DNA from: a virus
IMG/VR virus record: IMGVR_UViG_3300008266_000015
DNA: 64,000 bases
Reading direction: 5' to 3' (one strand)
Made by a program: the position numbers and the translations under genes. Positions 1-64,000 of the stretch are shown piece after piece. Each line of letters opens with the position of its first letter. Within the stretch, counting starts at the first letter, position 1. The notes below the pieces were generated by a model, which had not been told where the DNA came from, did no database searches, and saw only the letters and a list, made by a program, of their open reading frames with translations.

Positions 1-2489
1 ACTGGAAACGTATTGATGAATGGGACGAAGGTGCTCAACCTGTATTAACAGGAGGATATGCAGTGCCCACTAAAAAATATAGTAAGGACGATCCTAATTT
101 ATTAGAAAAGGATATCAATAAAGAATTACTTGTATTGAGGGAACTTTACTATAAATTTGATGATGTTGTTCCTTCATTCCACAATATAGTTTATCTCGAT
201 ATCGAGATTGAAATGGGTGGAGCACTTACACCAGAATATATTAAAGCAGCCCCAATGCCTCTTACCTCCATTGCTTTAATAGATATGACCACTAAAACAA
301 AAATATGTTTTATTGTGGATAAAAGTAAGGAAATACAAGAATACAATCAAGATGGTAAACATATTATTCCTTGTGGTTCAGAAAAAGAATTAATTAAACG
401 ATTCCTAGATAAATTTGAGGAACTAGACCCAACCATTATTATAGGATGGAATAGTGCATATTTTGATATCCCTTACCTATACTTCAGACTTATAAAAATA
501 GTAGGTGAAAATGAGGTAAAAAGAATGTCTCCAATTAGAAAAGTTGATTTCTCAGAATTTGCTGGTGAAATGCGGGTTAAAATTGGTGGTGTTAATCACT
601 TAGATTATATGTTGCTTCATAAAAAATACATTATGAAGGAAGAACCCTCATATAAGTTAGGAGAAATTGGAACTAAATATGTTAAATTAGGTAAGATTGA
701 ATATGAAGGTAATTTAAATACGTTGTTTAAAAACGATTTAAATGCGTTTATAGAGTACAATTTACGAGACGTTGAAATCATTGAAAAATTAGAAGAAAAG
801 CTTAAATTCATTGAATTAACGGTAATGATTTCACATATCTGTAACATACCTTATGAAAGTATTTACTACAACACAGTAATGAATGAAGGTGCTATATTAA
901 AGCACCTAAGACGTGAGGGTATTATTTCACCAAACAAACCTACTACTCACAATCCCATATTAAAAAATACTAAAGAAAGCTATGCTGGAGGATACTTACT
1001 AGAACCAATTCCAGGTCTATACTTTGACGTAATTGATTTGGATTTTACTTCTCTATATCCTTCAATCATTAAATCATTGAATTTAGGTATTGAAACATTA
1101 GTGGGTCGCATTAAAGTAGATAACAATCCAACTTATGAGCAAAACCATTCATTAGAAAAACTTAAGGAACGCGACCCCAATGAAGTCATTACTATTGAAA
1201 AGGTAAACAAAACCAATTACACACTTAGATCCGCAACCATCAAAATAGGGGATCTAGTTAATTTAATTGAGAAAAACGAATACGCAGTTGCTGCCTCAGG
1301 AGCTATGTTTAGGACTGATGAAAAAAGTGTAGTTGCTAGTATTCTAGAGGGATGGTTCGAAAAACGAGAACACTATCGTGGTTTAAAGAAAACAGCAGGT
1401 AAAGCCGAAGATTGGGCAAACTATAAATTGTACGATTTGTTCCAACATGCATTTAAAATCTTACAGAACGCAATGTACGGTACATTTGCTATTAATGGAT
1501 GGAGGTACACTGATGGGCATTTAATTTGTAGTGCTGCTATTACAAACAGCGGACAACGTTTAACTCAAGAGTCAATTGAATTTGTAAACAACAAAATCAA
1601 TACTGAAATAAAGCAAGAAAAACAAAACATATGCATTTCAGATACAGATTCACTTTATATAGTACTAGGAGACCTATTAAACCATAGATATCCAAATTGT
1701 TCACCTGAGGAAAAAAACGACAAAATACTATTGTTGGCTCAGGAAATACAAAACGAATCTAATCACTATCTAGATGAATTAAGTAAACGTTTATTCAATA
1801 CTGATTCCCACTACTTTCAATTAAAGCAAGAAGTAATTTGTGCAGGTGTACTTACAACAGGTAAACGTAGATATGCAATGTATGTTACTAATAAGGAAGG
1901 TGTTGATGTAGAGGAATTGGATATGAAAGGACTTGAATTAATGAAGTCCAATATGAATAAATTATTTAAGAAATTTGGAGAGGATTTTATTAAAAATGTA
2001 TTGTTTGGTAAACCAAAATCTGAAATAGACAATGATATAGTTGATTTCTACAAAACACTAAAAACACTAGATCCTAAAAAATTAGGTAAACCAACAGGTG
2101 TAAAACAAATCCATAACTATCACATACCAGCAATGGCTGGAGACATGTTTAGTAGATTTAGAATTAAAGCACCAGCAAACACTAAAGCCGCTGTTCGCTA
2201 TAACGATTTACTTAGGTTTAAAAAACTAGATAAAAAATATGAATCAATTATTGAAGGCGATAAAATATTTATTGTTAACTTAAAACAAAATCCATACAAT
2301 CTAGAAACAATTGGCCTACCAAATGCTCAAGTACCATTAGAAATTGAGGAATTTGTTAAAACCTATATTGATGTTGAGGAAATATTTGATTCATTGTTAG
2401 CAAATAAATTAAAGTCATTGTATCTTGATCTTTCTTGGGATTTTCCTCCCTTGAATCCAAATGTAAACAAATTCTTTGCATTTAATTAG
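1..2489 (+). CDS. Family B DNA polymerase (T4 gp43-like), 5' end upstream of window
   Basis: ExoI YLDIEIE, ExoII GWNSAYFDIPY, ExoIII YNLRD, motif A DFTSLYPS, motif B KILQNAMYG, motif C SDTDS. The frame is open back to base 3, so the true start precedes the window. Confidence 0.97.
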   Translation, partial: WKRIDEWDEGAQPVLTGGYAVPTKKYSKDDPNLLEKDINKELLVLRELYYKFDDVVPSFHNIVYLDIEIEMGGALTPEYIKAAPMPLTSIALIDMTTKTKICFIVDKSKEIQEYNQDGKHIIPCGSEKELIKRFLDKFEELDPTIIIGWNSAYFDIPYLYFRLIKIVGENEVKRMSPIRKVDFSEFAGEMRVKIGGVNHLDYMLLHKKYIMKEEPSYKLGEIGTKYVKLGKIEYEGNLNTLFKNDLNAFIEYNLRDVEIIEKLEEKLKFIELTVMISHICNIPYESIYYNTVMNEGAILKHLRREGIISPNKPTTHNPILKNTKESYAGGYLLEPIPGLYFDVIDLDFTSLYPSIIKSLNLGIETLVGRIKVDNNPTYEQNHSLEKLKERDPNEVITIEKVNKTNYTLRSATIKIGDLVNLIEKNEYAVAASGAMFRTDEKSVVASILEGWFEKREHYRGLKKTAGKAEDWANYKLYDLFQHAFKILQNAMYGTFAINGWRYTDGHLICSAAITNSGQRLTQESIEFVNNKINTEIKQEKQNICISDTDSLYIVLGDLLNHRYPNCSPEEKNDKILLLAQEIQNESNHYLDELSKRLFNTDSHYFQLKQEVICAGVLTTGKRRYAMYVTNKEGVDVEELDMKGLELMKSNMNKLFKKFGEDFIKNVLFGKPKSEIDNDIVDFYKTLKTLDPKKLGKPTGVKQIHNYHIPAMAGDMFSRFRIKAPANTKAAVRYNDLLRFKKLDKKYESIIEGDKIFIVNLKQNPYNLETIGLPNAQVPLEIEEFVKTYIDVEEIFDSLLANKLKSLYLDLSWDFPPLNPNVNKFFAFN

Positions 2490-2534
2490 GATTTCAAAAC
2501 CATCTTTTATATATTCAAACAAAATAAAAGTTAT

Positions 2535-3302
2535 ATGTTTTTAATAAATAAATTTGAACTACAAGCAGTTATTAACAAATACTATATTGGTGGTCTAATT
2601 GAAGCTGTCAAATGGGAAATCAAAGACAAACAATTAAATATCAAATTCACAGCACCAACTAAAGAAATGTTAGGTGAGGTAATACACACCAAATTCAATT
2701 TAGAGGATTCAAATATTGGTATTTCAAACACATCTCAATTAATTAAATTAATCAATATTACTAATGGGGATGTGATATTGCAATTTCTAAAATCGGGTAG
2801 AGTATTTACTAAATTAATTGTTTCTGATAACCAGTTTACCACTAACTATACATTAGCAGATATACTAACAATTAATAAATCAGGAACATATAATGGTTCT
2901 CAAGAGTTCCATTTAGAAGCATCATTAGATAAGGAAATAATTACTGCCTTAATTAAAGCTAAATCAGCACTAGATGATAGTTCAACTGTTATGTTAAAAT
3001 CAAACATTAGTTTAGATAACGAATTTCAACTTGAATTGATATTTGGGGGAGATATTGAATACTCAAATAAAGTATCTTATTATATTCCTAACATTACACA
3101 GAAAAATGTTCCTAAAGAATTCATGGGTTCATTTTCAGAATACAAAATCGGATTTAACTCTGATTTATTAAAAGACATTTTAAGCGTTAATAAAGACGCC
3201 GATGAATCTAAATTATACATTAATCTAGATGGGTTAATGAAATTAGAATTTATATCAGAAAACATTAAATCAACATATTATATAGTTCAAAAAGATGTTT
3301 AA
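2535..3302 (+). CDS. Putative DNA polymerase sliding clamp (gp45/PCNA-like)
   Basis: 255 aa, directly after polB and near the clamp loader; size and beta-rich pattern fit a clamp. No diagnostic motif. Confidence 0.65.
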   Translation: MFLINKFELQAVINKYYIGGLIEAVKWEIKDKQLNIKFTAPTKEMLGEVIHTKFNLEDSNIGISNTSQLIKLINITNGDVILQFLKSGRVFTKLIVSDNQFTTNYTLADILTINKSGTYNGSQEFHLEASLDKEIITALIKAKSALDDSSTVMLKSNISLDNEFQLELIFGGDIEYSNKVSYYIPNITQKNVPKEFMGSFSEYKIGFNSDLLKDILSVNKDADESKLYINLDGLMKLEFISENIKSTYYIVQKDV

Positions 3303-3525
3303 TATTACAAAACAAGTATTCAACCATAATGATGCGCTTTATATCCTTAAGCGACATATTAAAGAATCTACAATACCTGAAGATCAGGTTCAAAGTTACA
3401 AAAAATATTTAGGATGTGATACAGTCTTAAAAAAAGATGGTGTGTATTATTTTGTAAATAAAATAGAAGAAGCACAGATTGTTGAAGATAAATATCTTCA
3501 ACTTGAATTACCCCTAGAATTTTAG
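3295..3525 (+). CDS. Hypothetical protein
   Basis: 76 aa ORF overlapping the upstream stop. Confidence 0.6.
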   Translation: MFNITKQVFNHNDALYILKRHIKESTIPEDQVQSYKKYLGCDTVLKKDGVYYFVNKIEEAQIVEDKYLQLELPLEF

Positions 3526-3556
3526 TATATTTATAATAAACAAATAAAAAAGTTAT

Positions 3557-3847
3557 ATGAAATTAGAAGCAGTTTTTAACAGCATCATTGTCAAACCTCA
3601 AGAAGAGGAAGAAACCACCTACGGCTCAATAGTTGTACCTGATTTAGGAAAAGAGAAAGGTCTACGAGGTACTATTACATCTGTAGGACCAGGATACTAC
3701 TCAGCCACAGGAACATTTGTTGATTCATCTCTTAGAGTAGGTCAAAAAGTTATTTTACCTCCAATTGGTCCTGTCAAAATTGAAAACGAAGGAGAGGAAT
3801 ATTGGTCATGTAGTGAAAATCAAGTGCTAGCCATTATCACAGAGTAA
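3557..3847 (+). CDS. groES: Co-chaperonin GroES
   Basis: 96 aa; IIVKP..EETTYGSIVVPD, G.ITSVGPG, VGQKV, ENQVLAII; upstream of GroEL. Confidence 0.93.
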   Translation: MKLEAVFNSIIVKPQEEEETTYGSIVVPDLGKEKGLRGTITSVGPGYYSATGTFVDSSLRVGQKVILPPIGPVKIENEGEEYWSCSENQVLAIITE

Positions 3848-3850
3848 ATT

Positions 3851-4030
3851 ATGGATAAGTCTAAAGAAGTAGAATTAGTATCTGCTATTCTAAAAAACTA
3901 CCTTACTGTTCAAAAACATATTGGTGAAATAGATGTACTTCCCAAAATGTACCACCCAACAGAAGATCAAGTGAATATCCCATTGTTAATGAATGGTAAA
4001 AAATTAGTTGTAGAAATTAAAACAGTTTAA
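3851..4030 (+). CDS. Small hypothetical protein (59 aa) between groES and groEL
   Basis: Read manually: MDKSKEVELVSAILKNY...VEIKTV; fills the intergenic gap. Confidence 0.55.
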   Translation: MDKSKEVELVSAILKNYLTVQKHIGEIDVLPKMYHPTEDQVNIPLLMNGKKLVVEIKTV

Positions 4031-4035
4031 AATAA

Positions 4036-5670
<1,635 letters not shown>

Positions 5671-5678
5671 TATATTAA

Positions 5679-5706
5679 TCTGGAGATCGATTTTTCGGTC
5701 TCCAGA
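5679..5706 (+). terminator. Stem-loop terminator after groEL
   Basis: TCTGGAGATCGA-TTTT-TCGGTCTCCAGA hairpin. Confidence 0.7.
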
Positions 5707-5753
5707 ATTATTAGGATTCCAAAATCCTAAATTGTATATTAAAAATAAAAGTT

Positions 5754-6005
5754 ATGAGATTTATAGTTGGATTATTTAAATTACTGGAGGGACTAATGTT
5801 GTTCTATTTAGTTTTTTGGCTTTTAGGATGGTACATCAAAGGACATTTCGGTAAATACTTCATTTTCTTTTGGCTATATTCAGCACTCTGTGTATTTTTA
5901 TATTTTAATCATCAACAAAAATTGAAAGACTCAATCGATCCTAGATCAGGACAAGAGATATGGACTGAAAGCATGAAGGATTATGATGCGGTAAGAGGTT
6001 ATTAA
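5754..6005 (+). CDS. Small membrane protein
   Basis: Two hydrophobic segments; own promoter at 5712. Confidence 0.6.
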   Translation: MRFIVGLFKLLEGLMLFYLVFWLLGWYIKGHFGKYFIFFWLYSALCVFLYFNHQQKLKDSIDPRSGQEIWTESMKDYDAVRGY

Positions 6006-6022
6006 TATTAAAAATTAAAGTT

Positions 6023-6385
6023 ATGAAATTAAAAGATAAAGTTGTTGTTAAATCTGGTGATAGATTATTTGAAGGTTTAATTGAAAAGATAGATTGGGAT
6101 ATTGACCAAAATATATATTTAGTAAATAATGAATGGTTTTGTCAATCTGAGATTACTTTAAAAAAAGGAATAGAAATAATTCAAGTAACTACCCCAAAAT
6201 TTGAATATGATGGTAAAGAATTATATGTTGAAGACAAGATGTATAAAAACCTAAATCAATTTCAAGACGATATTAATGAGTATGAACAGAAAGGTGCTAC
6301 CAAATGTTTTTTTTACACATTAAAAACAACACATGAATCAAATTTAGGCACGATATATTGGGTTAGATGTAAATTTACTAAATAA
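6023..6385 (+). CDS. Hypothetical protein
   Basis: 120 aa ORF with AAAGTT-ATG leader. Confidence 0.6.
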   Translation: MKLKDKVVVKSGDRLFEGLIEKIDWDIDQNIYLVNNEWFCQSEITLKKGIEIIQVTTPKFEYDGKELYVEDKMYKNLNQFQDDINEYEQKGATKCFFYTLKTTHESNLGTIYWVRCKFTK

Positions 6386-6401
6386 TAAAAACAAATAAGT
6401 T

Positions 6402-7322
6402 ATGTCAAAAAAGTTACACACGATTTTAAACGAGCGCTATCGTCCTGATACTCTAGAAGGATATATCTGTAAAGACGAATACAAAGCAAAATTTCAGGAG
6501 TTCATTGATCAACAAGATATTCCACACTTACTATTTGCTGGAAAACCAGGTGCAGGTAAAACAACATTAGCTAAAATATTAGTTAAAAATATTGATTGTG
6601 ACTATCTATATGTTAATGCAACTGATGAACGTTCAATGGATGTTATGCGAGATAAAGTAGGAGCATTTGCCGCCGCTGGTTCATTCAAGCCGCTTAAAAT
6701 AGTGATATTGGATGAGGCCACTCATATCCTACAAGCTTCCCAAGTTATCTTGTTAAACATGATGGAAACATATAGTTTAACTACTCGTTTTATATTAACA
6801 GGTAACTATCCAGAACGTTTAATTGAACCACTTAGAAGTAGATGTCAGGAATTTGATCTATCTCCTCCATCTAAAAAAATAGTAGCAGAACACATTGATA
6901 CTATTTTAACTACAGAAGGTATTGAACACTCAATAGAGGATGTAGTTACAATTATTAAAAAATTCTATCCTGATTTTCGCAAAATCATTAACAACTGTCA
7001 AAAATATACTGTTGATAATGTTTTAACACTTGATAAATCAATAGATTCAACTGATGACTATAAGGAAAAAGTAGTTGCTGAATTAAAAACACCTTCATCC
7101 AAATCATTTAACAACATTAGACAAATAATAGCAAATACTGATTTAGATGACTTTGGAGATCTATATAGATTTTTATATGATCAAATAGGTGAGTATGCTA
7201 AAGGAAATGAAGGTATGGTTATTATTATTTTAGAGGAATATCTGTACCATTCAACATTTCGTTTAGATAAAGAAATCAACTTAGCAGCCTGTATAAGTAA
7301 AATTTTAGAAACAATTAAATAA
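6402..7322 (+). CDS. Clamp loader AAA+ ATPase (RFC small subunit / T4 gp44-like)
   Basis: ERYRP, Walker A GKPGAGKTT, Walker B ILDEA, LRSRC motif. Confidence 0.95.
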   Translation: MSKKLHTILNERYRPDTLEGYICKDEYKAKFQEFIDQQDIPHLLFAGKPGAGKTTLAKILVKNIDCDYLYVNATDERSMDVMRDKVGAFAAAGSFKPLKIVILDEATHILQASQVILLNMMETYSLTTRFILTGNYPERLIEPLRSRCQEFDLSPPSKKIVAEHIDTILTTEGIEHSIEDVVTIIKKFYPDFRKIINNCQKYTVDNVLTLDKSIDSTDDYKEKVVAELKTPSSKSFNNIRQIIANTDLDDFGDLYRFLYDQIGEYAKGNEGMVIIILEEYLYHSTFRLDKEINLAACISKILETIK

Positions 7323-7326
7323 AATT

Positions 7327-7686
7327 ATGAAAAAAGAATTTATACCCTACGAACAAGCATTAGCTTTAAAAGAATTAGGATTTGATGAACCTTGTTTTGG
7401 TTATTTTAGTTATGAAGAATTGGTAATAGAGGGAAGATATAAAAACTCAGAACATGGACGTTCTATTTCAGCACCATTATACCAACAAGCATTTAGATGG
7501 TTTAGAGAGAAGTATCAACTTTTACATTCGATTACTGAGTATAATAAAGATGGTTCTTTAATTACTAAAATTTATCAGAATAAAATAGTAGTATTTGAAA
7601 ATATGATGAACTTTGACATTACTGAATACGAAGAAGCAGAACTTGCTTGCCTTAATAAACTAATTGAAATAACTAAAATTAAATAA
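7327..7686 (+). CDS. Hypothetical protein, KEFIPYEQALALKELGF family (paralog of 42220)
   Basis: Shares N-terminal, QAFRWFREKY and YEEAELACLNKLIEI blocks with 42220..42651. Confidence 0.75.
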   Translation: MKKEFIPYEQALALKELGFDEPCFGYFSYEELVIEGRYKNSEHGRSISAPLYQQAFRWFREKYQLLHSITEYNKDGSLITKIYQNKIVVFENMMNFDITEYEEAELACLNKLIEITKIK

Positions 7687-7688
7687 AT

Positions 7689-7934
7689 ATGCAAGAACAA
7701 ATGAAGATGAATGTGGACATCAAACAAACCACACCGATTAAATCCGAAGAAGGAAATCAAGTATTTCAAGAAGCAGTAATTCTACGTAAAGCAAGTAAGT
7801 TTTTAGTAGGTACAAGCGAAGATGCCGTTATTCCTATTCCAGTATTCATTGATATAAAAACCAACAAAATCGTAATTGAGTTGCTTCCTAAAGAGCTTCG
7901 TGAAGAGTATGAAGAATACAACAAAACAGCCTAA
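7689..7934 (+). CDS. Hypothetical protein
   Basis: 81 aa ORF in the clamp-loader operon. Confidence 0.65.
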   Translation: MQEQMKMNVDIKQTTPIKSEEGNQVFQEAVILRKASKFLVGTSEDAVIPIPVFIDIKTNKIVIELLPKELREEYEEYNKTA

Positions 7935-8352
7935 ATCGTTCACAATATTTGACTTTGTAAAAGCAATTATTGATACTAAACAGGATTGGGATACATTTAC
8001 ACCTGAACAAAAGAAATCATTCAATAATTATATGATTCATAAGTTTCTATCTATGAATCCTAAATATATTGAAATTGTTAACTACATTCAGGGACTAAAT
8101 TTTAAGGACAGTCAAAAACTATATGAGGTATATTGTTTTATGATTCCAAAATCTAAAAACACTTATTCACCTTATATTAAGTCAAATACTAAAAAAGCAT
8201 CTCCTGAAGCAGCTCAACACGTAGCTGAATATTTTGAATGTTCACTTACTGAAGCAGAAGAATATATTAATTTGACTGATACAAAATGGTTAGAAAATAT
8301 CTTAACTGTTAAGGGAATAGATGAAAAGGAAATTAAAAAATTATTAAAATGA
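7909..8352 (+). CDS. Putative clamp loader small subunit (gp62-like)
   Basis: FTIFDFVKAI...FNNYMIHKFLSM...VAEYFECSLTEAEEY pattern and position downstream of the gp44-like gene. Confidence 0.6.
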   Translation: MKNTTKQPKSFTIFDFVKAIIDTKQDWDTFTPEQKKSFNNYMIHKFLSMNPKYIEIVNYIQGLNFKDSQKLYEVYCFMIPKSKNTYSPYIKSNTKKASPEAAQHVAEYFECSLTEAEEYINLTDTKWLENILTVKGIDEKEIKKLLK

Positions 8353-8558
8353 GTTACACTCCAGATTCAATTGTCCAAACAATTATAGACAAATTTATTG
8401 CGCGAGCCGAAATGGGTGAAAAAAAGTATGGTGTTACTTTAGATCGTGAAGATTTACCAATTGAAGATTACATCAATCATGCTCTAGAAGAACATATGGA
8501 TGCTATTCTATATCTTCAAAAAGTAAAAACCATGCTTGAACAATATAAAAATGGCTAA
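8349..8558 (+). CDS. Conserved phage protein (G..KYGVTLDR...EEHMDAILY), all-alpha NTP-PPase-like
   Basis: KKYG and EExxD motifs. Confidence 0.5.
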   Translation: MSYTPDSIVQTIIDKFIARAEMGEKKYGVTLDREDLPIEDYINHALEEHMDAILYLQKVKTMLEQYKNG

Positions 8559-9504
8559 AAAAACCATCCCATCTATTGTTAAGCAAATTAGAAATTTCAA
8601 ACCACAAGAAATTAACTATGCTTTTCAAAAGAGTATTTCATATTCTCAAATGTCAATGTATTTGTCGTGCCCTAAAAAATGGGCACTCCAATATAGAGAT
8701 GGACATAAAATATATTCCCCATCAATTAATATGACTTTTGGAACAGCAATCCATGAAACTGTACAAAACTATCTTCAAGTAATGTATGAAGAAAATGGAG
8801 CAGCAGCCGATGAAATTAATTTGGAAGAATATTTTGAAGATCGTTTTAGAGAAAACTACTCCAAAGAATATCAATCTAACAAAAAACAACATTTCAGCAA
8901 CCCTGAGGAAATGAGGGAATTTTTTGAAGATGGAATAGCTATTTTAGAATTTATTAAGAAAAAACGCAACGGATATTTTACTAAAAAGGGAAATTATTTA
9001 GTTGGAATCGAAATACCAATAGTAATTTCACCAAATAAACGTTATAATAACGTTTTATTCAACGGGTTTATCGATTTAGTAATATACCATGAACCAACTA
9101 ATACCTTCACTATTTATGACATTAAAACATCAGGTAGAGGTTGGGGAGATAAGGAAAAAAAAGACGAAATTAAACAATTTCAAGTTCTATTTTATAAATC
9201 GTTCTTTAGTGAACAATTTGGAGTACCTGAAGACAATATTGAAGTTCAATTTTTTATATTGAAACGTAAAATATGGGAGAAAAGTGATTTTCCTCAAAAA
9301 CGTATTCAAGAATTCATTCCTGCTCAAGGAAAAATCAAACTAAAAAAATCTAAAGCTGCATTAGAGACATTCATAGAAAGTGTGTTTAATTTAGATGGAA
9401 CATATAAATCTACCGAACATCTAGCCATACCTAGTAAATCAAACTGCATGTATTGTCCATACAAAACTAAAAAGGATCTTTGCTCACAAGCAGTTTTATC
9501 TTAA
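8551..9504 (+). CDS. PD-(D/E)XK exonuclease (Cas4/RecB-like)
   Basis: ISYSQ..Y..CP, FGTAIHE, GFIDL, YDIKTS, Q...Y and C-terminal CMYCPY....C cysteines. Confidence 0.85.
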   Translation: MAKKTIPSIVKQIRNFKPQEINYAFQKSISYSQMSMYLSCPKKWALQYRDGHKIYSPSINMTFGTAIHETVQNYLQVMYEENGAAADEINLEEYFEDRFRENYSKEYQSNKKQHFSNPEEMREFFEDGIAILEFIKKKRNGYFTKKGNYLVGIEIPIVISPNKRYNNVLFNGFIDLVIYHEPTNTFTIYDIKTSGRGWGDKEKKDEIKQFQVLFYKSFFSEQFGVPEDNIEVQFFILKRKIWEKSDFPQKRIQEFIPAQGKIKLKKSKAALETFIESVFNLDGTYKSTEHLAIPSKSNCMYCPYKTKKDLCSQAVLS

Positions 9505-9536
9505 AATCGTATATATGTATATACAAATATGTAGTT

Positions 9537-9731
9537 ATGGCTAAAGAAGAAGGTACCCAGCTTACATCTGTAAAAGTAGATAAAGATCTATTTGATGTCT
9601 TTAAAATAGAGTGCGTAAAGCGAAAATTTACTTTAAATAAGCTTGTCAATCGAACAATTGATTTGTATCTTAGCAATCCAGAGTTTAGAAAACAGCTCAC
9701 CAATTACCATAATCCAAAAATCAAAGAATAA
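9537..9731 (+). CDS. Ribbon-helix-helix DNA-binding protein
   Basis: LTSVKV strand followed by two helices (DLFDVFKIEC, LNKLVNRTIDLY), Arc/CopG-like pattern. Confidence 0.65.
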   Translation: MAKEEGTQLTSVKVDKDLFDVFKIECVKRKFTLNKLVNRTIDLYLSNPEFRKQLTNYHNPKIKE

Positions 9732-9750
9732 ACAATCAAAAACAGTTTTT

Positions 9751-11187
9751 ATGAATTCAAGTTTTGCTTATTTACCTCAGAAAGAGCGTAAAAAAATCCT
9801 ATTAATTTGTGATGATATTCGAGTACATTCCGGAGTAGCTACTGTTGCTCGTGAAATGGTACTCAATACTTGTCAACATTTTAATTGGGTACAGGTTGCA
9901 GGAGCAATCAATCATCCTGAAAAAGGAAAAAAATTAGATATCTCTCAAGATACTAATACCAACACAGGTTTAACAGATGCTTCTGTTCAAATTTATCCTG
10001 TTGATGGATATGGAGATGCTAATCTAATTAGACAACTCATTAAAATTGAAAAACCAGATGCTATCTTTTTAATTACAGATCCTAGATACTTCATGTGGTT
10101 GTTTCAAATTGAAAACGAGATTCGTCGTACGATGCCCATTGTATATCTAAATATTTGGGACGACTATCCAGCACCAATGTACAATCGTCCGTACTACGAA
10201 GCATGTGATGCTCTATTAGGTATTTCCAAACAAACAGTTAATATTAATAAATTAGTATTAGGCGATAAAGCAAAGGACAAGTTAATTGAGTACGTTCCTC
10301 ATGGTTTAAATCATGATATTTTTAAACCAATTGATAACACAGATTCTGAATTTACTGAATTTAAAAAACAATTATTTGGTGGTAGAGAATTTGATTTTGT
10401 ATTGTTCTTTAATTCAAGAAATATTCGACGTAAACAAATTCCAGATACATTAGTGGCATATAAATACTTTATTGATTCACTATCAGAAGAAAAAGCAAAG
10501 AAATGTGCGTTTGTACTTCATACTCAAGTAGTTGACGATAATGGAACAGATTTAGGAGCAGTATGTGAATTTTTATTTGATAACAATCCTAAATACAACA
10601 TTATTTTTTCTCAAAACCCATTACCACCAAATAAAATGAATTATTTGTATAATGCATCTGATGTCCAAATTCTATTAACATCAAATGAAGGTTGGGGTCT
10701 ATCATTAACTGAAGCACTATTAACAGGAAAAATGATTATCGCAAACGTAACTGGTGGAATGCAGGATCAAATGCGTTTTGTTAGAGATGGTAAATGGATG
10801 GAAGTAGATGCTGATTTCCCATCAAACCATAATGGTACTTATAAAGAACATGGAGAATGGGCTTTACCTGTTTACCCAACTAACAGATCAATTCAAGGTT
10901 CCCCAATTACTCCTTATATTTGGGATGATAGATGTACTTCAGAAGATGCAGCCGCTCGAATTAAAGAAGCATATGAAATGTCTAAAGAAGAACGTACACA
11001 ACGTGGTTTAAAAGGTAGAGAATGGGCACTTGGAGATGAAGCAGGATTCACAGGTGAGAAAATGGGACAAAGAATTATTCAAAATTTAGATACTTTGTTT
11101 TCAACTTGGAAACCTAGAAAAAATTATGAACTTATCAACACCAAAAATACAGAAAAAAGAGTTTTAAACCATAAATTAGTTTATTGA
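9751..11187 (+). CDS. Glycosyltransferase (GT-B, GT4-like)
   Basis: HSGVATV, VPHG, RNIRRK, EGWGLSLTEA. Confidence 0.88.
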   Translation: MNSSFAYLPQKERKKILLICDDIRVHSGVATVAREMVLNTCQHFNWVQVAGAINHPEKGKKLDISQDTNTNTGLTDASVQIYPVDGYGDANLIRQLIKIEKPDAIFLITDPRYFMWLFQIENEIRRTMPIVYLNIWDDYPAPMYNRPYYEACDALLGISKQTVNINKLVLGDKAKDKLIEYVPHGLNHDIFKPIDNTDSEFTEFKKQLFGGREFDFVLFFNSRNIRRKQIPDTLVAYKYFIDSLSEEKAKKCAFVLHTQVVDDNGTDLGAVCEFLFDNNPKYNIIFSQNPLPPNKMNYLYNASDVQILLTSNEGWGLSLTEALLTGKMIIANVTGGMQDQMRFVRDGKWMEVDADFPSNHNGTYKEHGEWALPVYPTNRSIQGSPITPYIWDDRCTSEDAAARIKEAYEMSKEERTQRGLKGREWALGDEAGFTGEKMGQRIIQNLDTLFSTWKPRKNYELINTKNTEKRVLNHKLVY

Positions 11188-11188
11188 T

Positions 11189-11719
11189 ATGAGTAGATTT
11201 GATAATAAAAGATGGATAGAACTATCTTTCATAGATGATTGTAAAATTTTAAACAAATACACCATACAAGAATATTACAACAGAGCAAATCAAGGACTAT
11301 ATGAATTTCTTGATCCTGGATTGTCTTATGAATATGAGGAAGTTGATAGATCTCAAGGGCAAAAATTGTGGGTTGTTGAAAAAATAGGAGACGACCCTCA
11401 ATTTTTAGTTACTTTAAAAACAACTAAGTCTGATGAATATTTTATTTTAGATTTTTATTTTTATGAAACAGGAATGAAAAAAAATAGAGCACTAGAAGGA
11501 GAAAATTACTTAGATACCTTATGTAAAATTGTAAAAGATAATATAGTTCCTTATTTTATCAAATCACCAATGAAAACTCTATATTTTACAGCATACACTG
11601 AAGATGGAGCAGGTAATGCCAGAAAAAAGGCATTTACTCGAATAGTAGATAAATTTTTTGATAAAAATAAATTTAACATTAAAATAAACGGATACGAATT
11701 TTTAATAAATAAAAAATAA
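11189..11719 (+). CDS. Hypothetical protein
   Basis: 176 aa ORF between two glycosyltransferases. Confidence 0.65.
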   Translation: MSRFDNKRWIELSFIDDCKILNKYTIQEYYNRANQGLYEFLDPGLSYEYEEVDRSQGQKLWVVEKIGDDPQFLVTLKTTKSDEYFILDFYFYETGMKKNRALEGENYLDTLCKIVKDNIVPYFIKSPMKTLYFTAYTEDGAGNARKKAFTRIVDKFFDKNKFNIKINGYEFLINKK

Positions 11720-11722
11720 ATT

Positions 11723-13021
11723 ATGAGCAAAAATAGTTGTGTAATATACGCACCAGTAGATACCCTTTCAGGCTACGGAAGTCGCAGTCGCGACACAGTA
11801 AAATCAATCATTGAATTGAAAAAAGAAGAATGGGATATTAAAATTATTCCATGCAGTTGGGGAAATACTCCAAACGGATTTATTGATGAAAACCCAGAAT
11901 GGCAGTTTTTAACTCCACATTTTATCAATGGACAACTTACCTCCCAACCAGATATTTTTATTTGGATTACAGTACCAAGTGAGTTCCAAAAAGTAGGTAA
12001 ATACAATATTGGTATTACCGCAGGACTGGAAACCACTATTGTACCAGGAGATTGGGTTGAAGGAGTAAATAGAATGGATTTAGTATTAGTATCCTCAGAA
12101 CACTCTAAAAAAGCATTTTTGAATTCTAAATTCCAAAAAATGAATGAGAAAACAAAACAGGTTGAAGGTACTATAGAGGTAACAACACCAATAGAGGTAT
12201 TATTTGAAGGTATTGATACAAACATCTACAAATATCTAGATAAACCAAATACAGAAATTGGTGCATTAAATACAATCCCTGAGGATTTTGCTTACCTGTT
12301 TGTAGGACACTGGCTACCAGGAGATTTAGGAGAAGATCGTAAAAATGTAGGTTTATTAATTAAAGCGTTTTTTGAATTATTTAAAAATAAGAAAAATGCT
12401 CCCGCATTAATTTTAAAAACCTCCATTATTGGACCTTCTTACATGGACAGAGATGAGGTATTAAAGCGCATTAAGATGATTAGATCAACGGTTAATTCAA
12501 CGGATCTACCGAATGTATACCTACTACATGGAGAATTTTCTGATGAAGAAATGAATGAAATCTATAATCATCCTAAAGTAAAAGCAATGGTTAGTTTAAC
12601 TAAAGGGGAGGGATTTGGTAGACCATTACTAGAATTCACTCAAAGTAAAAAACCAATAATTACCACAAATTGGAGTGGACATTTAGATTTTCTAAATACA
12701 GGATTTACAACATTGATTCCAGGTACATTAACAAATGTTCATCCAAGTGCTGCTAACAATATGTTATTAAAAGAAGCACAATGGTTCTCTCCTGATACAG
12801 GTAGAGTAGGACATTATTTAAAAGATGTATTTGAAAACTACAAAGACTATGTTGATGGAGGAAAACGTCAAGCATATCATTCAAAACAGAATTTCTCATT
12901 TGAAAAAATGACTGAAAAACTAGCTGAATATTTAACACGTGTTCCTGAGTTTCCAAAACAGATGCAATTAAAACTTCCACAATTAAAGAAAATTGAATTA
13001 CCAAAACTACAAAAAGTATAA
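11723..13021 (+). CDS. Glycosyltransferase (GT-B, GT4-like)
   Basis: SGYG, RKNVG, GEGFGRPLLE, WSGHLDF. Confidence 0.88.
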   Translation: MSKNSCVIYAPVDTLSGYGSRSRDTVKSIIELKKEEWDIKIIPCSWGNTPNGFIDENPEWQFLTPHFINGQLTSQPDIFIWITVPSEFQKVGKYNIGITAGLETTIVPGDWVEGVNRMDLVLVSSEHSKKAFLNSKFQKMNEKTKQVEGTIEVTTPIEVLFEGIDTNIYKYLDKPNTEIGALNTIPEDFAYLFVGHWLPGDLGEDRKNVGLLIKAFFELFKNKKNAPALILKTSIIGPSYMDRDEVLKRIKMIRSTVNSTDLPNVYLLHGEFSDEEMNEIYNHPKVKAMVSLTKGEGFGRPLLEFTQSKKPIITTNWSGHLDFLNTGFTTLIPGTLTNVHPSAANNMLLKEAQWFSPDTGRVGHYLKDVFENYKDYVDGGKRQAYHSKQNFSFEKMTEKLAEYLTRVPEFPKQMQLKLPQLKKIELPKLQKV

Positions 13022-13024
13022 AAA

Positions 13025-13483
13025 ATGACAGACAATTTAAATGTATGCCCTTGTGGGAAATCAGATGCATGTTACACAATAGAAAACTCCCCTACTATTA
13101 AAACATACTCATGTTTTGGATGTGGTTATACAACCAATTCATTAATGAAAGAGGGTGAAGAATTCTACGAACAACAACTAGAGGTACTACCTGAATTATA
13201 TAAAGATGTAATGTTTGAAGATGCAAATGGTTTAAAATGGATGCCTACTACTATCAATATTCCTATTCAAGGAATGGTGTTCTATAATGGAACTAATACC
13301 CAAGATGCTAAATGGGCTGGAGTTAAGGCAGTAGAGGTAACAGAGGAAGAAAAAGAAAAATATCCAATCAAAGGAAAACCAGGCCAGTATTATACTCATA
13401 GAATGGATATGTTAACTATGAAACCATTTGAAAAGTATGAATTTATTGACGCCTTAGAATATATAGGAATTTTACCAGAGTAA
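13025..13483 (+). CDS. Hypothetical protein with N-terminal Zn-ribbon-like cysteines
   Basis: CPCG...C...CFGCG. Confidence 0.6.
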   Translation: MTDNLNVCPCGKSDACYTIENSPTIKTYSCFGCGYTTNSLMKEGEEFYEQQLEVLPELYKDVMFEDANGLKWMPTTINIPIQGMVFYNGTNTQDAKWAGVKAVEVTEEEKEKYPIKGKPGQYYTHRMDMLTMKPFEKYEFIDALEYIGILPE

Positions 13484-13532
13484 CTAGGATTTCAAAAGAA
13501 TCTTCTGTATATTTAAAATAAAAAAACAAGTT

Positions 13533-14159
13533 ATGAAAATCTCTTATGCAATCACAGTGTGTGATGAAGCAGTTGAAATCCAACGTTTAGTTAATTTTTT
13601 ACTTACACATAAACGAGTAGAAGATCAGATAGTAGTATTATTTGATGAATCAAAAAATTGTACTGCTGTAGAAGAATACTTAAGATCTCATTCAATAAAT
13701 GGGGAATTTAGTTGGCATAAAGGAAAATTTGAAGGACACTTTGCAGACTGGAAAAATAAACTAACATCATTCTGTACAGGGGACTATGTTTTTCAAATTG
13801 ATGCTGACGAGATTCCGAATCTTTATCTAATTCAACAACTCCCAATAATACTAGAAACAAACTTTGTAGAGGTAGATGTACTACTAGTACCAAGGATTAA
13901 TACAGTAGAAGGTTTAACACCACAGCATATTCAAAAATGGGGATGGAATGTAAACGATAAAGGATGGATAAACTATCCCGACTACCAATGGAGAATATAC
14001 AGAAGAGATGGGAGTATTAGATGGAAGAATAAAGTACACGAAGTTTTAGAAGGACAAATGCATTATTCAACTTTACCAATGGATGAGGAGTACTGTCTTT
14101 ATCATGATAAACAAATAGAAAGACAAGAAAAACAAAACAATTATTATAATACACTATGA
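13533..14159 (+). CDS. Glycosyltransferase family 2
   Basis: ISYAITVCDE, DYVFQIDADE (DxD), YPDYQ.R, VHE. Confidence 0.88.
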   Translation: MKISYAITVCDEAVEIQRLVNFLLTHKRVEDQIVVLFDESKNCTAVEEYLRSHSINGEFSWHKGKFEGHFADWKNKLTSFCTGDYVFQIDADEIPNLYLIQQLPIILETNFVEVDVLLVPRINTVEGLTPQHIQKWGWNVNDKGWINYPDYQWRIYRRDGSIRWKNKVHEVLEGQMHYSTLPMDEEYCLYHDKQIERQEKQNNYYNTL

Positions 14160-14560
14160 ACCAAAGAAAATATTTGCCTACATTAAGTGAATTAATTGAT
14201 CGTTTATCAATTACACAATTAAAAGAAGTATTCATTACAGAACATAAAGCAGAATATGCTGCTGAAATAGCAGACATAGTTCATGATATCCAGTTACATT
14301 TGGAAGAAAGCAAAGAACCAATTACCGCTGAAACAATTAGAGCTATTGTAGTATTATCTCAAATGAATCTCCATATTTGGCATAACGAATCAAATGTTAG
14401 AAGTGGAAAATCAGGCCCAAATGCATTAGCATTGACCCATGGTCTAAATGGTATTCGTAACACTGCTAAAAACCAAATCCAAGAAATAATGGGTGGAAGA
14501 AAAGACTATAAAATTGATTGTTTAGCGGCTGATTTTAAAGATTGGGAAATATCATGGTAA
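14156..14560 (+). CDS. Hypothetical helical protein (ELIDRLSI...K pattern often found in heptose/glycan clusters)
   Basis: LSELIDRLSI, IWHNE..VR, LN..RN..KN motif pattern. Confidence 0.55.
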   Translation: MNQRKYLPTLSELIDRLSITQLKEVFITEHKAEYAAEIADIVHDIQLHLEESKEPITAETIRAIVVLSQMNLHIWHNESNVRSGKSGPNALALTHGLNGIRNTAKNQIQEIMGGRKDYKIDCLAADFKDWEISW

Positions 14561-14943
14561 AAGTATGGGTAAATGGTTCATTCGATGTTTTACATATAGG
14601 ACACATAAAATTACTTGAATATGCTAGTACATTAGGAAGTGTTAAGGTAGGAATTGATACCAATAAAAGAATTAAAAAAATTAAAGGTGAAAATAGACCA
14701 TTTAATTCACTTTCTGATAGAGTAGAATTTTTACGCTCTATAAAACATGTTGATAGTGTTGATATATTTGATACAACTGAACAACTAATTGATCTTATTA
14801 AGCAATACCAACCAGATTATATGGTTATAGGAAGTGATTATAAAGATAAACCAATTATAGGTTCCGAATATATAAAAGAGATTGTATATTTCGATAGAAT
14901 AAAAGATAAATCAACAACTAATATACTGAACTATGGAAAGTAA
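14554..14943 (+). CDS. Cytidylyl/adenylyltransferase (HldC / RfaE domain II-like)
   Basis: NGSFDVLHIGH, KGENRPFN, GSDY, KSTTNI. Confidence 0.9.
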   Translation: MVKVWVNGSFDVLHIGHIKLLEYASTLGSVKVGIDTNKRIKKIKGENRPFNSLSDRVEFLRSIKHVDSVDIFDTTEQLIDLIKQYQPDYMVIGSDYKDKPIIGSEYIKEIVYFDRIKDKSTTNILNYGK

Positions 14944-15319
14944 ATATATCAAACCCCATGTTTGTGAAGGATGTAAGGTTCCTAAGGGATGGGGTGAAGA
15001 ATTGATCATTGAAAATAATGAAAAGTATTGTGGTAAATTACTTATCTTTAAAAAAGGATGCAAATTTAGTATGCATTACCATATGATCAAAGATGAAACA
15101 TGGTATGTTGATAAAGGAACATTTATCTATAGATGGATCGATACTGAAACAGCTGAAACCATAGAACAAACTCTTAAACCAGGAGATATAGTAAGACAAA
15201 GACCTGGACAACCCCACCAATTAGAAGCACTAGAAGATGGGGTTATATTTGAAATTTCAACCCAACATTTTGACTCTGATTCATACCGAGTATGGAAAGG
15301 AGACAGTCAAACAAAATAA
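14933..15319 (+). CDS. Cupin sugar isomerase-like protein
   Basis: KGWGEE, YCGKLL, SMHYH..KDETW, H.LEA, EISTQH. Confidence 0.82.
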   Translation: MESKYIKPHVCEGCKVPKGWGEELIIENNEKYCGKLLIFKKGCKFSMHYHMIKDETWYVDKGTFIYRWIDTETAETIEQTLKPGDIVRQRPGQPHQLEALEDGVIFEISTQHFDSDSYRVWKGDSQTK

Positions 15320-15327
15320 AAATAAAT

Positions 15328-16551
15328 ATGGATAATCCACAAATATTTTCTCTAGCAGAAAACCAATATACTTCAGATTATGAAGTAATTTTAAATCTAG
15401 GTACTCAACCCTGGGCTAATAATTTTATATCTTTAGATCAAATAGGAAAAGAACCTACTTACCCACTACAATTAGTTTACTGTAATAAATCTGAATTATT
15501 ACAGCTAAGTTATTTTGTCCCTAAAGAGACAATGTTTAAAAACCACACATATATTTCCGGTACTACCAGAACATTATTAAACCATTTTTATAAGTTAGCC
15601 AAAGAAAATACTGAACAATATAACTTAGATACCGAAAACGATATTATCCTAGATATAGGAGGAAACGATGGCTCACAATTAGATCAATATCAAAAATTAG
15701 GATTTAAAAAAACAATAAATTTTGAATCTGCTAATAACATTTGTGAATTATCTATTCAGAAAGGAATAAATACTATTAATGATTTTTTTAATGAAAAAAA
15801 TGTTAAAAAATATTTGGAACCTAACAGTATTAAATTAATAAATGCATCAGGTGTATTTTTTCATTTAGAAGAATTGGATAGTGTTATAAAAGGTATAAAT
15901 TATTGTCTTTCTGAGGATGGGGTATTTGTAGTACAATGTATGTACGCTGGAGCAATGATGGATAATTTAAATTATGATACCATTTACCATGAACATCTAT
16001 GCTATTACACATTAAATAGTTTAAATAAATTACTACTTAAATATGATTTACATTTAGAAGATGCTCATTTTGATGAAATACATAGTGGAAGTATAATTTG
16101 TAAATTTAGAAAAAATAAATTTCCTTTAACTCCAAGAACATTAGATTTGATAGAGCTAGATAAAAAATATACATTATCCTCATTCAAAAATTTCAGTAAC
16201 CAAATTCAGGAAAATAGATACGAATTAAAAAATCTTTTAATTGAATTAAAAAATAAAGGAAAAGTTGTATATGGGTATGGAGCTCCTGTTAAAGGTAATA
16301 CATTATTAAATTATGCCGAAATAGATAATACCTTAATTAAAAAGATAGTAGAAGTTAATCCTCATAAAATAGGAACATATACTCCTGGCTCACATATTCC
16401 TGTAGAGCAAGAACAAGAAAATGACACTCCAGACTATTATTTAATGTTGTCTCATAATTTTGAAAAGGAATTAATTGAAAAAAATAAACACATAATAGAA
16501 AATGGAACTAAATTTATTATCCCATTCCCAAAAATAAAAATAATCCAATAA
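15328..16551 (+). CDS. SAM-dependent NDP-sugar C-methyltransferase
   Basis: LGTQPWANN, DIGGNDG, DTIYHEH, HSGS, YGAPVKGNTLLN, K.G.YTPGSHIP. Confidence 0.88.
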   Translation: MDNPQIFSLAENQYTSDYEVILNLGTQPWANNFISLDQIGKEPTYPLQLVYCNKSELLQLSYFVPKETMFKNHTYISGTTRTLLNHFYKLAKENTEQYNLDTENDIILDIGGNDGSQLDQYQKLGFKKTINFESANNICELSIQKGINTINDFFNEKNVKKYLEPNSIKLINASGVFFHLEELDSVIKGINYCLSEDGVFVVQCMYAGAMMDNLNYDTIYHEHLCYYTLNSLNKLLLKYDLHLEDAHFDEIHSGSIICKFRKNKFPLTPRTLDLIELDKKYTLSSFKNFSNQIQENRYELKNLLIELKNKGKVVYGYGAPVKGNTLLNYAEIDNTLIKKIVEVNPHKIGTYTPGSHIPVEQEQENDTPDYYLMLSHNFEKELIEKNKHIIENGTKFIIPFPKIKIIQ

Positions 16552-16552
16552 T

Positions 16553-17443
16553 ATGAAAATTTTTTCTAAAAACTCAATAGCTCAAGAAAGATTTGAGTTT
16601 CATATAGATGTTAATTGTGAAAAATACAAAAACAAACCAATTTCTATATTTAATGATTGGCCTGCAAATTCATTTGAATTAAGTGAAAATCCTATTAATA
16701 TTATTATATTAAATGAACCTAACGAAATTTTTGGGTTAGTTGATTGGACCATATATAACCAAAATGGTTTTAGTTTAATTCTTTCTCAATGGGATAAAAT
16801 TCATCAAAATTGTTCTAACTCTATATTATTTGTTCATGGTGAAACTAATTTGGATAGAGAATATATTGAGAGTTATAAAATTAATCCTGAAAGAAATTAT
16901 GAAGTAACTTTTCTAAGTGGCATATTGGAAATGCTTCCTGGCCATAGGTTGAGACAAAGAGTTTTAAGTAAGGAATCTGAAATTGTAATTCCTCATAAAT
17001 TTTGGAAAACATTAGATGATTTTGATCCTAGAGGACAACGCCCTGGATATTTTGAAGTAAAAATGACTAAATGGGGTAACCCAATTGAAGGCGAAGGAAA
17101 AAAACAAGTTTGGGATAGACATTCTATGTTTCATGTAGCTATAGAAAGTAAAAAAGAAATTAATTACTTTGCTGATAAAATTTTAGATTGCTTTGCAACC
17201 AAAACCTTACCTATATATTATGGCTCTCATAACATATCAGAGTTTGGATATGATGAAAAAGGAATAATTCGATTTGATAATGAAGATGAATTAGTTGAAA
17301 TACTAAATAATCTAACCCCAGAAGATTACTATAGTAGATTAGAAGCTATAGAAAATAACTATGAAGCAGTTCAGAAATATGGTTTTTTCTTTCCTAGAGT
17401 AGAAGAATTTTTAGATGAATTAATAAAATTAAATGATCTATGA
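16553..17443 (+). CDS. Glycosyltransferase family 10-like
   Basis: FHVAIES...NYFADKILDCF...LPIYYG. Confidence 0.75.
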   Translation: MKIFSKNSIAQERFEFHIDVNCEKYKNKPISIFNDWPANSFELSENPINIIILNEPNEIFGLVDWTIYNQNGFSLILSQWDKIHQNCSNSILFVHGETNLDREYIESYKINPERNYEVTFLSGILEMLPGHRLRQRVLSKESEIVIPHKFWKTLDDFDPRGQRPGYFEVKMTKWGNPIEGEGKKQVWDRHSMFHVAIESKKEINYFADKILDCFATKTLPIYYGSHNISEFGYDEKGIIRFDNEDELVEILNNLTPEDYYSRLEAIENNYEAVQKYGFFFPRVEEFLDELIKLNDL

Positions 17444-18192
17444 AAGTATTAATTATAGGAGATAGCTGCGAAGATCATTATATATATTGCTCATCAGAAA
17501 GATTCTGTCCTGATGCTCCGGTTCCTGTATTAAACCCTGTTAAAAAAATTAAATCTATGGGTATGGCAGGCAATGTTGCTGATAATATTAGATCATTAGG
17601 AGCTGAGGTAGACATACTATCAAACATTGAAAAGATTAAAAAAATAAGATATGTTCATGAAAGAACAAATCACATGTTCATTAGAATAGATGAAGGAGAA
17701 GATAAAATAAATAGATGTTTGTTTGGTAATATAGACTGGAATCAGTATGATGCTATTATAATTAGTGATTATTGTAAAGGATTCTTAGTAGAGGAAGATA
17801 TTGATTATATTTCTAAACAACATCCTTTAACGTTTTTAGATACCAAAAAACAATTAGGTTCGTTTGCTGATAATATCACATTTATAAAAATAAATGATAT
17901 TGAGTATAATAAGACTAAATTATCTATAACACCAATTTTAGAAGAAAAACTTATAATAACTTTAGGTTCTAAAGGGGCTACATACAAAGAAAATACATAT
18001 ATTGTAGATGAAGTTGATGTTAGAGATACAAGCGGAGCAGGTGATACTTTTTTAGCAGGATTAGCGTATGGTTATATTAAAACGAAAGATATAGATATAG
18101 CAATTAAATTAGCAAATGATTGCGCTAGTCAAGTAGTACAGAAAAAAGGAACAGCAAAAATAAATAAAAACAAATTAAAATATGAAATATAA
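17440..18192 (+). CDS. PfkB-family sugar kinase (HldA / RfaE domain I-like)
   Basis: IGD..ED.Y, PDAPVPV, GMAGNV, SDYCKG, DTSGAGDTF. Confidence 0.9.
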   Translation: MKVLIIGDSCEDHYIYCSSERFCPDAPVPVLNPVKKIKSMGMAGNVADNIRSLGAEVDILSNIEKIKKIRYVHERTNHMFIRIDEGEDKINRCLFGNIDWNQYDAIIISDYCKGFLVEEDIDYISKQHPLTFLDTKKQLGSFADNITFIKINDIEYNKTKLSITPILEEKLIITLGSKGATYKENTYIVDEVDVRDTSGAGDTFLAGLAYGYIKTKDIDIAIKLANDCASQVVQKKGTAKINKNKLKYEI

Positions 18193-18703
18193 ATTTAGCG
18201 AAAAATTATCTGAAATAGCTATTATTCAGCCAGATGTATTCTATGATTTTAGAGGTGAATATATTGAAACATGGAATGTTGAGAACTATAAAGTATTCAA
18301 TAAAGGTAATATTGAGTTTAAACAGGATGATGTCAGTGTATCAAATAAACATACATTAAGAGGACTACATGGTGATTTTGAAACTTGGAAATTAGTTCAA
18401 TGCATTTATGGTTCTTTACTACAGGTAGTAGTAGATATGAGACCAGATAGCAAAACTTATCTTCAATATGATATGTTTTCTATTACTGATAAAAACAGGT
18501 CTCAAATTCTTATCCCACCTGGATTTGCTAATGGTCATTTGGTAATGAGTGAAATTGGAGTTTTTTCTTATAAACAATCTACATTGTATACCGGGGTAAA
18601 TGCTCAATTTACTGTAAAATGGAATGATCCTAAGATTGATATTCCTTGGCCTATTGAAAATCCTATATTATCTTCAAGAGATAAAAATGCTAAATTAATA
18701 TGA
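18182..18703 (+). CDS. rmlC: dTDP-4-dehydrorhamnose 3,5-epimerase-like
   Basis: DFRG, TLRGLH, KLV.C..G, IPPGFANG, WNDP, LSSRD. Confidence 0.88.
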   Translation: MKYKFSEKLSEIAIIQPDVFYDFRGEYIETWNVENYKVFNKGNIEFKQDDVSVSNKHTLRGLHGDFETWKLVQCIYGSLLQVVVDMRPDSKTYLQYDMFSITDKNRSQILIPPGFANGHLVMSEIGVFSYKQSTLYTGVNAQFTVKWNDPKIDIPWPIENPILSSRDKNAKLI

Positions 18704-19638
18704 AAAAAGTTCTAATCACAGGAGGAGCAGGTTACTTAGGCTCAGTTTTAACAGAGGTATTATTAAATAAAGGATACCAAGTAACAGTTTTAGATAATTT
18801 AACCTACAAACAAGTATCAGTATCTCCATTCAGCTATAATAAAAATTTTAATTTTATTTTAGGAGATGTTACTATTGAATCAACTCTAAAACCATTAGTT
18901 GAATCACATGATATTATTATTCCTTTAGCAGCTATAGTAGGGATGCCAGCTTGTAAAGCTCAACCTGAATTAACAGTAAAGGTTAATTATGAGCAAGTTA
19001 AAAATATTACTGAATGGATGACTAAGGAACAAAAGTTGATTATTCCAAACACTAATAGCCAATATGGTTCATCAACTGAAATTATTACTGAGGATAGTCC
19101 ATTTAAACCACTTTCGTTATATGCTGAAACAAAATGTGATGCTGAAAAAGCAGTATTAGATTCAGGTAATGGTATCGTATTAAGATTAGCAACAGTATTT
19201 GGTATGTCTTATAGAATGAGAATGGATTTACTAGTTAATGATTTTGTATATAAAGCGTTAACCGATGGTTATTTGGTATTGTTTGAAAGTCATTTTATTC
19301 GCAATTATATCCACATTAGAGACGTAGCTAATACATTTCTTTTCATGATTGAAAACTATAAAACATGTAACAATAATGCTTTTAATGTAGGTTTAACCTC
19401 AGCTAACTGTACTAAATTAGAATTAGTTCAGACTATCCAAAAATATGTTCCTGATTTGGTTATTGTTGAAAATAACTTCAAACAAGATTTTGATCAAAGA
19501 AACTATATGGTTTCAAATGAAAAATTAGAATCTAAAGGATGGAAACCTGAATTTAGTTTAGAAGATGGAATTCAAGAATTAATTAAGGGATATCAATTAA
19601 TTAAAAAATATAATAATAAAAACTTTACAAATCTATAA
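18700..19638 (+). CDS. NAD-dependent epimerase/dehydratase (extended SDR)
   Basis: TGGAGYLGS, YAETK, RLATVFG. Confidence 0.9.
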   Translation: MKKVLITGGAGYLGSVLTEVLLNKGYQVTVLDNLTYKQVSVSPFSYNKNFNFILGDVTIESTLKPLVESHDIIIPLAAIVGMPACKAQPELTVKVNYEQVKNITEWMTKEQKLIIPNTNSQYGSSTEIITEDSPFKPLSLYAETKCDAEKAVLDSGNGIVLRLATVFGMSYRMRMDLLVNDFVYKALTDGYLVLFESHFIRNYIHIRDVANTFLFMIENYKTCNNNAFNVGLTSANCTKLELVQTIQKYVPDLVIVENNFKQDFDQRNYMVSNEKLESKGWKPEFSLEDGIQELIKGYQLIKKYNNKNFTNL

Positions 19639-19640
19639 AA

Positions 19641-20306
19641 ATGGAAAACCTAAAACTAAAAACCGATTTCCCAATAGCATATGAATCACCAGATCATTTA
19701 ATGCCTTGGGGTACTATGAGAGATAATTCAACCAACCCTTCCTTTATTCAGGAAGTTCAAGATTTTTTTAAATCAAATTACGATTTAGATAAAATTAAAT
19801 TTATGGACCTAGGTTGTTCAGGAGGACAATTAGCTGTAGATTTCTATAAAAAAGGAAATATAGCTGTTGGATTAGAGGGAAGCGATTATAGTGTTAAACA
19901 TCAAAGAGCTAATTGGCCCGAATATCATGATAAAATGCTATTCACTTGCGATGCATCTAAACCATATACTGTACTTCTAAATGATGAACAATATAAGTGT
20001 AATATGATAACAGCTTGGGAGGTTATTGAACATATTCATCCTGATACCTTAAATATGTTTTTTACTAATATTTCTAATCACCTAGAAAATCATGGTGTTT
20101 TTGTAGGGTCAATCTCAACAAATGTAGAAATTATTGATGGTCATGTTTTACACCAAGCCGTATTCTCAGAAGTAGACTGGTATAAGAATTTTTCAAAGTT
20201 TTTAGAAGGAACTAATCTTGTTTTATATAAATACCCATTTGAACACGTTGTAAGAGGTGATGCAGGTTCATTTCATGTCTTACTTAGAAAAGAAGTAAAT
20301 GAATAA
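19641..20306 (+). CDS. Class I SAM-dependent methyltransferase
   Basis: MDLGCSGG, WEVIEH. Confidence 0.82.
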   Translation: MENLKLKTDFPIAYESPDHLMPWGTMRDNSTNPSFIQEVQDFFKSNYDLDKIKFMDLGCSGGQLAVDFYKKGNIAVGLEGSDYSVKHQRANWPEYHDKMLFTCDASKPYTVLLNDEQYKCNMITAWEVIEHIHPDTLNMFFTNISNHLENHGVFVGSISTNVEIIDGHVLHQAVFSEVDWYKNFSKFLEGTNLVLYKYPFEHVVRGDAGSFHVLLRKEVNE

Positions 20307-21180
20307 TATATTAATAACTGGAGCAACCGGTTTTGTTGGTAAACATTTATCTAAAACTTTAAAAACCCAAAATGATAATATTGTAGAATTAAATTCTAAA
20401 AATTTTAATTCAATTTGGGACTATAAAGAGAAATTTGATTATATTATCCACCTAGCTGTCAAAACAGCAGCAGGTGGATACTGCCAAAATCATCCCGGGG
20501 AACAATACCTAATCAATTCAGATATTAATAATACAATATTAAAGTATTGGAAAGAGTATCAACCACAAGCTAAAATGATTACATTTGGATCGTCATGTGG
20601 ATACGATAAAAATAATGTTAAAACTGAAGACAATTATTTAAAAGGTGAGACTGAACCAGGATATGAAGCTTATGGAGCAATAAAGCGTAATTTATTAGTT
20701 GGTTTACAATCACTAAAAAAAGAATATAATATGGAATACTCTTATTTGATTCCATCTGTATTTTATGGACCTGAATATGATTTAGATGATAAACATTTTA
20801 TATTTGATTTAATTAGAAAAATAGTAAATGCTAAAAACGGAGGAGATAAAGTAATACTTTGGGGTACTGGAGACCAAACTCGCGAGTTAATTTATATCAA
20901 TGATGCAGTTGATATTATTATTAAATCAATGTCTTGGAATAAACATACAGTTAATTTATCCTCAGGTAAAAGTCATTCAATTAAAGAATATGCTCAAATA
21001 ATTTGTGATGTTGTAGGATATGATTCTAATTTAATAGAATGGGATACTACTGCTTTTGTTGGTTCTCCAAATAAAAAATTAATCAATACTCATTTACAAG
21101 ATTATAATTTTACTTCATTAAAAGAAGGATTAATAGAAACAATTAAATATTATGAAAATAGGAGTAGTAGTAGTAAATAG
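20299..21180 (+). CDS. NAD-dependent epimerase/reductase (GDP-L-fucose synthase-like)
   Basis: TGATGFVG, HLA, GSSC.Y, YGAIK, WGTG.QTRE. Confidence 0.85.
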   Translation: MNNILITGATGFVGKHLSKTLKTQNDNIVELNSKNFNSIWDYKEKFDYIIHLAVKTAAGGYCQNHPGEQYLINSDINNTILKYWKEYQPQAKMITFGSSCGYDKNNVKTEDNYLKGETEPGYEAYGAIKRNLLVGLQSLKKEYNMEYSYLIPSVFYGPEYDLDDKHFIFDLIRKIVNAKNGGDKVILWGTGDQTRELIYINDAVDIIIKSMSWNKHTVNLSSGKSHSIKEYAQIICDVVGYDSNLIEWDTTAFVGSPNKKLINTHLQDYNFTSLKEGLIETIKYYENRSSSSK

Positions 21181-22036
21181 AAATGACGGATATAAAGATT
21201 TTGAAAGAGGAATTATCCATTTTAAATCAATGTTAGATACTTTTGATGAAGTAACTTATATTGACTGGAACTCTCCCTCAGGATCTTTCTTATGGGAAAT
21301 TAAAGATGAATTACCTAAAACAGGTAAAATCAAACACTTTATAATTCCCCCAGAAATTGTTTCCCAAATTATTGTTGATCCTAGAGCTCAACAATGTAAT
21401 GAGGGATTAAGTAGAAATATAGGAATTAGAAGAAGTGATTGTGATTGGGTAGTATCAACTAATATAGATATTATTCCTCCAAAACGTGAAGATTTAATTA
21501 AAACTATAGAAAAGTTAGATTCTAAAACTTTTTATACTATTTCAAGACGTGAAGCACCAAAGGAATTAGTATACAAATATGGTCACAAAGATTGGAAATC
21601 CCTTCAAGATGAATTATATCTTACTATACCTGAAAGGCATTTTCCAGCTATGGTAACTCCTAATGACCATTATAGTTTAATTAACTGCTGTGGAGATTTT
21701 CAATTAGCTCATAAAGATGTATGGAATACTATAAAAGGATTTGAAGAATCAATGACATACGCTTGCTTTATAGATACCAATATCCAGAAAAAAGCGGTAT
21801 TAAATAAATTCAATTTACAAGCCCTATATAATCCACCTCTATTCCATATGGAACATGGAGCATATTATACTAAAGAAGATGGTACTAGAGTATCAGATCC
21901 TAATCATAAAGGAGCATATACTGGTGATACTAAAGCATATAATGATGCCGGAAAATGGGTAGAATACTTCCAACAATCAGAAAATGATGAAGATTGGGGT
22001 CTTTCAACTATAGAAATTGAATTTGAAACAATTTAA
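21152..22036 (+). CDS. Putative glycosyltransferase (GT-A)
   Basis: RND.Y, DWNS, RNIGIRR, TNIDI, GDFQL, GFEE. Confidence 0.72.
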   Translation: MKIGVVVVNRNDGYKDFERGIIHFKSMLDTFDEVTYIDWNSPSGSFLWEIKDELPKTGKIKHFIIPPEIVSQIIVDPRAQQCNEGLSRNIGIRRSDCDWVVSTNIDIIPPKREDLIKTIEKLDSKTFYTISRREAPKELVYKYGHKDWKSLQDELYLTIPERHFPAMVTPNDHYSLINCCGDFQLAHKDVWNTIKGFEESMTYACFIDTNIQKKAVLNKFNLQALYNPPLFHMEHGAYYTKEDGTRVSDPNHKGAYTGDTKAYNDAGKWVEYFQQSENDEDWGLSTIEIEFETI

Positions 22037-22084
22037 AAATTAGGATTTCAAAATCTTTAATTGTATATTTAAATAAAAAAGAAT

Positions 22085-22252
22085 ATGTTAAACTTTATAC
22101 GATATTTTTATTACTCAAAAGTTGATTCAACTAAAGAGCCAATAGATAGAATAGTAGCAATAGATTACGATACGGCTCTCGAATACTTCGCAGAACGTAA
22201 ACAAATGAACCCATATGAATTTTTGAAAATATATGAAATTAAATCTGAATAA
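22085..22252 (+). CDS. Small hypothetical protein (55 aa)
   Basis: Read manually downstream of the promoter at 22041. Confidence 0.55.
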   Translation: MLNFIRYFYYSKVDSTKEPIDRIVAIDYDTALEYFAERKQMNPYEFLKIYEIKSE

Positions 22253-22643
22253 TTTTGGGAAACGATTAAAACTAATCAAACGTACCAAAAAATCAAAAGA
22301 AATCTCTGAATCAGATTTATTTGTTGAGTCAATTGGAACGATGGATCATTGTTGGGATCGTTCTAATAAGCTTTATGGAACGTTTGGATTAAATACTCTA
22401 GAGTATGAGGAAAGCTATTATCAAATTATTGAAAATCTCCTATTAATCAAATATGGATATTGGAAAACAGAAATTATATTATGGTATGTGTTTGGGAGAA
22501 AAGATGAAGAGGAAAATGTCCATCCACTTATAGTACAACATGTTGGAAAAGAAGAAGAAGAGGTATTTATTACCACACCACTTGAGTTGTGGAATTTTTT
22601 AGTTAAAGTAGAAGAACAAAAAGATAAAGATGAAAATGAATAA
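22233..22643 (+). CDS. Hypothetical protein
   Basis: 136 aa ORF coupled to its neighbours. Confidence 0.65.
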   Translation: MKLNLNNFGKRLKLIKRTKKSKEISESDLFVESIGTMDHCWDRSNKLYGTFGLNTLEYEESYYQIIENLLLIKYGYWKTEIILWYVFGRKDEEENVHPLIVQHVGKEEEEVFITTPLELWNFLVKVEEQKDKDENE

Positions 22644-22929
22644 GTTATGTATAGGGTGTGGAGAACCAATTCATCCAAAACGTTTGGAGATACTCCCAAA
22701 CGCAATCAGATGTGTTGCTTGTTCAACCACTGGTAAAAAAGCAGCAATTACAGTTACTAAAGGTGAGGGAGACCATACCTATAACGAAACTGTTATTATG
22801 GATAGAGAAGAATTTAATAAAATCCAGGAAATGGAATTTAAAATCCATGGTAAACGTAAAGACTCTATCTCACATCCCGATGAGGATGCAAGTGAAGAAG
22901 CAACAGATACAACCCCAATTGCAGAATAA
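22630..22929 (+). CDS. DksA/TraR-type C4 zinc finger protein
   Basis: CIGCGEPIHPKRLEILPNAIRCVAC. Confidence 0.8.
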   Translation: MKMNKLCIGCGEPIHPKRLEILPNAIRCVACSTTGKKAAITVTKGEGDHTYNETVIMDREEFNKIQEMEFKIHGKRKDSISHPDEDASEEATDTTPIAE

Positions 22930-23579
22930 TGGGTAAGAGAAAAGATTTAACCAAAGAACAAATATTGTTGGCGATGCGCAACACGAAATCGAATCGTGCC
23001 GCAGCACGTTACCTAAACTGTTCATACATTCACTACAAAACGTGGGCTAAACGCTACCATGAATTTGAAGGTGGTAGATCGTTGTTTGAAGTGCACTTGA
23101 ACCAACGAGGAGTAGGTATTCCTAAATTCTTAGGTGGAGTACGTGGACGTAAAAGTAAATGGGATATACTAGATGTCATTGAAGGTAGAATATCAGTAAA
23201 CCACTTCAAACCAGGAGAAATTAAAGATAAAATGGTTGATGCTGGACTTTTAAAAGAGGAATGTGATATGTGTGGATTTCAAGAACGCAGAGTAAGAGAT
23301 TATAAAATACCACTTATATTGAATTTTAGAGACAATAACTCTAACCACTACAATTTTGGAAATGTTCGTTTTTTATGTTATAATTGTTATTTTCTAAACA
23401 TTGGAAATATCTTTAACAATCAAGATATTAAACAATTAGAAACACACACTCCAACACGTGGAACTAGTGACGAGATAGATTTTCAATTAGATGATTATCA
23501 ACTAAAACAACTAGAGAAACTAGGATTGTTTCAGCCTCCAAAACCAGATGATGGAAGTGAGTTTATTTCAAGAATTTGA
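22929..23579 (+). CDS. HTH plus HNH-like Zn-finger protein, catalytic His apparently lost
   Basis: SNRAAARYLNCS helix-turn-helix; CDMCG...LILNFRDNN...NVRFLCYNC. Confidence 0.65.
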   Translation: MGKRKDLTKEQILLAMRNTKSNRAAARYLNCSYIHYKTWAKRYHEFEGGRSLFEVHLNQRGVGIPKFLGGVRGRKSKWDILDVIEGRISVNHFKPGEIKDKMVDAGLLKEECDMCGFQERRVRDYKIPLILNFRDNNSNHYNFGNVRFLCYNCYFLNIGNIFNNQDIKQLETHTPTRGTSDEIDFQLDDYQLKQLEKLGLFQPPKPDDGSEFISRI

Positions 23580-23596
23580 AATATTTATAAACAAAA

Positions 23597-24133
23597 ATGA
23601 TTAAATTGAAAGAGATATTAGACGAAATCATATTGGACGATTTGATAAAAAGACCAGATATGATATTAATATCTGAGGAGGTTTCTTCATTTCAAGAATT
23701 AGCAGATCCTGATTTTTCATATAAATACAATGAGATAAAACCAAATGTTTGGAGATTCAATGATAGATTTGGAAATACACTTGAGGTTCAATTCCTCCCA
23801 AATGTTAAAGAATTTGAATCTTATTACATAATGCAAAATACCAAGGGGAAAGAAGTAAAGATATTTGATTATGATACTAATAAAGACTACCTAGATCCCA
23901 CATCATTTCAGGGTGGTTCAGATGAGCATCGTTCAGATACAATATGTAAAATACTATTAGATGAGGTTCTTCCTGAATATCTTCTAAATGAAAAACCTTC
24001 AATTGTGAAACTTCATCCTTTAAATGATTATAGATATAAAATATTTATGAAATGTGCCGAGGTATGTAAAGAAAGACATCCAAATATTGAAATTAAACCT
24101 CTAGGAAGAGATATTTACCTAATAAATAAATAA
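23597..24133 (+). CDS. Hypothetical protein with MIKLKEIL leader
   Basis: 178 aa ORF behind an ATATTTATA motif. Confidence 0.7.
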   Translation: MIKLKEILDEIILDDLIKRPDMILISEEVSSFQELADPDFSYKYNEIKPNVWRFNDRFGNTLEVQFLPNVKEFESYYIMQNTKGKEVKIFDYDTNKDYLDPTSFQGGSDEHRSDTICKILLDEVLPEYLLNEKPSIVKLHPLNDYRYKIFMKCAEVCKERHPNIEIKPLGRDIYLINK

Positions 24134-24135
24134 AA

Positions 24136-24294
24136 ATGGCTAAGCATAAAAAACATGACTCTTTAGTTAAAGACTATGAAGCACAAAAAGCCAAACATTT
24201 AGAAAAACTTGCTTCCCAAATGTTGAAGCAAGATGAAAAAATGCAAAAACTAAAAGAAAAAAATATTAATAACGATTTCCTAAAACTATTTTAA
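24136..24294 (+). CDS. Small basic hypothetical protein (52 aa)
   Basis: Read manually: MAKHKKHDSLVKDYE...FLKLF. Confidence 0.55.
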   Translation: MAKHKKHDSLVKDYEAQKAKHLEKLASQMLKQDEKMQKLKEKNINNDFLKLF

Positions 24295-24298
24295 AAAT

Positions 24299-24604
24299 AT
24301 GAAACCAACAATATTTAAAGTAAACACACTTGAGGAATTTCAGGAAATGGTTGATAAAAAGGACTTTAGTATATCTAAAGCGGTAGTAGATTCAATTTTA
24401 GGGAACTTAAAAACGCGTAAAAAGAATGTTCATATGCTTTCTGTAAAATGTATTGAGGAAAATACTATATTTGATATAACGCTTGAAAAAGTTAATTTTG
24501 CGGATACTTTAAAACAAAACTTAACATATTTTGAAAAACATGAAATGTTTGAAGAATGCGTTAAGATAAATGATGCAATTGCACAGTTAAGTAAGAGTAA
24601 ATAG
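24299..24604 (+). CDS. Hypothetical protein with UVR-like C-terminal helix pair
   Basis: LTYFEKHEMFEECVKINDAI. Confidence 0.6.
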   Translation: MKPTIFKVNTLEEFQEMVDKKDFSISKAVVDSILGNLKTRKKNVHMLSVKCIEENTIFDITLEKVNFADTLKQNLTYFEKHEMFEECVKINDAIAQLSKSK

Positions 24605-24624
24605 CTCGCCATATTTATTATAAA

Positions 24625-24765
24625 ATGGCAAAGACAAAAGAATCCTCTTCAAAACTATTAAGCAAAACAAAAATTAAACGTCCTGGTGTACATAGCAAGA
24701 AAAAAACCAGTTCTCTAAAATCAAGCAAAAATTATAAAAAATTGTATAACGCTCAAGGAAAATGA
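24625..24765 (+). CDS. Small Lys/Ser-rich protein (46 aa, ends YNAQGK)
   Basis: Read manually behind an ATATTTAT motif; resembles small basic Y.GQG-ending proteins of T4-like phages. Confidence 0.6.
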   Translation: MAKTKESSSKLLSKTKIKRPGVHSKKKTSSLKSSKNYKKLYNAQGK

Positions 24766-25106
24766 AAAAATCGGAATTGAAACAAATCATTAAGGAGGAA
24801 ATCACTAAAGCACTAACAGAAATAGAAAATAGTGAAGACTATTCAGATTTAGTTTATAAAGATATGTGGGAGGATTTACTTACATGGGCTAAATCTAATA
24901 GAACTTCTACAAGAAAGGATGCCAAATATCCAAGTTTAAAAAAACAAGAAGAATATTTATTCTCTATTGCACCAACGTATGGTGTTGATGTTAACATGTT
25001 AAAAAAAGCACTAAAACAATACGATGCAATCCATAACAGAACATACGGTATGATTCCTGGTGGACTAACGTGGCAAGAATGGGTTGATGCTAAAATAAGC
25101 AAATAA
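24762..25106 (+). CDS. MKKSELKQIIKEEI-leader protein 1
   Basis: N-terminal leader shared with the next two ORFs. Confidence 0.75.
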   Translation: MKKSELKQIIKEEITKALTEIENSEDYSDLVYKDMWEDLLTWAKSNRTSTRKDAKYPSLKKQEEYLFSIAPTYGVDVNMLKKALKQYDAIHNRTYGMIPGGLTWQEWVDAKISK

Positions 25107-25107
25107 A

Positions 25108-25629
25108 ATGAAAAAATCTGAACTGAAACAGATCATTAAGGAGGAAATTGAAAAAGCACTATCTAGTACCCCATCAATTGAATTAAATACTTCTTTTCTT
25201 CAATCCCAAGATGATTTTGAAAGGGGAGGAGATACAGGATATACGGTATGGAAACCTGAATTTAAAAATGGTTTAAAAGCCAACCAACAAAATTTTAAAT
25301 CCTCAGGTAAACCAGCTATCCCAGTTCAAAGAGTAAAATTTGAAATGATAGATACTATGAGTGATAGAGGGGAAGATATATCTTACATTAATGTTAAGTT
25401 TAAAAAACCATTAAATGAAATCTTTATTGATTTAGATGATTACGATCCTGAAGAATTTGGTGTAGAAGATTTTGAGAAATTTGATGAAATAGTTGATTCT
25501 AAACAAAACCCAACATTACAAGATGTTTCTGGATTAATTGATTTGAAAAATAAAAATCTCAGTTTTTATGGTTGTTATGTTTTAGATATCAAACCAAACG
25601 AGATAGTTAAAATTACAAAAGAAAATTAA
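25108..25629 (+). CDS. MKKSELKQIIKEEI-leader protein 2
   Basis: Shared N-terminal leader. Confidence 0.75.
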   Translation: MKKSELKQIIKEEIEKALSSTPSIELNTSFLQSQDDFERGGDTGYTVWKPEFKNGLKANQQNFKSSGKPAIPVQRVKFEMIDTMSDRGEDISYINVKFKKPLNEIFIDLDDYDPEEFGVEDFEKFDEIVDSKQNPTLQDVSGLIDLKNKNLSFYGCYVLDIKPNEIVKITKEN

Positions 25630-25630
25630 A

Positions 25631-26140
25631 ATGAAAAAATCTGAACTACAACAACTTATCAAAGAGGAAATATTAGCTGAGGTTAAAAAAGATAAATCTG
25701 GTTTACCATTCGCTCTAGCAGCAAATATCGAGAAATACGGTTCACCACGCACCCCAAAAGGAGCTAAGCCAACTGACTTTACTAAAAAACAAGAAAAAAG
25801 TGTAAAGAAAACAGCTGAAAAACTTAAGAAATCTATTTCCGAAAACAAAGACAACTACATGTTTTTCCAAAACCTTAAGACAATTAAAGATGCTGTAGAT
25901 GAAATGTTATCACTTGACCCATCAATGGTGGATATAATTTTATCTGATGGACACGACTGGGCTAACGACCATATTGCAACATCAAAAGACGATGTTGAAG
26001 AGGTTAAAAATTTCCTCACATCTAAAAGAGTCGTAGCAGAAAAACTTAAAGGCGGACAAAAGAAACTAGACGTGGCTGAACCAAAAGGGAAAATCACGGC
26101 TGCGGATTTTAAGGCTCTGCAAGCAATGAAGAAAAAATAG
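25631..26140 (+). CDS. MKKSELQQLIKEEI-leader protein 3
   Basis: Shared leader; DGHDWANDHI and GGQKKLD...GKITAADF modules. Confidence 0.75.
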   Translation: MKKSELQQLIKEEILAEVKKDKSGLPFALAANIEKYGSPRTPKGAKPTDFTKKQEKSVKKTAEKLKKSISENKDNYMFFQNLKTIKDAVDEMLSLDPSMVDIILSDGHDWANDHIATSKDDVEEVKNFLTSKRVVAEKLKGGQKKLDVAEPKGKITAADFKALQAMKKK

Positions 26141-26199
26141 AGGACTAGGAATACAAGTCCTCTTTTCTTATATTTAATCAACTTAAAAAACAAAAGGTT

Positions 26200-26718
26200 A
26201 TGAACGTAATAGAAAATACAGAAATCTTCCCACCACGCAAACGTTTCGTGGATGTTGAAGAAAAATTTACCAAATACATCATTGGTGGTCGTGTATTACC
26301 AGTAACGTACTTTGAAGACCCATCAATTCATTTCACATTAAAAGCAGTATACCAACCAGGAGATAAAAGAACATTTCCTAATGGTGGTTTTGAAGTGTAT
26401 GGTCCTGAGGGTAGTGTGTTTAACTATGAATTAGATCAATTAGTAATGCATCCATTTCATTATAGAATGATGAATTATTTTTCTAAAGCACAAAACATTG
26501 TTAAAGAAAAAGTAACTACAGGTGTAAAAGGTAGACGGGGACGTCCACGTAAAGACCCAAGCGAATTAAAAACGCAAGCAGTGTATGTACCAACTGGTGG
26601 AACGCGTGGACGCAAACCAATGGACCCTGCACTTAAAGCATTGAAAGAAGCTGAAAAAGCAGAACGTGCTTTACTAAGCAATGGAAGACGCGGACGTCCA
26701 AAAAAAGTAGTCTCTTAG
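26200..26718 (+). CDS. Protein with three AT-hook-like motifs
   Basis: RRGRPRK, TRGRKP, RRGRPKK. Confidence 0.75.
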   Translation: MNVIENTEIFPPRKRFVDVEEKFTKYIIGGRVLPVTYFEDPSIHFTLKAVYQPGDKRTFPNGGFEVYGPEGSVFNYELDQLVMHPFHYRMMNYFSKAQNIVKEKVTTGVKGRRGRPRKDPSELKTQAVYVPTGGTRGRKPMDPALKALKEAEKAERALLSNGRRGRPKKVVS

Positions 26719-26726
26719 GAGACTAC
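26707..26726 (+). terminator. Stem-loop
   Basis: GTAGTCTC-TTAG-GAGACTAC perfect hairpin. Confidence 0.55.
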
Positions 26727-26754
26727 ACATATTTATAATAAAATATTTGTTACT

Positions 26755-27267
26755 ATGAAATTTACAAATTCTTGGAAATCATTCAATAAACAACACGATA
26801 AAATTAGAATCGTAGTTCGTATAGCATCTTTAACATTACTCGAAATTAATGTCGATATTTCTTCGAAACTATATAAATTTATCAAAGAGGAAATCCAAAA
26901 CGTTCTAAGCGAAATTGATCCTGTCCAACAAGGATTTGACGCTGCTATGAAAAGAGCAGGTGTTGAACCAAGTGCTAGTGGGAGAAATACCCAACAATCA
27001 GAAGAATGGTTTCAAGGAAGAAGAGCATACGAGGCTGATCTAAAATCGGGTAAACAAACAAAAAACCCATATACTGAACCCGAAAATTTTACTGGTAGAT
27101 CACAAAGAACCGATACATTTGCTGAGCGCAGTAAAAAAGCAAAAGAATGGACATTAGGATACGCAACAGCTATGAAACGCAATCCACCTCCATCTACCCA
27201 ATCCAAACAACCAGATCTTTCTTCATACTATGCAGAGAAAGGATCCGGTGGATACACAGGAGATTAA
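26755..27267 (+). CDS. Hypothetical protein, possible fusion with internal IKEEI leader
   Basis: Internal FIKEEIQNVLSE resembles the MKKSELK leader. Confidence 0.55.
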   Translation: MKFTNSWKSFNKQHDKIRIVVRIASLTLLEINVDISSKLYKFIKEEIQNVLSEIDPVQQGFDAAMKRAGVEPSASGRNTQQSEEWFQGRRAYEADLKSGKQTKNPYTEPENFTGRSQRTDTFAERSKKAKEWTLGYATAMKRNPPPSTQSKQPDLSSYYAEKGSGGYTGD

Positions 27268-27330
27268 AATTTAAATTGAGGGCTTGGGTTACCAAGCTCT
27301 CTTTTGTATATTAAATAAAAATTAAAGGTT

Positions 27331-27624
27331 ATGAGTAAAAGAGGTAGACCAATAGAAACCAAACCAGAGGAACAATCCACTAAATTTACTAGAGAATATA
27401 TCTCCCCAGAAAAAGTAAAACAAGTTTGGACCTATGATCTAAATAAATTTAAAAGAGGCCCTATATCGGTAGATATTCACTATCCAACTAATTATGTCTC
27501 GTTAGAGGAGGAGGAAGAAAAACTTCCTATCTCAAAACGCAAATACCTAAATCCAAATACAGGTAAATGGGTAGCATATCAACGTGCTTGTGCATTAGGT
27601 TTAATTGAAAAGAAAAATAAATAA
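27331..27624 (+). CDS. Hypothetical protein with N-terminal AT-hook
   Basis: MSKRGRP. Confidence 0.65.
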   Translation: MSKRGRPIETKPEEQSTKFTREYISPEKVKQVWTYDLNKFKRGPISVDIHYPTNYVSLEEEEEKLPISKRKYLNPNTGKWVAYQRACALGLIEKKNK

Positions 27625-27627
27625 GTT

Positions 27628-28449
27628 ATGAAAAAAACAGGACAAATGACCACACTGTGGTTAAAAGCAAAAGAACTAATTAAAGAAAACAATCCAGAAA
27701 AAGTAGAACAACTATCTGAACTATTGGAATGGGGTATCTTATGTTTGGCTAAAGCACATTTAGAGGACGGAATTACAGACGACAAAACACTAATGGAAGG
27801 TGTTAAAAAGGAAACCTGGCACGAACGCTTCTGGATTGCAATGGAAAACTATGTTTGGCCTACCTATCCCGACTATGAGGAAAATTGGAAATGTAATTAG
27901 TTATGAGTAAAAAACATAAAATGCTAGATTGGGAGGTTGAAGAACCTCAATACATTGTGTTCAATCAACACGCCCATGTTTTTATTGGTTTAATTAATGG
28001 TTGGCCTAATTTCTCAAACAATATTGAGGATGCTAAACCACTTAAAGGCCAGGAAAAATTCCAAACATTAAAGAGATATTCAAAGATGGATTTAGAACAA
28101 GAATTCATAGATTAGGAATACATTATAAATTTTTGTATATTTAAGAATTATGAGTGAGAAAGAAGGACAAACAGAAAAATTAATCTATGATTTTAATACA
28201 GCAAACTGTTGTGAGGTACAATTACCTAATGAGGAATGGTATCGAGTTACACCTCGTGAGTTTAGATCATCCTCCCGACCACGCCGTATTTTAAAAAAAC
28301 AAGAATATGAGGAATACATTGGTCCAATTTATTATTATGGCACAAACCAAAAAGTAAAAGACAACCAAATATACAAAATAGGATTACTGTTTATTAACGA
28401 AATAGACACAAGAAACTCATCAACAAACAAAAAATATGGTAGAATATGA
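27628..28449 (+). CDS. Three small hypothetical proteins (27628-27900, 27903-28115, 28150-28449)
   Basis: Closely spaced ORFs with A-rich leaders. Confidence 0.6.
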
Positions 28450-28873
28450 AACGTTTATTAAGGATGAATTAAAAAAACATAAAATCAGAGTACATAAATG
28501 GGGAAAATATGATGAAAACGAAACATACTGGGCTTATTTTAATTCAAGAAGAGTATACATACCTGTCCCTGAATGTAGTTATTCATTGCTATTATCATTA
28601 CATGAAATAGGACATCTAGTAATGGGAAACCACATATATGGACATATAGCTGAATACAAAGCGGAAATGTGGGCAATTAAAACCGCATTTGAAAAATTCA
28701 ATATAAAAAATGAGGAATATGAATCTACAGGAAGAAACTATATTTATGAAAATATATTAGAGGATATATTAGTTAGGAAAATGGAGATTGATGAAATTCC
28801 TAAACCAATAATGAAATGGGTAAGAACAACACCAACTAAAATTAGAAAAAGTATAATTAAATATAAACTATGA
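28436..28873 (+). CDS. HExxH zincin-like metallopeptidase domain protein
   Basis: LHEIGH followed by AEYKAE. Confidence 0.6.
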   Translation: MVEYETFIKDELKKHKIRVHKWGKYDENETYWAYFNSRRVYIPVPECSYSLLLSLHEIGHLVMGNHIYGHIAEYKAEMWAIKTAFEKFNIKNEEYESTGRNYIYENILEDILVRKMEIDEIPKPIMKWVRTTPTKIRKSIIKYKL

Positions 28874-29451
28874 AACAATATCAACCATTACAAATCCCAA
28901 ATGATAGCGCCTGGGATAGAAAAACATGGCGTTCATATACACCTATTTGGTTTAATAGATTTATAGAAGGTATTCGAAATATTATTATTTGGATTCCTAC
29001 AATTTATAAAAACAAAGACTGGGACCATCGTTATATCTATGATATACTTGAATTTAAGTTATTACAACAACGTAATTACTTAGTTAAAGCAAATAGACAT
29101 ACAGGTATTCCTGAAACAAACTACTATATTACAATTTGTTTAAATTTAATTCAGCGAATTAAAGATGATTACTACGGATGTGAATATTTTGATTATCATG
29201 AAGTTAATCATGAATTTATTCCAGTTAAAGATGAAAATTTTTCTACATTAGAAACAACAACAGTTTGGGAAAATTATGATGTGTATTTATCTATGTATCC
29301 TTTACAAGTTAAAAAATTATTAAAAAAAGATCCTGAATTGGAAGAGGATAAACATAGATTATGTTTACTTGTAGGTAGAGAAAATGAACAGCGTGCTCAA
29401 TCATTGTTATTTAAAATACTAAATAATAAAATAAACCACTGGTGGGATTAA
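28870..29451 (+). CDS. Hypothetical protein
   Basis: 193 aa; DWD..YI motif and C-terminal WWD. Confidence 0.7.
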   Translation: MKQYQPLQIPNDSAWDRKTWRSYTPIWFNRFIEGIRNIIIWIPTIYKNKDWDHRYIYDILEFKLLQQRNYLVKANRHTGIPETNYYITICLNLIQRIKDDYYGCEYFDYHEVNHEFIPVKDENFSTLETTTVWENYDVYLSMYPLQVKKLLKKDPELEEDKHRLCLLVGRENEQRAQSLLFKILNNKINHWWD

Positions 29452-29475
29452 TAAATAAATTAAAAAATAAAAATT

Positions 29476-29733
29476 ATGCCTTACATTAACGTAGATATTG
29501 ATGATACTGTCCAAGTAAATCTAGATATTAATGATTTTCTTGATAATTGTGATGATGAAGATATTAAAAATATAATCGAGTATTTAAGAGAAGATGGACA
29601 TCTAATATATAAAGATTTAACTGAAAATATAACTGAAATAGATAAATTTTTATTTAAAATAGCAGATGCTCAAATTCAATTAACCACAGAAGAAGAAATA
29701 ATAATTAAAAACATAGCAACTAGACTTGTATAA
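29476..29733 (+). CDS. Acidic hypothetical protein
   Basis: 85 aa ORF. Confidence 0.6.
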   Translation: MPYINVDIDDTVQVNLDINDFLDNCDDEDIKNIIEYLREDGHLIYKDLTENITEIDKFLFKIADAQIQLTTEEEIIIKNIATRLV

Positions 29734-31087
29734 AATTATATTATTAGCTTTATTTACTACCAAACTATATTGCCAAATACCAGGCCCAACAACAAATTGG
29801 TATTTTGGAGTTAATGCTGGCATTACTTTCAATAGTGGTATCCCTATTGCTTTAACAAATGGTGCTTTAATTACAACAGAAGGGGTAGCCACTATATCAG
29901 ATAATTCAGGAAATTTACTTTTTTATACAGATGGAGTTACAGTTTACAACAGAATCCATAATGTAATGACTAATGGAACAGGATTGTTTGGACATGCTTC
30001 TTCTACACAATCCGCCATTATTGTTCAAAAACCAGGTTCAACAAACATATATTATATTTTTACTTCCACTATTGATGCTGGTTCAAATGGAATATGTTAT
30101 TCAATAGTAGACATGAATTTAAGTGCAGGATTTGGAGCAGTTACTATTAAAAACACTTTTTTATATGCTCCCTCTTGTGAAAAACTATGTGCAATTAGAC
30201 ATTGCAACAATGTAGATATTTGGGTAGTATCTCATGACTGGAATTCAAATGTATTTAGAGTATGGTCTGTAAATAGTTTAGGAGTAGGAACCACACAAAT
30301 ATGGTCATCAGCAGGCATTGTCCCAACAGGTATTGTTCAAAGTGCTTATGGTCAATTAAAAGCAAGTTCAGATGGAAAAAAACTAGCCGCATGTTATTAT
30401 GGTTTTACTGGAGGTGGAATTAATAGATTACAAATATATGATTTTAATAATTCCACAGGCGTTGTTTCTAATGCTATTACTTTAGCAACAGATGTTGGTT
30501 TATATGGATGTGAATTTTCTCCTGATAATAAATTATTATATGCCTCTACAAACCAAGGATTGCTACTACAGTTTAATCTATGTTCAACACCCGTCTCTAG
30601 ATACGTTGTTTCAAACAATGGACCATTTATTGGATCGCTTCAAATAGGACCTGATAGAAAAATATATGTTGCTAGAAATCAAACAAGCTTATCAGTAATA
30701 AACAACCCAAATATTGTTGGTGTGGGTTGTGGTTTTTCCGATTTATCCGTTTCATTAGCAGGAAGAGCAGGAAGAATGGGTTTACCTAACTTTGCATCCT
30801 ACTATTCTACTCCACAATTTGTACTTTCAAATCCAACAATAAATTGTACTACTGCTTTATTTAGTGTTCCTCCTAATATAACTAATTGCTCTAATTCAAC
30901 AACTTATACTTACTTATGGAATTTTGGAGATGGAAATATCTCTTCTAATCCAAATCCATCTCACACATATTTATCACCAGGAACTTATATTGTTACTTTA
31001 CAAATAATAGAAACCTGTTTTACAATAACAATAAACAAAACAATAACAATTACAAACGGAATAACAACCTCAGTCTTTACTAACTAA
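29726..31087 (+). CDS. Secreted beta-propeller plus PKD domain protein (Bacteroidota T9SS-cargo type)
   Basis: Signal peptide; NWYFG..AGI.F, LLFYTDG, YGCEFSPD, LQIGPDRKIY, GLPNF; PKD WNFGDG...NPSHTY. Confidence 0.8.
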   Translation: MYKIILLALFTTKLYCQIPGPTTNWYFGVNAGITFNSGIPIALTNGALITTEGVATISDNSGNLLFYTDGVTVYNRIHNVMTNGTGLFGHASSTQSAIIVQKPGSTNIYYIFTSTIDAGSNGICYSIVDMNLSAGFGAVTIKNTFLYAPSCEKLCAIRHCNNVDIWVVSHDWNSNVFRVWSVNSLGVGTTQIWSSAGIVPTGIVQSAYGQLKASSDGKKLAACYYGFTGGGINRLQIYDFNNSTGVVSNAITLATDVGLYGCEFSPDNKLLYASTNQGLLLQFNLCSTPVSRYVVSNNGPFIGSLQIGPDRKIYVARNQTSLSVINNPNIVGVGCGFSDLSVSLAGRAGRMGLPNFASYYSTPQFVLSNPTINCTTALFSVPPNITNCSNSTTYTYLWNFGDGNISSNPNPSHTYLSPGTYIVTLQIIETCFTITINKTITITNGITTSVFTN

Positions 31088-31092
31088 ATTTT

Positions 31093-31659
31093 ATGAAAAA
31101 ATACATCTTTACATTGATTTTAATATTAATTACTTTAATATTATCGGCTCAAGTCCCAACACCAAACCCTGCTAATAATACTTCTAACTGTATAAATGAT
31201 GTTCAAGTATATGGAGATCAAGTAATAGATCCATTAGCTACATATTCATTTACAATTGCTCCTGCTATTCCATTTACCTCTATTTCTAATGGAGATCAAA
31301 TCCAAGTAACATGGACTACACCTGGGGTATACATTATTACAATTACAGAAACAGTGGGAATATGTTCATCAACCTCACAAGCAACTATAAATGTATTGCC
31401 TCCAACTATACCATTGGTTATTACAGATGCAATATGTGTTGGTAATGGAACAATTACTTTAACTTCTACCCCATTAGGTACATCCCCTATATTTAGTGGA
31501 ACAGGAGTAACAGGAAATACATTTGATGCAACTGGTTTAGCCCCAGGAGTATATCCAATTACTTTCACTTCCACTGATGCAAATGGATGCCCAATGACGG
31601 GAAATGGTTCAATTACTATTACTCCTCCACCACCCCCACCAACTATTTTTACTAACTAA
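31093..31659 (+). CDS. Secreted Ig/PKD-like protein
   Basis: Signal peptide; VTWTTPG.Y, TDANGC; Pro-rich C-terminus. Confidence 0.72.
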   Translation: MKKYIFTLILILITLILSAQVPTPNPANNTSNCINDVQVYGDQVIDPLATYSFTIAPAIPFTSISNGDQIQVTWTTPGVYIITITETVGICSSTSQATINVLPPTIPLVITDAICVGNGTITLTSTPLGTSPIFSGTGVTGNTFDATGLAPGVYPITFTSTDANGCPMTGNGSITITPPPPPPTIFTN

Positions 31660-31661
31660 AA

Positions 31662-32267
31662 ATGTTAAATAAAACAATAATCATATTTTTATATATTTTT
31701 GTTTTAAATGTTTTATTAATTAAAGCACAGCCTCAAATAATTAGCTTGTGTGATACCTCTCCTATCTATAAAAAATATTGGATAGAATCAATACCGGGAT
31801 ACGATAATGTTTGGTCTATATATCCTGAGGTAGAATATCAACTTCAACTCGACAATACAATAGTGGTTCAATGGATAAATTCAGGAACATATACTATAGT
31901 TGCTCAATATGTTAGTGAGAATTGTAATAGCAAAAGTGAACTCCAGATACAAATAGAAGAATGTCCTGATGTTTTTATTTATATTCCAAATAGTTTTACC
32001 CCAAATGGAGATAATATAAATGATGTGTTTGAGGCATATGGGATTGGAATAGTTGAATTTAATATGATGGTGTTTAATAGATGGGGAGAACTTATATTTG
32101 AAAGTAATAAAATAGAAAACCATTTAGATGGATTACACATGGGAGGATGGGATGGAATATATAAATTTACATTTTGTCAAGACGATGTATATCTTTATGT
32201 TATAAAATATAAAGGAATTAAAACATCTGAGAGAATAATTTATGGTAAAATATCATTAATAAAATAA
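31662..32267 (+). CDS. Protein with T9SS type B (gliding-motility-associated, CHU_C) C-terminal domain
   Basis: Signal peptide; IYIPNSFTPNGDNINDVF, FNRWGELIFES, GWDG, DVYLYVI, G.ISLIK. Confidence 0.88.
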   Translation: MLNKTIIIFLYIFVLNVLLIKAQPQIISLCDTSPIYKKYWIESIPGYDNVWSIYPEVEYQLQLDNTIVVQWINSGTYTIVAQYVSENCNSKSELQIQIEECPDVFIYIPNSFTPNGDNINDVFEAYGIGIVEFNMMVFNRWGELIFESNKIENHLDGLHMGGWDGIYKFTFCQDDVYLYVIKYKGIKTSERIIYGKISLIK

Positions 32268-32299
32268 AACATTCCCAATATTTATAATAAAATAATTAA

Positions 32300-33670
32300 A
32301 TGGCAAAAGTCTTAGAAAATATATTTAATCCTTCAATAGATGAAATAGCTCAAACATACACAATTCAGTCTTGGCACGTTTCACAATCAGTAGATGCATT
32401 AACGGCTGCTGAGGCATATGATATTTCAATTAGTGGATCTTTAAATGTTACCGGATCATCAAATGTAACTGGTTCACTATCAGTAATAGGAACTGTAGTA
32501 AACGGAACTGTAGGTAATGATGCAGCTGGACTATTCTCACATGCTGAAGGTAACTCTTCAATAGCATCAGGTAGTTATTCTCATGCTGAAGGAGAATCTA
32601 CTCAAGCAGTTGGATATGCTTCTCATGCTGAAGGAGATAGTACTTTAGCCTCAGGTTCATATTCACATGCTGAAGGTAACTCTTCAATAGCATCAGGTAG
32701 TTATTCTCATGCTGAGGGAATAGGAAGTAAAGCAATTGGAAATGGTTCACATGCTGAAGGAAATGGAAATGTAGCTAGCGGAAATGGTTCACATGCTGAA
32801 GGAAGTGCAACAATAGCTAGTGGTCCTTATAGTCATGCTGAGGGAACATCAACAATAGCTAGTGGTAATACTAGTCATGCTGAGGGAACATCAACTATTG
32901 CTAGTAATAATAATAGTCATGCTGAGGGAGTAAAAACAATAGCAATGGGAATTAGTACTCATGCTGAAGGTTCTGGTTCAATTGCATCTGGTTCATTTTC
33001 ACATGCTGAAGGGGGATTCACAATTGCATCTGGTTCATTCTCACATACTGAAGGATTAATTACTAAAACTGTAGGAATTGCTGCTCATGCTGAGGGAAAT
33101 AGTACTCAAGCAATAGGAAATGCTTCACATGCTGAAGGTGCTTTCACTCAAGCAATAGGGGGTGCTTCACATGCTGAAGGTTATTATTCGTTAGCTTTAG
33201 ATTTTTATTCACATGCTGAAGGATATGAAACAACAGCTTCAAATTTTGCCTCACATGCTGAAGGAATTAACACAAAAGCTTTAGGTCCATATTCACATGC
33301 TGAAGGGAATAGTGCTATAGCAATAGGACAATATTCACACGCTGAAGGATTTAGTACTATAGCAATAGGAGATGCTTCACATGCTGAGGGAACTAATACA
33401 GTAGCATCTGGTTCATTCCAAACAGTAGTAGGTTCATATAATGTTCAAAATAATACAGGCTCTAAGTTTATTGTTGGTATTGGAAATTCAACAACTAGGA
33501 AAGATGGATTTACAGTAGATGCAGATGTTAATTTATCTGGTTCTGTTATGATTCCAACAAACACAGCAAATCCTTCCTCTCCAAAAACAGGATCTATGTA
33601 TTTCAACCCAACAACTAATTTATTATATATTTATAATGGTACAGCTTGGAAATCAGCATCTTTTTCATAA
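32300..33670 (+). CDS. Fibre/adhesin-like protein with YadA-head-like 14-aa repeats
   Basis: 21 tandem H[A/T]EG repeats; C-terminal GSMYFN...LYIYNGTAW tail-fibre-type motif; ATATTTATA motif upstream. Confidence 0.78.
   Translation: MAKVLENIFNPSIDEIAQTYTIQSWHVSQSVDALTAAEAYDISISGSLNVTGSSNVTGSLSVIGTVVNGTVGNDAAGLFSHAEGNSSIASGSYSHAEGESTQAVGYASHAEGDSTLASGSYSHAEGNSSIASGSYSHAEGIGSKAIGNGSHAEGNGNVASGNGSHAEGSATIASGPYSHAEGTSTIASGNTSHAEGTSTIASNNNSHAEGVKTIAMGISTHAEGSGSIASGSFSHAEGGFTIASGSFSHTEGLITKTVGIAAHAEGNSTQAIGNASHAEGAFTQAIGGASHAEGYYSLALDFYSHAEGYETTASNFASHAEGINTKALGPYSHAEGNSAIAIGQYSHAEGFSTIAIGDASHAEGTNTVASGSFQTVVGSYNVQNNTGSKFIVGIGNSTTRKDGFTVDADVNLSGSVMIPTNTANPSSPKTGSMYFNPTTNLLYIYNGTAWKSASFS
32533..33415 (+). 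repeat. 42-bp coding tandem repeat (21 units, CATGCTGA core)
   Basis: Includes an exact copy of about 50 bp at ~32538 and ~32664. Confidence 0.9.
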
Positions 33671-33702
33671 ACTAAATTTGAAACCAATTAAAACCACATA
33701 TC

Positions 33703-34479
33703 ATGAAACCGCAAAACACTCTCAAAGGGTTGTTAATAGTGGTTATGTTAGTACTTAATACTTTATTTGGTTTTTCACAATTAACATGTGATCTGGATGA
33801 TCCATATTTAAATCATTTTCAATATTCAATACCCTCATTTATACAATTATACAATGGAGGGTATTGTGTTTCCTCCTCATACATCTCAGATACAACTATC
33901 TACATGAAGTTCTATCCTGAGGGGAAAAACGGAATCATATATTGGGGCTATTCCTCACCAATGGGGTATCCTTTATATGTGGATAGTATTAAAATATATG
34001 ATAGTAGTTGTCGTTTAATTTCTATAGGACAAGGAGTAAGTGGTCTATCTAACTCATTATATTATGTTAAGTTCGTTATACGAACCACATTTATTGATAA
34101 TTTCTGTCCATATTTCCTCCCTGCTAATCCATTAATGGTTACTTTTGGAATGATAAAATTAGAGAAAATAGAAATGTATATTCAAGTGGATTGGACTACA
34201 TTATCCGAATCAAATAGCGACTACTTTGTAGTACAATACAGCTATGATTTGAACAATTGGAGAAATGCAACTAATATACCTTCATCTCAAAATAGTTCAA
34301 CAAACAGATACTATTCAACAAAATTTACCCCACCATATTCAGGTATGGTGTATGTTAGAATTGCAGAATACGATTTGAATGGAAACGCTATATATAGCAA
34401 TCCAGAATATATTTATTTTAATTTTGAAAACCAAAATACATCTGTTTATGATTTAGCAGGAAGACTTTTAAGAAATTAA
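33703..34479 (+). CDS. Secreted protein with Bacteroidota Ig-like domain and truncated type A T9SS CTD-like end
   Basis: Signal peptide; PL.V.F, WTT.SE.NSDYF.VQ.S.D, YVRI.E.D.NG, VYDLAGRLL. Confidence 0.7.
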   Translation: MKPQNTLKGLLIVVMLVLNTLFGFSQLTCDLDDPYLNHFQYSIPSFIQLYNGGYCVSSSYISDTTIYMKFYPEGKNGIIYWGYSSPMGYPLYVDSIKIYDSSCRLISIGQGVSGLSNSLYYVKFVIRTTFIDNFCPYFLPANPLMVTFGMIKLEKIEMYIQVDWTTLSESNSDYFVVQYSYDLNNWRNATNIPSSQNSSTNRYYSTKFTPPYSGMVYVRIAEYDLNGNAIYSNPEYIYFNFENQNTSVYDLAGRLLRN

Positions 34480-34561
34480 GCTAAATGATTGGGATTACAA
34501 AATTTTTATTTATATATTTACTTCAATAAAAAAAATAAATAATTAACTAAAAACAAGTTTT

Positions 34562-34807
34562 ATGAAAAACACAAATCAAAAATCACTTAAGCGCCGAATG
34601 AATCGCACAGCAATTCTTTCATTTTACAATGCACGTTATTTTAATGGAGATATAGCTCGTTTATCTGAAAAAACAGGCTATTCAACTTCACACATTTCAA
34701 ATGTAATTGCTGGGCGCCGTAGCGTTTCAAACACACTTGCTGATGCAATGTACTACATTTCTTGTCGCCGTACTAAAAATTCTGAAGTTTGGGCAAAACA
34801 AGCATAA
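34562..34807 (+). CDS. Helix-turn-helix DNA-binding protein
   Basis: IARLSEKTGYSTSHISNVIAGRR. Confidence 0.7.
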   Translation: MKNTNQKSLKRRMNRTAILSFYNARYFNGDIARLSEKTGYSTSHISNVIAGRRSVSNTLADAMYYISCRRTKNSEVWAKQA

Positions 34808-34822
34808 AATTTGTTAATTTAA

Positions 34823-34852
34823 CGGGTGGCTCTACGGGGCTACCCATTTTTA
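34823..34852 (+). terminator. Intrinsic terminator
   Basis: GGGTGGCTC-TACG-GGGCTACCC followed by a T run. Confidence 0.75.
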
Positions 34853-34861
34853 GTTTAGTTT

Positions 34862-35381
34862 ATGAAAAATAAAATTATCAACTTTTTCACACATTTAATT
34901 AAAGGAAAACTAATTACTATTCCGTTAGTACGGGACGGTAAACCAACAGGTCAATGGGTTGAATGTTATAAAAACGATAAGTATTATAAAATTTTAGTTT
35001 CCCAATATGGAGAACCACTCCCAAACCAAATAGAGGTAGAACCAATAAAAGACTTATAATATGTTTAGAATAGGACAAAAAGTAATATGTGTTGATGATA
35101 GGCTTGATCCTAATCGAAATTTACCTCCATTGGTTTTTCCTAAAAAAGGTACTACATACACTATACGAGGAATATATGTCGCTAGAACCAACGAAACAGC
35201 GCTTTTACTTGAGGAAATAGTAAATCCATACCAAACACGTGATGGACAAGAGATAGGTTTTAAATCAAGTAGATTTCGTTCATTAGTGGAGGATGGTTTA
35301 ATTGAGGAATTGTTGAGTAGAATAATTGATGAGGTAAAAGAGGAAATTTTAAAGGAAGAGTTAGCTGGGATTACAGATTAA
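34862..35381 (+). CDS. Two hypothetical proteins (34862-35059, 35061-35381)
   Basis: Second begins F.IGQKVICVDD (SH3/KOW-like start). Confidence 0.6.
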
Positions 35382-35414
35382 ATTTTTATATATTTAAGTA
35401 TAAGAAAAATAAAA

Positions 35415-35548
35415 TAACCTGTACCCTTGAAAAACTCGTATTGTTCAGAGAGGAGTCATATTCGTATATGGTACACCCACTAAAGCAGGTGTCAGTATTT
35501 GGAGTACACTTTGATAGATAAGCAGGTTAGTTCCGATATAAAAGGGTA
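35415..35548 (+). ncRNA. Unnamed structured RNA with terminal pseudoknot
   Basis: TAACCTG/CAGGTTA and TACCCTT/AAGGGTA pair in crossed order; internal ACTC-GTATTG/CAGTAT-GAGT, CATAT/ATATG, ACACC/GGTGT; follows the promoter at ~35366. Confidence 0.55.
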
Positions 35549-35566
35549 ATAGAATAAGGAGCAAAT

Positions 35567-35679
35567 AGTCAGGTGGCGGAATTGGTAGACGCTCATTCTT
35601 ATGTATATGTTATAAACGCATAAGATGATAAAAATCGAGATAACAGGTAGGTTTACAGGTTCGAATCCTGTCCTGACTA
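35567..35679 (+). ncRNA. tRNA-like element 1 (113 nt, elongated anticodon region)
   Basis: AGTCAGG/CCTGACT acceptor stem, GCGGAATTGGTAGACGC D-arm, ACAGG-TTCGAAT-CCTGT T-arm. Confidence 0.8.
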
Positions 35680-35681
35680 CA

Positions 35682-35900
35682 ATGAGTAAGAGATACTCAG
35701 CAGACTTGTCAATGTCTCATTTAAACTTGATAGGGTATTAGACTGGACATCCTGAAACGCCAGTCTCGTGGGAATAAAGGGACAGCACAAACCCTCCCAG
35801 TAGTGTGATTTTAGAGTTCATGTGGTAAGACACTAATGGTTAGAGTTTTTAAGAAAACAAAACCGTTAAAATCCACTCACCAGTAATCTCAAGGTGGGGA
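35682..35900 (+). ncRNA. Unnamed multi-hairpin RNA between tRNA-like elements 1 and 2
   Basis: TGAGTA/TACTCA, GACTGG/CCAGTC, GGGA..AGGG/CCCTCCC, TAGTGT/ACACTA, ATGGTT/AACCGT, CACC/GGTG stems; no ORF in the track. Confidence 0.55.
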
Positions 35901-35905
35901 AACAT

Positions 35906-35982
35906 AGTCAGGAGTGTAATGAGGCATGGTGCCAAGTCCTTTTAAAGGTTACTTATTACAGGTTCGAATCCTGTCCTGACTA
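35906..35982 (+). ncRNA. tRNA-like element 2 (77 nt, degenerate D/anticodon arms)
   Basis: Same acceptor and T-arm; CC-TTTTAAA-GG loop. Confidence 0.75.
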
Positions 35983-35997
35983 CTAAATAAATAAATA

Positions 35998-36855
35998 ATG
36001 AAATTTAAACTACTAAAATTAATCCCATTAAATGTATTTCTAAAATTTAGAATATGGGTAATATGTAAATTCTTACCTTATCTTTTAAACAACGAAAGAA
36101 CACCTTATTCTAAAGATGGATATGAATTATCATTTAAAGATGATTTTGATGAATTTAATAAATCAATTTGGCAAGACATGCCATATTTTGGACATAGATT
36201 TCATCCAGGCAATATTGTAAATAATGGAACTGCACCTTATCAATATCATGATTCAAGTTGTATATCTGTAAAAGATTCTATACTTAGATTAGAATGTAAT
36301 GATACACCTACCACTATTAACTATGTTGATTATAATGGAGATTATTATGGAACATTTAAAATACCATACCAAGTTGGTTGGATACAAACCATGCCTAATA
36401 CATTTCAACAAAAATATGGTTATTTTGAAATTAGATCAAAATCTCCAAATAGTGGTGGAACTTGGCCAGCGTTTTGGTTAGCATCTACTGAGGCTTGGCC
36501 TCCAGAAATTGATATATTTGAAATTTATACTTCTGATGGTCAAACACGATCTACCTCAACTATTCATTGGGGAAAAGATCCAAAACATCCAATGACTGGA
36601 TTTGGTCATACAACACTACCGTTAAATTCTGATTTCTCAGTGTTTGGATGTGATTGGAATGAAAAAAATATTAAAATATATTATAACGGTTGGTTAGTTA
36701 GAGTTTTTCCTACACCAAATGATTTTAAATATGAAATGAATATTATTATTAACAATGGTGTTCAAACTGATGAAACAGGTTTAAATAGAGAAAGCATAAT
36801 ATCACCAAATTATTTTGAAGTAGATTATGTAAAAGTTTGGAAAAAAATAAAATAG
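35998..36855 (+). CDS. Glycoside hydrolase family 16
   Basis: F.DDF, YGYFEIR, WPAFWL, catalytic EIDIFE, VDYVKVW. Confidence 0.92.
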   Translation: MKFKLLKLIPLNVFLKFRIWVICKFLPYLLNNERTPYSKDGYELSFKDDFDEFNKSIWQDMPYFGHRFHPGNIVNNGTAPYQYHDSSCISVKDSILRLECNDTPTTINYVDYNGDYYGTFKIPYQVGWIQTMPNTFQQKYGYFEIRSKSPNSGGTWPAFWLASTEAWPPEIDIFEIYTSDGQTRSTSTIHWGKDPKHPMTGFGHTTLPLNSDFSVFGCDWNEKNIKIYYNGWLVRVFPTPNDFKYEMNIIINNGVQTDETGLNRESIISPNYFEVDYVKVWKKIK

Positions 36856-36938
36856 TCAGGTGTCTGAATTGGCTAAGTACCCTGAGCCCATCTTAGTAAT
36901 GGGTAGGGGAGATACAGGTTCGAATCCTGTCCTGACTA
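36854..36938 (+). ncRNA. tRNA-like element 3 (85 nt; extended stem with CTTAGTA loop, Leu-UAG-like)
   Basis: Same acceptor and T-arm; CCCT-GA-GCCCAT/ATGGGT-AGGG stem. Confidence 0.8.
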
Positions 36939-36955
36939 CAAAAAGAATTAAAATT

Positions 36956-37171
36956 ATGAAAGGTGCAATGACATTAAAACATCGTAAAAATATTGTAAGA
37001 GAAGTGAAATCTCGTATCAGTAAAGAGATTAAGGATTACAACGATAAAGAAGTTGGACAACAAGAATCTATTCTTGATGAATATATTGAAAAAGTATGTG
37101 TTGAAAAGGGATGGGAATTAGTTCATTTTTATTGTGAAGAAGGAAAAATTTTAGATAAGATATTAAAATAG
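36956..37171 (+). CDS. Hypothetical protein (71 aa)
   Basis: Likely start MKGAMTLK; its TAG stop overlaps element 4. Confidence 0.65.
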   Translation: MKGAMTLKHRKNIVREVKSRISKEIKDYNDKEVGQQESILDEYIEKVCVEKGWELVHFYCEEGKILDKILK

Positions 37172-37268
37172 TCAGGTGGCGGAATTGGTAGACGCAGTTA
37201 GTTATAAGCACCAATAAGACTTGTAACAACGTACCGATAGTATGCAGGTTCGAATCCTGTCCTGACTT
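37170..37268 (+). ncRNA. tRNA-like element 4 (99 nt; 11-bp anticodon-position stem, variable arm)
   Basis: Leu-type D-arm; GTT-A-GTTATAAG/CTTGTAAC-AAC; GTAC/GTAT arm; same 3' end. Confidence 0.8.
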
Positions 37269-37282
37269 CAAAAATAAATAAT

Positions 37283-37519
37283 ATGAGACGATTAAACGAA
37301 AATGAGTATCTAATTTTAGAAAATTGGAAAAATGTTAAAATTGAAGATTGTGATTTAGGTATACAATTATGGTGTAATAATTTGGTTGGTAAGGGTATTT
37401 TGCGTAGATATAACAAACAATACATTTTAACAAAATTAGGAAAAAAACATACTGAGATTGGTAGACCAAAATTTACATGGGTACAAAATGATTGGTTCGA
37501 AAGTGTTGAGTTATTATAA
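37283..37519 (+). CDS. Hypothetical protein (winged-helix-like end)
   Basis: LVGKGIL...YILTKLG. Confidence 0.6.
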   Translation: MRRLNENEYLILENWKNVKIEDCDLGIQLWCNNLVGKGILRRYNKQYILTKLGKKHTEIGRPKFTWVQNDWFESVELL

Positions 37520-37522
37520 AAT

Positions 37523-37630
37523 AGTCAGGTGGCGAAATGGTAGACGCTAGAAAGAATGTAAAACAATTGAGTAATCTCTGCCAGTATCATTCACAGGGGT
37601 TACATACAGGTTCGAATCCTGTCCTGACTA
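37523..37630 (+). ncRNA. tRNA-like element 5 (108 nt)
   Basis: GCGAAATGGTAGACGC D-arm; GTAATCTCTG/CAGGGGTTAC hairpin; same 3' end. Confidence 0.8.
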
Positions 37631-37670
37631 CAAAAGGGGTTCTTTGACATAATAAGAAAGGAAAATTAAT

Positions 37671-37967
37671 ATGGAAACAATGTATTTTACTTTTGGAGTA
37701 CTAACGATGGTTGCTATGATTTTGGTTGGAGCAATTGTTTATGGTATTGTAAAGGTGTTTAAACAAGAAAAACAAATCAAAGATATCCAAAAGGATATTC
37801 AATGGAATTATAATGATATGAGTGATCGATTTAGAGATGTTTATCAGAAAATTGAAAACAGTTATGTAAATTCTAGAGACATATCTAACGCATATACAGA
37901 TATGCGGATTGATAAACTGGAAGACAAATTAACAGGAAATAGCACAAAAAAATTAATTAAAGGATAA
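37671..37967 (+). CDS. Membrane-anchored coiled-coil protein
   Basis: N-terminal transmembrane helix. Confidence 0.7.
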   Translation: METMYFTFGVLTMVAMILVGAIVYGIVKVFKQEKQIKDIQKDIQWNYNDMSDRFRDVYQKIENSYVNSRDISNAYTDMRIDKLEDKLTGNSTKKLIKG

Positions 37968-38008
37968 ATTTAACCCGTCGAAGAACCCTTTTTTATATAT
38001 TTATTAGT

Positions 38009-38275
38009 ATGGGAAAAATTTGTTTTTCAATCGTTTTTTTATTAACAGTATGGGGTTGTAAAACTAATACATTTTATACTGATCATATTATAGTTACAAA
38101 AAATGATGGATATAAAGATACTATCCAATATTCGTATTGGAATAAATTTGAAATGGATGCTTTCAAATTAGAATGGATATTAAAACAAAAAAATATCAGA
38201 ATGAAAGATGTGCAATTTATAGATTTTACCCAAGGACCAAAAATTGAATTTAACAAAAAATACCAACCCAAATGA
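38009..38275 (+). CDS. Putative lipoprotein
   Basis: Hydrophobic N-terminus ending VWGC. Confidence 0.55.
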   Translation: MGKICFSIVFLLTVWGCKTNTFYTDHIIVTKNDGYKDTIQYSYWNKFEMDAFKLEWILKQKNIRMKDVQFIDFTQGPKIEFNKKYQPK

Positions 38276-38883
38276 AGTTATTTTTAAACACATTACTGTT
38301 TTTGATTTACATAACAGGCTATAGTCAATCATTACAACTGGAGATAGTAGATAATTGTTCCTCAGGATACGTAGTTATCAATAACGATGAATCACCCGTC
38401 GGATATACAATGATTCATAATGGTGTAGATATATTATGTATTCTCCCCACAACAACAGATACTATATTTGATTTACCTAGTGGAGAATATATATTACGTT
38501 CTAATGGTGAAGCACATGAACAAGTTTCATTTACTATTTCAAACACAGTTATAGACGCTACATTACATATCCCATATACCTCAGTTTGTATTGGAGATTC
38601 ATATATAACACCGATTTTAAACATTTACTCCTCATATAATAATGTCTATTGGGATTTTGGTGATGGAAACATTTCATATGATGATATCAATCCAGTTCAC
38701 TACTATACTCAACCAGGTATATATACCTTAAAAGCAATAGTAAGTGAAGGTCAATGCTCTAAAATATTTGAAAGTAAGATTGTAGTTGAAAATATAAATG
38801 GAATTCAAGCCACAAATCGATTACAATACAGAACAACTAGTAACTATTATAATGTAGAAGGTAAAGTAGTAAAAAAACTATGA
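38272..38883 (+). CDS. Secreted PKD-domain protein with truncated CTD-like end
   Basis: Signal peptide; WDFGDG..NPVHYY.QPG.Y; YNVEGKVVK. Confidence 0.75.
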   Translation: MKLFLNTLLFLIYITGYSQSLQLEIVDNCSSGYVVINNDESPVGYTMIHNGVDILCILPTTTDTIFDLPSGEYILRSNGEAHEQVSFTISNTVIDATLHIPYTSVCIGDSYITPILNIYSSYNNVYWDFGDGNISYDDINPVHYYTQPGIYTLKAIVSEGQCSKIFESKIVVENINGIQATNRLQYRTTSNYYNVEGKVVKKL

Positions 38884-39595
38884 ACAACGATATTGAACGT
38901 AAAGAGTTTTGGGAAAAAGAGCTATCCAAAACTAAATCAAAAAAATGGGATGACAACGATTTAGAACAAGCATTTGTTTCGGCAAGAAAGTTATTTCAAA
39001 ACAAGTTACCACAATTTGAAACGTTTTATGACTATAAAAAGTCATTAGTTAATAAATAGGATTACAAGATCTATATCTGTATATTCAAGCAAATAAAAGT
39101 TATATGTTTAAATGGTTTAAAAAACAAGATAAGGACGAAAACAATACGGAAATGCTCGTATCAGAAATGGATGCGGTTGCAATAGCATTAGAACAGTCAC
39201 GTGAAGAAGGTTTAGATGTTGAGGTTGTAACATGGGCACTTCGATACATGAAGGAAAATCCATCACTCACCATATCGGAAGCAATTACAATGGGATACTA
39301 CGAGTGGGTTAAATAACAGACCAAGTTGATATTTATAACGGAACAGGTTGTGTGAACAAGTTTACTAACTTAACACACTATTCCCATGAAATATCTAATT
39401 ACTCTGCTATTGATATTTACTATATCGTGTAGTCAAGATTTCAACAAACCACGCTATCAGAAAATAATTAAAACACGACCTCACTGGCAACGGAAACAAA
39501 TTCCGTTTTACAGACAAGGAACATATCGTGATCGTAACGTGAAAAAACAAGCAAGACAGAAATTAATTCAACCGCCAACAATTAATATTAATTGA
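38880..39595 (+). CDS. Three small hypothetical proteins (38880-39059, 39104-39316, 39386-39595)
   Basis: The last has a lipobox-like TISC. Confidence 0.55.
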
Positions 39596-39654
39596 AAAAT
39601 TAGGATTACAGGATTTACATTTGTATATTCAAGCAACCTAAAAAAATAAAAGTT

Positions 39655-40467
39655 ATGTTAGAAAATTTGATTATTACACCTAAACGAGGTAGAGGTAGAC
39701 CAGCAAAAGACGCAACACAAACTATGTCAGCATTTAATCCTGAAGAAGTTAAACTAATCAGAGGCGAATCATTGAAATTCAATGAAGCACTATTTGTACC
39801 TTTCAAAACAGGTACCGAATTTGATCTAATTTTATCAACCGATGGTGGTTTAATGCCCGGCACATCGATGATGATTGCTGGTGGACCAGGATCAGGTAAG
39901 TCAACATTAGTAACAGATATGTTATCTAAGTTTACAAAGCAAGGTTTGAAATGCTTGTTAATACAAGGCGAAATGGATGAAATTGGGCATTACAAATATT
40001 GCCGAAGAATGCCTTCATTTGGTTGTGTTCAGACATTGTTTTTGAAAAACCACATGGATAACGTGAAAGAAACATTAGAATATGTTTTTAACTTAGGTTA
40101 CGACGTTATTGCAATTGATTCACTTGCGGAGGTATTAGCAATGTATCGCGATCAAAACGGTGGTTCAGCAAAACAAGCCGAATCATGGCTATTGAAATTA
40201 CAAGATTCAGTTAAAAAAGGAAACAACGCATTAGGTTATTATACATCGTTTGTTAATATTCAACAAATGACGAAAAGCGACGAGTTTGCGGGTTCAAACA
40301 GGTTAAAGCATATGATGGAAGCATATTGCGCAGTTGAACGTAGCAAAGATGGACTTGAACGTTCAATGCATTTCGAAAAGAATCGTGATTGCGATAAAGA
40401 TTACAAAATCTACTTTTCAATATATAAGGACGGAGTTCATTACGCTTTAAATCAAGCAGAAGAATAA
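39655..40467 (+). CDS. RadA/Sms-like RecA-fold ATPase with N-terminal AT-hook
   Basis: KRGRGRP; EFD.IL..GGL.PG; Walker A GGPGSGKST; IAIDS; AGS..LKH; KNR. Confidence 0.8.
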   Translation: MLENLIITPKRGRGRPAKDATQTMSAFNPEEVKLIRGESLKFNEALFVPFKTGTEFDLILSTDGGLMPGTSMMIAGGPGSGKSTLVTDMLSKFTKQGLKCLLIQGEMDEIGHYKYCRRMPSFGCVQTLFLKNHMDNVKETLEYVFNLGYDVIAIDSLAEVLAMYRDQNGGSAKQAESWLLKLQDSVKKGNNALGYYTSFVNIQQMTKSDEFAGSNRLKHMMEAYCAVERSKDGLERSMHFEKNRDCDKDYKIYFSIYKDGVHYALNQAEE

Positions 40468-40523
40468 AAACGGGGAGTACACGCTCCCCTTTCATATATT
40501 CAAGTAAATAAAAAAGATATATT

Positions 40524-41300
40524 ATGAAAAACCATTTCATTCCTATCGATAACAAAATCGATAAAGCAATTGCATTTGCTCAATCATTAGATAACAAATC
40601 GTTTCGTACACGAAACCGAATTAAACAACCCTCAGCATATATTGATACGCTGAGTGTTGTTCAGAATCTACAACAACAAGGTTGGGAAATAACAGGAGTA
40701 TGTGAACAACGCGGTAAAGATAGAAAAATATCAAACAACTATGTTCAATTGGAACACCCTGACTTTAAAATGATGAATAAAAACAAAGTCGAAGGTATAT
40801 CAAATATCTATGTTTCAAATAGTTGCGACGGAAGAAAACCGCTTAATTTAGATTTCGGAATGTATCGTTTAGTTTGTTCAAACGGATTGATTCAACGTAC
40901 CCCGTATATTGAACATAGAATTAAACATACACCGCAAAGTATTGAACGATTGCCAATGATTATGCAAAGTGTAAATAGCGCAGCACAAAGAGTCCTTAAA
41001 AGATTCGATTCATTAAAAACAAAGGAATTGAAACCTGCACAGCTGGAGGAACTAGTAAATAAAGCAGCACGTTTAAGATTTGACGATGACGTGATGGATG
41101 CTTCTCAACTACTCACTGTATATCGAGATGAAGATAAAGGAAACGATTTATGGTCGGTATATAACAGGATTCAAGAAAATTTAATCAAAACAAATATGTT
41201 ACTAGATCGTAACGGACGACCGTTAGCAGGAGTAAACGATGTTAAAAGCGACATTGTTTTAAATCAAGCATTATTTGGATTGATAGAAAATTATGCTTAA
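40524..41300 (+). CDS. DUF932/DUF945-family protein
   Basis: NSCDG, GMYRLVCSNGL, H, R.EDKGNDLWSVYNRIQEN. Confidence 0.8.
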   Translation: MKNHFIPIDNKIDKAIAFAQSLDNKSFRTRNRIKQPSAYIDTLSVVQNLQQQGWEITGVCEQRGKDRKISNNYVQLEHPDFKMMNKNKVEGISNIYVSNSCDGRKPLNLDFGMYRLVCSNGLIQRTPYIEHRIKHTPQSIERLPMIMQSVNSAAQRVLKRFDSLKTKELKPAQLEELVNKAARLRFDDDVMDASQLLTVYRDEDKGNDLWSVYNRIQENLIKTNMLLDRNGRPLAGVNDVKSDIVLNQALFGLIENYA

Positions 41301-41357
41301 AAATTAGGATTACAAAATCAATTATCATATATTTAATCAAACGAAAAAATAAAAGTT

Positions 41358-42158
41358 ATGCTAGATCTAAATTCAAACACATTCCTTAGTAAGGAGCAAA
41401 TTAAATCAAAAGCAAATTCGATTTTTGCTACTAAAGGTGCTGAAAACACCTCACAACACTATTCACACATTCCAACATTCAAAATCATTGAAGATATGGA
41501 ATTGTTAGGATGGAAAGTTTCTGATGTTAAAGAGGTTAAAGCGCGTAAAAACGCTGGATTCCAAAAACATTTAGTTGTATTTCGTAATGAGGAAATTGTT
41601 ATTGATGGTAAAGATGGAGACACAGTATTTCCACAAATCCTATTAACAAATAGTTCAGACGGAAAAAATGCATTTACATTCCGTGCCGGACTTTTCCGTC
41701 TTGTATGTGAGAATGGTTTAGTTATTTCAACACAGGATTTTGCTGATTTAAAAATCAGACATATGGGTTATGACTTTGAAAAGTTACAGAAAACCATTAC
41801 CAATATTGTTGAGAAACTTCCACTCACAGTTGAGTCAATGAATCGTTTTAAAGAAACACAATTGGAGGAGGAACAAATCCTACAATTCGCTAAAGATGCA
41901 CTTACAGTACGTTTCGGTGAAGAGGAAATGGAACGCATTACAATTGATTACACTACATTTATTCAACCAACACGTAGAGAAGATGCAGGAAATGACTTAT
42001 GGTCAGTGTTTAACCGCATTCAAGAACGAGTAATGGATGGAGATTTCCAATACAGTTATGCAGCCAAAATACGTAAAGCACGTAAAATCAAGAACTTCAA
42101 TCAAGATTTAGATTTGAATTCAAGACTATATGAGTTAGCTACCACATATTGCCTATAA
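41358..42158 (+). CDS. DUF932/DUF945-family protein (paralog)
   Basis: NSSDG, AGLFRLVCENGL, RH.G, RREDAGNDLWSVFNRIQE. Confidence 0.85.
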   Translation: MLDLNSNTFLSKEQIKSKANSIFATKGAENTSQHYSHIPTFKIIEDMELLGWKVSDVKEVKARKNAGFQKHLVVFRNEEIVIDGKDGDTVFPQILLTNSSDGKNAFTFRAGLFRLVCENGLVISTQDFADLKIRHMGYDFEKLQKTITNIVEKLPLTVESMNRFKETQLEEEQILQFAKDALTVRFGEEEMERITIDYTTFIQPTRREDAGNDLWSVFNRIQERVMDGDFQYSYAAKIRKARKIKNFNQDLDLNSRLYELATTYCL

Positions 42159-42219
42159 AAAATAAATTGGGGAGCTTGGACTACAAGTTCCCCTTTTATA
42201 TATTTAAAATAAAAAAGTT

Positions 42220-42651
42220 ATGGAAAAAGAATTTGTACCTTATGAACAAGCATTAGCTTTAAAAGAATTAGGATTTAATGAAGAGTGTTTAACATCTTAT
42301 CATTATAATGGAACATTAATAGATATGTGGAGTGCAGTGGGTTTTGTTACAAATAGTAGTTTAATAAACCCTGAACAATTTAATGCTAATAATAATTCTA
42401 AACTTTTAAAAGATTATATTGATAATCCTTTTACAGCAGCACCAACATTCTCACAAGCATTTAGATGGTTTAGAGAGAAGTATAATTTACATGGGATAGT
42501 TTCATATTACGGAAAAAATCAATGGGATATAGAACTACTTGATTACAAAGGAAACCAATTAGTTGAAATAGAAAACAACACATTTTGGACTTATGAAGAA
42601 GCAGAACTTGCTTGTTTAAATAAACTAATTGAAATTATAAAACAGAAATAA
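42220..42651 (+). CDS. Hypothetical protein, KEFVPYEQALALKELGF family
   Basis: Paralog of 7327..7686. Confidence 0.75.
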   Translation: MEKEFVPYEQALALKELGFNEECLTSYHYNGTLIDMWSAVGFVTNSSLINPEQFNANNNSKLLKDYIDNPFTAAPTFSQAFRWFREKYNLHGIVSYYGKNQWDIELLDYKGNQLVEIENNTFWTYEEAELACLNKLIEIIKQK

Positions 42652-45600
42652 TGGAAGAAGAATTTACACCACCATCACAGGTAAACAGATTGGAAATAAT
42701 CAATCACGCCAAAAACGATAAACCAGTAGGACGAATCCTTACTTTGTATAAGGAATTAGGACATTTTGAACACATTGAAGTAGTATATCAAGATAACGGA
42801 AAAACATTAAAAATATTTTTAGGATGATAATAAGCATTATTGGAGGTACAGCAATTGTATTAAGTTTGATTGTACCATATTTTATAAAAAATAAACGAAC
42901 CGGAAATTTTATTGGAGCAGTACTAGCTGCTTTTGCTTGTGGTTTGTTTTTAGGTGAATTAATTACTAAATATTTTTCATAATGAGCGGAGGAGCATTTG
43001 ATTATAATCAATCTCGCATTCAATATATAATTGAAGGCATTGAAGAGGAAATTGAAAAAAATGGAAAGAAAATCGACTACGAACCGGGATACAAAAGATA
43101 TGAATGGGAATCAGAATACCATTACGAATATCCACCTGACATTATTGAGGAATTTAAAAATGGAATACGCATACTAAAACAAGCATATGTCTATGCTCAG
43201 CGAATTGATTGGCTACTATCAGGAGATGATAGAGAAGATTCATTTCGTAAACGATTGAAAGAGGATTTAGCACAATTAAACCCACCTACTTTTTGGGGTG
43301 AAGAAAGCGGATACTAGGATTACAAAATCTTTAGTTGTATATTTAGGTAAATAAAAAATTATGGAAAGAATAGAAATTAATGGAGTATGGTATGTTAAAG
43401 AAGATACCATACAAAAAGAAAGTACTATATTAGAGCCTACTCATTTTGAAGGATACTCTGTAGAAAATGATGATTTTATTTTTGAAGCAACTATTATATT
43501 TAAAGATGATGGTACTCCTTATTATGGTATTACTATTGAATGTACTGATAAAAGATTCCCAGATAGGAATAATTGGAAAGTAGAACATTGGGATAATGAT
43601 AATTGGTTAAGAGGTATATTAAACAATAATCCTGATTCATGGAAAGAATTACCTGAAATGAGTAGTGGAGATATTCATTTTTTACAAACATTTTTACAAT
43701 ATTTAAAAGATAAAGAATGGTTATGAAAGAAACACTTGAAGAAGCTGCTGAAAAGTATGCTAAACAATTTGATTATGCAGAAGATTCTTCACCACCAATA
43801 GATTTTGTTGAAGGTGCTAAATGGCAACAAGAAAGAATGTATAGTGAGGAAGAAGTATTAGAGTTATTACTAAAACATCAATCTGATTATAGGAGTTCCG
43901 TAAGAAATACATCTCCTTTGGATTGGAGTTTTGATATTAAAGATTGGTTTGAACAATTTAAAAAGAAATAAAATGGGAAATCTAAAACAAAAACTTACCA
44001 CTGAGGAATGGGACGAATTAATAATCTATACTAAACCAGGATTTGTTGAAAAACGGATTGAATTATCTATTCAAGAGGCAGCAGAAAAATACACATCAAC
44101 ATCTTTTAACAAACAAGATCTGTATGATGGGTTTATAGCTGGAGCAAAATGGATGATGGAAAACATTAAAACAAACTCAAAATGACAGCAGACGAATTCA
44201 ACACCAAATATAAAGACTATTTAGAGGAAGGACATTACGGACTAGATATAGACATTCCATCCATAACTAAATATCTAGATGAAATATTTCAGGGCCTAAT
44301 TAAAATACCTGGATTTCAATATTCACAAATAAAAGATAAATACTCTAATTGTAGATTCTATACTAACTTACTTGAGGTATTAGGACATAAATTAGGAGCA
44401 ATTGTATCAAATGAGGTGGAACGTAGAGTTTCTATGATGATGGAAGTATATTATGATCACTTAAATTATAAGAAAGATTAGGAATGCAAAATCTTTAATT
44501 GTATATTTAAAATAAAAAAGGTTATGAACGATTGGTCAGCATTTAATGTAAAGTATTTAGCGGTACCATTTACTATGTTGGTATTTGGTGTAGTAATAGG
44601 ATTTGGTATATCCGATTCCAAAAAGAAACCAACTAAAAAATACCCAATAGAAGTACAAACTCATTGGTCAACAGATCAAGGTGCATCTTATCCAATTATG
44701 GAAGCAGATAGTGTTATAGGTGATACTATATACAAAGATGGTATTAGTATAGTAAATAAAAACATTTTAAATATAACATTTAAATGAAAAACATACACGT
44801 AATAAACCAAAACATCTACATCACTAATGATGAAGAAATTAAAGAAGGGGATTGGGTTATTTATAAAAATAAAGTTTTTAAGATAGGAATAGGTGATAAT
44901 GAACTTTTTCATTTAAGTAAAAAAATCATCCTAACAACAGACCAAGATTTAATCAAAGATGGTGTACAAGCTATTGAAGATGATTTTCTTGAATGGTTTG
45001 TCCAAAATCCAAGTTGTGAGGAGGTTGAAGTACAATGCAGATATAATTTTTATGCAGGTCAAGATTTAACACATTACAAAATAATCATTCCAAAAGAATC
45101 TAAACTAATTAATAACTGTCCTAAGTGTGGTTTAGATTTAATCATAAGAGAACATTGTACACCAATTTGTACAGATATTGATTGCCGTGGTATTATACTT
45201 AGTAATGAAACATTAAGAGAATGGGCATCAAAAAAAGAATCTAAACAAGAAACACTTGAAGAAGCAATGGAAAGTTATTTAGATTCTCCTACGCCCCACT
45301 CATACAAAAGAGCAGTAAAATTTGGTGCTAATTGGCAACAAAAACAGATATTAGAATTTCTTTATTTAGAAATAACAGAACGTAGAGATTATTCAGCATC
45401 TAAAATGTGTGAAAAGGTAATAGAGTTTATTGAACAATTAAATACTAAGAAATGAAAGAAACACTTGAAGAAGCTGCTGCTAGACATTTTAATAAAGAAG
45501 ATTTAGTTGAAGGTGTTAATATTCAATATGTACTTCAATGTGCTTTTATTGAAGGTGCTAAATGGCAACAAGAAAGAATGTATAGTGAGGCAATTGAGTT

Positions 45601-46777
45601 TGCTGAGTGGATTAGAATTAAAGATTTCCAAACTGCATCTAAAGATAATTGGATTGGTTTAGATATGAAATACTTTACAACAGAAGAATTGTTTGAACAA
45701 TTTAAAAAGAAATAATATGAAGCAAACAGCAGTTGAGTGGTTGGTTGAAAGTTTAACGGAATTAGGTGTTGATTTATTAAGTCATAACTTAGAGATTCAA
45801 CAAGCCAAAGCAATGGAGAAGGAGCAGCATCAGCAAACTGCAGCACACTTTTTTCCTACATCATTAAAGAAAGAAGATTTTGAACAATATTATACAGAAA
45901 CTTATGAAAAATGAACATAGGACAGGAAAGAATAATAAAGAAATACGCTTGGTTACCAACTTGGGTTTGGGTTGGGAAACAAGGAAATAAAGATAAGTGG
46001 ATTTGGTTGAGACCATTTTACGAAAAACAAAAATATGTTAAGTGGAATGATTGGCAGGAAGGTGTGGGAGACCATTGGAAGACAAGTTGGAAATGTGAAC
46101 GTCAATATATTTAAAATTATAACAAATAAACTATGGCAATATTCGGAAGTAGTTGGAAAGAAGATAGTGAAGACGAAATCAATATGTTTTCACATTGGAA
46201 AGATGATGAAGATGACTCTGGTCCTGAACCAAACGAGGCACTAAAAGTAGCTAAAGAAAGATATGATGCAATGCTTGATGCTAAACCACCTTACGTAAGT
46301 GATGATTTTCAAATTGGACCTGATGGTGCATATGAGGATGTAAGTGATTGGGATATAACATTAATGGATGGAATTGAGTACGAAAGTTGGGATGAAATAT
46401 ATGAAGACTATGTTGGTGAGGCAGATCTACACGAGTTTTTACAATGGCTAAAGGAAAATTTTCAAGTACCTAATAAACTAGGACCACAAAATTCTTAATT
46501 GTATATTTAAAATAAAAAAGTTATGATATTTACAGGCAAATCAGCAGATGGTTCAGATGCAAAGGAAGTTGAAGGTATGTATATGCATCCCGATGGAGAA
46601 CAATGGTCAAATCAACCATGGATCATAACAAAAGAGGACAAAATGTATTGGGAAATACGTGACCATATTGATGGTAAACGATCACTACAAGACGAATACG
46701 ATTTAGTTAAAGCAAAGAAATCCACATTAAGTAGAGCACTACGTGATTTTTTAATTAAATTTATGGATGAGGGTTAA
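42651..46777 (+). CDS. Cluster of about 14 short hypothetical ORFs, including KETLEEAA-family members at 43723, 43973, 44784 (C-terminal part) and 45452
   Basis: Translationally coupled ORFs, several behind TAGGA promoters. Confidence 0.65.
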
Positions 46778-46825
46778 TTAGGATTACAAAACCTTTAATT
46801 GTATATTTAAATAAAAATAAGAGTT

Positions 46826-47456
46826 ATGACGCCAAAAGAAAAAGCAGATGAATTATTTAGAAAAATGTATCAAGTACGTTCTGTAGCGGCAAGTGATATT
46901 ACTAAACATTTTGCAAAACAAAGTGCATTAATTGCAGTTGATGAGATTATAAAAGAATATGGAACATATTTCAAAGTAGAAGTAGAAGGTAAATATGTAT
47001 CTTATTGGCAACAAGTTAAACAAGAAATTGAGAAACTATGACACCAAAAGAAAAAGCAGATGATTTACTGAAGAAAATGCTAGGTAAAAATCCAAACATC
47101 CAAGACGGAGTTTCAGCCATAGATACTATACAAGCTAAACTATGCGCTTTAGTAGCAGTTGATGAAATAATGAGCACCACTGATGCGGAAGACCATATTA
47201 TTTTGTATAACTATTGGCAAAAAGTAAGAAATGAAATTGAGAAACTATGACACCAAAAGAAAAAGCAGAACAATTAGTACACACATACCGAATGCTATTT
47301 ATGGATGTTGGGGGCGATTATGGGGAGGAAATACTAGTGTCTGTATTATCTAAACAGTGTGCTTTAATAGCAGTTAAAGAAATAAGATACACCCATTACG
47401 ATGCAATAACTACAATGTGGTGGAATGATGTAGAACAAGAAATAAATAAGTTATGA
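46826..47456 (+). CDS. Three tandem MTPKEKA paralogs (46826-47041, 47038-47250, 47247-47456)
   Basis: Shared MTPKEKA, AL.AV.EI and W..V..EI.KL; near-identical DNA at the junctions. Confidence 0.85.
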
Positions 47457-48130
47457 AAATCTGGCATATAAGTGACACACACACCTACCACGGACTATTA
47501 AATATTCCAAAGGATATTGATATGGTTATTCATTCAGGTGACTGTTCTAATCCACAAGATATAGTTAAGTCCCATAGTGAGATTTTAGAGTTTATAAATT
47601 GGTTTGCTTTGCTACCTATTAAATATAAAATATTTGTAGCTGGAAACCACGATGTTGCTATTGAACGCAAATGGATTACTAGAGACCATTTCATTGAAAA
47701 GGATATAGTGTATCTTGAAAACGAATCAATTACAATTGATGGTATCAATATATGGGGTTCTCCATTTACACCTTCGTTTGGTGAAGGTTGGGCATTCAAT
47801 AAAAAGAGAGACAAACTACACAACTTGTGGGCTACTATTCCTGATGATACAAATGTAGTAGTGGTTCATGGTCCACCTAAAGGTATTTTAGATCTATCAT
47901 ATGATACAACAAATAAACTAGAATTCTGTGGATGTAATGCATTTAAAAAACGAATGCTTCAATTACAACCTGAACTGTGTTTGTTTGGGCATATTCACAA
48001 CTGTGAAGATATAATTAATGCAGGCACAACTAAATTATCAGCATATAAAACAGTATATTCAAATGGTTCAGTAGTGACTGATGGTAAATTTGGTAAATTA
48101 AGTTCAAACGGAAATATATTAGAAATATGA
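47453..48130 (+). CDS. Calcineurin-like metallophosphoesterase
   Basis: SDTH, HSGD, GNHD, HGPP, FGHIH. Confidence 0.93.
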   Translation: MKIWHISDTHTYHGLLNIPKDIDMVIHSGDCSNPQDIVKSHSEILEFINWFALLPIKYKIFVAGNHDVAIERKWITRDHFIEKDIVYLENESITIDGINIWGSPFTPSFGEGWAFNKKRDKLHNLWATIPDDTNVVVVHGPPKGILDLSYDTTNKLEFCGCNAFKKRMLQLQPELCLFGHIHNCEDIINAGTTKLSAYKTVYSNGSVVTDGKFGKLSSNGNILEI

Positions 48131-51100
48131 AAGTAAAACAACTAATAGAACACTTACAAACACTTGATCCTGAATTATATGTATTTAGACCTGGATATGA
48201 AGCTGGTTTAGAGGATATAAAGGATACTAGTAGTGTAGTTCATGTTGAATTGGATTATAACAAAGAATGGTATTATGGACCACATGAACAAGTATTAAGT
48301 CCTGAAATATTTCCAAACGCAGTAAAAGGAATAGTATTATAGACTAGGACTACAAAATCTTTTAACATATATTTAAACAACTTAAAAAAATAAAGGTTAT
48401 GACGGTACAAGAATTAAAAGAAATACTTGATGAAATGAACCCAGATATGGAAGTAAAATTTTCATACAGTTATGGAGACTATTGGCGAACCCAAGTAGCA
48501 GCAAACATTTCAGATGTCGATTATGGGTATGTAAGTTATAGTGACTACCACCAAATGGATAAGGTATCTGAAGATGAAAATGAAGATACTAAGTATGTAG
48601 TTTTACTAAGTTAATTTGTTAGGATTACAAAATCTGTTAATGTATATTTAATCAACTTAAAAAAATAAAGGTTATGAACGGATTAACACAATCAGAATTC
48701 GAAATTTTGCTTAAACTAAAGCAACTAAAACAAAACAAAAAGTACATTGCTTTAAAACTACACCCTCCAATTGGAAACAGTACCATTCAGAAAGAAAACA
48801 ATCGGATGTTTATCAATGAAGGCCGAGATGGAAAATGGGAAGACATCTCAGAGAGTTTCTATGATATAGTAGTAGGAATTTACGATTCACGTTCTTAAAA
48901 AATAAAGGTTATGGCAACACGTAGTTACATTGGAAAACGTCTTGAAGACGGAAAAATTCGTTACATTTATTGTCACTTTGATGGATATCCATCACACAAT
49001 GGAGAAATCCTAACTGAATATTATACAACAGAAGACAAAGTCACTGATTTACTTGATTTAGGAGATATGAGTAGTTTAGAGCCATCTCTTTCAGAATGTA
49101 AAGTATATGATGATGGAAATGTTGCGATTGGAGATATGAGTGATTTTCTTGATGGGAATGTTTCATATTACTATTTGTTTGAAAATAATGAATGGCAATG
49201 TTTTGATTATAAAGGAGATCAAGTAACTCTCTAGGATTACAAGATTTACAAACGTATATTTAATCAACTTAAAAAAATAAAAGTTATGAAAAACGAAAAA
49301 ACAGAACGCATTGAAAGTCTTATAGATCTATCAGCACTTGCTTGGTTCAATACAGCAGCAAACACAATTGTTGTGGATATGATGAATGAAGGATGGGAGT
49401 ATAGTGATGCAAGAGAATATCTATTTGATAAAATTGATGAAATCATTGAAGCACATAAAAGACAAGATCGATTGGAAAATAAATTCTCCCCACTAATTGG
49501 AAAAAAATGTATTGTAATTGATGAGGTAATAGAGAAAAATAATGTAAAAATACATACAATTAGTGGAATTGGAGAAAATGGTGGATTGTGTTTTGAAGAT
49601 TACAATGGGGAAACTATTTTTTGTTTTGAATATGATGAAGACTTATTTGTAGAAGGATACAAAGCATGGATTCATCCAGATGAAGTATCTATTCAACTAA
49701 TAGATTAGGATTACAAAGTTTACGTTCATTTATTTAAATAAAAAAATAAAGGTTATGAAAAAAACATCTCAATCAATAGATGGAACATCGTTCCACAATG
49801 TAGTAGTTAAATGTTCATTATCAACCCTAACAAAAGTATTAGGCAATCCCGATTGTTCAGGAAATGATGGTGAGAATAAGATCAATTTTGAATGGGAAAT
49901 GGAAACAAATGACGGAGATGTATTTACAGTATATGACTGGAAGGAATATAGATCATTGAATGAAAATGAACTAATCGAATGGCACATTGGTGGAACAAGT
50001 AGGAGTATAACTGAACAAGCCGCTCGTGAAATTAGGGATGCAATAGCAAAAATCTAAAGTGTTAGGATTACAAGATTTATAAACGTATATTTAATCAACT
50101 TAAAAAACATAACTTATGACTGAATTAGAAAATTTAAAAATCGAGCTATTTAATCTTGTTGAACGTGTTAGTGCGCTATCAACTAAAAATGAAGGAACAT
50201 TTTCATTCACAAAAGAACAACTACTAAGCTATTCAAAGTTTCTAATTGATGAAGCGGTTGAAAGCATAACAACCGGTATTAAAAATGATATAACTGAAGA
50301 TTCGTTAGATGAAGTAATTGAATTAGAAATGGGTTATAATAGAGATATACGAGTTACAATTGATGAAAGAGGATTCCATAGCCAAATAGTTTCAGTGATT
50401 GAAGATTCAGTTGATTCAAACATAGAGGATTCAGTTGCTAGCGCTTTGGAACATGTGTTTCCAACCACTCAAGATTAAAATAAATAAAAGGGTAGTTCAT
50501 TAGGACTACCCTATTTTTATTTGTATATTTACAGTATGAAAGAAGATAAGAAGATAAATGGATTAAGTGAACGTCACATTGCACAAATAGTACGACGTAA
50601 AATGATTCAACGCTTCAAACCATCAGCAAAAGTATATAAACGCAACAAAAACAAAAACACAGAGCTATGAGACAACTAATCGGAAAATTTGAAGTAGTGG
50701 ATTCAATGGGGAATCTTAAGACACTAAAAGTATTTACAAACCGCGAAGAAGGTACTGTGGGGTTCTCCTTAACATCCAAATCAGGGACTTCGTTTTCAAT
50801 CAGCAATATGCAATGTGGATGGAGAGGACCACACCTACCTGATAACACATATGAATATCCAACTAACAAAGCACTAATGAAAGCAGTGAAAGAGGCTGTA
50901 AATGGAGGTGTTTGTAAAGTACAAGAAGAGAAATTATTTATTGATGTAATTTAAAAATAATGGTTATGAAAGAATTAATGTATAACCCAAGTACTGGTGA
51001 TTTATTAGCAACTAAAGCTAAAACAGATGGGAAAGTGTATCAAAGTTACTTAACTAAAGGATATATTAAAATTGGTTGGGTTGATGGGTTTAATGTAGTG

Positions 51101-52493
51101 GTTGGAGGAATTGGAGTTAAATTATAATTTATTAGGATTACAAGTTAAATTAATGTATATTCAATTAACTTAAAAAATAAAGATTATGAAAGAAACACTT
51201 GAAGAAGCTGCTGAAGAATTTATAAAAGGTTGGGGTGGTTTAACTGACTCTAAAAATTCATTTATTGAAGGTGCTAAATGGCAAGCTGAAAGAATGTATA
51301 GTGAGGAAGATTTAATTAGTTTTGCACACTTTTATTTCACAGAAGAATTTAATTCAACAATGCAAACTTCTAAATCAACAGATAAAATTTTACAAGAATG
51401 GTTTGAACAATTTAAAAAGAAATAATATGAAAGTATTTAGATTTACAACAGAGGTACAATCCATTAAAACAATACAATATATTATTGAAGCTGAAAATAA
51501 AGAAGAAGCAGCTAAAATACTCCAAAGCGGAAGTGAACGTGATGAAGGTGAAGAGATTGATGAAGATATCTATTGGGGAACAGAAACAATTATAGAAAGT
51601 AAACTAATTGAGGAACTATGAACGAACTAAAAATACATGGCTACTATCAGTGGTCCAATGCTTGTGGTTATGGAGTGATCCTTTCCGATTGTGGAGACTC
51701 AGCAAAGCTGGTACTTGAAAATCAATCAACAACTGATTGGTTAGAAATTGAATATGTTTTTAACGAGGACACTGATGGATTTGATCCAATCATTGATCCA
51801 AGTAGATACAACGTGCCTTTAAATTTGGTAATGCGAGCTTACTAGGACTACAAAGTTTATTACTGTATATTTAAACAACTTAAAAAACGTAAAAAGATGA
51901 AAAAATCAAATTCAAGTGTGTTTGTAAACACAACTATTACGAAACAATTCCCTAACGGACCAAAAGTAACTGCTGAATTTCAAACCATTGTTTGTTTGAA
52001 TAAAAGTGATGATTGGGTTATTGATTGTATTGAGCCAATGGATATTAATGAAATTGAAATGATGGGAAAAACAATCACCGATTATGAAAATAAACGTAAT
52101 ATAATTGAACATTTCAAATTAATGGGAGTTGATTTATGGGACGAAGTTGAAACGGATATGCAGAAAATCATTGATGCGAATAGTGATGCAGTTACGTTTG
52201 TAAAAGAACAAACCGGAATTATATTACCAACAAAACAAAGCAAACCAAATGATGTTGTTGAATTAACAAGACAGGAATTGGAATATGTAATAATTATGAA
52301 TGATCTAAAACAGCAATTCGGTTCATTAGGTTACTACAACGATAAACGAAAAACAACACGTCGCATCAAGATATATTCAGGTCCAAAAGAAGCAATTCAA
52401 AGATACATGTATAAAAAATATCCACATATCAAAACATATTTCAATGTTGGATATCCATGGTCAAGTGGATTATGTTTTAGGTTACCACTTTGA
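48127..52493 (+). CDS. Cluster of about 14 short hypothetical early ORFs, mostly one per promoter
   Basis: Includes MATRSYIG..YCHFDGYP (48911), a KETLEEAA member (51186) and MKVKQL/MTVQEL family members (48127, 48399). Confidence 0.65.
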
Positions 52494-52500
52494 TAATAAT

Positions 52501-52528
52501 GGGGACGTAAACGTCCCCTTTTTTATTT
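52501..52528 (+). terminator. Intrinsic terminator
   Basis: GGGGACGT-AA-ACGTCCCC plus T tract. Confidence 0.8.
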
Positions 52529-52730
52529 TACTAGGACTACAAGGTTTACATTCGTATATTTAAGTATAAGAAAAAAAAGATATGAAAACTAAAACGAAAC
52601 AACAGATACTAGCTGAGATGCTACAAAAAGAATTAAACTCAACAGAACAAATGTGGGAAGAAGGTAAATCACATGCCTTCATAATTGGATATTTAAAAGG
52701 TCTAATCAAAATAACCATTTCAGAACTAAA

Positions 52731-53039
52731 ATGATATATCTACCTATAGCAACTCAACATATCCCACCTGCCATTGCAAATACAAGTCAAGGTAGATACG
52801 CTATAATGGATGGTAAATGGTACGAAATTGGACAAACCATTACATTGGAGTTTGTTAGGAAACATTGGAAACCAAAACCAATTGAAACTAATTCAATTAA
52901 AACATTTGCTATTAAGAGCTCGAATGGAAAAGAACAGTACACCGTTACTGTGAATGGGAAATATTGGCAATGTAATTGTCCGAGTTGGAAAAACCCATGT
53001 AAACACATTGGTATAGCTAAAGCTCAAATTAAGGAATAG
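52731..53039 (+). CDS. SWIM zinc-finger protein
   Basis: Y.VTV....WQCNCP....PCKH. Confidence 0.75.
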   Translation: MIYLPIATQHIPPAIANTSQGRYAIMDGKWYEIGQTITLEFVRKHWKPKPIETNSIKTFAIKSSNGKEQYTVTVNGKYWQCNCPSWKNPCKHIGIAKAQIKE

Positions 53040-53089
53040 GACTACAGAATTTACAGTTGTATATTTAAGTAAACGAAAAAATAAAAGTT

Positions 53090-55414
53090 ATGAAAAGCAA
53101 ATTCACTCAGGTTTCATCAAATGAAATCAAACTAGAATTAATCCATAATTATTTGACTCAATGTGATCGTTCATTTCTATTAATAGAGCAAAATAGAGGT
53201 GTGTATAGTATAGGTAGGGCTGTTCAACTATATCAGTTGGATGGGCTTAAGAAAGAACACATCAAGGAATTAGCGTGGACAAAGGATGATAATCATGGTG
53301 GAATGAGAGACTCAGATGCACACCATAAAGGACTCACAACATTAGATGGTTGTAAAAGTGTAGCATTGGATTATTTGGAAAAAATATTAGGAGTAGAAAT
53401 TGAATAGGATTACAAGTTAAACAGTTGTATATTTAATTAACTTAAAAAACAAAAGTTATGAAAACGACAGAACTAAAACAAGGATACTCAATCTTTGGGA
53501 ACAAAGGAAATGTATGGAGCAATACAGCTCATATCTACAAAAGTGGAACAGGGAACTTATGTGGTACACCTGCACTATCAAATAACTGGGCTAGGATTGA
53601 ACAAGTAGAGCATGTTGGATGTCCGGAATGTTTAGAAAAGTATAAATTAGAAAACTAAATATATGTACATAGCAATTAATAAAGCAAACCATTTGGAATT
53701 TCATAGTTTCGAATGGACGGAAGATGACAGGTTGATTGTGAATGGAGAAGAAGTAAAACCTGAAGAATGGGATATAGTAGAGGTATCAATGGTATATCAG
53801 GATTATTGTTGTTAAAAAAATAAAGGTTATGACAAGAAAACAATTCCACAAAGCAATCAACAAAGATGTATATGAATATATGAATCAACACTATCCCGAA
53901 TTCGACATTGATGATAGTGAAGGATATGGTCGTGTGTATTTTGTGGATACCACATCCTCTAAACCATGGGATGATAGTATAGAATACCATCAATCAAGAC
54001 ATGATTTGTGTACACTGAATGGAGCTAGTGATAAGGTAAAAGCCGTTGAGCAAGAACTTGAGAGTTGGATAAACGCTTTAATTAAACAATATCAATAGGA
54101 TTACAAGGTTTATAAGCGTATATTTAGTCAACCTAAAAAATAAAAGTTATGAAAACAAATGTAAACTTAGAAATGTATCAAAACATTGATAGCATTTCAG
54201 AAAAACTAACAACAAGGATTACACAGTTAGAACTACTAATTGATGAATATTGTGAGAGATTCGTAACTTCACATGAAGATTTAGAACAAGTTACTAAATT
54301 CAACGAAATGTTAAATGACTTGTATGAGGATCTAGATTCAATTACTGAGGTTAAAAGCGTGTTATATAATTAATTAGGACTACAAATTAAACAGTTGTAT
54401 ATTTAATTAACTTAAAAAACATAAAAAATGAAAATAACTAAAGCAAATAAGCTCCCCGGAACACAATATTTAGAACTATTAGATGTAGCAAAGTATTTAC
54501 GTGCAGTGTACGTTAGTGCCTTGACAGAAGTAGAAAAACAACATTACAGAAGAGTATATACTGAAGCTAGAACAAATGGATTACGTAGTAAAATGGTAGG
54601 TGCTACCTCGTTTAAAGCAATGGATAAGGTAATGAAAGTAGCTCAAAATGAATATCCACATTTGGACATTAAAATTGCAAAGAATAAACCAATGTATTCA
54701 TTTGCATTACATGGTGTTAATATATTTGTTAAAGTAAAAAAATAGGAATACCCTTTAATTAATCATATATTTAAGTAAACGAAAAAATAAGAGTTATGAA
54801 AATAAAAGACCTAATTAAACACCTCGAAACATTAGATCAAGAAAAAGAACTAGTTGTGATTGCAACGGACCCAACAGATTGGGACTATGGTTTAGTTGTA
54901 AATGAAACAACAATTAGATTGGAGGAGATCTGGCCTTCTGAGGAGAATGGATTAGAAGAAGAATTAGGTGAACCTGATTACCATCATGATAAAGGAATTG
55001 ATTGTTATGTTATTAGATTAGATTGTTAGGATTACAAAATAAACAATAGTATATTTAAATAAAAATAAGATATGACAATATTATTAATTTGGTTAGGTGG
55101 ATTTCTATTAGGAGCTGGGATCACATTATTTATTACAAACAAAAAGCAACAATAATATTCAGAATATGAAAATATATCAAGTATATAGTGGGGAAGAGGA
55201 TAAACATGGATTCCAGAGAGAATACTACATAGCAACATATGTTAGTAAGGAAAAAGCATTACAACATTGTGAACGTATAGTGGAGGAAACTCCATTGTAT
55301 GGGGATAAATTAGAGGAGGTAGAAGGGAGTTGGGGAAAATGTTGGGATGCTATTGGGTGGGGTAGAGTAACGATTTGTGCTTTATATGAGAGGGAAGTGA
55401 ATGTGGAGGTATGA
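53090..55414 (+). CDS. Cluster of short hypothetical early ORFs (53090, 53458, 53663, 53829, 54149, 54428, 54796, 55166)
   Basis: Most lie behind a TAGGA promoter and A-rich leader. Confidence 0.65.
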
Positions 55415-55570
55415 CAAGTTCGTATATATGGATATATGGATATACGTATAGTTGGGAGTATGTGACCTAGGGATCAACGGGAATGGGGTGCAGGGATTGG
55501 GGAGACACAACCCCTTCCCACACCTCCCCACCCCACTTTGCATCGACAAAATATATATGTATATACAACG
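55415..55570. other. G-tract/C-tract inverted element flanked by TATATA-type motifs (origin-like)
   Basis: GGGAATGGGGTGCAGGGATTGGGGAG followed by CCCCTTCCCACACCTCCCCACCCC; no credible gene. Confidence 0.45.
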
Positions 55571-55648
55571 ACACACGCAAAATACAGTAAAACTTGCGGG
55601 GATTACATGGTTTTTTAACATATATTTAACTCAATAAATAAAGAAAAT

Positions 55649-55873
55649 ATGAAAACAGATGTTAATTTAGATATGTACAGAAACGTTGATATAATTTCAG
55701 CGGAACTAAAAATAGCTATTGATGCTCTTGAACAAGATGTTGATGATTTCTGTTCCAATTTTGTTAAAACACAAGAGGACTTGCAACTAGTTTCATTGTT
55801 CCAGTCCATGTTGAATGATTTATACAATGATTTGGAAAACATTAACAACATAAGAGGTGTATTATACAACTAG
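55649..55873 (+). CDS. Hypothetical protein, paralog of 54149..54373
   Basis: MKT.VNL.MY.N.D.IS..L ... MLNDLY.DL ... VLYN. Confidence 0.75.
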   Translation: MKTDVNLDMYRNVDIISAELKIAIDALEQDVDDFCSNFVKTQEDLQLVSLFQSMLNDLYNDLENINNIRGVLYN

Positions 55874-55950
55874 GAATACAAAAAATACGTTCGTATATTT
55901 ATCTCATAAGAAAAGCATTTAAAAACGTTTAATTAATTGATTAAGCATAT

Positions 55951-56023
55951 AGTCAGGTGGCGGAATGGATGGGCAACGTCAACTAATTAATAGATACAGG
56001 TTCGAATCCTGTCCTGACTACCA
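55951..56023 (+). ncRNA. tRNA-like element 6 (73 nt including encoded CCA)
   Basis: AGTCAGG...ACAGGTTCGAATCCTGTCCTGACTACCA; no canonical anticodon arm. Confidence 0.78.
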
Positions 56024-56024
56024 A

Positions 56025-56460
56025 ATGTTGGCTGAAAAGTTAGGCTTTTGTTTCTATATAGGGAAGATGACTAAGAAACAGGAACTAGAGTCTATTAGAG
56101 GTACAATCATCAGTATATCTCTTACAACATTATATAGTTCTTTGCATTTTTACTTACCTTCACCATATGTATAATGGAACACAAAAGGGATCCTCACAGT
56201 AGGACAACGAGAAGTGAATGCTAGTCAGGACTGCTCTCAACCAAGTAGTGCTCAAAAACGCGCTCTTTACACATATTAGTTACAACAAAAGCATTAATGC
56301 ACCCGGAGTAATATACCGGTTTTTAAATTTTGACAAAAATGTTCCCGCCTCTAGTCGACCCAATTAGATGAGCAAATAACATGAGTTAATGATACAGCAA
56401 AACAATGTGAGTTAAATTTATACATAAAGCTGGTTGATAATTAGGTTGACTGGCTACCTT
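56025..56460 (+). ncRNA. Unnamed structured RNA(s) downstream of element 6
   Basis: ATGTTG/CAACAT, TGTTTCT/AGAAACA, AGAGGTA/TATCTCT, CCGG/CCGG, TAGTCGACCCAATTA/TAATTAGGTTGACTG; no credible ORF. Confidence 0.5.
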
Positions 56461-56529
56461 ACTGTTCAAATACTAGGATTACATAACATATATTCGTATA
56501 TTTAAATAAACAAAAAAACAAAAACATCT

Positions 56530-56631
56530 ATGAAAAAAGCAATTCAGAGTCCAGTTATTTTAATTCCAACTTGGTTTATTACCATTTATTATGTTGGATT
56601 AGTATTAAGTATTATTTTTACTCAAAGTTAG
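56530..56631 (+). CDS. Small membrane peptide (33 aa)
   Basis: Own promoter at 56474; hydrophobic; TAG stop lies in the next promoter. Confidence 0.5.
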   Translation: MKKAIQSPVILIPTWFITIYYVGLVLSIIFTQS

Positions 56632-56664
56632 GATTCCAGAATTTTAGTTCGTATATTAATTAAA

Positions 56665-56878
56665 TAAGTAACCGGCCCCAGTAACGGGGGATAAGTTAAA
56701 GTGAAAAGGACGGTTCAAACAGGGGAGCCATTTAGGGACAAGAGGATGAAATAAGCCCGCCCTCGGCTCACCCGATTTAAAGGTGGACATAATAGCCACC
56801 ACGCGAAGGCCGGCCAACTCATAGAGTCGTCGAGCCACTTAAACCATGGAGGTCCACAACGTTGGGCCTCCATTTATT
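56665..56878 (+). ncRNA. Stand-alone GC-rich small RNA with its own promoter and terminator
   Basis: Promoter at 56629; stems CCCC/GGGG, GGTTC/GAGCC, GAGG/CCTC, GGCTC/GAGCC, GGTGG/CCACC; terminator ATGGAGGTCC/GGGCCTCCAT at 56846-56873. Confidence 0.65.
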
Positions 56879-56934
56879 TATTAGGATTACACGTTTTATA
56901 ATTGTATATTTAATTAACCTAAAAAATTAAAAAT

Positions 56935-57198
56935 ATGAAAACTAAAATAAATTGCTTCGGTCAAACAATTAAGATTAATTCCCAACAAGAACTAGTTGAG
57001 TTTCTGACTAATAATCCATTCAAAACAGAGAAACAAATATGTGCTGAACTATGGAATTCAGAACGAGAAAAAAAACATGCCGACCTGATTAGACGTGCTT
57101 TATTTAAGGGTACAATTGGTAGGGTTAGAGTTAAAACAGGAACTAGAAATAGAATTCATTACTATGTTTCGTCTGAGAGACAAACATATAATTTTTAA
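56935..57198 (+). CDS. Hypothetical winged-HTH-like protein
   Basis: LVEFL..NP..TEKQI..EL pattern. Confidence 0.55.
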   Translation: MKTKINCFGQTIKINSQQELVEFLTNNPFKTEKQICAELWNSEREKKHADLIRRALFKGTIGRVRVKTGTRNRIHYYVSSERQTYNF

Positions 57199-57256
57199 AA
57201 ATAATAGGATTACATATTAAATAACTGTATATTCAAGTAACTTAAAAAACATAAAT

Positions 57257-57430
57257 ATGAAAAAGATAGTTTTAATGATTATGACTGCATTGATGATATC
57301 TGCGGTTGCGAACGCAAATACAACAGATAGAAACAAGAAAAGAAAGAAACATAAAACACATAAAAGCAGCCATCATGGTTGGAAAAATGTTTCAATAGGG
57401 CGAACATGTAATAAGAAAAAACGTCATTAA
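57257..57430 (+). CDS. Signal peptide plus highly cationic peptide (57 aa)
   Basis: Read manually: MKKIVLMIMTALMISAVANA-NTTDRNKKRKKHKTHKSSHHG... Confidence 0.6.
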   Translation: MKKIVLMIMTALMISAVANANTTDRNKKRKKHKTHKSSHHGWKNVSIGRTCNKKKRH

Positions 57431-57455
57431 GATTATTTATTAGTAGTAGTTTATT

Positions 57456-57490
57456 AATGGGGCGGATGCTTAAGTCCGCCCATTATTATT
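57456..57490 (+). terminator. Intrinsic terminator
   Basis: AATGGGGCGGA-TGCTTAAG-TCCGCCCATT hairpin. Confidence 0.75.
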
Positions 57491-57673
57491 TTCAGTTACA
57501 ATATTAGGATTACAAGTTATATAGTTGTATATTTAAGTATAAGAAAAATAAATAATTCGTTCTTTAAATAAAAATAAGTAAAATAAATTAATTAGGATTA
57601 CAAGATATACAGTTGTATATTTAAAACATAATAAAAATAAATAATTAAAAACTAAAAACAAAAAATAAAGGTT

Positions 57674-58012
57674 ATGAAAAACGAAAATCAAAACATCGAA
57701 ACAAAACAATTAGGTAGACCTGTTAATCCGAATTCAGTTCGTCAACAACGATTAGCAGAGTTAGAAGCAAAACGTAATAACGGAGAGTTAAAACGAGGAC
57801 GTCCGGTAAACGGGACATCAGTACGTCAAGCTAGATTAGCTGAGTTAGCAGCGAAAGCTGAATTAAACGGAGGCGTTATTAAAAGAGGTCGTCCCTCAAA
57901 TGGCGAATCAGAACGTCAAAAACGATTAGCTGAGCGTGCTGCTAAAGCAGCGAGTGGAATTGAAATTAAACGCGGTCGACCAGCAATGGTTAAAGCAGAA
58001 GTTAGTAAGTAA
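57674..58012 (+). CDS. Protein built of four AT-hook (GRP) repeats
   Basis: LGRP, KRGRP, KRGRP, KRGRP, the first three followed by an S.RQ.RLAE helix; two tandem promoters upstream. Confidence 0.8.
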   Translation: MKNENQNIETKQLGRPVNPNSVRQQRLAELEAKRNNGELKRGRPVNGTSVRQARLAELAAKAELNGGVIKRGRPSNGESERQKRLAERAAKAASGIEIKRGRPAMVKAEVSK

Positions 58013-58121
58013 GTTGTGTATGTTTTAAGTAATAGGGTAGTCCGTTAGGACTACCTTATTTTATCTCATATATTTAAATATAATAAAAAAAGATAATTTA
58101 AACTTTTAAAAACTTAAAACT

Positions 58122-59232
58122 ATGATGAACTGGACAGAATTAAGACCTAAATTAAGAGCTGAGTTTAAAGATAATTTTACTTTTTATAATGATACTTATA
58201 AAAGTGGAAATAAGAGAGTGAAAATATGTTGTAATGTATTAGATGCGAATGTAGTAAAAGCATTTATTTTAGAACAAGATTCTGAATTAGATGTAAAAAT
58301 CGAAACATTATACCCCCCGTTTATTAGTGTAGGAATTGATTATGTAATGATTAGATATAACAAGATATAAATTAGTTAAATGGGTAGGTCATTAGGCCTA
58401 CCCTATTATATTTAGTATATTTAATTAACTTAAAAAACGAAACATATGAAATCAAAGCAAATATTATTAAACATGTTAGCCGTTGTTATAACGTTTGAAT
58501 ACATTGGAGTAACCGCAGCATGTGTTATGTACCCGAGCTGGGGAGCATTGGTAATGAATATTGCTTGTGCTGTAGCATGTGTTGTAACTGTACATAATGC
58601 CCATTTCTATAAATACCAAACGCGTTAGGACTACACATTAGTATATTGTATATTCAATCAACCAATAAAACATAAACATATGAGTACTCAAATTACATTC
58701 CCTAAACCATTTCAGTGGTTCATTAAAATAGGAATATCAATAGCTGGTATAGTGGGTTTAATAAATGTGGAGATTGCCTCACATAAGAGTGGATGTGAGT
58801 TTTTCATAATGGTGGGTATTGAATTGGTTACCTTATGTTATGGCTTGTGGCTTACTAGATTTATCGATGAATAGGACTACATAGTATATGCTCGTATATT
58901 AAATTAACTTAAAAAACGTAAAATATATGAAAATCGAATTAAGAAAATTAAACGTACTCGAGTATTTACAATTTGAACGCGATGAACGTATTCCTGAGTT
59001 AATCGAATCGTATGATGGCGATGTAGAATATGTCATTAATGAGATATGGGGTCCATTAACTACAGTATTGGACGGGAAAACAGATAATGACTTAATGGAC
59101 ATTATTAATTCCATCATGGATAAAGATACGTATGAGGACGAGTTTAATGCGTTTAAATTACATATAGGATCCGACGATATAGAAGAGATAGACTGCTGGC
59201 TTGTATGGGAAATGATTTGTAACCCATTATAA
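58122..59232 (+). CDS. Four short hypothetical ORFs (58122, 58446, 58680, 58927); two are membrane proteins
   Basis: One promoter per gene. Confidence 0.6.
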
Positions 59233-59239
59233 GATTTAC

Positions 59240-59510
59240 TTATATATGCGTACGTACGTATGCAATTATAAATACTGGCCCATGCGCGCCGTCGTCCATA
59301 TAGCGGGCGGGCGCGTCGGGACAGGATATGCCACCAATTCCCACATCTTATACAACTTTTACGCCTCGACTTGTATATACGTATATACATATATACCCAT
59401 AAACATATCTAAATTTTCAAACTAACCCTTTTTGCCAAACCTTAAAAGGAACGCACCCAACCAAAAAAACGATCTTTTCATTATCGACAAAGTATATACG
59501 TATATTTATA
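59240..59510. other. GC-rich, palindrome-rich non-coding locus (origin- or terminus-like)
   Basis: TACGTACGTA, GCGCGCC..GGGCGGGCGCG, GTATATACGTATATAC. Confidence 0.45.
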
Positions 59511-59526
59511 ATAAACCATTTATCTA

Positions 59527-60144
59527 ATGAATTTAACAGAGATCTACATTAACGTATTTTTTGAGAATTTTTTTAAAGAACTACAAGAAGAATACCCATT
59601 AAATGAGGAATCAAATCCAGCTCTTCAAGAATTGCTCACTAAAGCAAACGAGCTTGTTTTTAAAAAGTTTGGTATCAATCCAAGTAATAAAGTTTATTTT
59701 ATAGCAGGTTCGGCAGCCCTATATCTTTTCCCAGTTTTAAGAGACAAATTGGATTTACGTAGTACAGTAGGTGATTTAGATATTATTATTCCAGAAGCTA
59801 AATATTGGAAACAAGCAGGTCTCGAGGGACAAACCATCTATCGTCCTAAAGAAGACAAGCGTATTGAGGTGTTTACTGAGTGGGATCCTGCTAAAGCAGG
59901 GGGTGATTATGAAAATATAAAAGTAAGAAGTACCTCAGATATTCTAAAAGATTCATTTCAATCTCAAGGCTATTGGTTCATGAGTTTAATAGATATTTTT
60001 GATTATAAAATGAAGTTAGGTCGTCCTAAAGAAAAGGATATTCTTGATAAAATTAAAGCATATCAAGACGGAACTATTACCGATAAAATTAGTTTATTAA
60101 GACAATTACTTTCTTATTATAAAAAAGAAGATATTAAAAACTAG
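59527..60144 (+). CDS. Nucleotidyltransferase-fold protein
   Basis: IAGSAAL...GDLDI; K..LGRPKE..D. Confidence 0.6.
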   Translation: MNLTEIYINVFFENFFKELQEEYPLNEESNPALQELLTKANELVFKKFGINPSNKVYFIAGSAALYLFPVLRDKLDLRSTVGDLDIIIPEAKYWKQAGLEGQTIYRPKEDKRIEVFTEWDPAKAGGDYENIKVRSTSDILKDSFQSQGYWFMSLIDIFDYKMKLGRPKEKDILDKIKAYQDGTITDKISLLRQLLSYYKKEDIKN

Positions 60145-60369
60145 GATTTCAAAATTTCATTTTATATATTCCAGAAAAAAATATATGAAAAATTTTATAA
60201 AAATAATCCTTGTAATTATTATGTATTACCTTATTGGTAGTTTTATTGCTTGGGACCTTGACATAGCCAATTGGAGTTGGGTAGGTAGAGTATTCTATAT
60301 TATATTTAGTATTTGGGGGATATCTAAAGTAACAGAAGATTAATATATACATATATACGTAGGAAGGTT

Positions 60370-60876
60370 ATGAATGGTAGGACATTATGGGTTAAAGAGG
60401 AAATTCTTGAGAGAGTTTCCTCCATTGTTGGGTATTTTAATAATACTTATTCACCAAATGATCAAGTTTTATTTGCTCCTGTTTTACAAGGGGCAATTCC
60501 TTTTTTCTCAGATATTGCTAAAGGAGTTACATTTGATCCTTTTATTGAATATATTGGTATTAGTTCATATAAAGGTGAACAACAGAAAGAATTCAATCTA
60601 TATCGTATGATTGATACCAAATATATTTCGGGTAAAATAGTATGGTTATTTGATGATATTGCTGATTCAGGAAATACGTTAAATTATTTATCTAAGTTGT
60701 TATACCAACGGGGAGCACAAGATGTAAAGACATGTGTGTTAATTAAAAAACAGCATTGTAAATGTAATATTGATCAATTTGGATTTGAAATGGGTGATGG
60801 TTGGTTATGGGGTTATGGTATGGATTCACCAAATGGAAAAGGACGCTCATTAAATAATATATATTGTAAATTATGA
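60370..60876 (+). CDS. hpt: Hypoxanthine phosphoribosyltransferase-like protein
   Basis: VLQGAIPFFSD, ISSY, PRPP loop LFDDIADSGNTL, GYGMD..GR.L. Confidence 0.88.
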   Translation: MNGRTLWVKEEILERVSSIVGYFNNTYSPNDQVLFAPVLQGAIPFFSDIAKGVTFDPFIEYIGISSYKGEQQKEFNLYRMIDTKYISGKIVWLFDDIADSGNTLNYLSKLLYQRGAQDVKTCVLIKKQHCKCNIDQFGFEMGDGWLWGYGMDSPNGKGRSLNNIYCKL

Positions 60877-61361
60877 AAAAAATCCCTTCAATTAAATCTA
60901 TTTCGCTTGAGGAAGCAGAACAATATATTTCTCAAGATGAGGATGTGCAAAATTCTTCTATTTATTATTTTACATTAACCCCACAAGAACCACCTCCGGG
61001 TGTTGATGGGAGTTGGGATGTAACTTATTATACTAGAAGACCAAAAAAGACTGTTCCAACTGATGGAATGGGGGATGATATTATTTATGTTTTATCAAAT
61101 CCCTCAATTCCTGGTTTATTAAAAATAGGATACACACGTAAGGAAATTGGTATCCGAATTAAGGATCTTTCTAAAGCAACAGGAGTTCCAACACCATTTA
61201 AATTGGAGTACGTGTTCAGATGTTATAATGGACTACAGCTTGAGAGTGATATACACAAGCATTTAAAAGATTTTAGACCGAACAATTATCGCGAATTTTT
61301 TGATGTAACATTAAATCAAGCTATAGAAGCTGTCAAACATTTAGGAGAAAGTTATATTTAA
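60873..61361 (+). CDS. GIY-YIG (T5orf172-like) domain protein
   Basis: IYVLSNPSIPGLLKIGYT, ATGVPTPF, LE..IH, REFF. Confidence 0.85.
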   Translation: MKKIPSIKSISLEEAEQYISQDEDVQNSSIYYFTLTPQEPPPGVDGSWDVTYYTRRPKKTVPTDGMGDDIIYVLSNPSIPGLLKIGYTRKEIGIRIKDLSKATGVPTPFKLEYVFRCYNGLQLESDIHKHLKDFRPNNYREFFDVTLNQAIEAVKHLGESYI

Positions 61362-61417
61362 CTTGGGATATTGAATATTTATTATTATATTAAAATTAAA
61401 ACAAATTAAAATTTATT

Positions 61418-61582
61418 ATGAAACAATTTATTATTCTAGCTGCACTAATTACACTTTTAACTGCATGTGGTGGAACCAAAACCGAAACTATTTCTGTAAC
61501 TGATTCTGTTACTATTGATACGGTTACTGTTGATACTACTATTATTGTTAAAGATTCAGTTAAAACTGATACTATAAAGTAA
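61418..61582 (+). CDS. Small lipoprotein with Thr/Asp/Val-rich tail (54 aa)
   Basis: Read manually: MKQFIILAALITLLTACGG... Confidence 0.65.
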   Translation: MKQFIILAALITLLTACGGTKTETISVTDSVTIDTVTVDTTIIVKDSVKTDTIK

Positions 61583-61756
61583 TTAGTATACTAGTGTTTG
61601 ATTTGAATTGCTTCATATTTATGGGAAACCATATATGAGGCAATTTTTGTTTTAAAATAATTAAGTAAAATGTTTTTCAAAAATAAATTAACTTTAATTG
61701 ATAAATCTATTAATTTAGTAGGTTATTTATTTAAAACGCTTTTTGATATTTTTAAA

Positions 61757-62176
61757 ATGAATATAAATAACATATTTAACTTATTTAGCGATCAACCTCA
61801 AGATGATGAAAATGAATTATTAATAGATTTTTCAGAACATCCTTTTTATTGGATTGGAGGGTTTAATAAAATAATTTCTAATCATTCTTATTTTAAACAA
61901 TATGCTGTTAAAATGTTTAAGGATGCTTCTCCAAGTTTAGATGAGGATGAAGTTGAACGAGCTGGGAACCATATAATGTTTGAAAAAGCTTGGGAGTATA
62001 TAAAAGATATAAAATTAAATAACCAATTTCATATTGAGTGTTTAAGGAAAAAAGCATCTTTTGGGTTTTGTAAAAACTTAGAGTATGCAGTACAACATTT
62101 TGAACAATTTGAAGAATATGAAAAATGTGCCTTACTTAAAGGTATTGAAATTAAAGTTAAAGAATTTTTAAAGTAA
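61757..62176 (+). CDS. Hypothetical protein with UVR-like C-terminus
   Basis: AVQHFEQFEEYEKCALLK. Confidence 0.65.
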   Translation: MNINNIFNLFSDQPQDDENELLIDFSEHPFYWIGGFNKIISNHSYFKQYAVKMFKDASPSLDEDEVERAGNHIMFEKAWEYIKDIKLNNQFHIECLRKKASFGFCKNLEYAVQHFEQFEEYEKCALLKGIEIKVKEFLK

Positions 62177-62256
62177 ACTTGATTGCTTATTCTTTTACCC
62201 GTATATTAAAATTACGGGTTTTAAAAAACAGAATAAGTAATTAAAGGAGATGGGGA

Positions 62257-62781
62257 TTAGTTATGAGTGGGATATTGGGAGAGTAGACGGGGGAAATATG
62301 TTTTATCTTTGATTGGAAAAACATATTTATTTTCTGTTACATAATTGTGGATCTTAATAGAATCTAAAGGATAAGTTTTAAGTAAAGCAGTTTGATATTT
62401 AGATATACTGAATATGGCTAGTATTTTGCAGCTCATTCTTTTAGTACTTCCTATTATAATAGGTTGTTGTGTTTTAGGATATAATGTTATTATGGTAGAA
62501 TCTGAGCAGTATGTTTCTAATGGTTCTCCTTTTTTAAATAAAATAGTATGAGACATTTTGTCTTTATAATATAATTTTATATTCTTTACAAATTCAAACC
62601 CACGTATATCTATATTTTCAACTATTGGTTGGATTATAAAAACAGAATCATTATCCAGTACTAATGGAAAAGGCTGAGGAAGATCATTTTTGGTTTTTTT
62701 TATACTATCATCTATAGTTGTTAGATTCATAAATAATCCAAAACATATTATTACCAGAAAAGTTGAGATGGAGAATTTCAT
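62257..62781 (-). CDS. Secreted or membrane-anchored protein; only clear minus-strand gene
   Basis: 174 aa with hydrophobic N-terminus; ATATTTATA on the minus strand at 62799-62807. Confidence 0.7.
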   Translation of the reverse strand: MKFSISTFLVIICFGLFMNLTTIDDSIKKTKNDLPQPFPLVLDNDSVFIIQPIVENIDIRGFEFVKNIKLYYKDKMSHTILFKKGEPLETYCSDSTIITLYPKTQQPIIIGSTKRMSCKILAIFSISKYQTALLKTYPLDSIKIHNYVTENKYVFPIKDKTYFPRLLSQYPTHN

Positions 62782-62882
62782 GTATTGATGTGTTTAAATA
62801 TAAATATAAGATCTTTTATTTTTAACTTGGAATCCAAAAAATTATTTTATATATTATTTCCTAAATAAAAATTTTATATATT

Positions 62883-63077
62883 ATGAGAAATAGAGAATCA
62901 GTATTACGCAAACTAGATAGTTTGGAGTCTAATACTAACAAATTAGTTATGGCCTTAAATCAAGGTAACCGTGAATTATGTTATGAAGTTATTGAAGAAT
63001 TCAGATCTCAAATTGAACAACTTAAAATGTATGTTGAATCTGAACCTATTTCAGGTAGTGAATTAAATCGAATCTAA
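62883..63077 (+). CDS. Hypothetical coiled-coil protein
   Basis: 64 aa ORF behind a promoter variant at ~62827. Confidence 0.65.
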   Translation: MRNRESVLRKLDSLESNTNKLVMALNQGNRELCYEVIEEFRSQIEQLKMYVESEPISGSELNRI

Positions 63078-63093
63078 TTTAAAAATAAAAGTT

Positions 63094-63885
63094 ATGAAAT
63101 TAACAGCCGAACAAATCCAAGATAATTGGGATAAATTATTATCCAGAATTGATGCCTATATTACTGAGCCTCGTCGTTCAAATTTAAAAGCATTCTATGA
63201 AAAATACTCAGAACGTCTAATGTTGATGCCTGCTGCTCACAAGAAAGAATACCATAATGCATTCCCAGGAGGATATGTAGACCATGTTCTTCGTGTAATT
63301 GATTGTGCTCTTAAATTAAATAATATTTGGGTTGAAATGGGAGTAGATGATACTACATATACTATTGAAGAATTAGTATTTTCAGCATTAAACCATGATT
63401 TAGGTAAAATAGGAGATGAAGAAAATGAATCTTATATCCCACAAACTGATCAATGGCGTAGAGATAAATTAGGTGAAGATTATATGTTTAATACTAAAGT
63501 ACAATTTGCCTCAGTACCAGATCGTGGTTTATTTTTACTTCAATCTCATGGTATTCCTTATACATTTAATGAAATGATTGCAATCCAAACCCATGATGGA
63601 TTATATGATGAAGGTAACAAAAAATATTTAATGACATTCATGCCAGAACAAAGACCACGTACTTCATTACCATATATTGTACATCAAGCTGATTTAATGG
63701 CTGCAAGAATTGAATTTGAAAAAGAATGGTTACCAAAATTTAAAAGTAACTTGGCTCCAACAAAAAATAATTATACATTGACTGGCAAGCAGCCAGTTAA
63801 CAAAGCTTCTATTAAAACTAAAGCCTTAGGTAATATTCAAAGTGAAGGTTTAAAAAATGTAATGAATGATTTTTTTAAAGCTTAA
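63094..63885 (+). CDS. HD-domain phosphohydrolase
   Basis: YHNAFPGGYVDH, NHDLGK, HDG, HQAD. Confidence 0.88.
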   Translation: MKLTAEQIQDNWDKLLSRIDAYITEPRRSNLKAFYEKYSERLMLMPAAHKKEYHNAFPGGYVDHVLRVIDCALKLNNIWVEMGVDDTTYTIEELVFSALNHDLGKIGDEENESYIPQTDQWRRDKLGEDYMFNTKVQFASVPDRGLFLLQSHGIPYTFNEMIAIQTHDGLYDEGNKKYLMTFMPEQRPRTSLPYIVHQADLMAARIEFEKEWLPKFKSNLAPTKNNYTLTGKQPVNKASIKTKALGNIQSEGLKNVMNDFFKA

Positions 63886-64000
63886 GTTAATTTTTTAATT
63901 TTTTAACATTAAAGGTTGTGATTAAGTTCATAACCTTTTTTAATTTAACAACATGGTAACAACAATTATTATTCTTTCTCTTATTATAGTAATATTAATT

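Follow-up and report, generated by a model that had tools for sequence, protein, structure and literature searches.

A family of tRNA-shaped elements in uncultured phages combines a constant leucine-tRNA-like frame with exchangeable, structured middles

The closest described counterparts of the elements reported here are RNA1 and RNA2 of phage T5 and rnaC of phage T4, stable RNAs with unknown function. T5 RNA1 and RNA2 (NC_005859 30501-30644 and 32959-33083) carry the annotation "tRNA-like stable RNA with unknown functions"; at 144 and 125 nt they combine, like our family, tRNA-type ends with a long non-tRNA middle, and T5 RNA1, RNA2 and RNA3 likewise lie in the phage tRNA region. RNA1 carries the same Leu-type D-arm (CCGGAAUUGGUAGACGG), the RNA2 T-arm (CAGGUUCGAAUCCUG) is identical to that of the family, and two features of the RNA2 middle, a second T-loop hairpin and GUAAGUCC, recur in the variable middles ("cargos") of the family. 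The T5 RNAs differ in their acceptor stems, and hence lack the 23-mer shared by our elements; they are single genes of a phage with an enterobacterial host rather than a multi-copy constant frame, and RNA2 is conserved over its full length among T5-like phages, with no cargo swapping seen, unlike the family. In T4, the tRNA cluster closes with genes for two small stable RNAs, species 1 and species 2 (rnaC and rnaD; NC_000866 70908-71171). The 3′ end of rnaC consists of a tRNA-type T-arm and acceptor strand, as in our elements, but rnaC is tRNA-like in this portion only, rnaD shows no T-loop, and the two neither resemble the family in sequence nor form a modular family; in Rfam they score only weakly (17.5 bits to tRNA-Sec).

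Other systems share parts of the architecture. The engineered tRNA scaffold reportedly swaps the anticodon arm for an RNA of interest, which is trimmed and stabilized by tRNA-processing enzymes (Ponchon and Dardel 2007); the design principle is the same, but that scaffold is a laboratory construct, whereas the family is natural, multi-copy and evolving, with cargo exchanged between phages. In the tRNA-like domain of tmRNA (RF00023), as here, the ends form an acceptor stem and T-arm around a functional-RNA middle without an anticodon arm, but tmRNA has the G3:U70 alanine identity, a tag ORF, pseudoknots and a length of about 360 nt. YrlA-type bacterial and phage Y RNAs are reportedly non-coding mimics of the tRNA top half handled by tRNA enzymes (Chen et al. 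2014, PMC4201824). Compared with a tRNA, YrlA has a circular permutation, and its partner is the Ro60 (TROVE) protein. The family RNA is instead closed by its acceptor stem, no window element matched an Rfam Y RNA, and no TROVE protein was found among the scanned window ORFs. Plant mitochondrial t-elements and tRNA punctuation (PMC1920247) place tRNA-like structures between genes, where RNase P and RNase Z set RNA ends; they have no conserved exchangeable cargo, whereas the middles of the family are under selection.

The window, that is, the whole 64,000-nt stretch of lake-phage DNA analysed, contains six elements. They and their context are listed below, with element lengths counted including the discriminator.

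35567-35679 (113 nt), + strand: copy 1, putative tRNA-shaped RNA gene; Leu-type D-arm, ~62-nt middle, discriminator A
35680-35905 (226 nt), + strand: stretch between copies 1 and 2, without an ORF of ≥50 aa
35906-35982 (77 nt), + strand: copy 2, second scaffold subtype; T-arm and acceptor stem as in the other copies
35998-36855, + strand: GH16 glycoside hydrolase gene (Pfam PF00722, E = 2e-14), between copies 2 and 3
36854-36938 (85 nt), + strand: copy 3, four-way junction; one arm over-long (6+4 bp), D-arm degenerate
37170-37268 (99 nt), + strand: copy 4, Leu-type D-arm, ~50-nt middle, discriminator T
37523-37630 (108 nt), + strand: copy 5, Leu-type D-arm, ~60-nt middle, discriminator A
55951-56020, with CCA 55951-56023 (70 nt + CCA), + strand: copy 6, minimal form

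An earlier note, made from the sequence alone, had described six elements that begin with AGTCAGG and share an identical 23-mer; all six were confirmed at their positions on the + strand. The 23-mer CAGGTTCGAATCCTGTCCTGACT occurs exactly at window positions 35656, 35959, 36915, 37245, 37607 and 55997 (+ strand), had no match in 100 shuffles and is not expected by chance, and no further copy was found in the 64,000 nt. AGTCAGG forms the 5′ strand of every copy and is always preceded by T, while the middles are mutually unrelated. Also upheld were a Leu-type D-arm (GCGRAAT(T)GGTAGACGC) in three copies (1, 4 and 5), to which we add a partial version in copy 6, a discriminator A in five of six copies (T in copy 4), and an encoded CCA in copy 6 only. 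The claim that no copy has a canonical anticodon arm held with a refinement, in that copy 3 (fold z = -2.57) has a 7-nt loop, CUUAGUA, on its over-long 6+4-bp stem.

The individual copies vary around this plan. The middle of copy 1 contains a long hairpin, and its acceptor stem is present in both the MFE and centroid folds; that of copy 5 has a 10-bp hairpin (fold z = -2.17). Copy 6, isolated 18 kb from the others, has no arm at all at the anticodon position. The 5′ body of copy 2 differs from that of copies 1, 4 and 5 and follows the subtype pattern AGTCAGG-AG-YGTAATGAGG...CCAAGTCC...AAGGTTAC; copy 2 is not an orphan but a member of a second conserved scaffold subtype (subtype B), for which alignment with nine relatives gave double compensatory changes in 6 of 18 predicted pairs. 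The GH16 gene is context and lies outside the RNA family, although its ORF ends inside copy 3: its TAG stop is made of the T before copy 3 and the first two bases, AG, of that copy. Copy 4 likewise overlaps the TAG stop of a small upstream ORF. The 226-nt stretch between copies 1 and 2, which had no Rfam match, would be freed if both copies were processed.

ARAGORN reported a single window element, copy 2, as tRNA-Leu(taa) with the anticodon at position 38, a non-standard register. The Rfam tRNA model scored copies 1, 4, 5 and 6 at 37-40 bits (38.7, 40.2, 38.4 and 36.8, respectively; gathering score 29), with copies 2 and 3 below the gathering score. In the two alignments printed, 38 nt of copy 4 and 12 nt of copy 6 remained unaligned at the anticodon-arm site. 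The earlier note had named a match to a described Rfam family as grounds for refutation; this is met only formally, as the tRNA model fits the frame and leaves a large gap at the anticodon arm.

The family comprises at least 493 elements in uncultured phage contigs. Samples were chosen by exact 16- or 23-nt matches and limited to 120 rows. A search with the 23-mer, which the earlier note had proposed for related phages, found exact matches in IMG/VR and in metagenomes, with at least 120 contigs in each. Among ~185,000 species genomes it occurred in only 18 MAG contigs, all of the variable-middle type and none a cellular tRNA; it was absent from cultured phages of the collection searched, and the family was not found in cellular tRNA sets. 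The hosts of these phages are likely freshwater Bacteroidota. The family is very large and apparently undescribed; neither Rfam nor the literature searched contained it as a family of its own.

The frame is a class II tRNA-Leu reduced to its top half and elbow: a 7-bp acceptor stem (AGUCAGG/CCUGACU), U8, a Leu-type D-arm with G18G19, U48, a T-arm (CAGG-UUCGAAU-CCUG) and mostly A73. About 88% of elements (252/284) and 42 of 60 distinct 3′ halves have A as the discriminator, leaving G, T or C in about 12-30% of members. True tRNAs nearest to the D-arm region of the frame are tRNA-Leu in 23 of 33 cases, and the genuine tRNA-Leu genes of these phages differ from the frame in their acceptor and T arms. 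Across hundreds of phage contigs the frame is under RNA-level selection, as seen in compensatory T-stem changes and mainly G-U-compatible acceptor-stem changes. In a sample anchored on the 5′ 16-mer only, T-stem changes comprised 27 two-sided pair-keeping against 9 pair-breaking cases, 29 of 35 changed T stems were still fully paired (mean 16, maximum 23, after partner shuffling), and changes in the acceptor 3′ strand kept a G-U pair in 14 of 25. Recognition by RNase P, RNase Z or the CCA enzyme does not account for an acceptor-stem sequence that hardly varies, because those enzymes accept many sequences; across such diverse phages, this near-invariance hints either at a further, sequence-specific partner or at homogenization by recombination. 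Minimal members of 53-70 nt, copy 6 included, carry little or no cargo, so the frame may also act on its own.

The cargos reach roughly 190 nt, whereas some elements lack any arm, and they are extremely diverse, with 433 of them falling into 326 clusters, 263 of which are singletons; the cargo of copy 1 is unique in this set. Those of up to 150-190 nt contain GNRA loops, kink-turn-like boxes and extra T-loops. Several observations show that the cargos are under RNA-level selection and argue that they are functional rather than filler. Retained cargo diverges by 2.6%, against 14.0% for flanks and 1.5% for the frame (p = 9e-16); cargo folding surpasses that of genomic controls (mean z -0.93 vs -0.33, p = 2e-5); and in one cargo family 7 of 30 pairs show double compensatory changes while loops are invariant. 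Recent transfer of whole elements, rather than purifying selection, may partly explain the low divergence. A cargo search found no common motif, known RNA family or antisense target, which leaves a functional cargo without an identified function.

Cargo exchange is modular. One syntenic locus, whose flanking proteins are 87-98% identical between phages, holds cargos of 38-81 nt that are unrelated to one another, and DNA identity stops exactly at ...GGYGGAA and restarts at ACAGGTTCG... Two of these cargos reappear in unrelated contigs, the flanks of most same-cargo pairs are unrelated, and one ~65-nt cargo is also found free-standing without any frame. Frame conservation and covariation, together with cargo covariation and slow cargo divergence, support the earlier reading of the elements as selected tRNA mimics rather than decayed tRNAs. 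Among the three roles then suggested, carrier for variable RNA cargo fits best, given the wholesale syntenic replacement, the recurrence of the same cargo elsewhere and the frame-less cargo; a decoy of tRNA-targeting defences remains a hypothetical role. The element probably works in part as a processing signal, since its end signals equal those of true tRNAs. Compared with 298 true tRNAs of the same contigs, elements have T at -1 in 77% (vs 66%) and CAA or CTA at positions 74-76 in 61% (vs 62%), and an encoded CCA is uncommon in both, so that elements and true tRNAs of the same phages share flanking end signals. The family is located within or next to phage tRNA arrays and shares their strand. 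At about 138 loci examined, the commonest neighbour family was DUF932 (18 loci).

Pure RNA punctuation, in which the frames would be RNase P/RNase Z cut signals splitting polycistronic phage transcripts and the middles tolerated filler, is the strongest rival, though an unlikely one. Mitochondrial tRNAs and t-elements punctuate transcripts in this way. In its favour, elements are intergenic and co-directional with genes, 43 of 140 begin ≤10 nt from the upstream ORF end (15 of 140 overlap its TAG stop) and 47 of 140 have an ORF start ≤30 nt downstream; the window copies alternate with the GH16 gene and small ORFs, end signals match those of real tRNAs, and A-rich trailers (ACAAAA, ACTAAA) would give downstream genes unstructured leaders. 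Against it, retained cargos are five times better conserved than flanks, their stems covary around invariant loops, the largest are structured at 150-190 nt whereas filler would be expected to shrink, and one cargo occurs alone elsewhere. Many elements also occur within tRNA arrays or are separated by >100 nt from the nearest ORF, and the TAG overlap is trivial because T at -1 is followed by AG at +1 and +2. An aminoacylation role is somewhat less plausible still, with charging itself untested: the frame would be charged by or bound to host LeuRS as a sponge, a leucine donor outside normal decoding or a tmRNA-like ribosome-entering RNA. The E. coli LeuRS identity set comprises A73, a Leu-type D-arm with G18G19, and U48, all retained in the frame; the enzyme reportedly requires neither anticodon nor variable arm (minimalist tRNAs, Larkin et al. 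2002), and strict frame conservation suggests a sequence-reading protein partner. However, the canonical Leu D-arm is missing from subtype B and from copies 3 and 6, all of which retain the same acceptor and T arms, the discriminator deviates from A in the minority of members given above, and charging leaves hundreds of differing conserved cargos without a reason. Identity with tmRNA itself was rejected, as G3:U70, a tag ORF and pseudoknots are missing and neither ARAGORN nor Rfam gave a tmRNA match.

A DNA-level element, in which the inverted ends AGTCAGG...CCTGACT would act as attC-like or MITE-like recombination or insertion sites that shuffle genes, with tRNA likeness as a relic, is harder still to sustain. 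Sequence exchange does break at the arms, small accessory genes in variable regions are flanked by elements, some copies (L148, L152, L167) have insertions or deletions at the arms, and integron attC sites have a similar size range. Yet the syntenic locus swaps the element interior and not the flanking genes, tRNA tertiary nucleotides (U8, G18G19, U48, the UUCGAAU loop) are conserved, compensatory and often G-U stem changes indicate RNA pairing, orientation is always that of transcription and the tRNA arrays, and no integrase or transposase accompanied the elements at the loci examined. Degenerate or intron-bearing tRNA-Leu, that is, pseudogenes lacking an anticodon arm or true tRNAs with a spliced middle, can practically be ruled out. 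The frame is tRNA-Leu-like, four of six copies pass the Rfam tRNA gathering score and ARAGORN calls some family members tRNAs, but the anticodons it assigns are random (Leu, Pro, Glu, Ser, Ile, Tyr, "???") and oddly positioned, and minimal members have no arm able to bear one. Middles of 25-190 nt are below group I intron size, no element had an Rfam intron match, cargo removal would leave no anticodon stem-loop, and pseudogenes are not expected to keep a selected frame and cargo across hundreds of phages. We consider it very likely that the six window elements are neither decoding tRNAs, intron-bearing tRNAs nor pseudogenes.

We favour, with moderate confidence, a natural tRNA scaffold in which exchangeable structured RNA modules are cut out and stabilized via the tRNA maturation pathway, although transcription, processing and stability are inferred. 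Each element would be the gene for a small non-decoding tRNA-shaped RNA of two modules, frame and cargo. In a tRNA, the top half and elbow are the part recognized by RNase P, by the enzymes that trim the 3′ end and by the CCA-adding enzyme. Because this is the part that is kept, we infer that the RNA would be cut from long phage transcripts at exact ends, given CCA and made stable to the degree of a tRNA; no expression, end-mapping or CCA data stand behind this for any member. The anticodon/variable-arm site would be a socket that receives an RNA which is unrelated and folds independently. Selection maintains the cargos even as they are swapped wholesale between phages, likely by recombination in the two short constant arms, a mechanism that is itself inferred and may yield a very large, open-ended repertoire. 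Quick cargo turnover between near-identical phages may point to host- or competitor-specific targets. The element would in effect parallel, in nature, the engineered tRNA scaffold used to express small RNAs, and on balance phages seem to use the frame as a carrier of exchangeable small RNAs whose job is unknown.

The 23-mer CAGGTTCGAATCCTGTCCTGACT has six exact sites in the window, all on the + strand (35656, 35959, 36915, 37245, 37607, and 55997), against none in shuffled sequence. The heptamer AGTCAGG sits 46–89 nt 5′ of each site and is complementary to the final seven bases of the 23-mer, which gives a 7-bp acceptor stem in addition to the T-arm CAGG-TTCGAAT-CCTG. Acceptor and T arms are present in 6/6 copies, and no additional family copies were found in the window. 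The elements are as follows:

35567–35679, + strand: copy 1, Leu-type D-arm, discriminator A
35906–35982, + strand: copy 2, D-arm missing or altered, discriminator A
36854–36938, + strand: copy 3, D-arm missing or altered, discriminator A
37170–37268, + strand: copy 4, Leu-type D-arm, discriminator T
37523–37630, + strand: copy 5, Leu-type D-arm, discriminator A
55951–56020, + strand: copy 6, D-arm missing or altered, discriminator A, and the only copy followed by an encoded CCA (to 56023)

The Leu-type D-arm reads GCGRAAT(T)GGTAGACGC. We refer to the constant leucine-tRNA-like part (acceptor stem, D-arm, and T-arm) as the frame, and to the unrelated middle at the anticodon-arm/variable-arm site as the cargo. 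The Rfam tRNA model (RF00005) scored copies 1, 4, 5, and 6 at 37–40 bits, so that 4/6 pass the gathering score of 29, and its alignments (copies 4 and 6 only) left 38 and 12 nt unaligned at the anticodon-arm site. Minimum-energy folds of the isolated elements contained both acceptor and T arms in 5/6 cases (z −1.3 to −2.6), copy 1 forming the acceptor stem without the T arm, and showed either an over-long hairpin or no arm at the anticodon position. ARAGORN called only copy 2, with an anticodon at position 38 and out of register, and found no true tRNA genes in the 64-kb window. The six-element finding is real and not an artefact.

A canonical decoding tRNA would match the acceptor, T-arm, and part of the D-arm, but no 5-bp/7-nt anticodon arm lies in register (anticodon 34–36), and ARAGORN anticodon calls on relatives are a random assortment. 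If the middle were a group I intron within a tRNA, ∼200 nt or more would be expected, against observed middles of 25–190 nt and no Intron_gpI match in any element; minimal members without any anticodon arm also speak against an intron-bearing tRNA. A tmRNA reading is contradicted by the absence of G3:U70 (pair 3:70 is U-A in the window elements), by lengths of 70–113 nt, and by the results of ARAGORN and Rfam, neither of which called a tmRNA in the window.

A YrlA-type or other Y RNA acting with Ro60 found no support, there being no Rfam Y RNA match and no Ro60/TROVE domain among the window ORFs scanned (20 individually, including all seven of ≥ 400 aa, plus a bulk scan of 77 ORFs in which 25/45 matched families were listed), among which no RNA ligase, RtcB, or CCA-adding enzyme was seen either. 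An integron attC-type site would carry the R″/R′ core RYYYAAC...GTTRRRY; the ends here are AGTCAGG/CCTGACT, and no recombinase occurs in the window or among recurrent neighbours. The pseudogene reading is rejected along with the intron-bearing tRNA, tmRNA, Y RNA, and attC-like site, and the main inference of the earlier note, that these are selected tRNA mimics and not decayed tRNAs, holds.

Contigs with the exact 23-mer number at least 120 in IMG/VR and at least 120 among metagenomes. Among ∼185 000 prokaryote species (one genome each), it occurs in only 18 contigs, all of them MAG contigs, mostly of Chitinophagia, Saprospirales, Flavobacterium, and Sediminibacterium; 18/18 carry the variable-middle type and none a cellular tRNA. 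It was not found in cultured phages, where a short-query search returned only generic T-arm matches to ordinary tRNAs. The pooled family comprises 493 elements (474 distinct) of 38–246 nt, with up to 14 at a single locus, often within or beside phage tRNA arrays of 19–25 genes and on the same strand; the true tRNA-Leu genes in those arrays differ from the family frame in their acceptor and T arms. The window elements belong to this very large, phage-only family of tRNA-framed RNAs with a modular build, of which no description was found in the literature searched.

Several further features on the sampled contigs were recorded separately. A non-canonical tRNA-like gene at L168:9716–9800 (− strand), called ‘tRNA-Stop(tta)’ by ARAGORN, combines a Leu-type D-arm with the acceptor AGAUGAG, so the architecture reaches beyond the AGUCAGG type. 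Three elements (L148:1912–2110, L152:5114–5310, and one on the − strand of L177 from reverse-complement position 604) have the 3′ acceptor strand interrupted, between TCCT/TC and GACT, by a 40–100-nt insertion that contains a strong hairpin; this may be a small element that inserts secondarily and has the frame as its target. A freshwater-1 RNA match (RF02979; 70.1 bits, gathering score 72) lies at L016:4124–4186 (+ strand), inside a phage tRNA array with family elements, and on phage contig L009 (7609–8193, − strand) a tmRNA match (49 bits, 7832–8193) abuts a group I intron match (98 bits, 7609–7837).

Because the first sample had been chosen on the 3′ half, we re-sampled the family by the 5′ 16-mer alone, and recovered the exact 23-mer in 77/140 elements with a recognisable 3′ half. 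The remaining elements vary at T-loop positions 57 and 59, show compensatory T-stem swaps (CAGG/CCTG to CCCG/CGGG, CTGG/CCAG, CAAG/CTTG, or GATGG/CCATC), and carry mostly G-U-retaining changes in the acceptor 3′ strand. Across 60 distinct 3′ halves, pairing was kept by two-sided changes in 27 cases and broken by 9 changes, and 29/35 altered T stems were still fully paired, compared with a mean of 16 and a maximum of 23 when partners were shuffled (1000 trials). A second frame subtype, subtype B (AGTCAGG-AG-YGTAATGAGG...CCRAGTCC...GGTTGC), to which window copy 2 belongs along with 15 or more other elements, shows double compensatory changes in 6/18 predicted pairs.

When the D-arm region was compared with 298 true tRNAs from the same contigs, tRNA-Leu was the nearest in 23 of the 33 best matches, and U48 and A73 are mostly retained across the family. 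Selection acts on the frame at the RNA level, and the frame is of leucine type. In E. coli, the features that mark a LeuRS substrate are A73, a Leu-type D-loop with G18G19, and the 15:48 tertiary pair. Copies 1 and 5 show these features, as does most of the family, with no data on leucine charging itself; copy 4 has the Leu-type D-arm but U73.

The cargos are diverse as well as structured and selected. Similarity clustering of 433 cargos gave 326 clusters, of which 263 hold a single cargo, and the cluster count rose from 209 to 326 as cargos grew from 252 to 433. The window cargos long enough to cluster, those of copies 1–5, are all singletons, yet copy 2 belongs to subtype B. Cargos fold modestly better than randomly chosen genomic controls (mean z −0.93 vs −0.33, p = 2e-5). 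GNRA-type loops and additional T-loop hairpins occur among them, and one family has kink-turn-like CUGA/UGAUGA boxes. A cargo family shared by six contigs shows double compensatory changes in 7/30 pairs (three in the cargo closing stem, four in the T stem), with invariant single-stranded blocks such as GUGGUAUAAAU. In nine phage pairs with a shared cargo and homologous flanks, divergence was 2.6% in the cargo and 1.5% in the frame, compared with 14.0% in the flanks (p = 9e-16); the low cargo value could partly reflect whole elements that were transferred recently.

No dominant motif common to unrelated cargos emerged, no cargo matched a known RNA family in Rfam at E < 0.5, and a search within the window for antisense targets of its six cargos gave none above chance. 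Against non-element phage DNA, 38/46 cargo match sites proved to be family members with variant frames, the exceptions being a free-standing module and an upstream motif. Clustering of all ORFs within ∼5 kb revealed no protein family that accompanies the elements: the commonest neighbour, DUF932, occurs at 18 of ∼138 loci, followed by terminase and T5orf172, and ORFs directly adjoining elements are mostly singletons.

Exchange of cargos is visible in one phage lineage, in which an element has constant neighbours, a 127-aa ORF on one side and a 215-aa ORF on the other. Identity is 87–98% for the flanking proteins and 92–100% for the 3′ half of the frame, and the cargos are unrelated (38, 41, 45, 58, 65, or 81 nt). 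DNA alignments run at ∼90% identity until ...AGTCAGGTGGYGGAA, are then lost, and are restored from ACAGGTTCGAATCC...; cargo identity at this locus is either >0.9 or at random level, with nothing else. Two cargos from the locus recur in unrelated contigs (that of L119 in L042 and that of L100 in L191), and a given cargo usually turns up with unrelated flanks. Homologous recombination in the constant arms is inferred as the simplest route of exchange.

A ∼65-nt module (GUAUAAAACAAAGGGCAGGGCAC…CCAUUAC) occurs in frame in three contigs (L093, at 2808–2925 on the + strand, L081, and L228) and free-standing, without a frame, at L311:5288–5352 and L009:8455–8531 (both − strand); it reached no Rfam family at gathering scores at the L009 locus, the only one scanned. 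The exchange and the free-standing module together indicate that cargos act as autonomous RNA modules that the frame can carry. As a separate observation, a conserved motif of ∼45 nt (…GGACAGCCAAGACACCTGTAAGTTGGATAAATTAGGGTG…) lies at L303:2140–2184 and in at least nine other contigs (L150, L101, L232, L229, L149, L305, L102, L182, and L192); in the flanks examined, it adjoins an element in L303 and L101 and not in L102, L182, or L192, and it may serve as a promoter or leader or represent a further small RNA.

We compared end signals between family elements and true tRNAs from the same contigs. The base at −1 is T in 77% of elements and 66% of tRNAs, positions 74–76 are CAA or CTA in 61% and 62%, and CCA is encoded in 2.5% and 8%, respectively. 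Bacterial RNase P prefers U at −1. Where a tRNA gene does not encode CCA, the 3′ end is trimmed by an endonuclease or exonucleases and completed by the CCA-adding enzyme. From the shared end signals and these textbook rules we infer that the elements mature like the phage's own tRNAs; this step is an inference and is not shown. The element also ‘supplies’ the TAG stop of the upstream gene in 15/140 cases, including the window's GH16 gene (35998–36855, + strand, between copies 2 and 3) and the next ORF, an overlap that arises simply because T at −1 is followed by AG at +1/+2.

The G+C content of the window is ∼30%, and its genes lie almost without exception on the + strand. Among the encoded proteins are a family B DNA polymerase, a Gp44-type clamp loader, Cpn60, and Cpn10, together with sugar-nucleotide enzymes, glycosyltransferases, PKD and YadA-like proteins, a GH16 hydrolase, and a CHU_C type IX secretion domain. 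Our reading is a large Bacteroidota phage of T4-like type. No close relative was found among annotated phages. The series of PKD, YadA-head, and CHU_C (type IX secretion signal) proteins at 29726–34479 and 38272–38883 points to Bacteroidota as hosts and suggests that the phage encodes surface or secreted proteins.

Around the array, the non-coding stretch at 35432–35526, just 5′ of copy 1, has 76% identity (E = 2e-7) to an unannotated region of Leptolyngbya phage Lbo-JY46 (8662–8755) and may represent a conserved leader RNA of the array or the promoter region at its head. The 226 nt between copies 1 and 2 (35680–35905), with no ORF of ≥ 50 aa and no Rfam match, would come free with defined ends if both neighbouring elements were processed, which is itself inferred. 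The motif GTTCGTATAT (≤ 1 mismatch) has 12 sites in the window against 5.1 expected, six of them within 52550–58899, all on the + strand and one ∼60 nt upstream of copy 6, and a further one at 35460, ∼105 nt upstream of copy 1; it could be part of a phage promoter. Promoter and terminator scans gave counts at shuffle level, and a guessed promoter pattern was not enriched.

Among known systems, the closest in type are RNA1 and RNA2 of the T5 tRNA region, annotated ‘tRNA-like stable RNA with unknown functions’. Like the family, they have tRNA-type ends around a non-tRNA middle and lie among phage tRNA genes, a setting shared with the family relatives and not with the window. RNA1 has a Leu-type D-arm identical to the family's and a middle of ∼80 nt; RNA2 has an identical T-arm and a middle with a second T-loop hairpin and GUAAGUCC. 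The acceptor stems differ from the family's, however, and the middles are unrelated. T5 found no support as a cultured model of cargo swapping: RNA2 is conserved full-length across T5-like phages. T4 rnaC ends in a T-arm and acceptor strand and is otherwise dissimilar, the engineered tRNA scaffold, tmRNA, YrlA Y RNAs, and mitochondrial t-elements each have only single features in common with the family, and a 2026 preprint on three bacterial tRNA-mimic families describes motifs other than this family's.

We lean towards a reading in which the tRNA frame would serve as a processing and stability carrier for exchangeable RNA modules, with the job of the cargos left open and processing inferred. 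A bolder reading, held with low confidence, is that phages infecting freshwater Bacteroidota run a natural plug-and-play RNA display system. The constant leucine-tRNA frame would borrow the host's tRNA maturation and stability machinery, and the hypervariable socket would bear RNA aptamer or decoy modules swapped between phages via recombination in the constant arms. The system would then be an RNA counterpart of hypervariable anti-defence gene islands, each cargo being directed against a different host or rival factor.

If expressed and processed as inferred, the family is a large reservoir of small structured phage RNAs, no member of which has a known function; hundreds of distinct cargo types sit on one frame in a few hundred contigs, and sampling is far from saturation. 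On the same condition, the unexplained ‘stable RNAs’ encoded in the tRNA regions of T4 and T5, still annotated as being of unknown function, would acquire a name and a rationale, and nature would be shown to employ the same trick as the engineered tRNA scaffold. The constant arms would also offer an experimental handle for amplifying every cargo in an environmental sample and pulling down binders. Bacteroidota are not known to possess Hfq, and their small-RNA biology is little known. At one locus in near-identical phages, cargos are either conserved or replaced outright, without drift. Such a signature is usual for phage–host conflict loci, and this pattern makes these RNAs candidates for RNA-based host takeover or counter-defence in Bacteroidota.

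Follow-up and report, generated by a model that had tools for sequence, protein, structure and literature searches.

Clusters of tRNA genes in phages are usually read as tools for codon usage or against host defence, and that of phage T4 is matured by RNase P. In mitochondria and in bacterial tRNA-mRNA operons such as the tufB operon, tRNAs act as punctuation, their excision setting the ends of the mRNAs, and mitochondrial stop codons may be incomplete at the joints of tRNA and cistron. The tRNA region of phage T5 (NC_005859) contains RNA1 (30501-30644) and RNA2 (32959-33083), annotated as tRNA-like stable RNA, and interleaves small ORFs with tRNA-shaped genes of the same orientation, which overlap or lie a few bases apart; T5.065, for instance, adjoins tRNA-Lys, and hegC overlaps tRNA-Ser. 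In T4, the species 1 and 2 RNAs (rnaC, rnaD) and segB are located inside a co-oriented tRNA cluster. Promoter/stem-loop (PeSL) cassettes mediate modular shuffling in T4-type phages (PMC2839356, PMC4122927), and in an engineered tRNA scaffold used to express recombinant RNA in E. coli a foreign RNA takes the place of the anticodon arm, whereas the other arms (acceptor, T and D) are kept for processing and stability (PMC3753655).

The window analysed here, 64 kb (64,000 nucleotides) of the 93.8-kb contig of an uncultured phage from a lake, contains an array in which tRNA-like elements are interspersed with RNA and protein genes, and one further element away from it:

35366..35410, plus strand: promoter-like motif upstream of the array, one mismatch away from the TAGGA...TATATTTAA repeat, at which the array transcript presumably starts
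35412..35566, plus strand: leader RNA ahead of element 1, ORF-free, with relatives in other loci
35567..35679, plus strand: tRNA-like element 1, 113 nt, Leu-type D arm, long non-anticodon interior, Rfam tRNA 38.7 bits, exact 23-mer
35680..35905, plus strand: non-coding RNA cargo, 226 nt, ORF-free, limits exactly those of elements 1 and 2
35906..35982, plus strand: tRNA-like element 2, 77 nt, D region deviant, Rfam tRNA 26.4 bits, below gathering score
35998..36855, plus strand: GH16 glycoside hydrolase gene (PF00722, E 2.1e-14), TAG stop overlapping element 3
36854..36938, plus strand: tRNA-like element 3, 85 nt, anticodon-like arm over-long, Rfam tRNA 20.9 bits
36956..37171, plus strand: ORF71, no Pfam or PHROG match, TAG stop overlapping element 4
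37170..37268, plus strand: tRNA-like element 4, 99 nt, Rfam tRNA 40.2 bits, discriminator T, not A
37283..37519, plus strand: ORF78, no Pfam or PHROG match, own TAA at 37517-37519, 3 nt 5' of element 5
37523..37630, plus strand: tRNA-like element 5, 108 nt, Rfam tRNA 38.4 bits
37671..37967, plus strand: ORF98, small protein, matched only weakly in PHROG, by lipoprotein and Rz-like spanin families
55871..55915, plus strand: full promoter-like repeat (repeat match) ahead of element 6
55951..56020, plus strand: tRNA-like element 6, 70 nt, exact 23-mer, away from protein-gene gaps, apparently with its own promoter

The order of the array was correctly given in the preliminary description: element 1, the ORF-free 226 nt, element 2, GH16, element 3, ORF71, element 4, ORF78, element 5 and ORF98. 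An exact 23-mer (first copy 35656-35678) occurs six times on the plus strand versus not once in 100 shuffled sequences, with five copies in the array and one, missing from that description, at 55997-56019; AGTCAGG stands 70-113 nt 5' of each of the six copies and pairs with it. The acceptor (7-bp stem) and the T arm (TTCGA-type loop) are identical in all six elements, and elements 1, 4 and 5 possess a full leucine-type D arm with GG in the D loop. A standard anticodon arm, defined as a 5-bp stem with a 7-nt loop at standard spacing from the D and T arms, is not present in the window elements; element 3 has a predicted doubled arm of a 6-bp stem with a 7-nt loop plus a further 4-bp stem. When 34500-39000 was scanned with Rfam (E up to 1), the elements were matched by the tRNA model alone, with elements 1, 4 and 5 above and elements 2 and 3 below its gathering score of 29 bits and the interiors aligned as 13-53-nt insertions; Rfam holds no model for the family. 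ARAGORN called one of the six elements (35906-35983 as Leu(taa)), the anticodon stem of which is poorly paired by inspection. Single-sequence folds of the elements are modestly better than those of shuffled sequences (z -1.3 to -2.6). The interior of element 2 is related to interiors in two other loci (L065 and L011), that of element 1 has no relative in ~1.6 Mb of loci, and none of the six interiors matches the rest of the window over at least 15 nt, as considered for antisense or guide RNAs.

T5 RNA1 resembles the elements in its leucine-type D arm, its T arm and a non-anticodon interior of ~80 nt. In contrast to T5, which has two such RNAs with acceptor sequences of their own, one invariant frame with unrelated interiors is used six times in the window; sequence similarity between T5 and the elements is confined to generic tRNA parts, and the Rfam tRNA model misses T5 RNA1. 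The T4 cluster differs in that it consists of real decoder tRNAs, with neither an invariant frame nor a hypervariable family.

The elements are members of a large family, confined to phages, which combines a leucine-tRNA-type frame with unrelated interiors. The exact 23-mer is found on more than 120 IMG/VR contigs, many of them multi-copy, and five phage records carry 2-11 copies each, on one strand throughout and mostly in one or two clusters, as opposed to only 18 matches in 185,579 species genomes, all on MAG contigs, mostly of Bacteroidota; the hosts are probably Bacteroidota. Cultured phages lack the element and show generic matches to the D and T arms of tRNA-Leu alone. The interiors of 160 elements fall into 137 clusters, vary from ~4 to 110 nt without a standard anticodon arm and are, as a set, mildly structured (mean z -0.59). 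Some recur amid unrelated flanks, such as a four-member cluster in four contexts. Compensatory variants in the T and D stems indicate that the RNA is under selection. Since a canonical tRNA is absent from the 64-kb window, the tRNA-cluster context of the elements is deduced from relatives (L156, L140, L145 and L150), in which they reside within tRNA clusters.

The phage's long promoter-like repeat, with TAGGA at its start and a TATATTTAA-like box at its end, is matched by regex at 35 sites of the window, a few of them atypically spaced. In accordance with the earlier failure to find an internal promoter, none of them falls within 35411-39056, the next one being at 39057. The motif upstream of the array shares spacing and downstream box with the copies at 52532 and 57505, and BLAST finds similarity of 35368-35413 with 57507-57552. 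A sigma-70 promoter scan, which is uninformative for Bacteroidota-type hosts, gave matches no commoner than in shuffles, and the only terminator-like site between 35.4 and 38.0 kb, a hairpin of 5 bp within the GH16 ORF, is weak. Gaps upstream of the elements measure -2 to 3 nt, and 14-40 A-rich nt lead from an element to the next ATG; the median distance from promoter motif to start is 22 nt. T at -1 is found in 81% of the elements versus 71% of 249 canonical phage tRNAs and A at -2 in 66% versus 59%; the base after the discriminator is C in 92% of those tRNAs and, judged by eye, in the majority of the elements.

The 226-nt RNA has a 97% identical copy flanked by two canonical tRNAs in L051 and diverged copies in L055 and L129. 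In all four phages it starts directly after the upstream tRNA or element, and in the window, L051 and L055 it ends exactly at the next one. Eight of its 39 predicted pairs show compensatory changes; Rfam gives no match. The leader has relatives in L084 (84% over 152 nt), L014, L057, L145, L151 and L061, the ends being conserved and the middle variable. Thermodynamic fold tests are not significant for the 226-nt RNA and unexceptional for the leader (z -0.39); the case for both RNAs is built on conservation.

The preliminary description had offered two explanations, tRNA punctuation of a polycistron or integron-like gain and loss of cassettes. The former is the better-supported half, with tight packing, no internal promoter repeat, tRNA-type flanks and an RNA cargo set directly against tRNA or tRNA-like ends in four phages, although we infer the cleavage itself. 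One upstream promoter motif, the tRNA flanks, the abutting 226-nt RNA and natural variants that break at element ends make it likely that RNase P and RNase Z punctuate the transcript, as something that RNA genes bring with them and not as what they are for. On the sequence evidence we thus far consider it probable, with considerable room for doubt, that the elements are RNA genes of a widespread phage family, co-transcribed with the cargo and excised like tRNAs, with an incidental TAG overlap and an exchange of modules. In each element, the constant acceptor stem, T arm and, usually, leucine-tRNA-type D arm would frame an unrelated folded insert which replaces the anticodon and variable arms. 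Judged from the motif positions, a single transcript from ~35.4 kb would comprise the leader RNA, five elements, the 226-nt RNA and four small protein genes. Host RNase P and the 3' tRNA-processing enzyme would excise the elements, which would also free the 226-nt RNA and monocistronic mRNAs, the short A-rich leaders of which resemble those from the phage's own promoters.

The TAG at 36853-36855 ends GH16 and that at 37169-37171 ends ORF71, with T as base -1 and AG as bases 1 and 2 of the respective element. The earlier statement that the elements supply the stop codons thus holds for these two ORFs, but not for ORF78 with its own TAA. Such an overlap arises because T at -1, common in the tRNA genes of these phages, meets the A1-G2 of the family. 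Among 151 family members, open frames of at least 50 codons, some of them possibly spurious, reach the element in the TAG frame 14 times versus 16 and 15 times in the other two, so TAG is neither preferred nor avoided as a stop and the overlap looks incidental. It appears to be a side effect of tight packing and is in itself probably unimportant. As in mitochondria and the tufB operon, tRNA-shaped units directly adjoin cistrons, but here the units are non-decoding, their processing is putative and cleavage would destroy the stop codon, not complete it. It seems rather unlikely that the leucine-tRNA-type frame is a portable module for expression, processing and exchange in which removal of the TAG by RNase P leads to a timed shut-off via non-stop mRNA rescue. 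Unrelated RNA payloads and neighbouring small genes would then be swapped by recombination at the constant ends and expressed from promoter-less polycistrons, and the yield of the upstream protein would be set by how translation and RNA maturation compete in time.

At eight orthologous loci, the ends are constant and the interiors are of six unrelated kinds; the flanks are 89-90% identical, the interiors 42.8% versus 43.2% after shuffling. Relatives at 75-81% ATPase identity carry none of the window cargo. In the near-identical population contigs L166, L162 and L161, homology stops within a few bases of an element 3' end. The break coincides with the 3' end of element 5 both in L166 and in the L161 tail, where the junction, possibly an assembly chimera, has a 29-nt repeat common to other elements; at the L162 junction stands a canonical tRNA without the 23-mer. 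As mosaic joints are expected at the gene borders of any tight phage region, these junctions, which are plain gene borders as well, are no proof that the constant ends play a special part. The cargo of relatives, the interiors between constant ends and the population junctions agree with PeSL-type shuffling, in which replacements are bounded by the repeats. In both systems, small accessory genes of hyperplastic regions are edged by short non-coding repeats that are conserved, and relatives differ there by insertion, deletion or replacement, but PeSLs are promoter-terminator DNA motifs, whereas the repeats here are RNA genes with variable payload. The window phage moreover possesses its own PeSL-like promoter repeat. 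Modular exchange is real; it appears to need no integrase and is most simply explained by homologous recombination. In the evolution of the array, whole modules and interiors would have been swapped with breakpoints at the constant ends.

An integron-like system, with the 23-mer as attachment core at which a site-specific recombinase moves cassettes of element and cargo, would agree with promoter-less ORFs behind a single upstream promoter-like motif, with the different cargo of relatives and with population junctions at element 3' ends; as in integrons with attC and IntI, promoter-less units stand in a row behind one promoter, each edged by a repeated structured element. We nevertheless regard it as highly improbable. 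The integrase to be expected elsewhere in the genome is not among the 40 ORFs of the window scanned with Pfam, the array has no attC-type core, the phage has the gene repertoire of a lytic T4-like phage, no 23-mer is present at the L162 junction and the compensatory changes in the arms point to selection of these tRNA-shaped repeats at the RNA level. Furthermore, the elements occur in unrelated phage lineages without a common neighbouring protein; when the ORFs of 138 loci and two window segments were clustered, the widest cluster, DUF932, reached 17 of 139 sources and the remaining ones reflected phage lineages. Of the cassette proposal, turnover at element borders is seen in the three population contigs and the eight loci; an integron mechanism finds no support. 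There is equally little to commend selfish miniature mobile elements with a superficial tRNA look, the terminal inverted repeats of which would be GTCAGG and CCTGAC with a TA target duplication. T at -1 and the discriminator A do place TA on both sides of the 6-bp inverted repeat and identical elements stand in different flanks, for example in L013 and L016, but canonical tRNAs of the same phages share T at -1 and C after the discriminator, which makes these flanks a feature of tRNA genes. The G18-G19 and T-loop motifs are conserved, the copies are one-stranded and mostly in one or two clusters, an association with a transposase is absent, and empty sites differing by the element plus one TA were not seen in close relatives.

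That the elements are mainly punctuation marks which separate the cistrons of a promoter-less operon, with the interiors as filler, has a small chance of being correct. Their tight alternation with ORFs, the absence of the internal promoter repeat and the short A-rich leader after each element fit, and in other phages one small ORF fills 13 of 53 inter-element gaps; 15 of those gaps are, however, under 150 nt. Moreover, no ORF adjoins element 6, which is preceded by a promoter motif of its own, L156 carries 11-13 elements amid a near-complete canonical tRNA set (~20 anticodons) in one array with few ORFs between, some interiors recur in phages with unrelated flanks, and interiors reach ~110 nt where a bare minihelix would suffice for processing. 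Working decoder tRNAs with unusual anticodon arms, such as leucine tRNAs or suppressors, could account for the three elements above the Rfam tRNA threshold, the leucine-tRNA-type D arm, the 7-nt loop on a stem in element 3 and a family member in L072 with a canonical Ile(UAU)-type body. Such a function is hard to reconcile with the rejection of five of the six window elements by ARAGORN, with interiors that lack the standard arm and with a family of which only 43 elements are called tRNA, their anticodons being scattered and partly impossible (2- and 4-base), and with the many elements still present in phages with a full canonical tRNA set; we consider it a very poor candidate. RNA genes excised like tRNAs remain the preferred reading.

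In this family, a non-decoding tRNA frame recurs many times per genome and across hundreds of uncultured phages, with a payload turnover as fast as that of known anti-defence loci, and RNA-based manipulation of the host is a candidate role for the payloads. The window adds that the frame also stands between the protein genes of a promoter-less unit, that an unrelated 226-nt RNA is delimited by tRNA-shaped neighbours and that natural variants of one phage population break at tRNA-like units. If the proposed processing is correct, the array would be, to our knowledge, an unusually clear example of mRNAs punctuated by tRNA-shaped units in a phage, and would parallel in nature the laboratory tRNA scaffold, which the elements resemble in design; the scaffold is a laboratory construct, the purpose of which the elements may share in nature. 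In the literature searched, also with the core sequence and with most subscription journals outside coverage, the family is undescribed; a preprint on bacterial tRNA mimics concerns other RNAs.

As for the protein cargo, the GH16 gene has no relatives in IMG/VR by peptide-pattern search, and in the variant L164/L173 it is split into 155 and 87 aa. ORF98 belongs to a cluster of 10 loci, its relatives adjoining family elements in nine other loci.

The exact 23-mer occurs in six copies in the window compared with none in 100 shuffles, and each belongs to a tRNA-like unit starting with AGTCAGG, whose T arm and 3′ acceptor strand it makes up. The preliminary description held up as an observation with respect to order, elements and stop codons, its GH16 cargo being upheld by Pfam PF00722, while a sixth element had been missing from its list.

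Array elements, element 6 and the 226-nt RNA in the window
35567-35679, plus strand, element 1, 23-mer and AGTCAGG
35680-35905, plus strand, 226-nt RNA, with homologues in comparison contigs at L051:1985-2209, L055:5720-5934 and L129:3080-3345
35906-35982, plus strand, element 2, 23-mer and AGTCAGG
36854-36938, plus strand, element 3, 23-mer and AGTCAGG
37170-37268, plus strand, element 4, 23-mer and AGTCAGG
37523-37630, plus strand, element 5, 23-mer and AGTCAGG
55951-56020, plus strand, element 6, 23-mer and AGTCAGG

The Rfam tRNA model placed three elements above and two below threshold, with 13-53 nt of interior handled as insertion in every matched element, and ARAGORN accepted a single window element, as Leu(taa), whose anticodon stem is in our reading poorly paired. 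Element 6 has its own promoter repeat upstream and no adjoining ORF. About 450 nt after it (within 55871-56470) are devoid of a listed ORF of at least 120 aa, and a lone TAGTCAGG at 56222 in this ORF-poor stretch, with no T arm behind it, may represent an additional RNA gene or an element that has decayed.

A sequence scan recovered the 23-mer in at least 120 IMG/VR contigs, many of them multi-copy, and five phage records carry 2-11 copies each on a single strand, grouped for the most part into one or two clusters. The 185,579 species genomes searched yielded only 18 matches, all in MAG contigs and mostly of Chitinophagia, Sediminibacterium, Flavobacterium, Saprospirales and other Bacteroidota, so that the 23-mer is not a host tRNA sequence. 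No such element was found in cultured phage records, and neither Rfam nor the searched literature yielded a description of the family. Elements are 54 to about 180 nt long, usually with a D arm of the class II leucine-tRNA type and with G18-G19 and the T-loop motifs retained, while the interiors of the 160 elements having both ends fall into 137 clusters, 120 of which are singletons. As T-stem and D-stem variants are altered on both sides, the comparison shows selection on the predicted RNA fold. Of the unique elements, ARAGORN called 43, with scattered anticodons, some of two or four bases. A decoding role is argued against by L156, a family-carrying contig in which canonical tRNAs with about 20 anticodons, a nearly full set, stand beside 11-13 elements in one array, so that the elements are unnecessary for decoding. 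At L072:4958-5029, a canonical-looking tRNA-Ile(UAU) body carries the family acceptor stem, and almost the same body at L156:3995-4068 has an ordinary G-starting acceptor stem; it looks as if a decoder tRNA and the family had exchanged acceptor stems. A second T-arm-like hairpin, its loop of the GTTCGA type, lies within some interiors (L085, L091, L024, L032), which suggests nested tRNA-like modules.

The preliminary description had offered integron-like cassette gain and loss at the 23-mer as one reading, of which the turnover was borne out. Relatives with a downstream ATPase 75-81% identical share none of the cargo; several of them, L140, L145, L149 and L150 included, have family elements within tRNA arrays about 7 kb upstream. 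Within the window phage itself the array is stable in most contigs, from several samples, while three deviate. The 7.8-kb contig L166 is 99.6% identical to the window from 37633 on, 3 nt past element 5, and its upstream part is unrelated and without an element; identity is lower over the initial ~38 nt of the match, which places the joint between 37631 and 37670. In L162, the element 1 slot is occupied by a canonical tRNA(CAT), preceded by a different family element, and the match to the window (98.9% identity) starts with the base directly behind the discriminator. The same slot of L161 holds still another element, whose T stem is compensated, and the sequence beyond element 5 is unrelated there; this last joint contains a 29-nt repeat common to other elements and could have arisen in assembly, which the other three joints cannot. 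Eight orthologous loci of a different phage lineage have flanks 89-90% identical, and their constant ends enclose six unrelated interiors, which are 42.8% identical versus 43.2% when shuffled. Population joints and these eight loci together show that exchange really takes place at or within the constant ends. GH16 (35998-36855) is split into 155 and 87 aa in the population variant L164/L173 (ENA ERZ27247978), with a difference of about one base over 12.3 kb; this cargo is therefore dispensable in at least some genomes.

An integron mechanism, on the other hand, is not supported, as no integrase was present among the 40 window ORFs scanned with Pfam and clustering of the ORFs around family loci revealed no protein accompanying the family. 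The simplest account is homologous recombination, which would act between identical ends of 16-30 nt, along with selection for joints at gene borders. The exchange is similar to the PeSL-mediated shuffling that occurs in T4-type phages (PMC2839356, PMC4122927). At 39655-42158 in the window, an ATPase gene with weak matches of the DnaB/RecA/KaiC type precedes two DUF932 paralogues; this arrangement recurs near family elements in many phage contigs that otherwise differ (17 and 7 of the 139 sources).

The other reading, tRNA punctuation of a polycistron, is probable with respect to processing, but not as the purpose of the family. Bacterial RNase P prefers U at −1. In their flanks the elements look like genuine tRNA genes of these phages. 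T stands at −1 in 81% and A at −2 in 66% of the family elements, with C after the discriminator in most by eye, and in 71%, 59% and 92%, respectively, of 249 canonical tRNAs from the fetched phage loci. The 226-nt RNA, 97% identical in L051 and diverged in L055 and L129, always begins right behind the discriminator of the upstream unit and, in the window, L051 and L055, ends directly before base 1 of the next. It is flanked by canonical tRNAs in L051 and by a canonical tRNA plus a family element in L055, and an element lies upstream of it in L129, so that elements and tRNAs are interchangeable as its end-markers. The distances from elements 2-5 to the next ATG (15, 17, 14 and 40 nt) are A-rich and resemble the leaders behind the promoter repeat (median 22 nt). 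Flanks, RNA ends and short leaders thus make tRNA-type processing of the elements likely. Punctuation is nevertheless secondary given the context of element 6, the gaps between elements in other phages, of which 15 of 53 are shorter than 150 nt and only 13 are filled by a single small ORF, and the recurrence of some interiors in phages with unrelated flanks. The 226-nt RNA, with no Rfam match, is strongly conserved in its 5′ and 3′ blocks, while its inserted middle varies, and some of its pairs are compensatory; tRNA or tRNA-like genes delimit it in every case. The leader at 35412-35566 is likewise conserved (84% identical over 152 nt in L084), its ends being kept and its middle differing in L014, L057, L145, L151 and L061; in L145 and L151 the relative, too, is located just ahead of an element of the family.

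The TAG stops of GH16 and ORF71 are indeed composed of base −1 and bases 1-2 of elements 3 and 4, while ORF78 has a separate TAA stop, 3 nt ahead of element 5. The overlap arises because the T at −1, common to canonical tRNAs, meets A1 and G2 of the family, and it is incidental. For 151 elements with enough upstream sequence, the element TAG closes an open frame of at least 50 codons 14 times, and the other two registers reach the element 16 and 15 times; an ORF stops 3-60 nt before the element in 74 cases, usually at 3-13 nt. Tight packing is thus the rule and overlap its one-in-three register outcome. ORFs of phage T5 likewise abut or overlap tRNA 5′ ends. The suggested loss of the stop codon on cleavage is sound as logic, as a cut at or next to −1 would remove the stop and leave a non-stop message, and no selection for or against this shows in these data.

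A long promoter-like repeat with a TAGGA start and a TATATTTAA-like box at its end matched a regex 35 times in the window, in a few cases with atypical spacing, and mostly every 0.3-0.7 kb across 39-59 kb. None fell between 35411 and 39056, and a one-mismatch variant with identical spacing lies directly ahead of the array at 35366-35410, which makes the 3.6-kb stretch look like a single transcription unit from its motif positions. The unit would comprise the leader RNA, element 1, the 226-nt RNA, element 2, GH16 and element 3, followed by ORF71, element 4, ORF78, element 5, ORF98 and three further ORFs. A sigma-70 promoter scan, with hits no more frequent than in shuffles, was uninformative. 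Three Logan contigs sharing window 35061-35381, independent short assemblies, all end at about 35441, 60 nt past the stop of a 106-aa ORF and just beyond the promoter-like motif, which hints at population variation at the array start. The region 39057-58900 is a PeSL-like hyperplastic region; each of about 30 promoter-like repeats there precedes a small ORF, the leader between them being short and A-rich, and the leading TAG of the repeat often lies at the end of the preceding ORF.

The nearest described case is the tRNA region of phage T5, where tRNAs, small ORFs and homing endonuclease genes are interleaved and RNA1 and RNA2 are annotated as tRNA-like stable RNAs without an assigned function, RNA1 combining a leucine-type D arm and a T arm with about 80 nt of non-anticodon interior; the T4 tRNA cluster contains the species 1 and 2 RNAs and segB. 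Unlike in T5 and T4, a single invariant frame is reused many times per genome and in hundreds of uncultured phages with hypervariable payloads, and in the window also serves as spacer between protein genes. Our working guess, from the turnover and by analogy to tRNA scaffolds (PMC3753655), is that the interiors may be stabilised effector RNAs which bind host or phage factors.

The window is AT-rich (G+C about 31%), is coding almost entirely on the plus strand and encodes a family-B DNA polymerase, a clamp loader, a GroEL-like chaperonin, exonucleases and sugar-modifying enzymes, the gene set of a large lytic T4-like phage. The CHU_C type IX secretion domain at 31662-32267 points to a probable Bacteroidota host. 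The JGI metagenome contig 3300008339 Ga0114878_1000018 (93.8 kb) is 100% identical to the window in the compared stretches (29998-42855).
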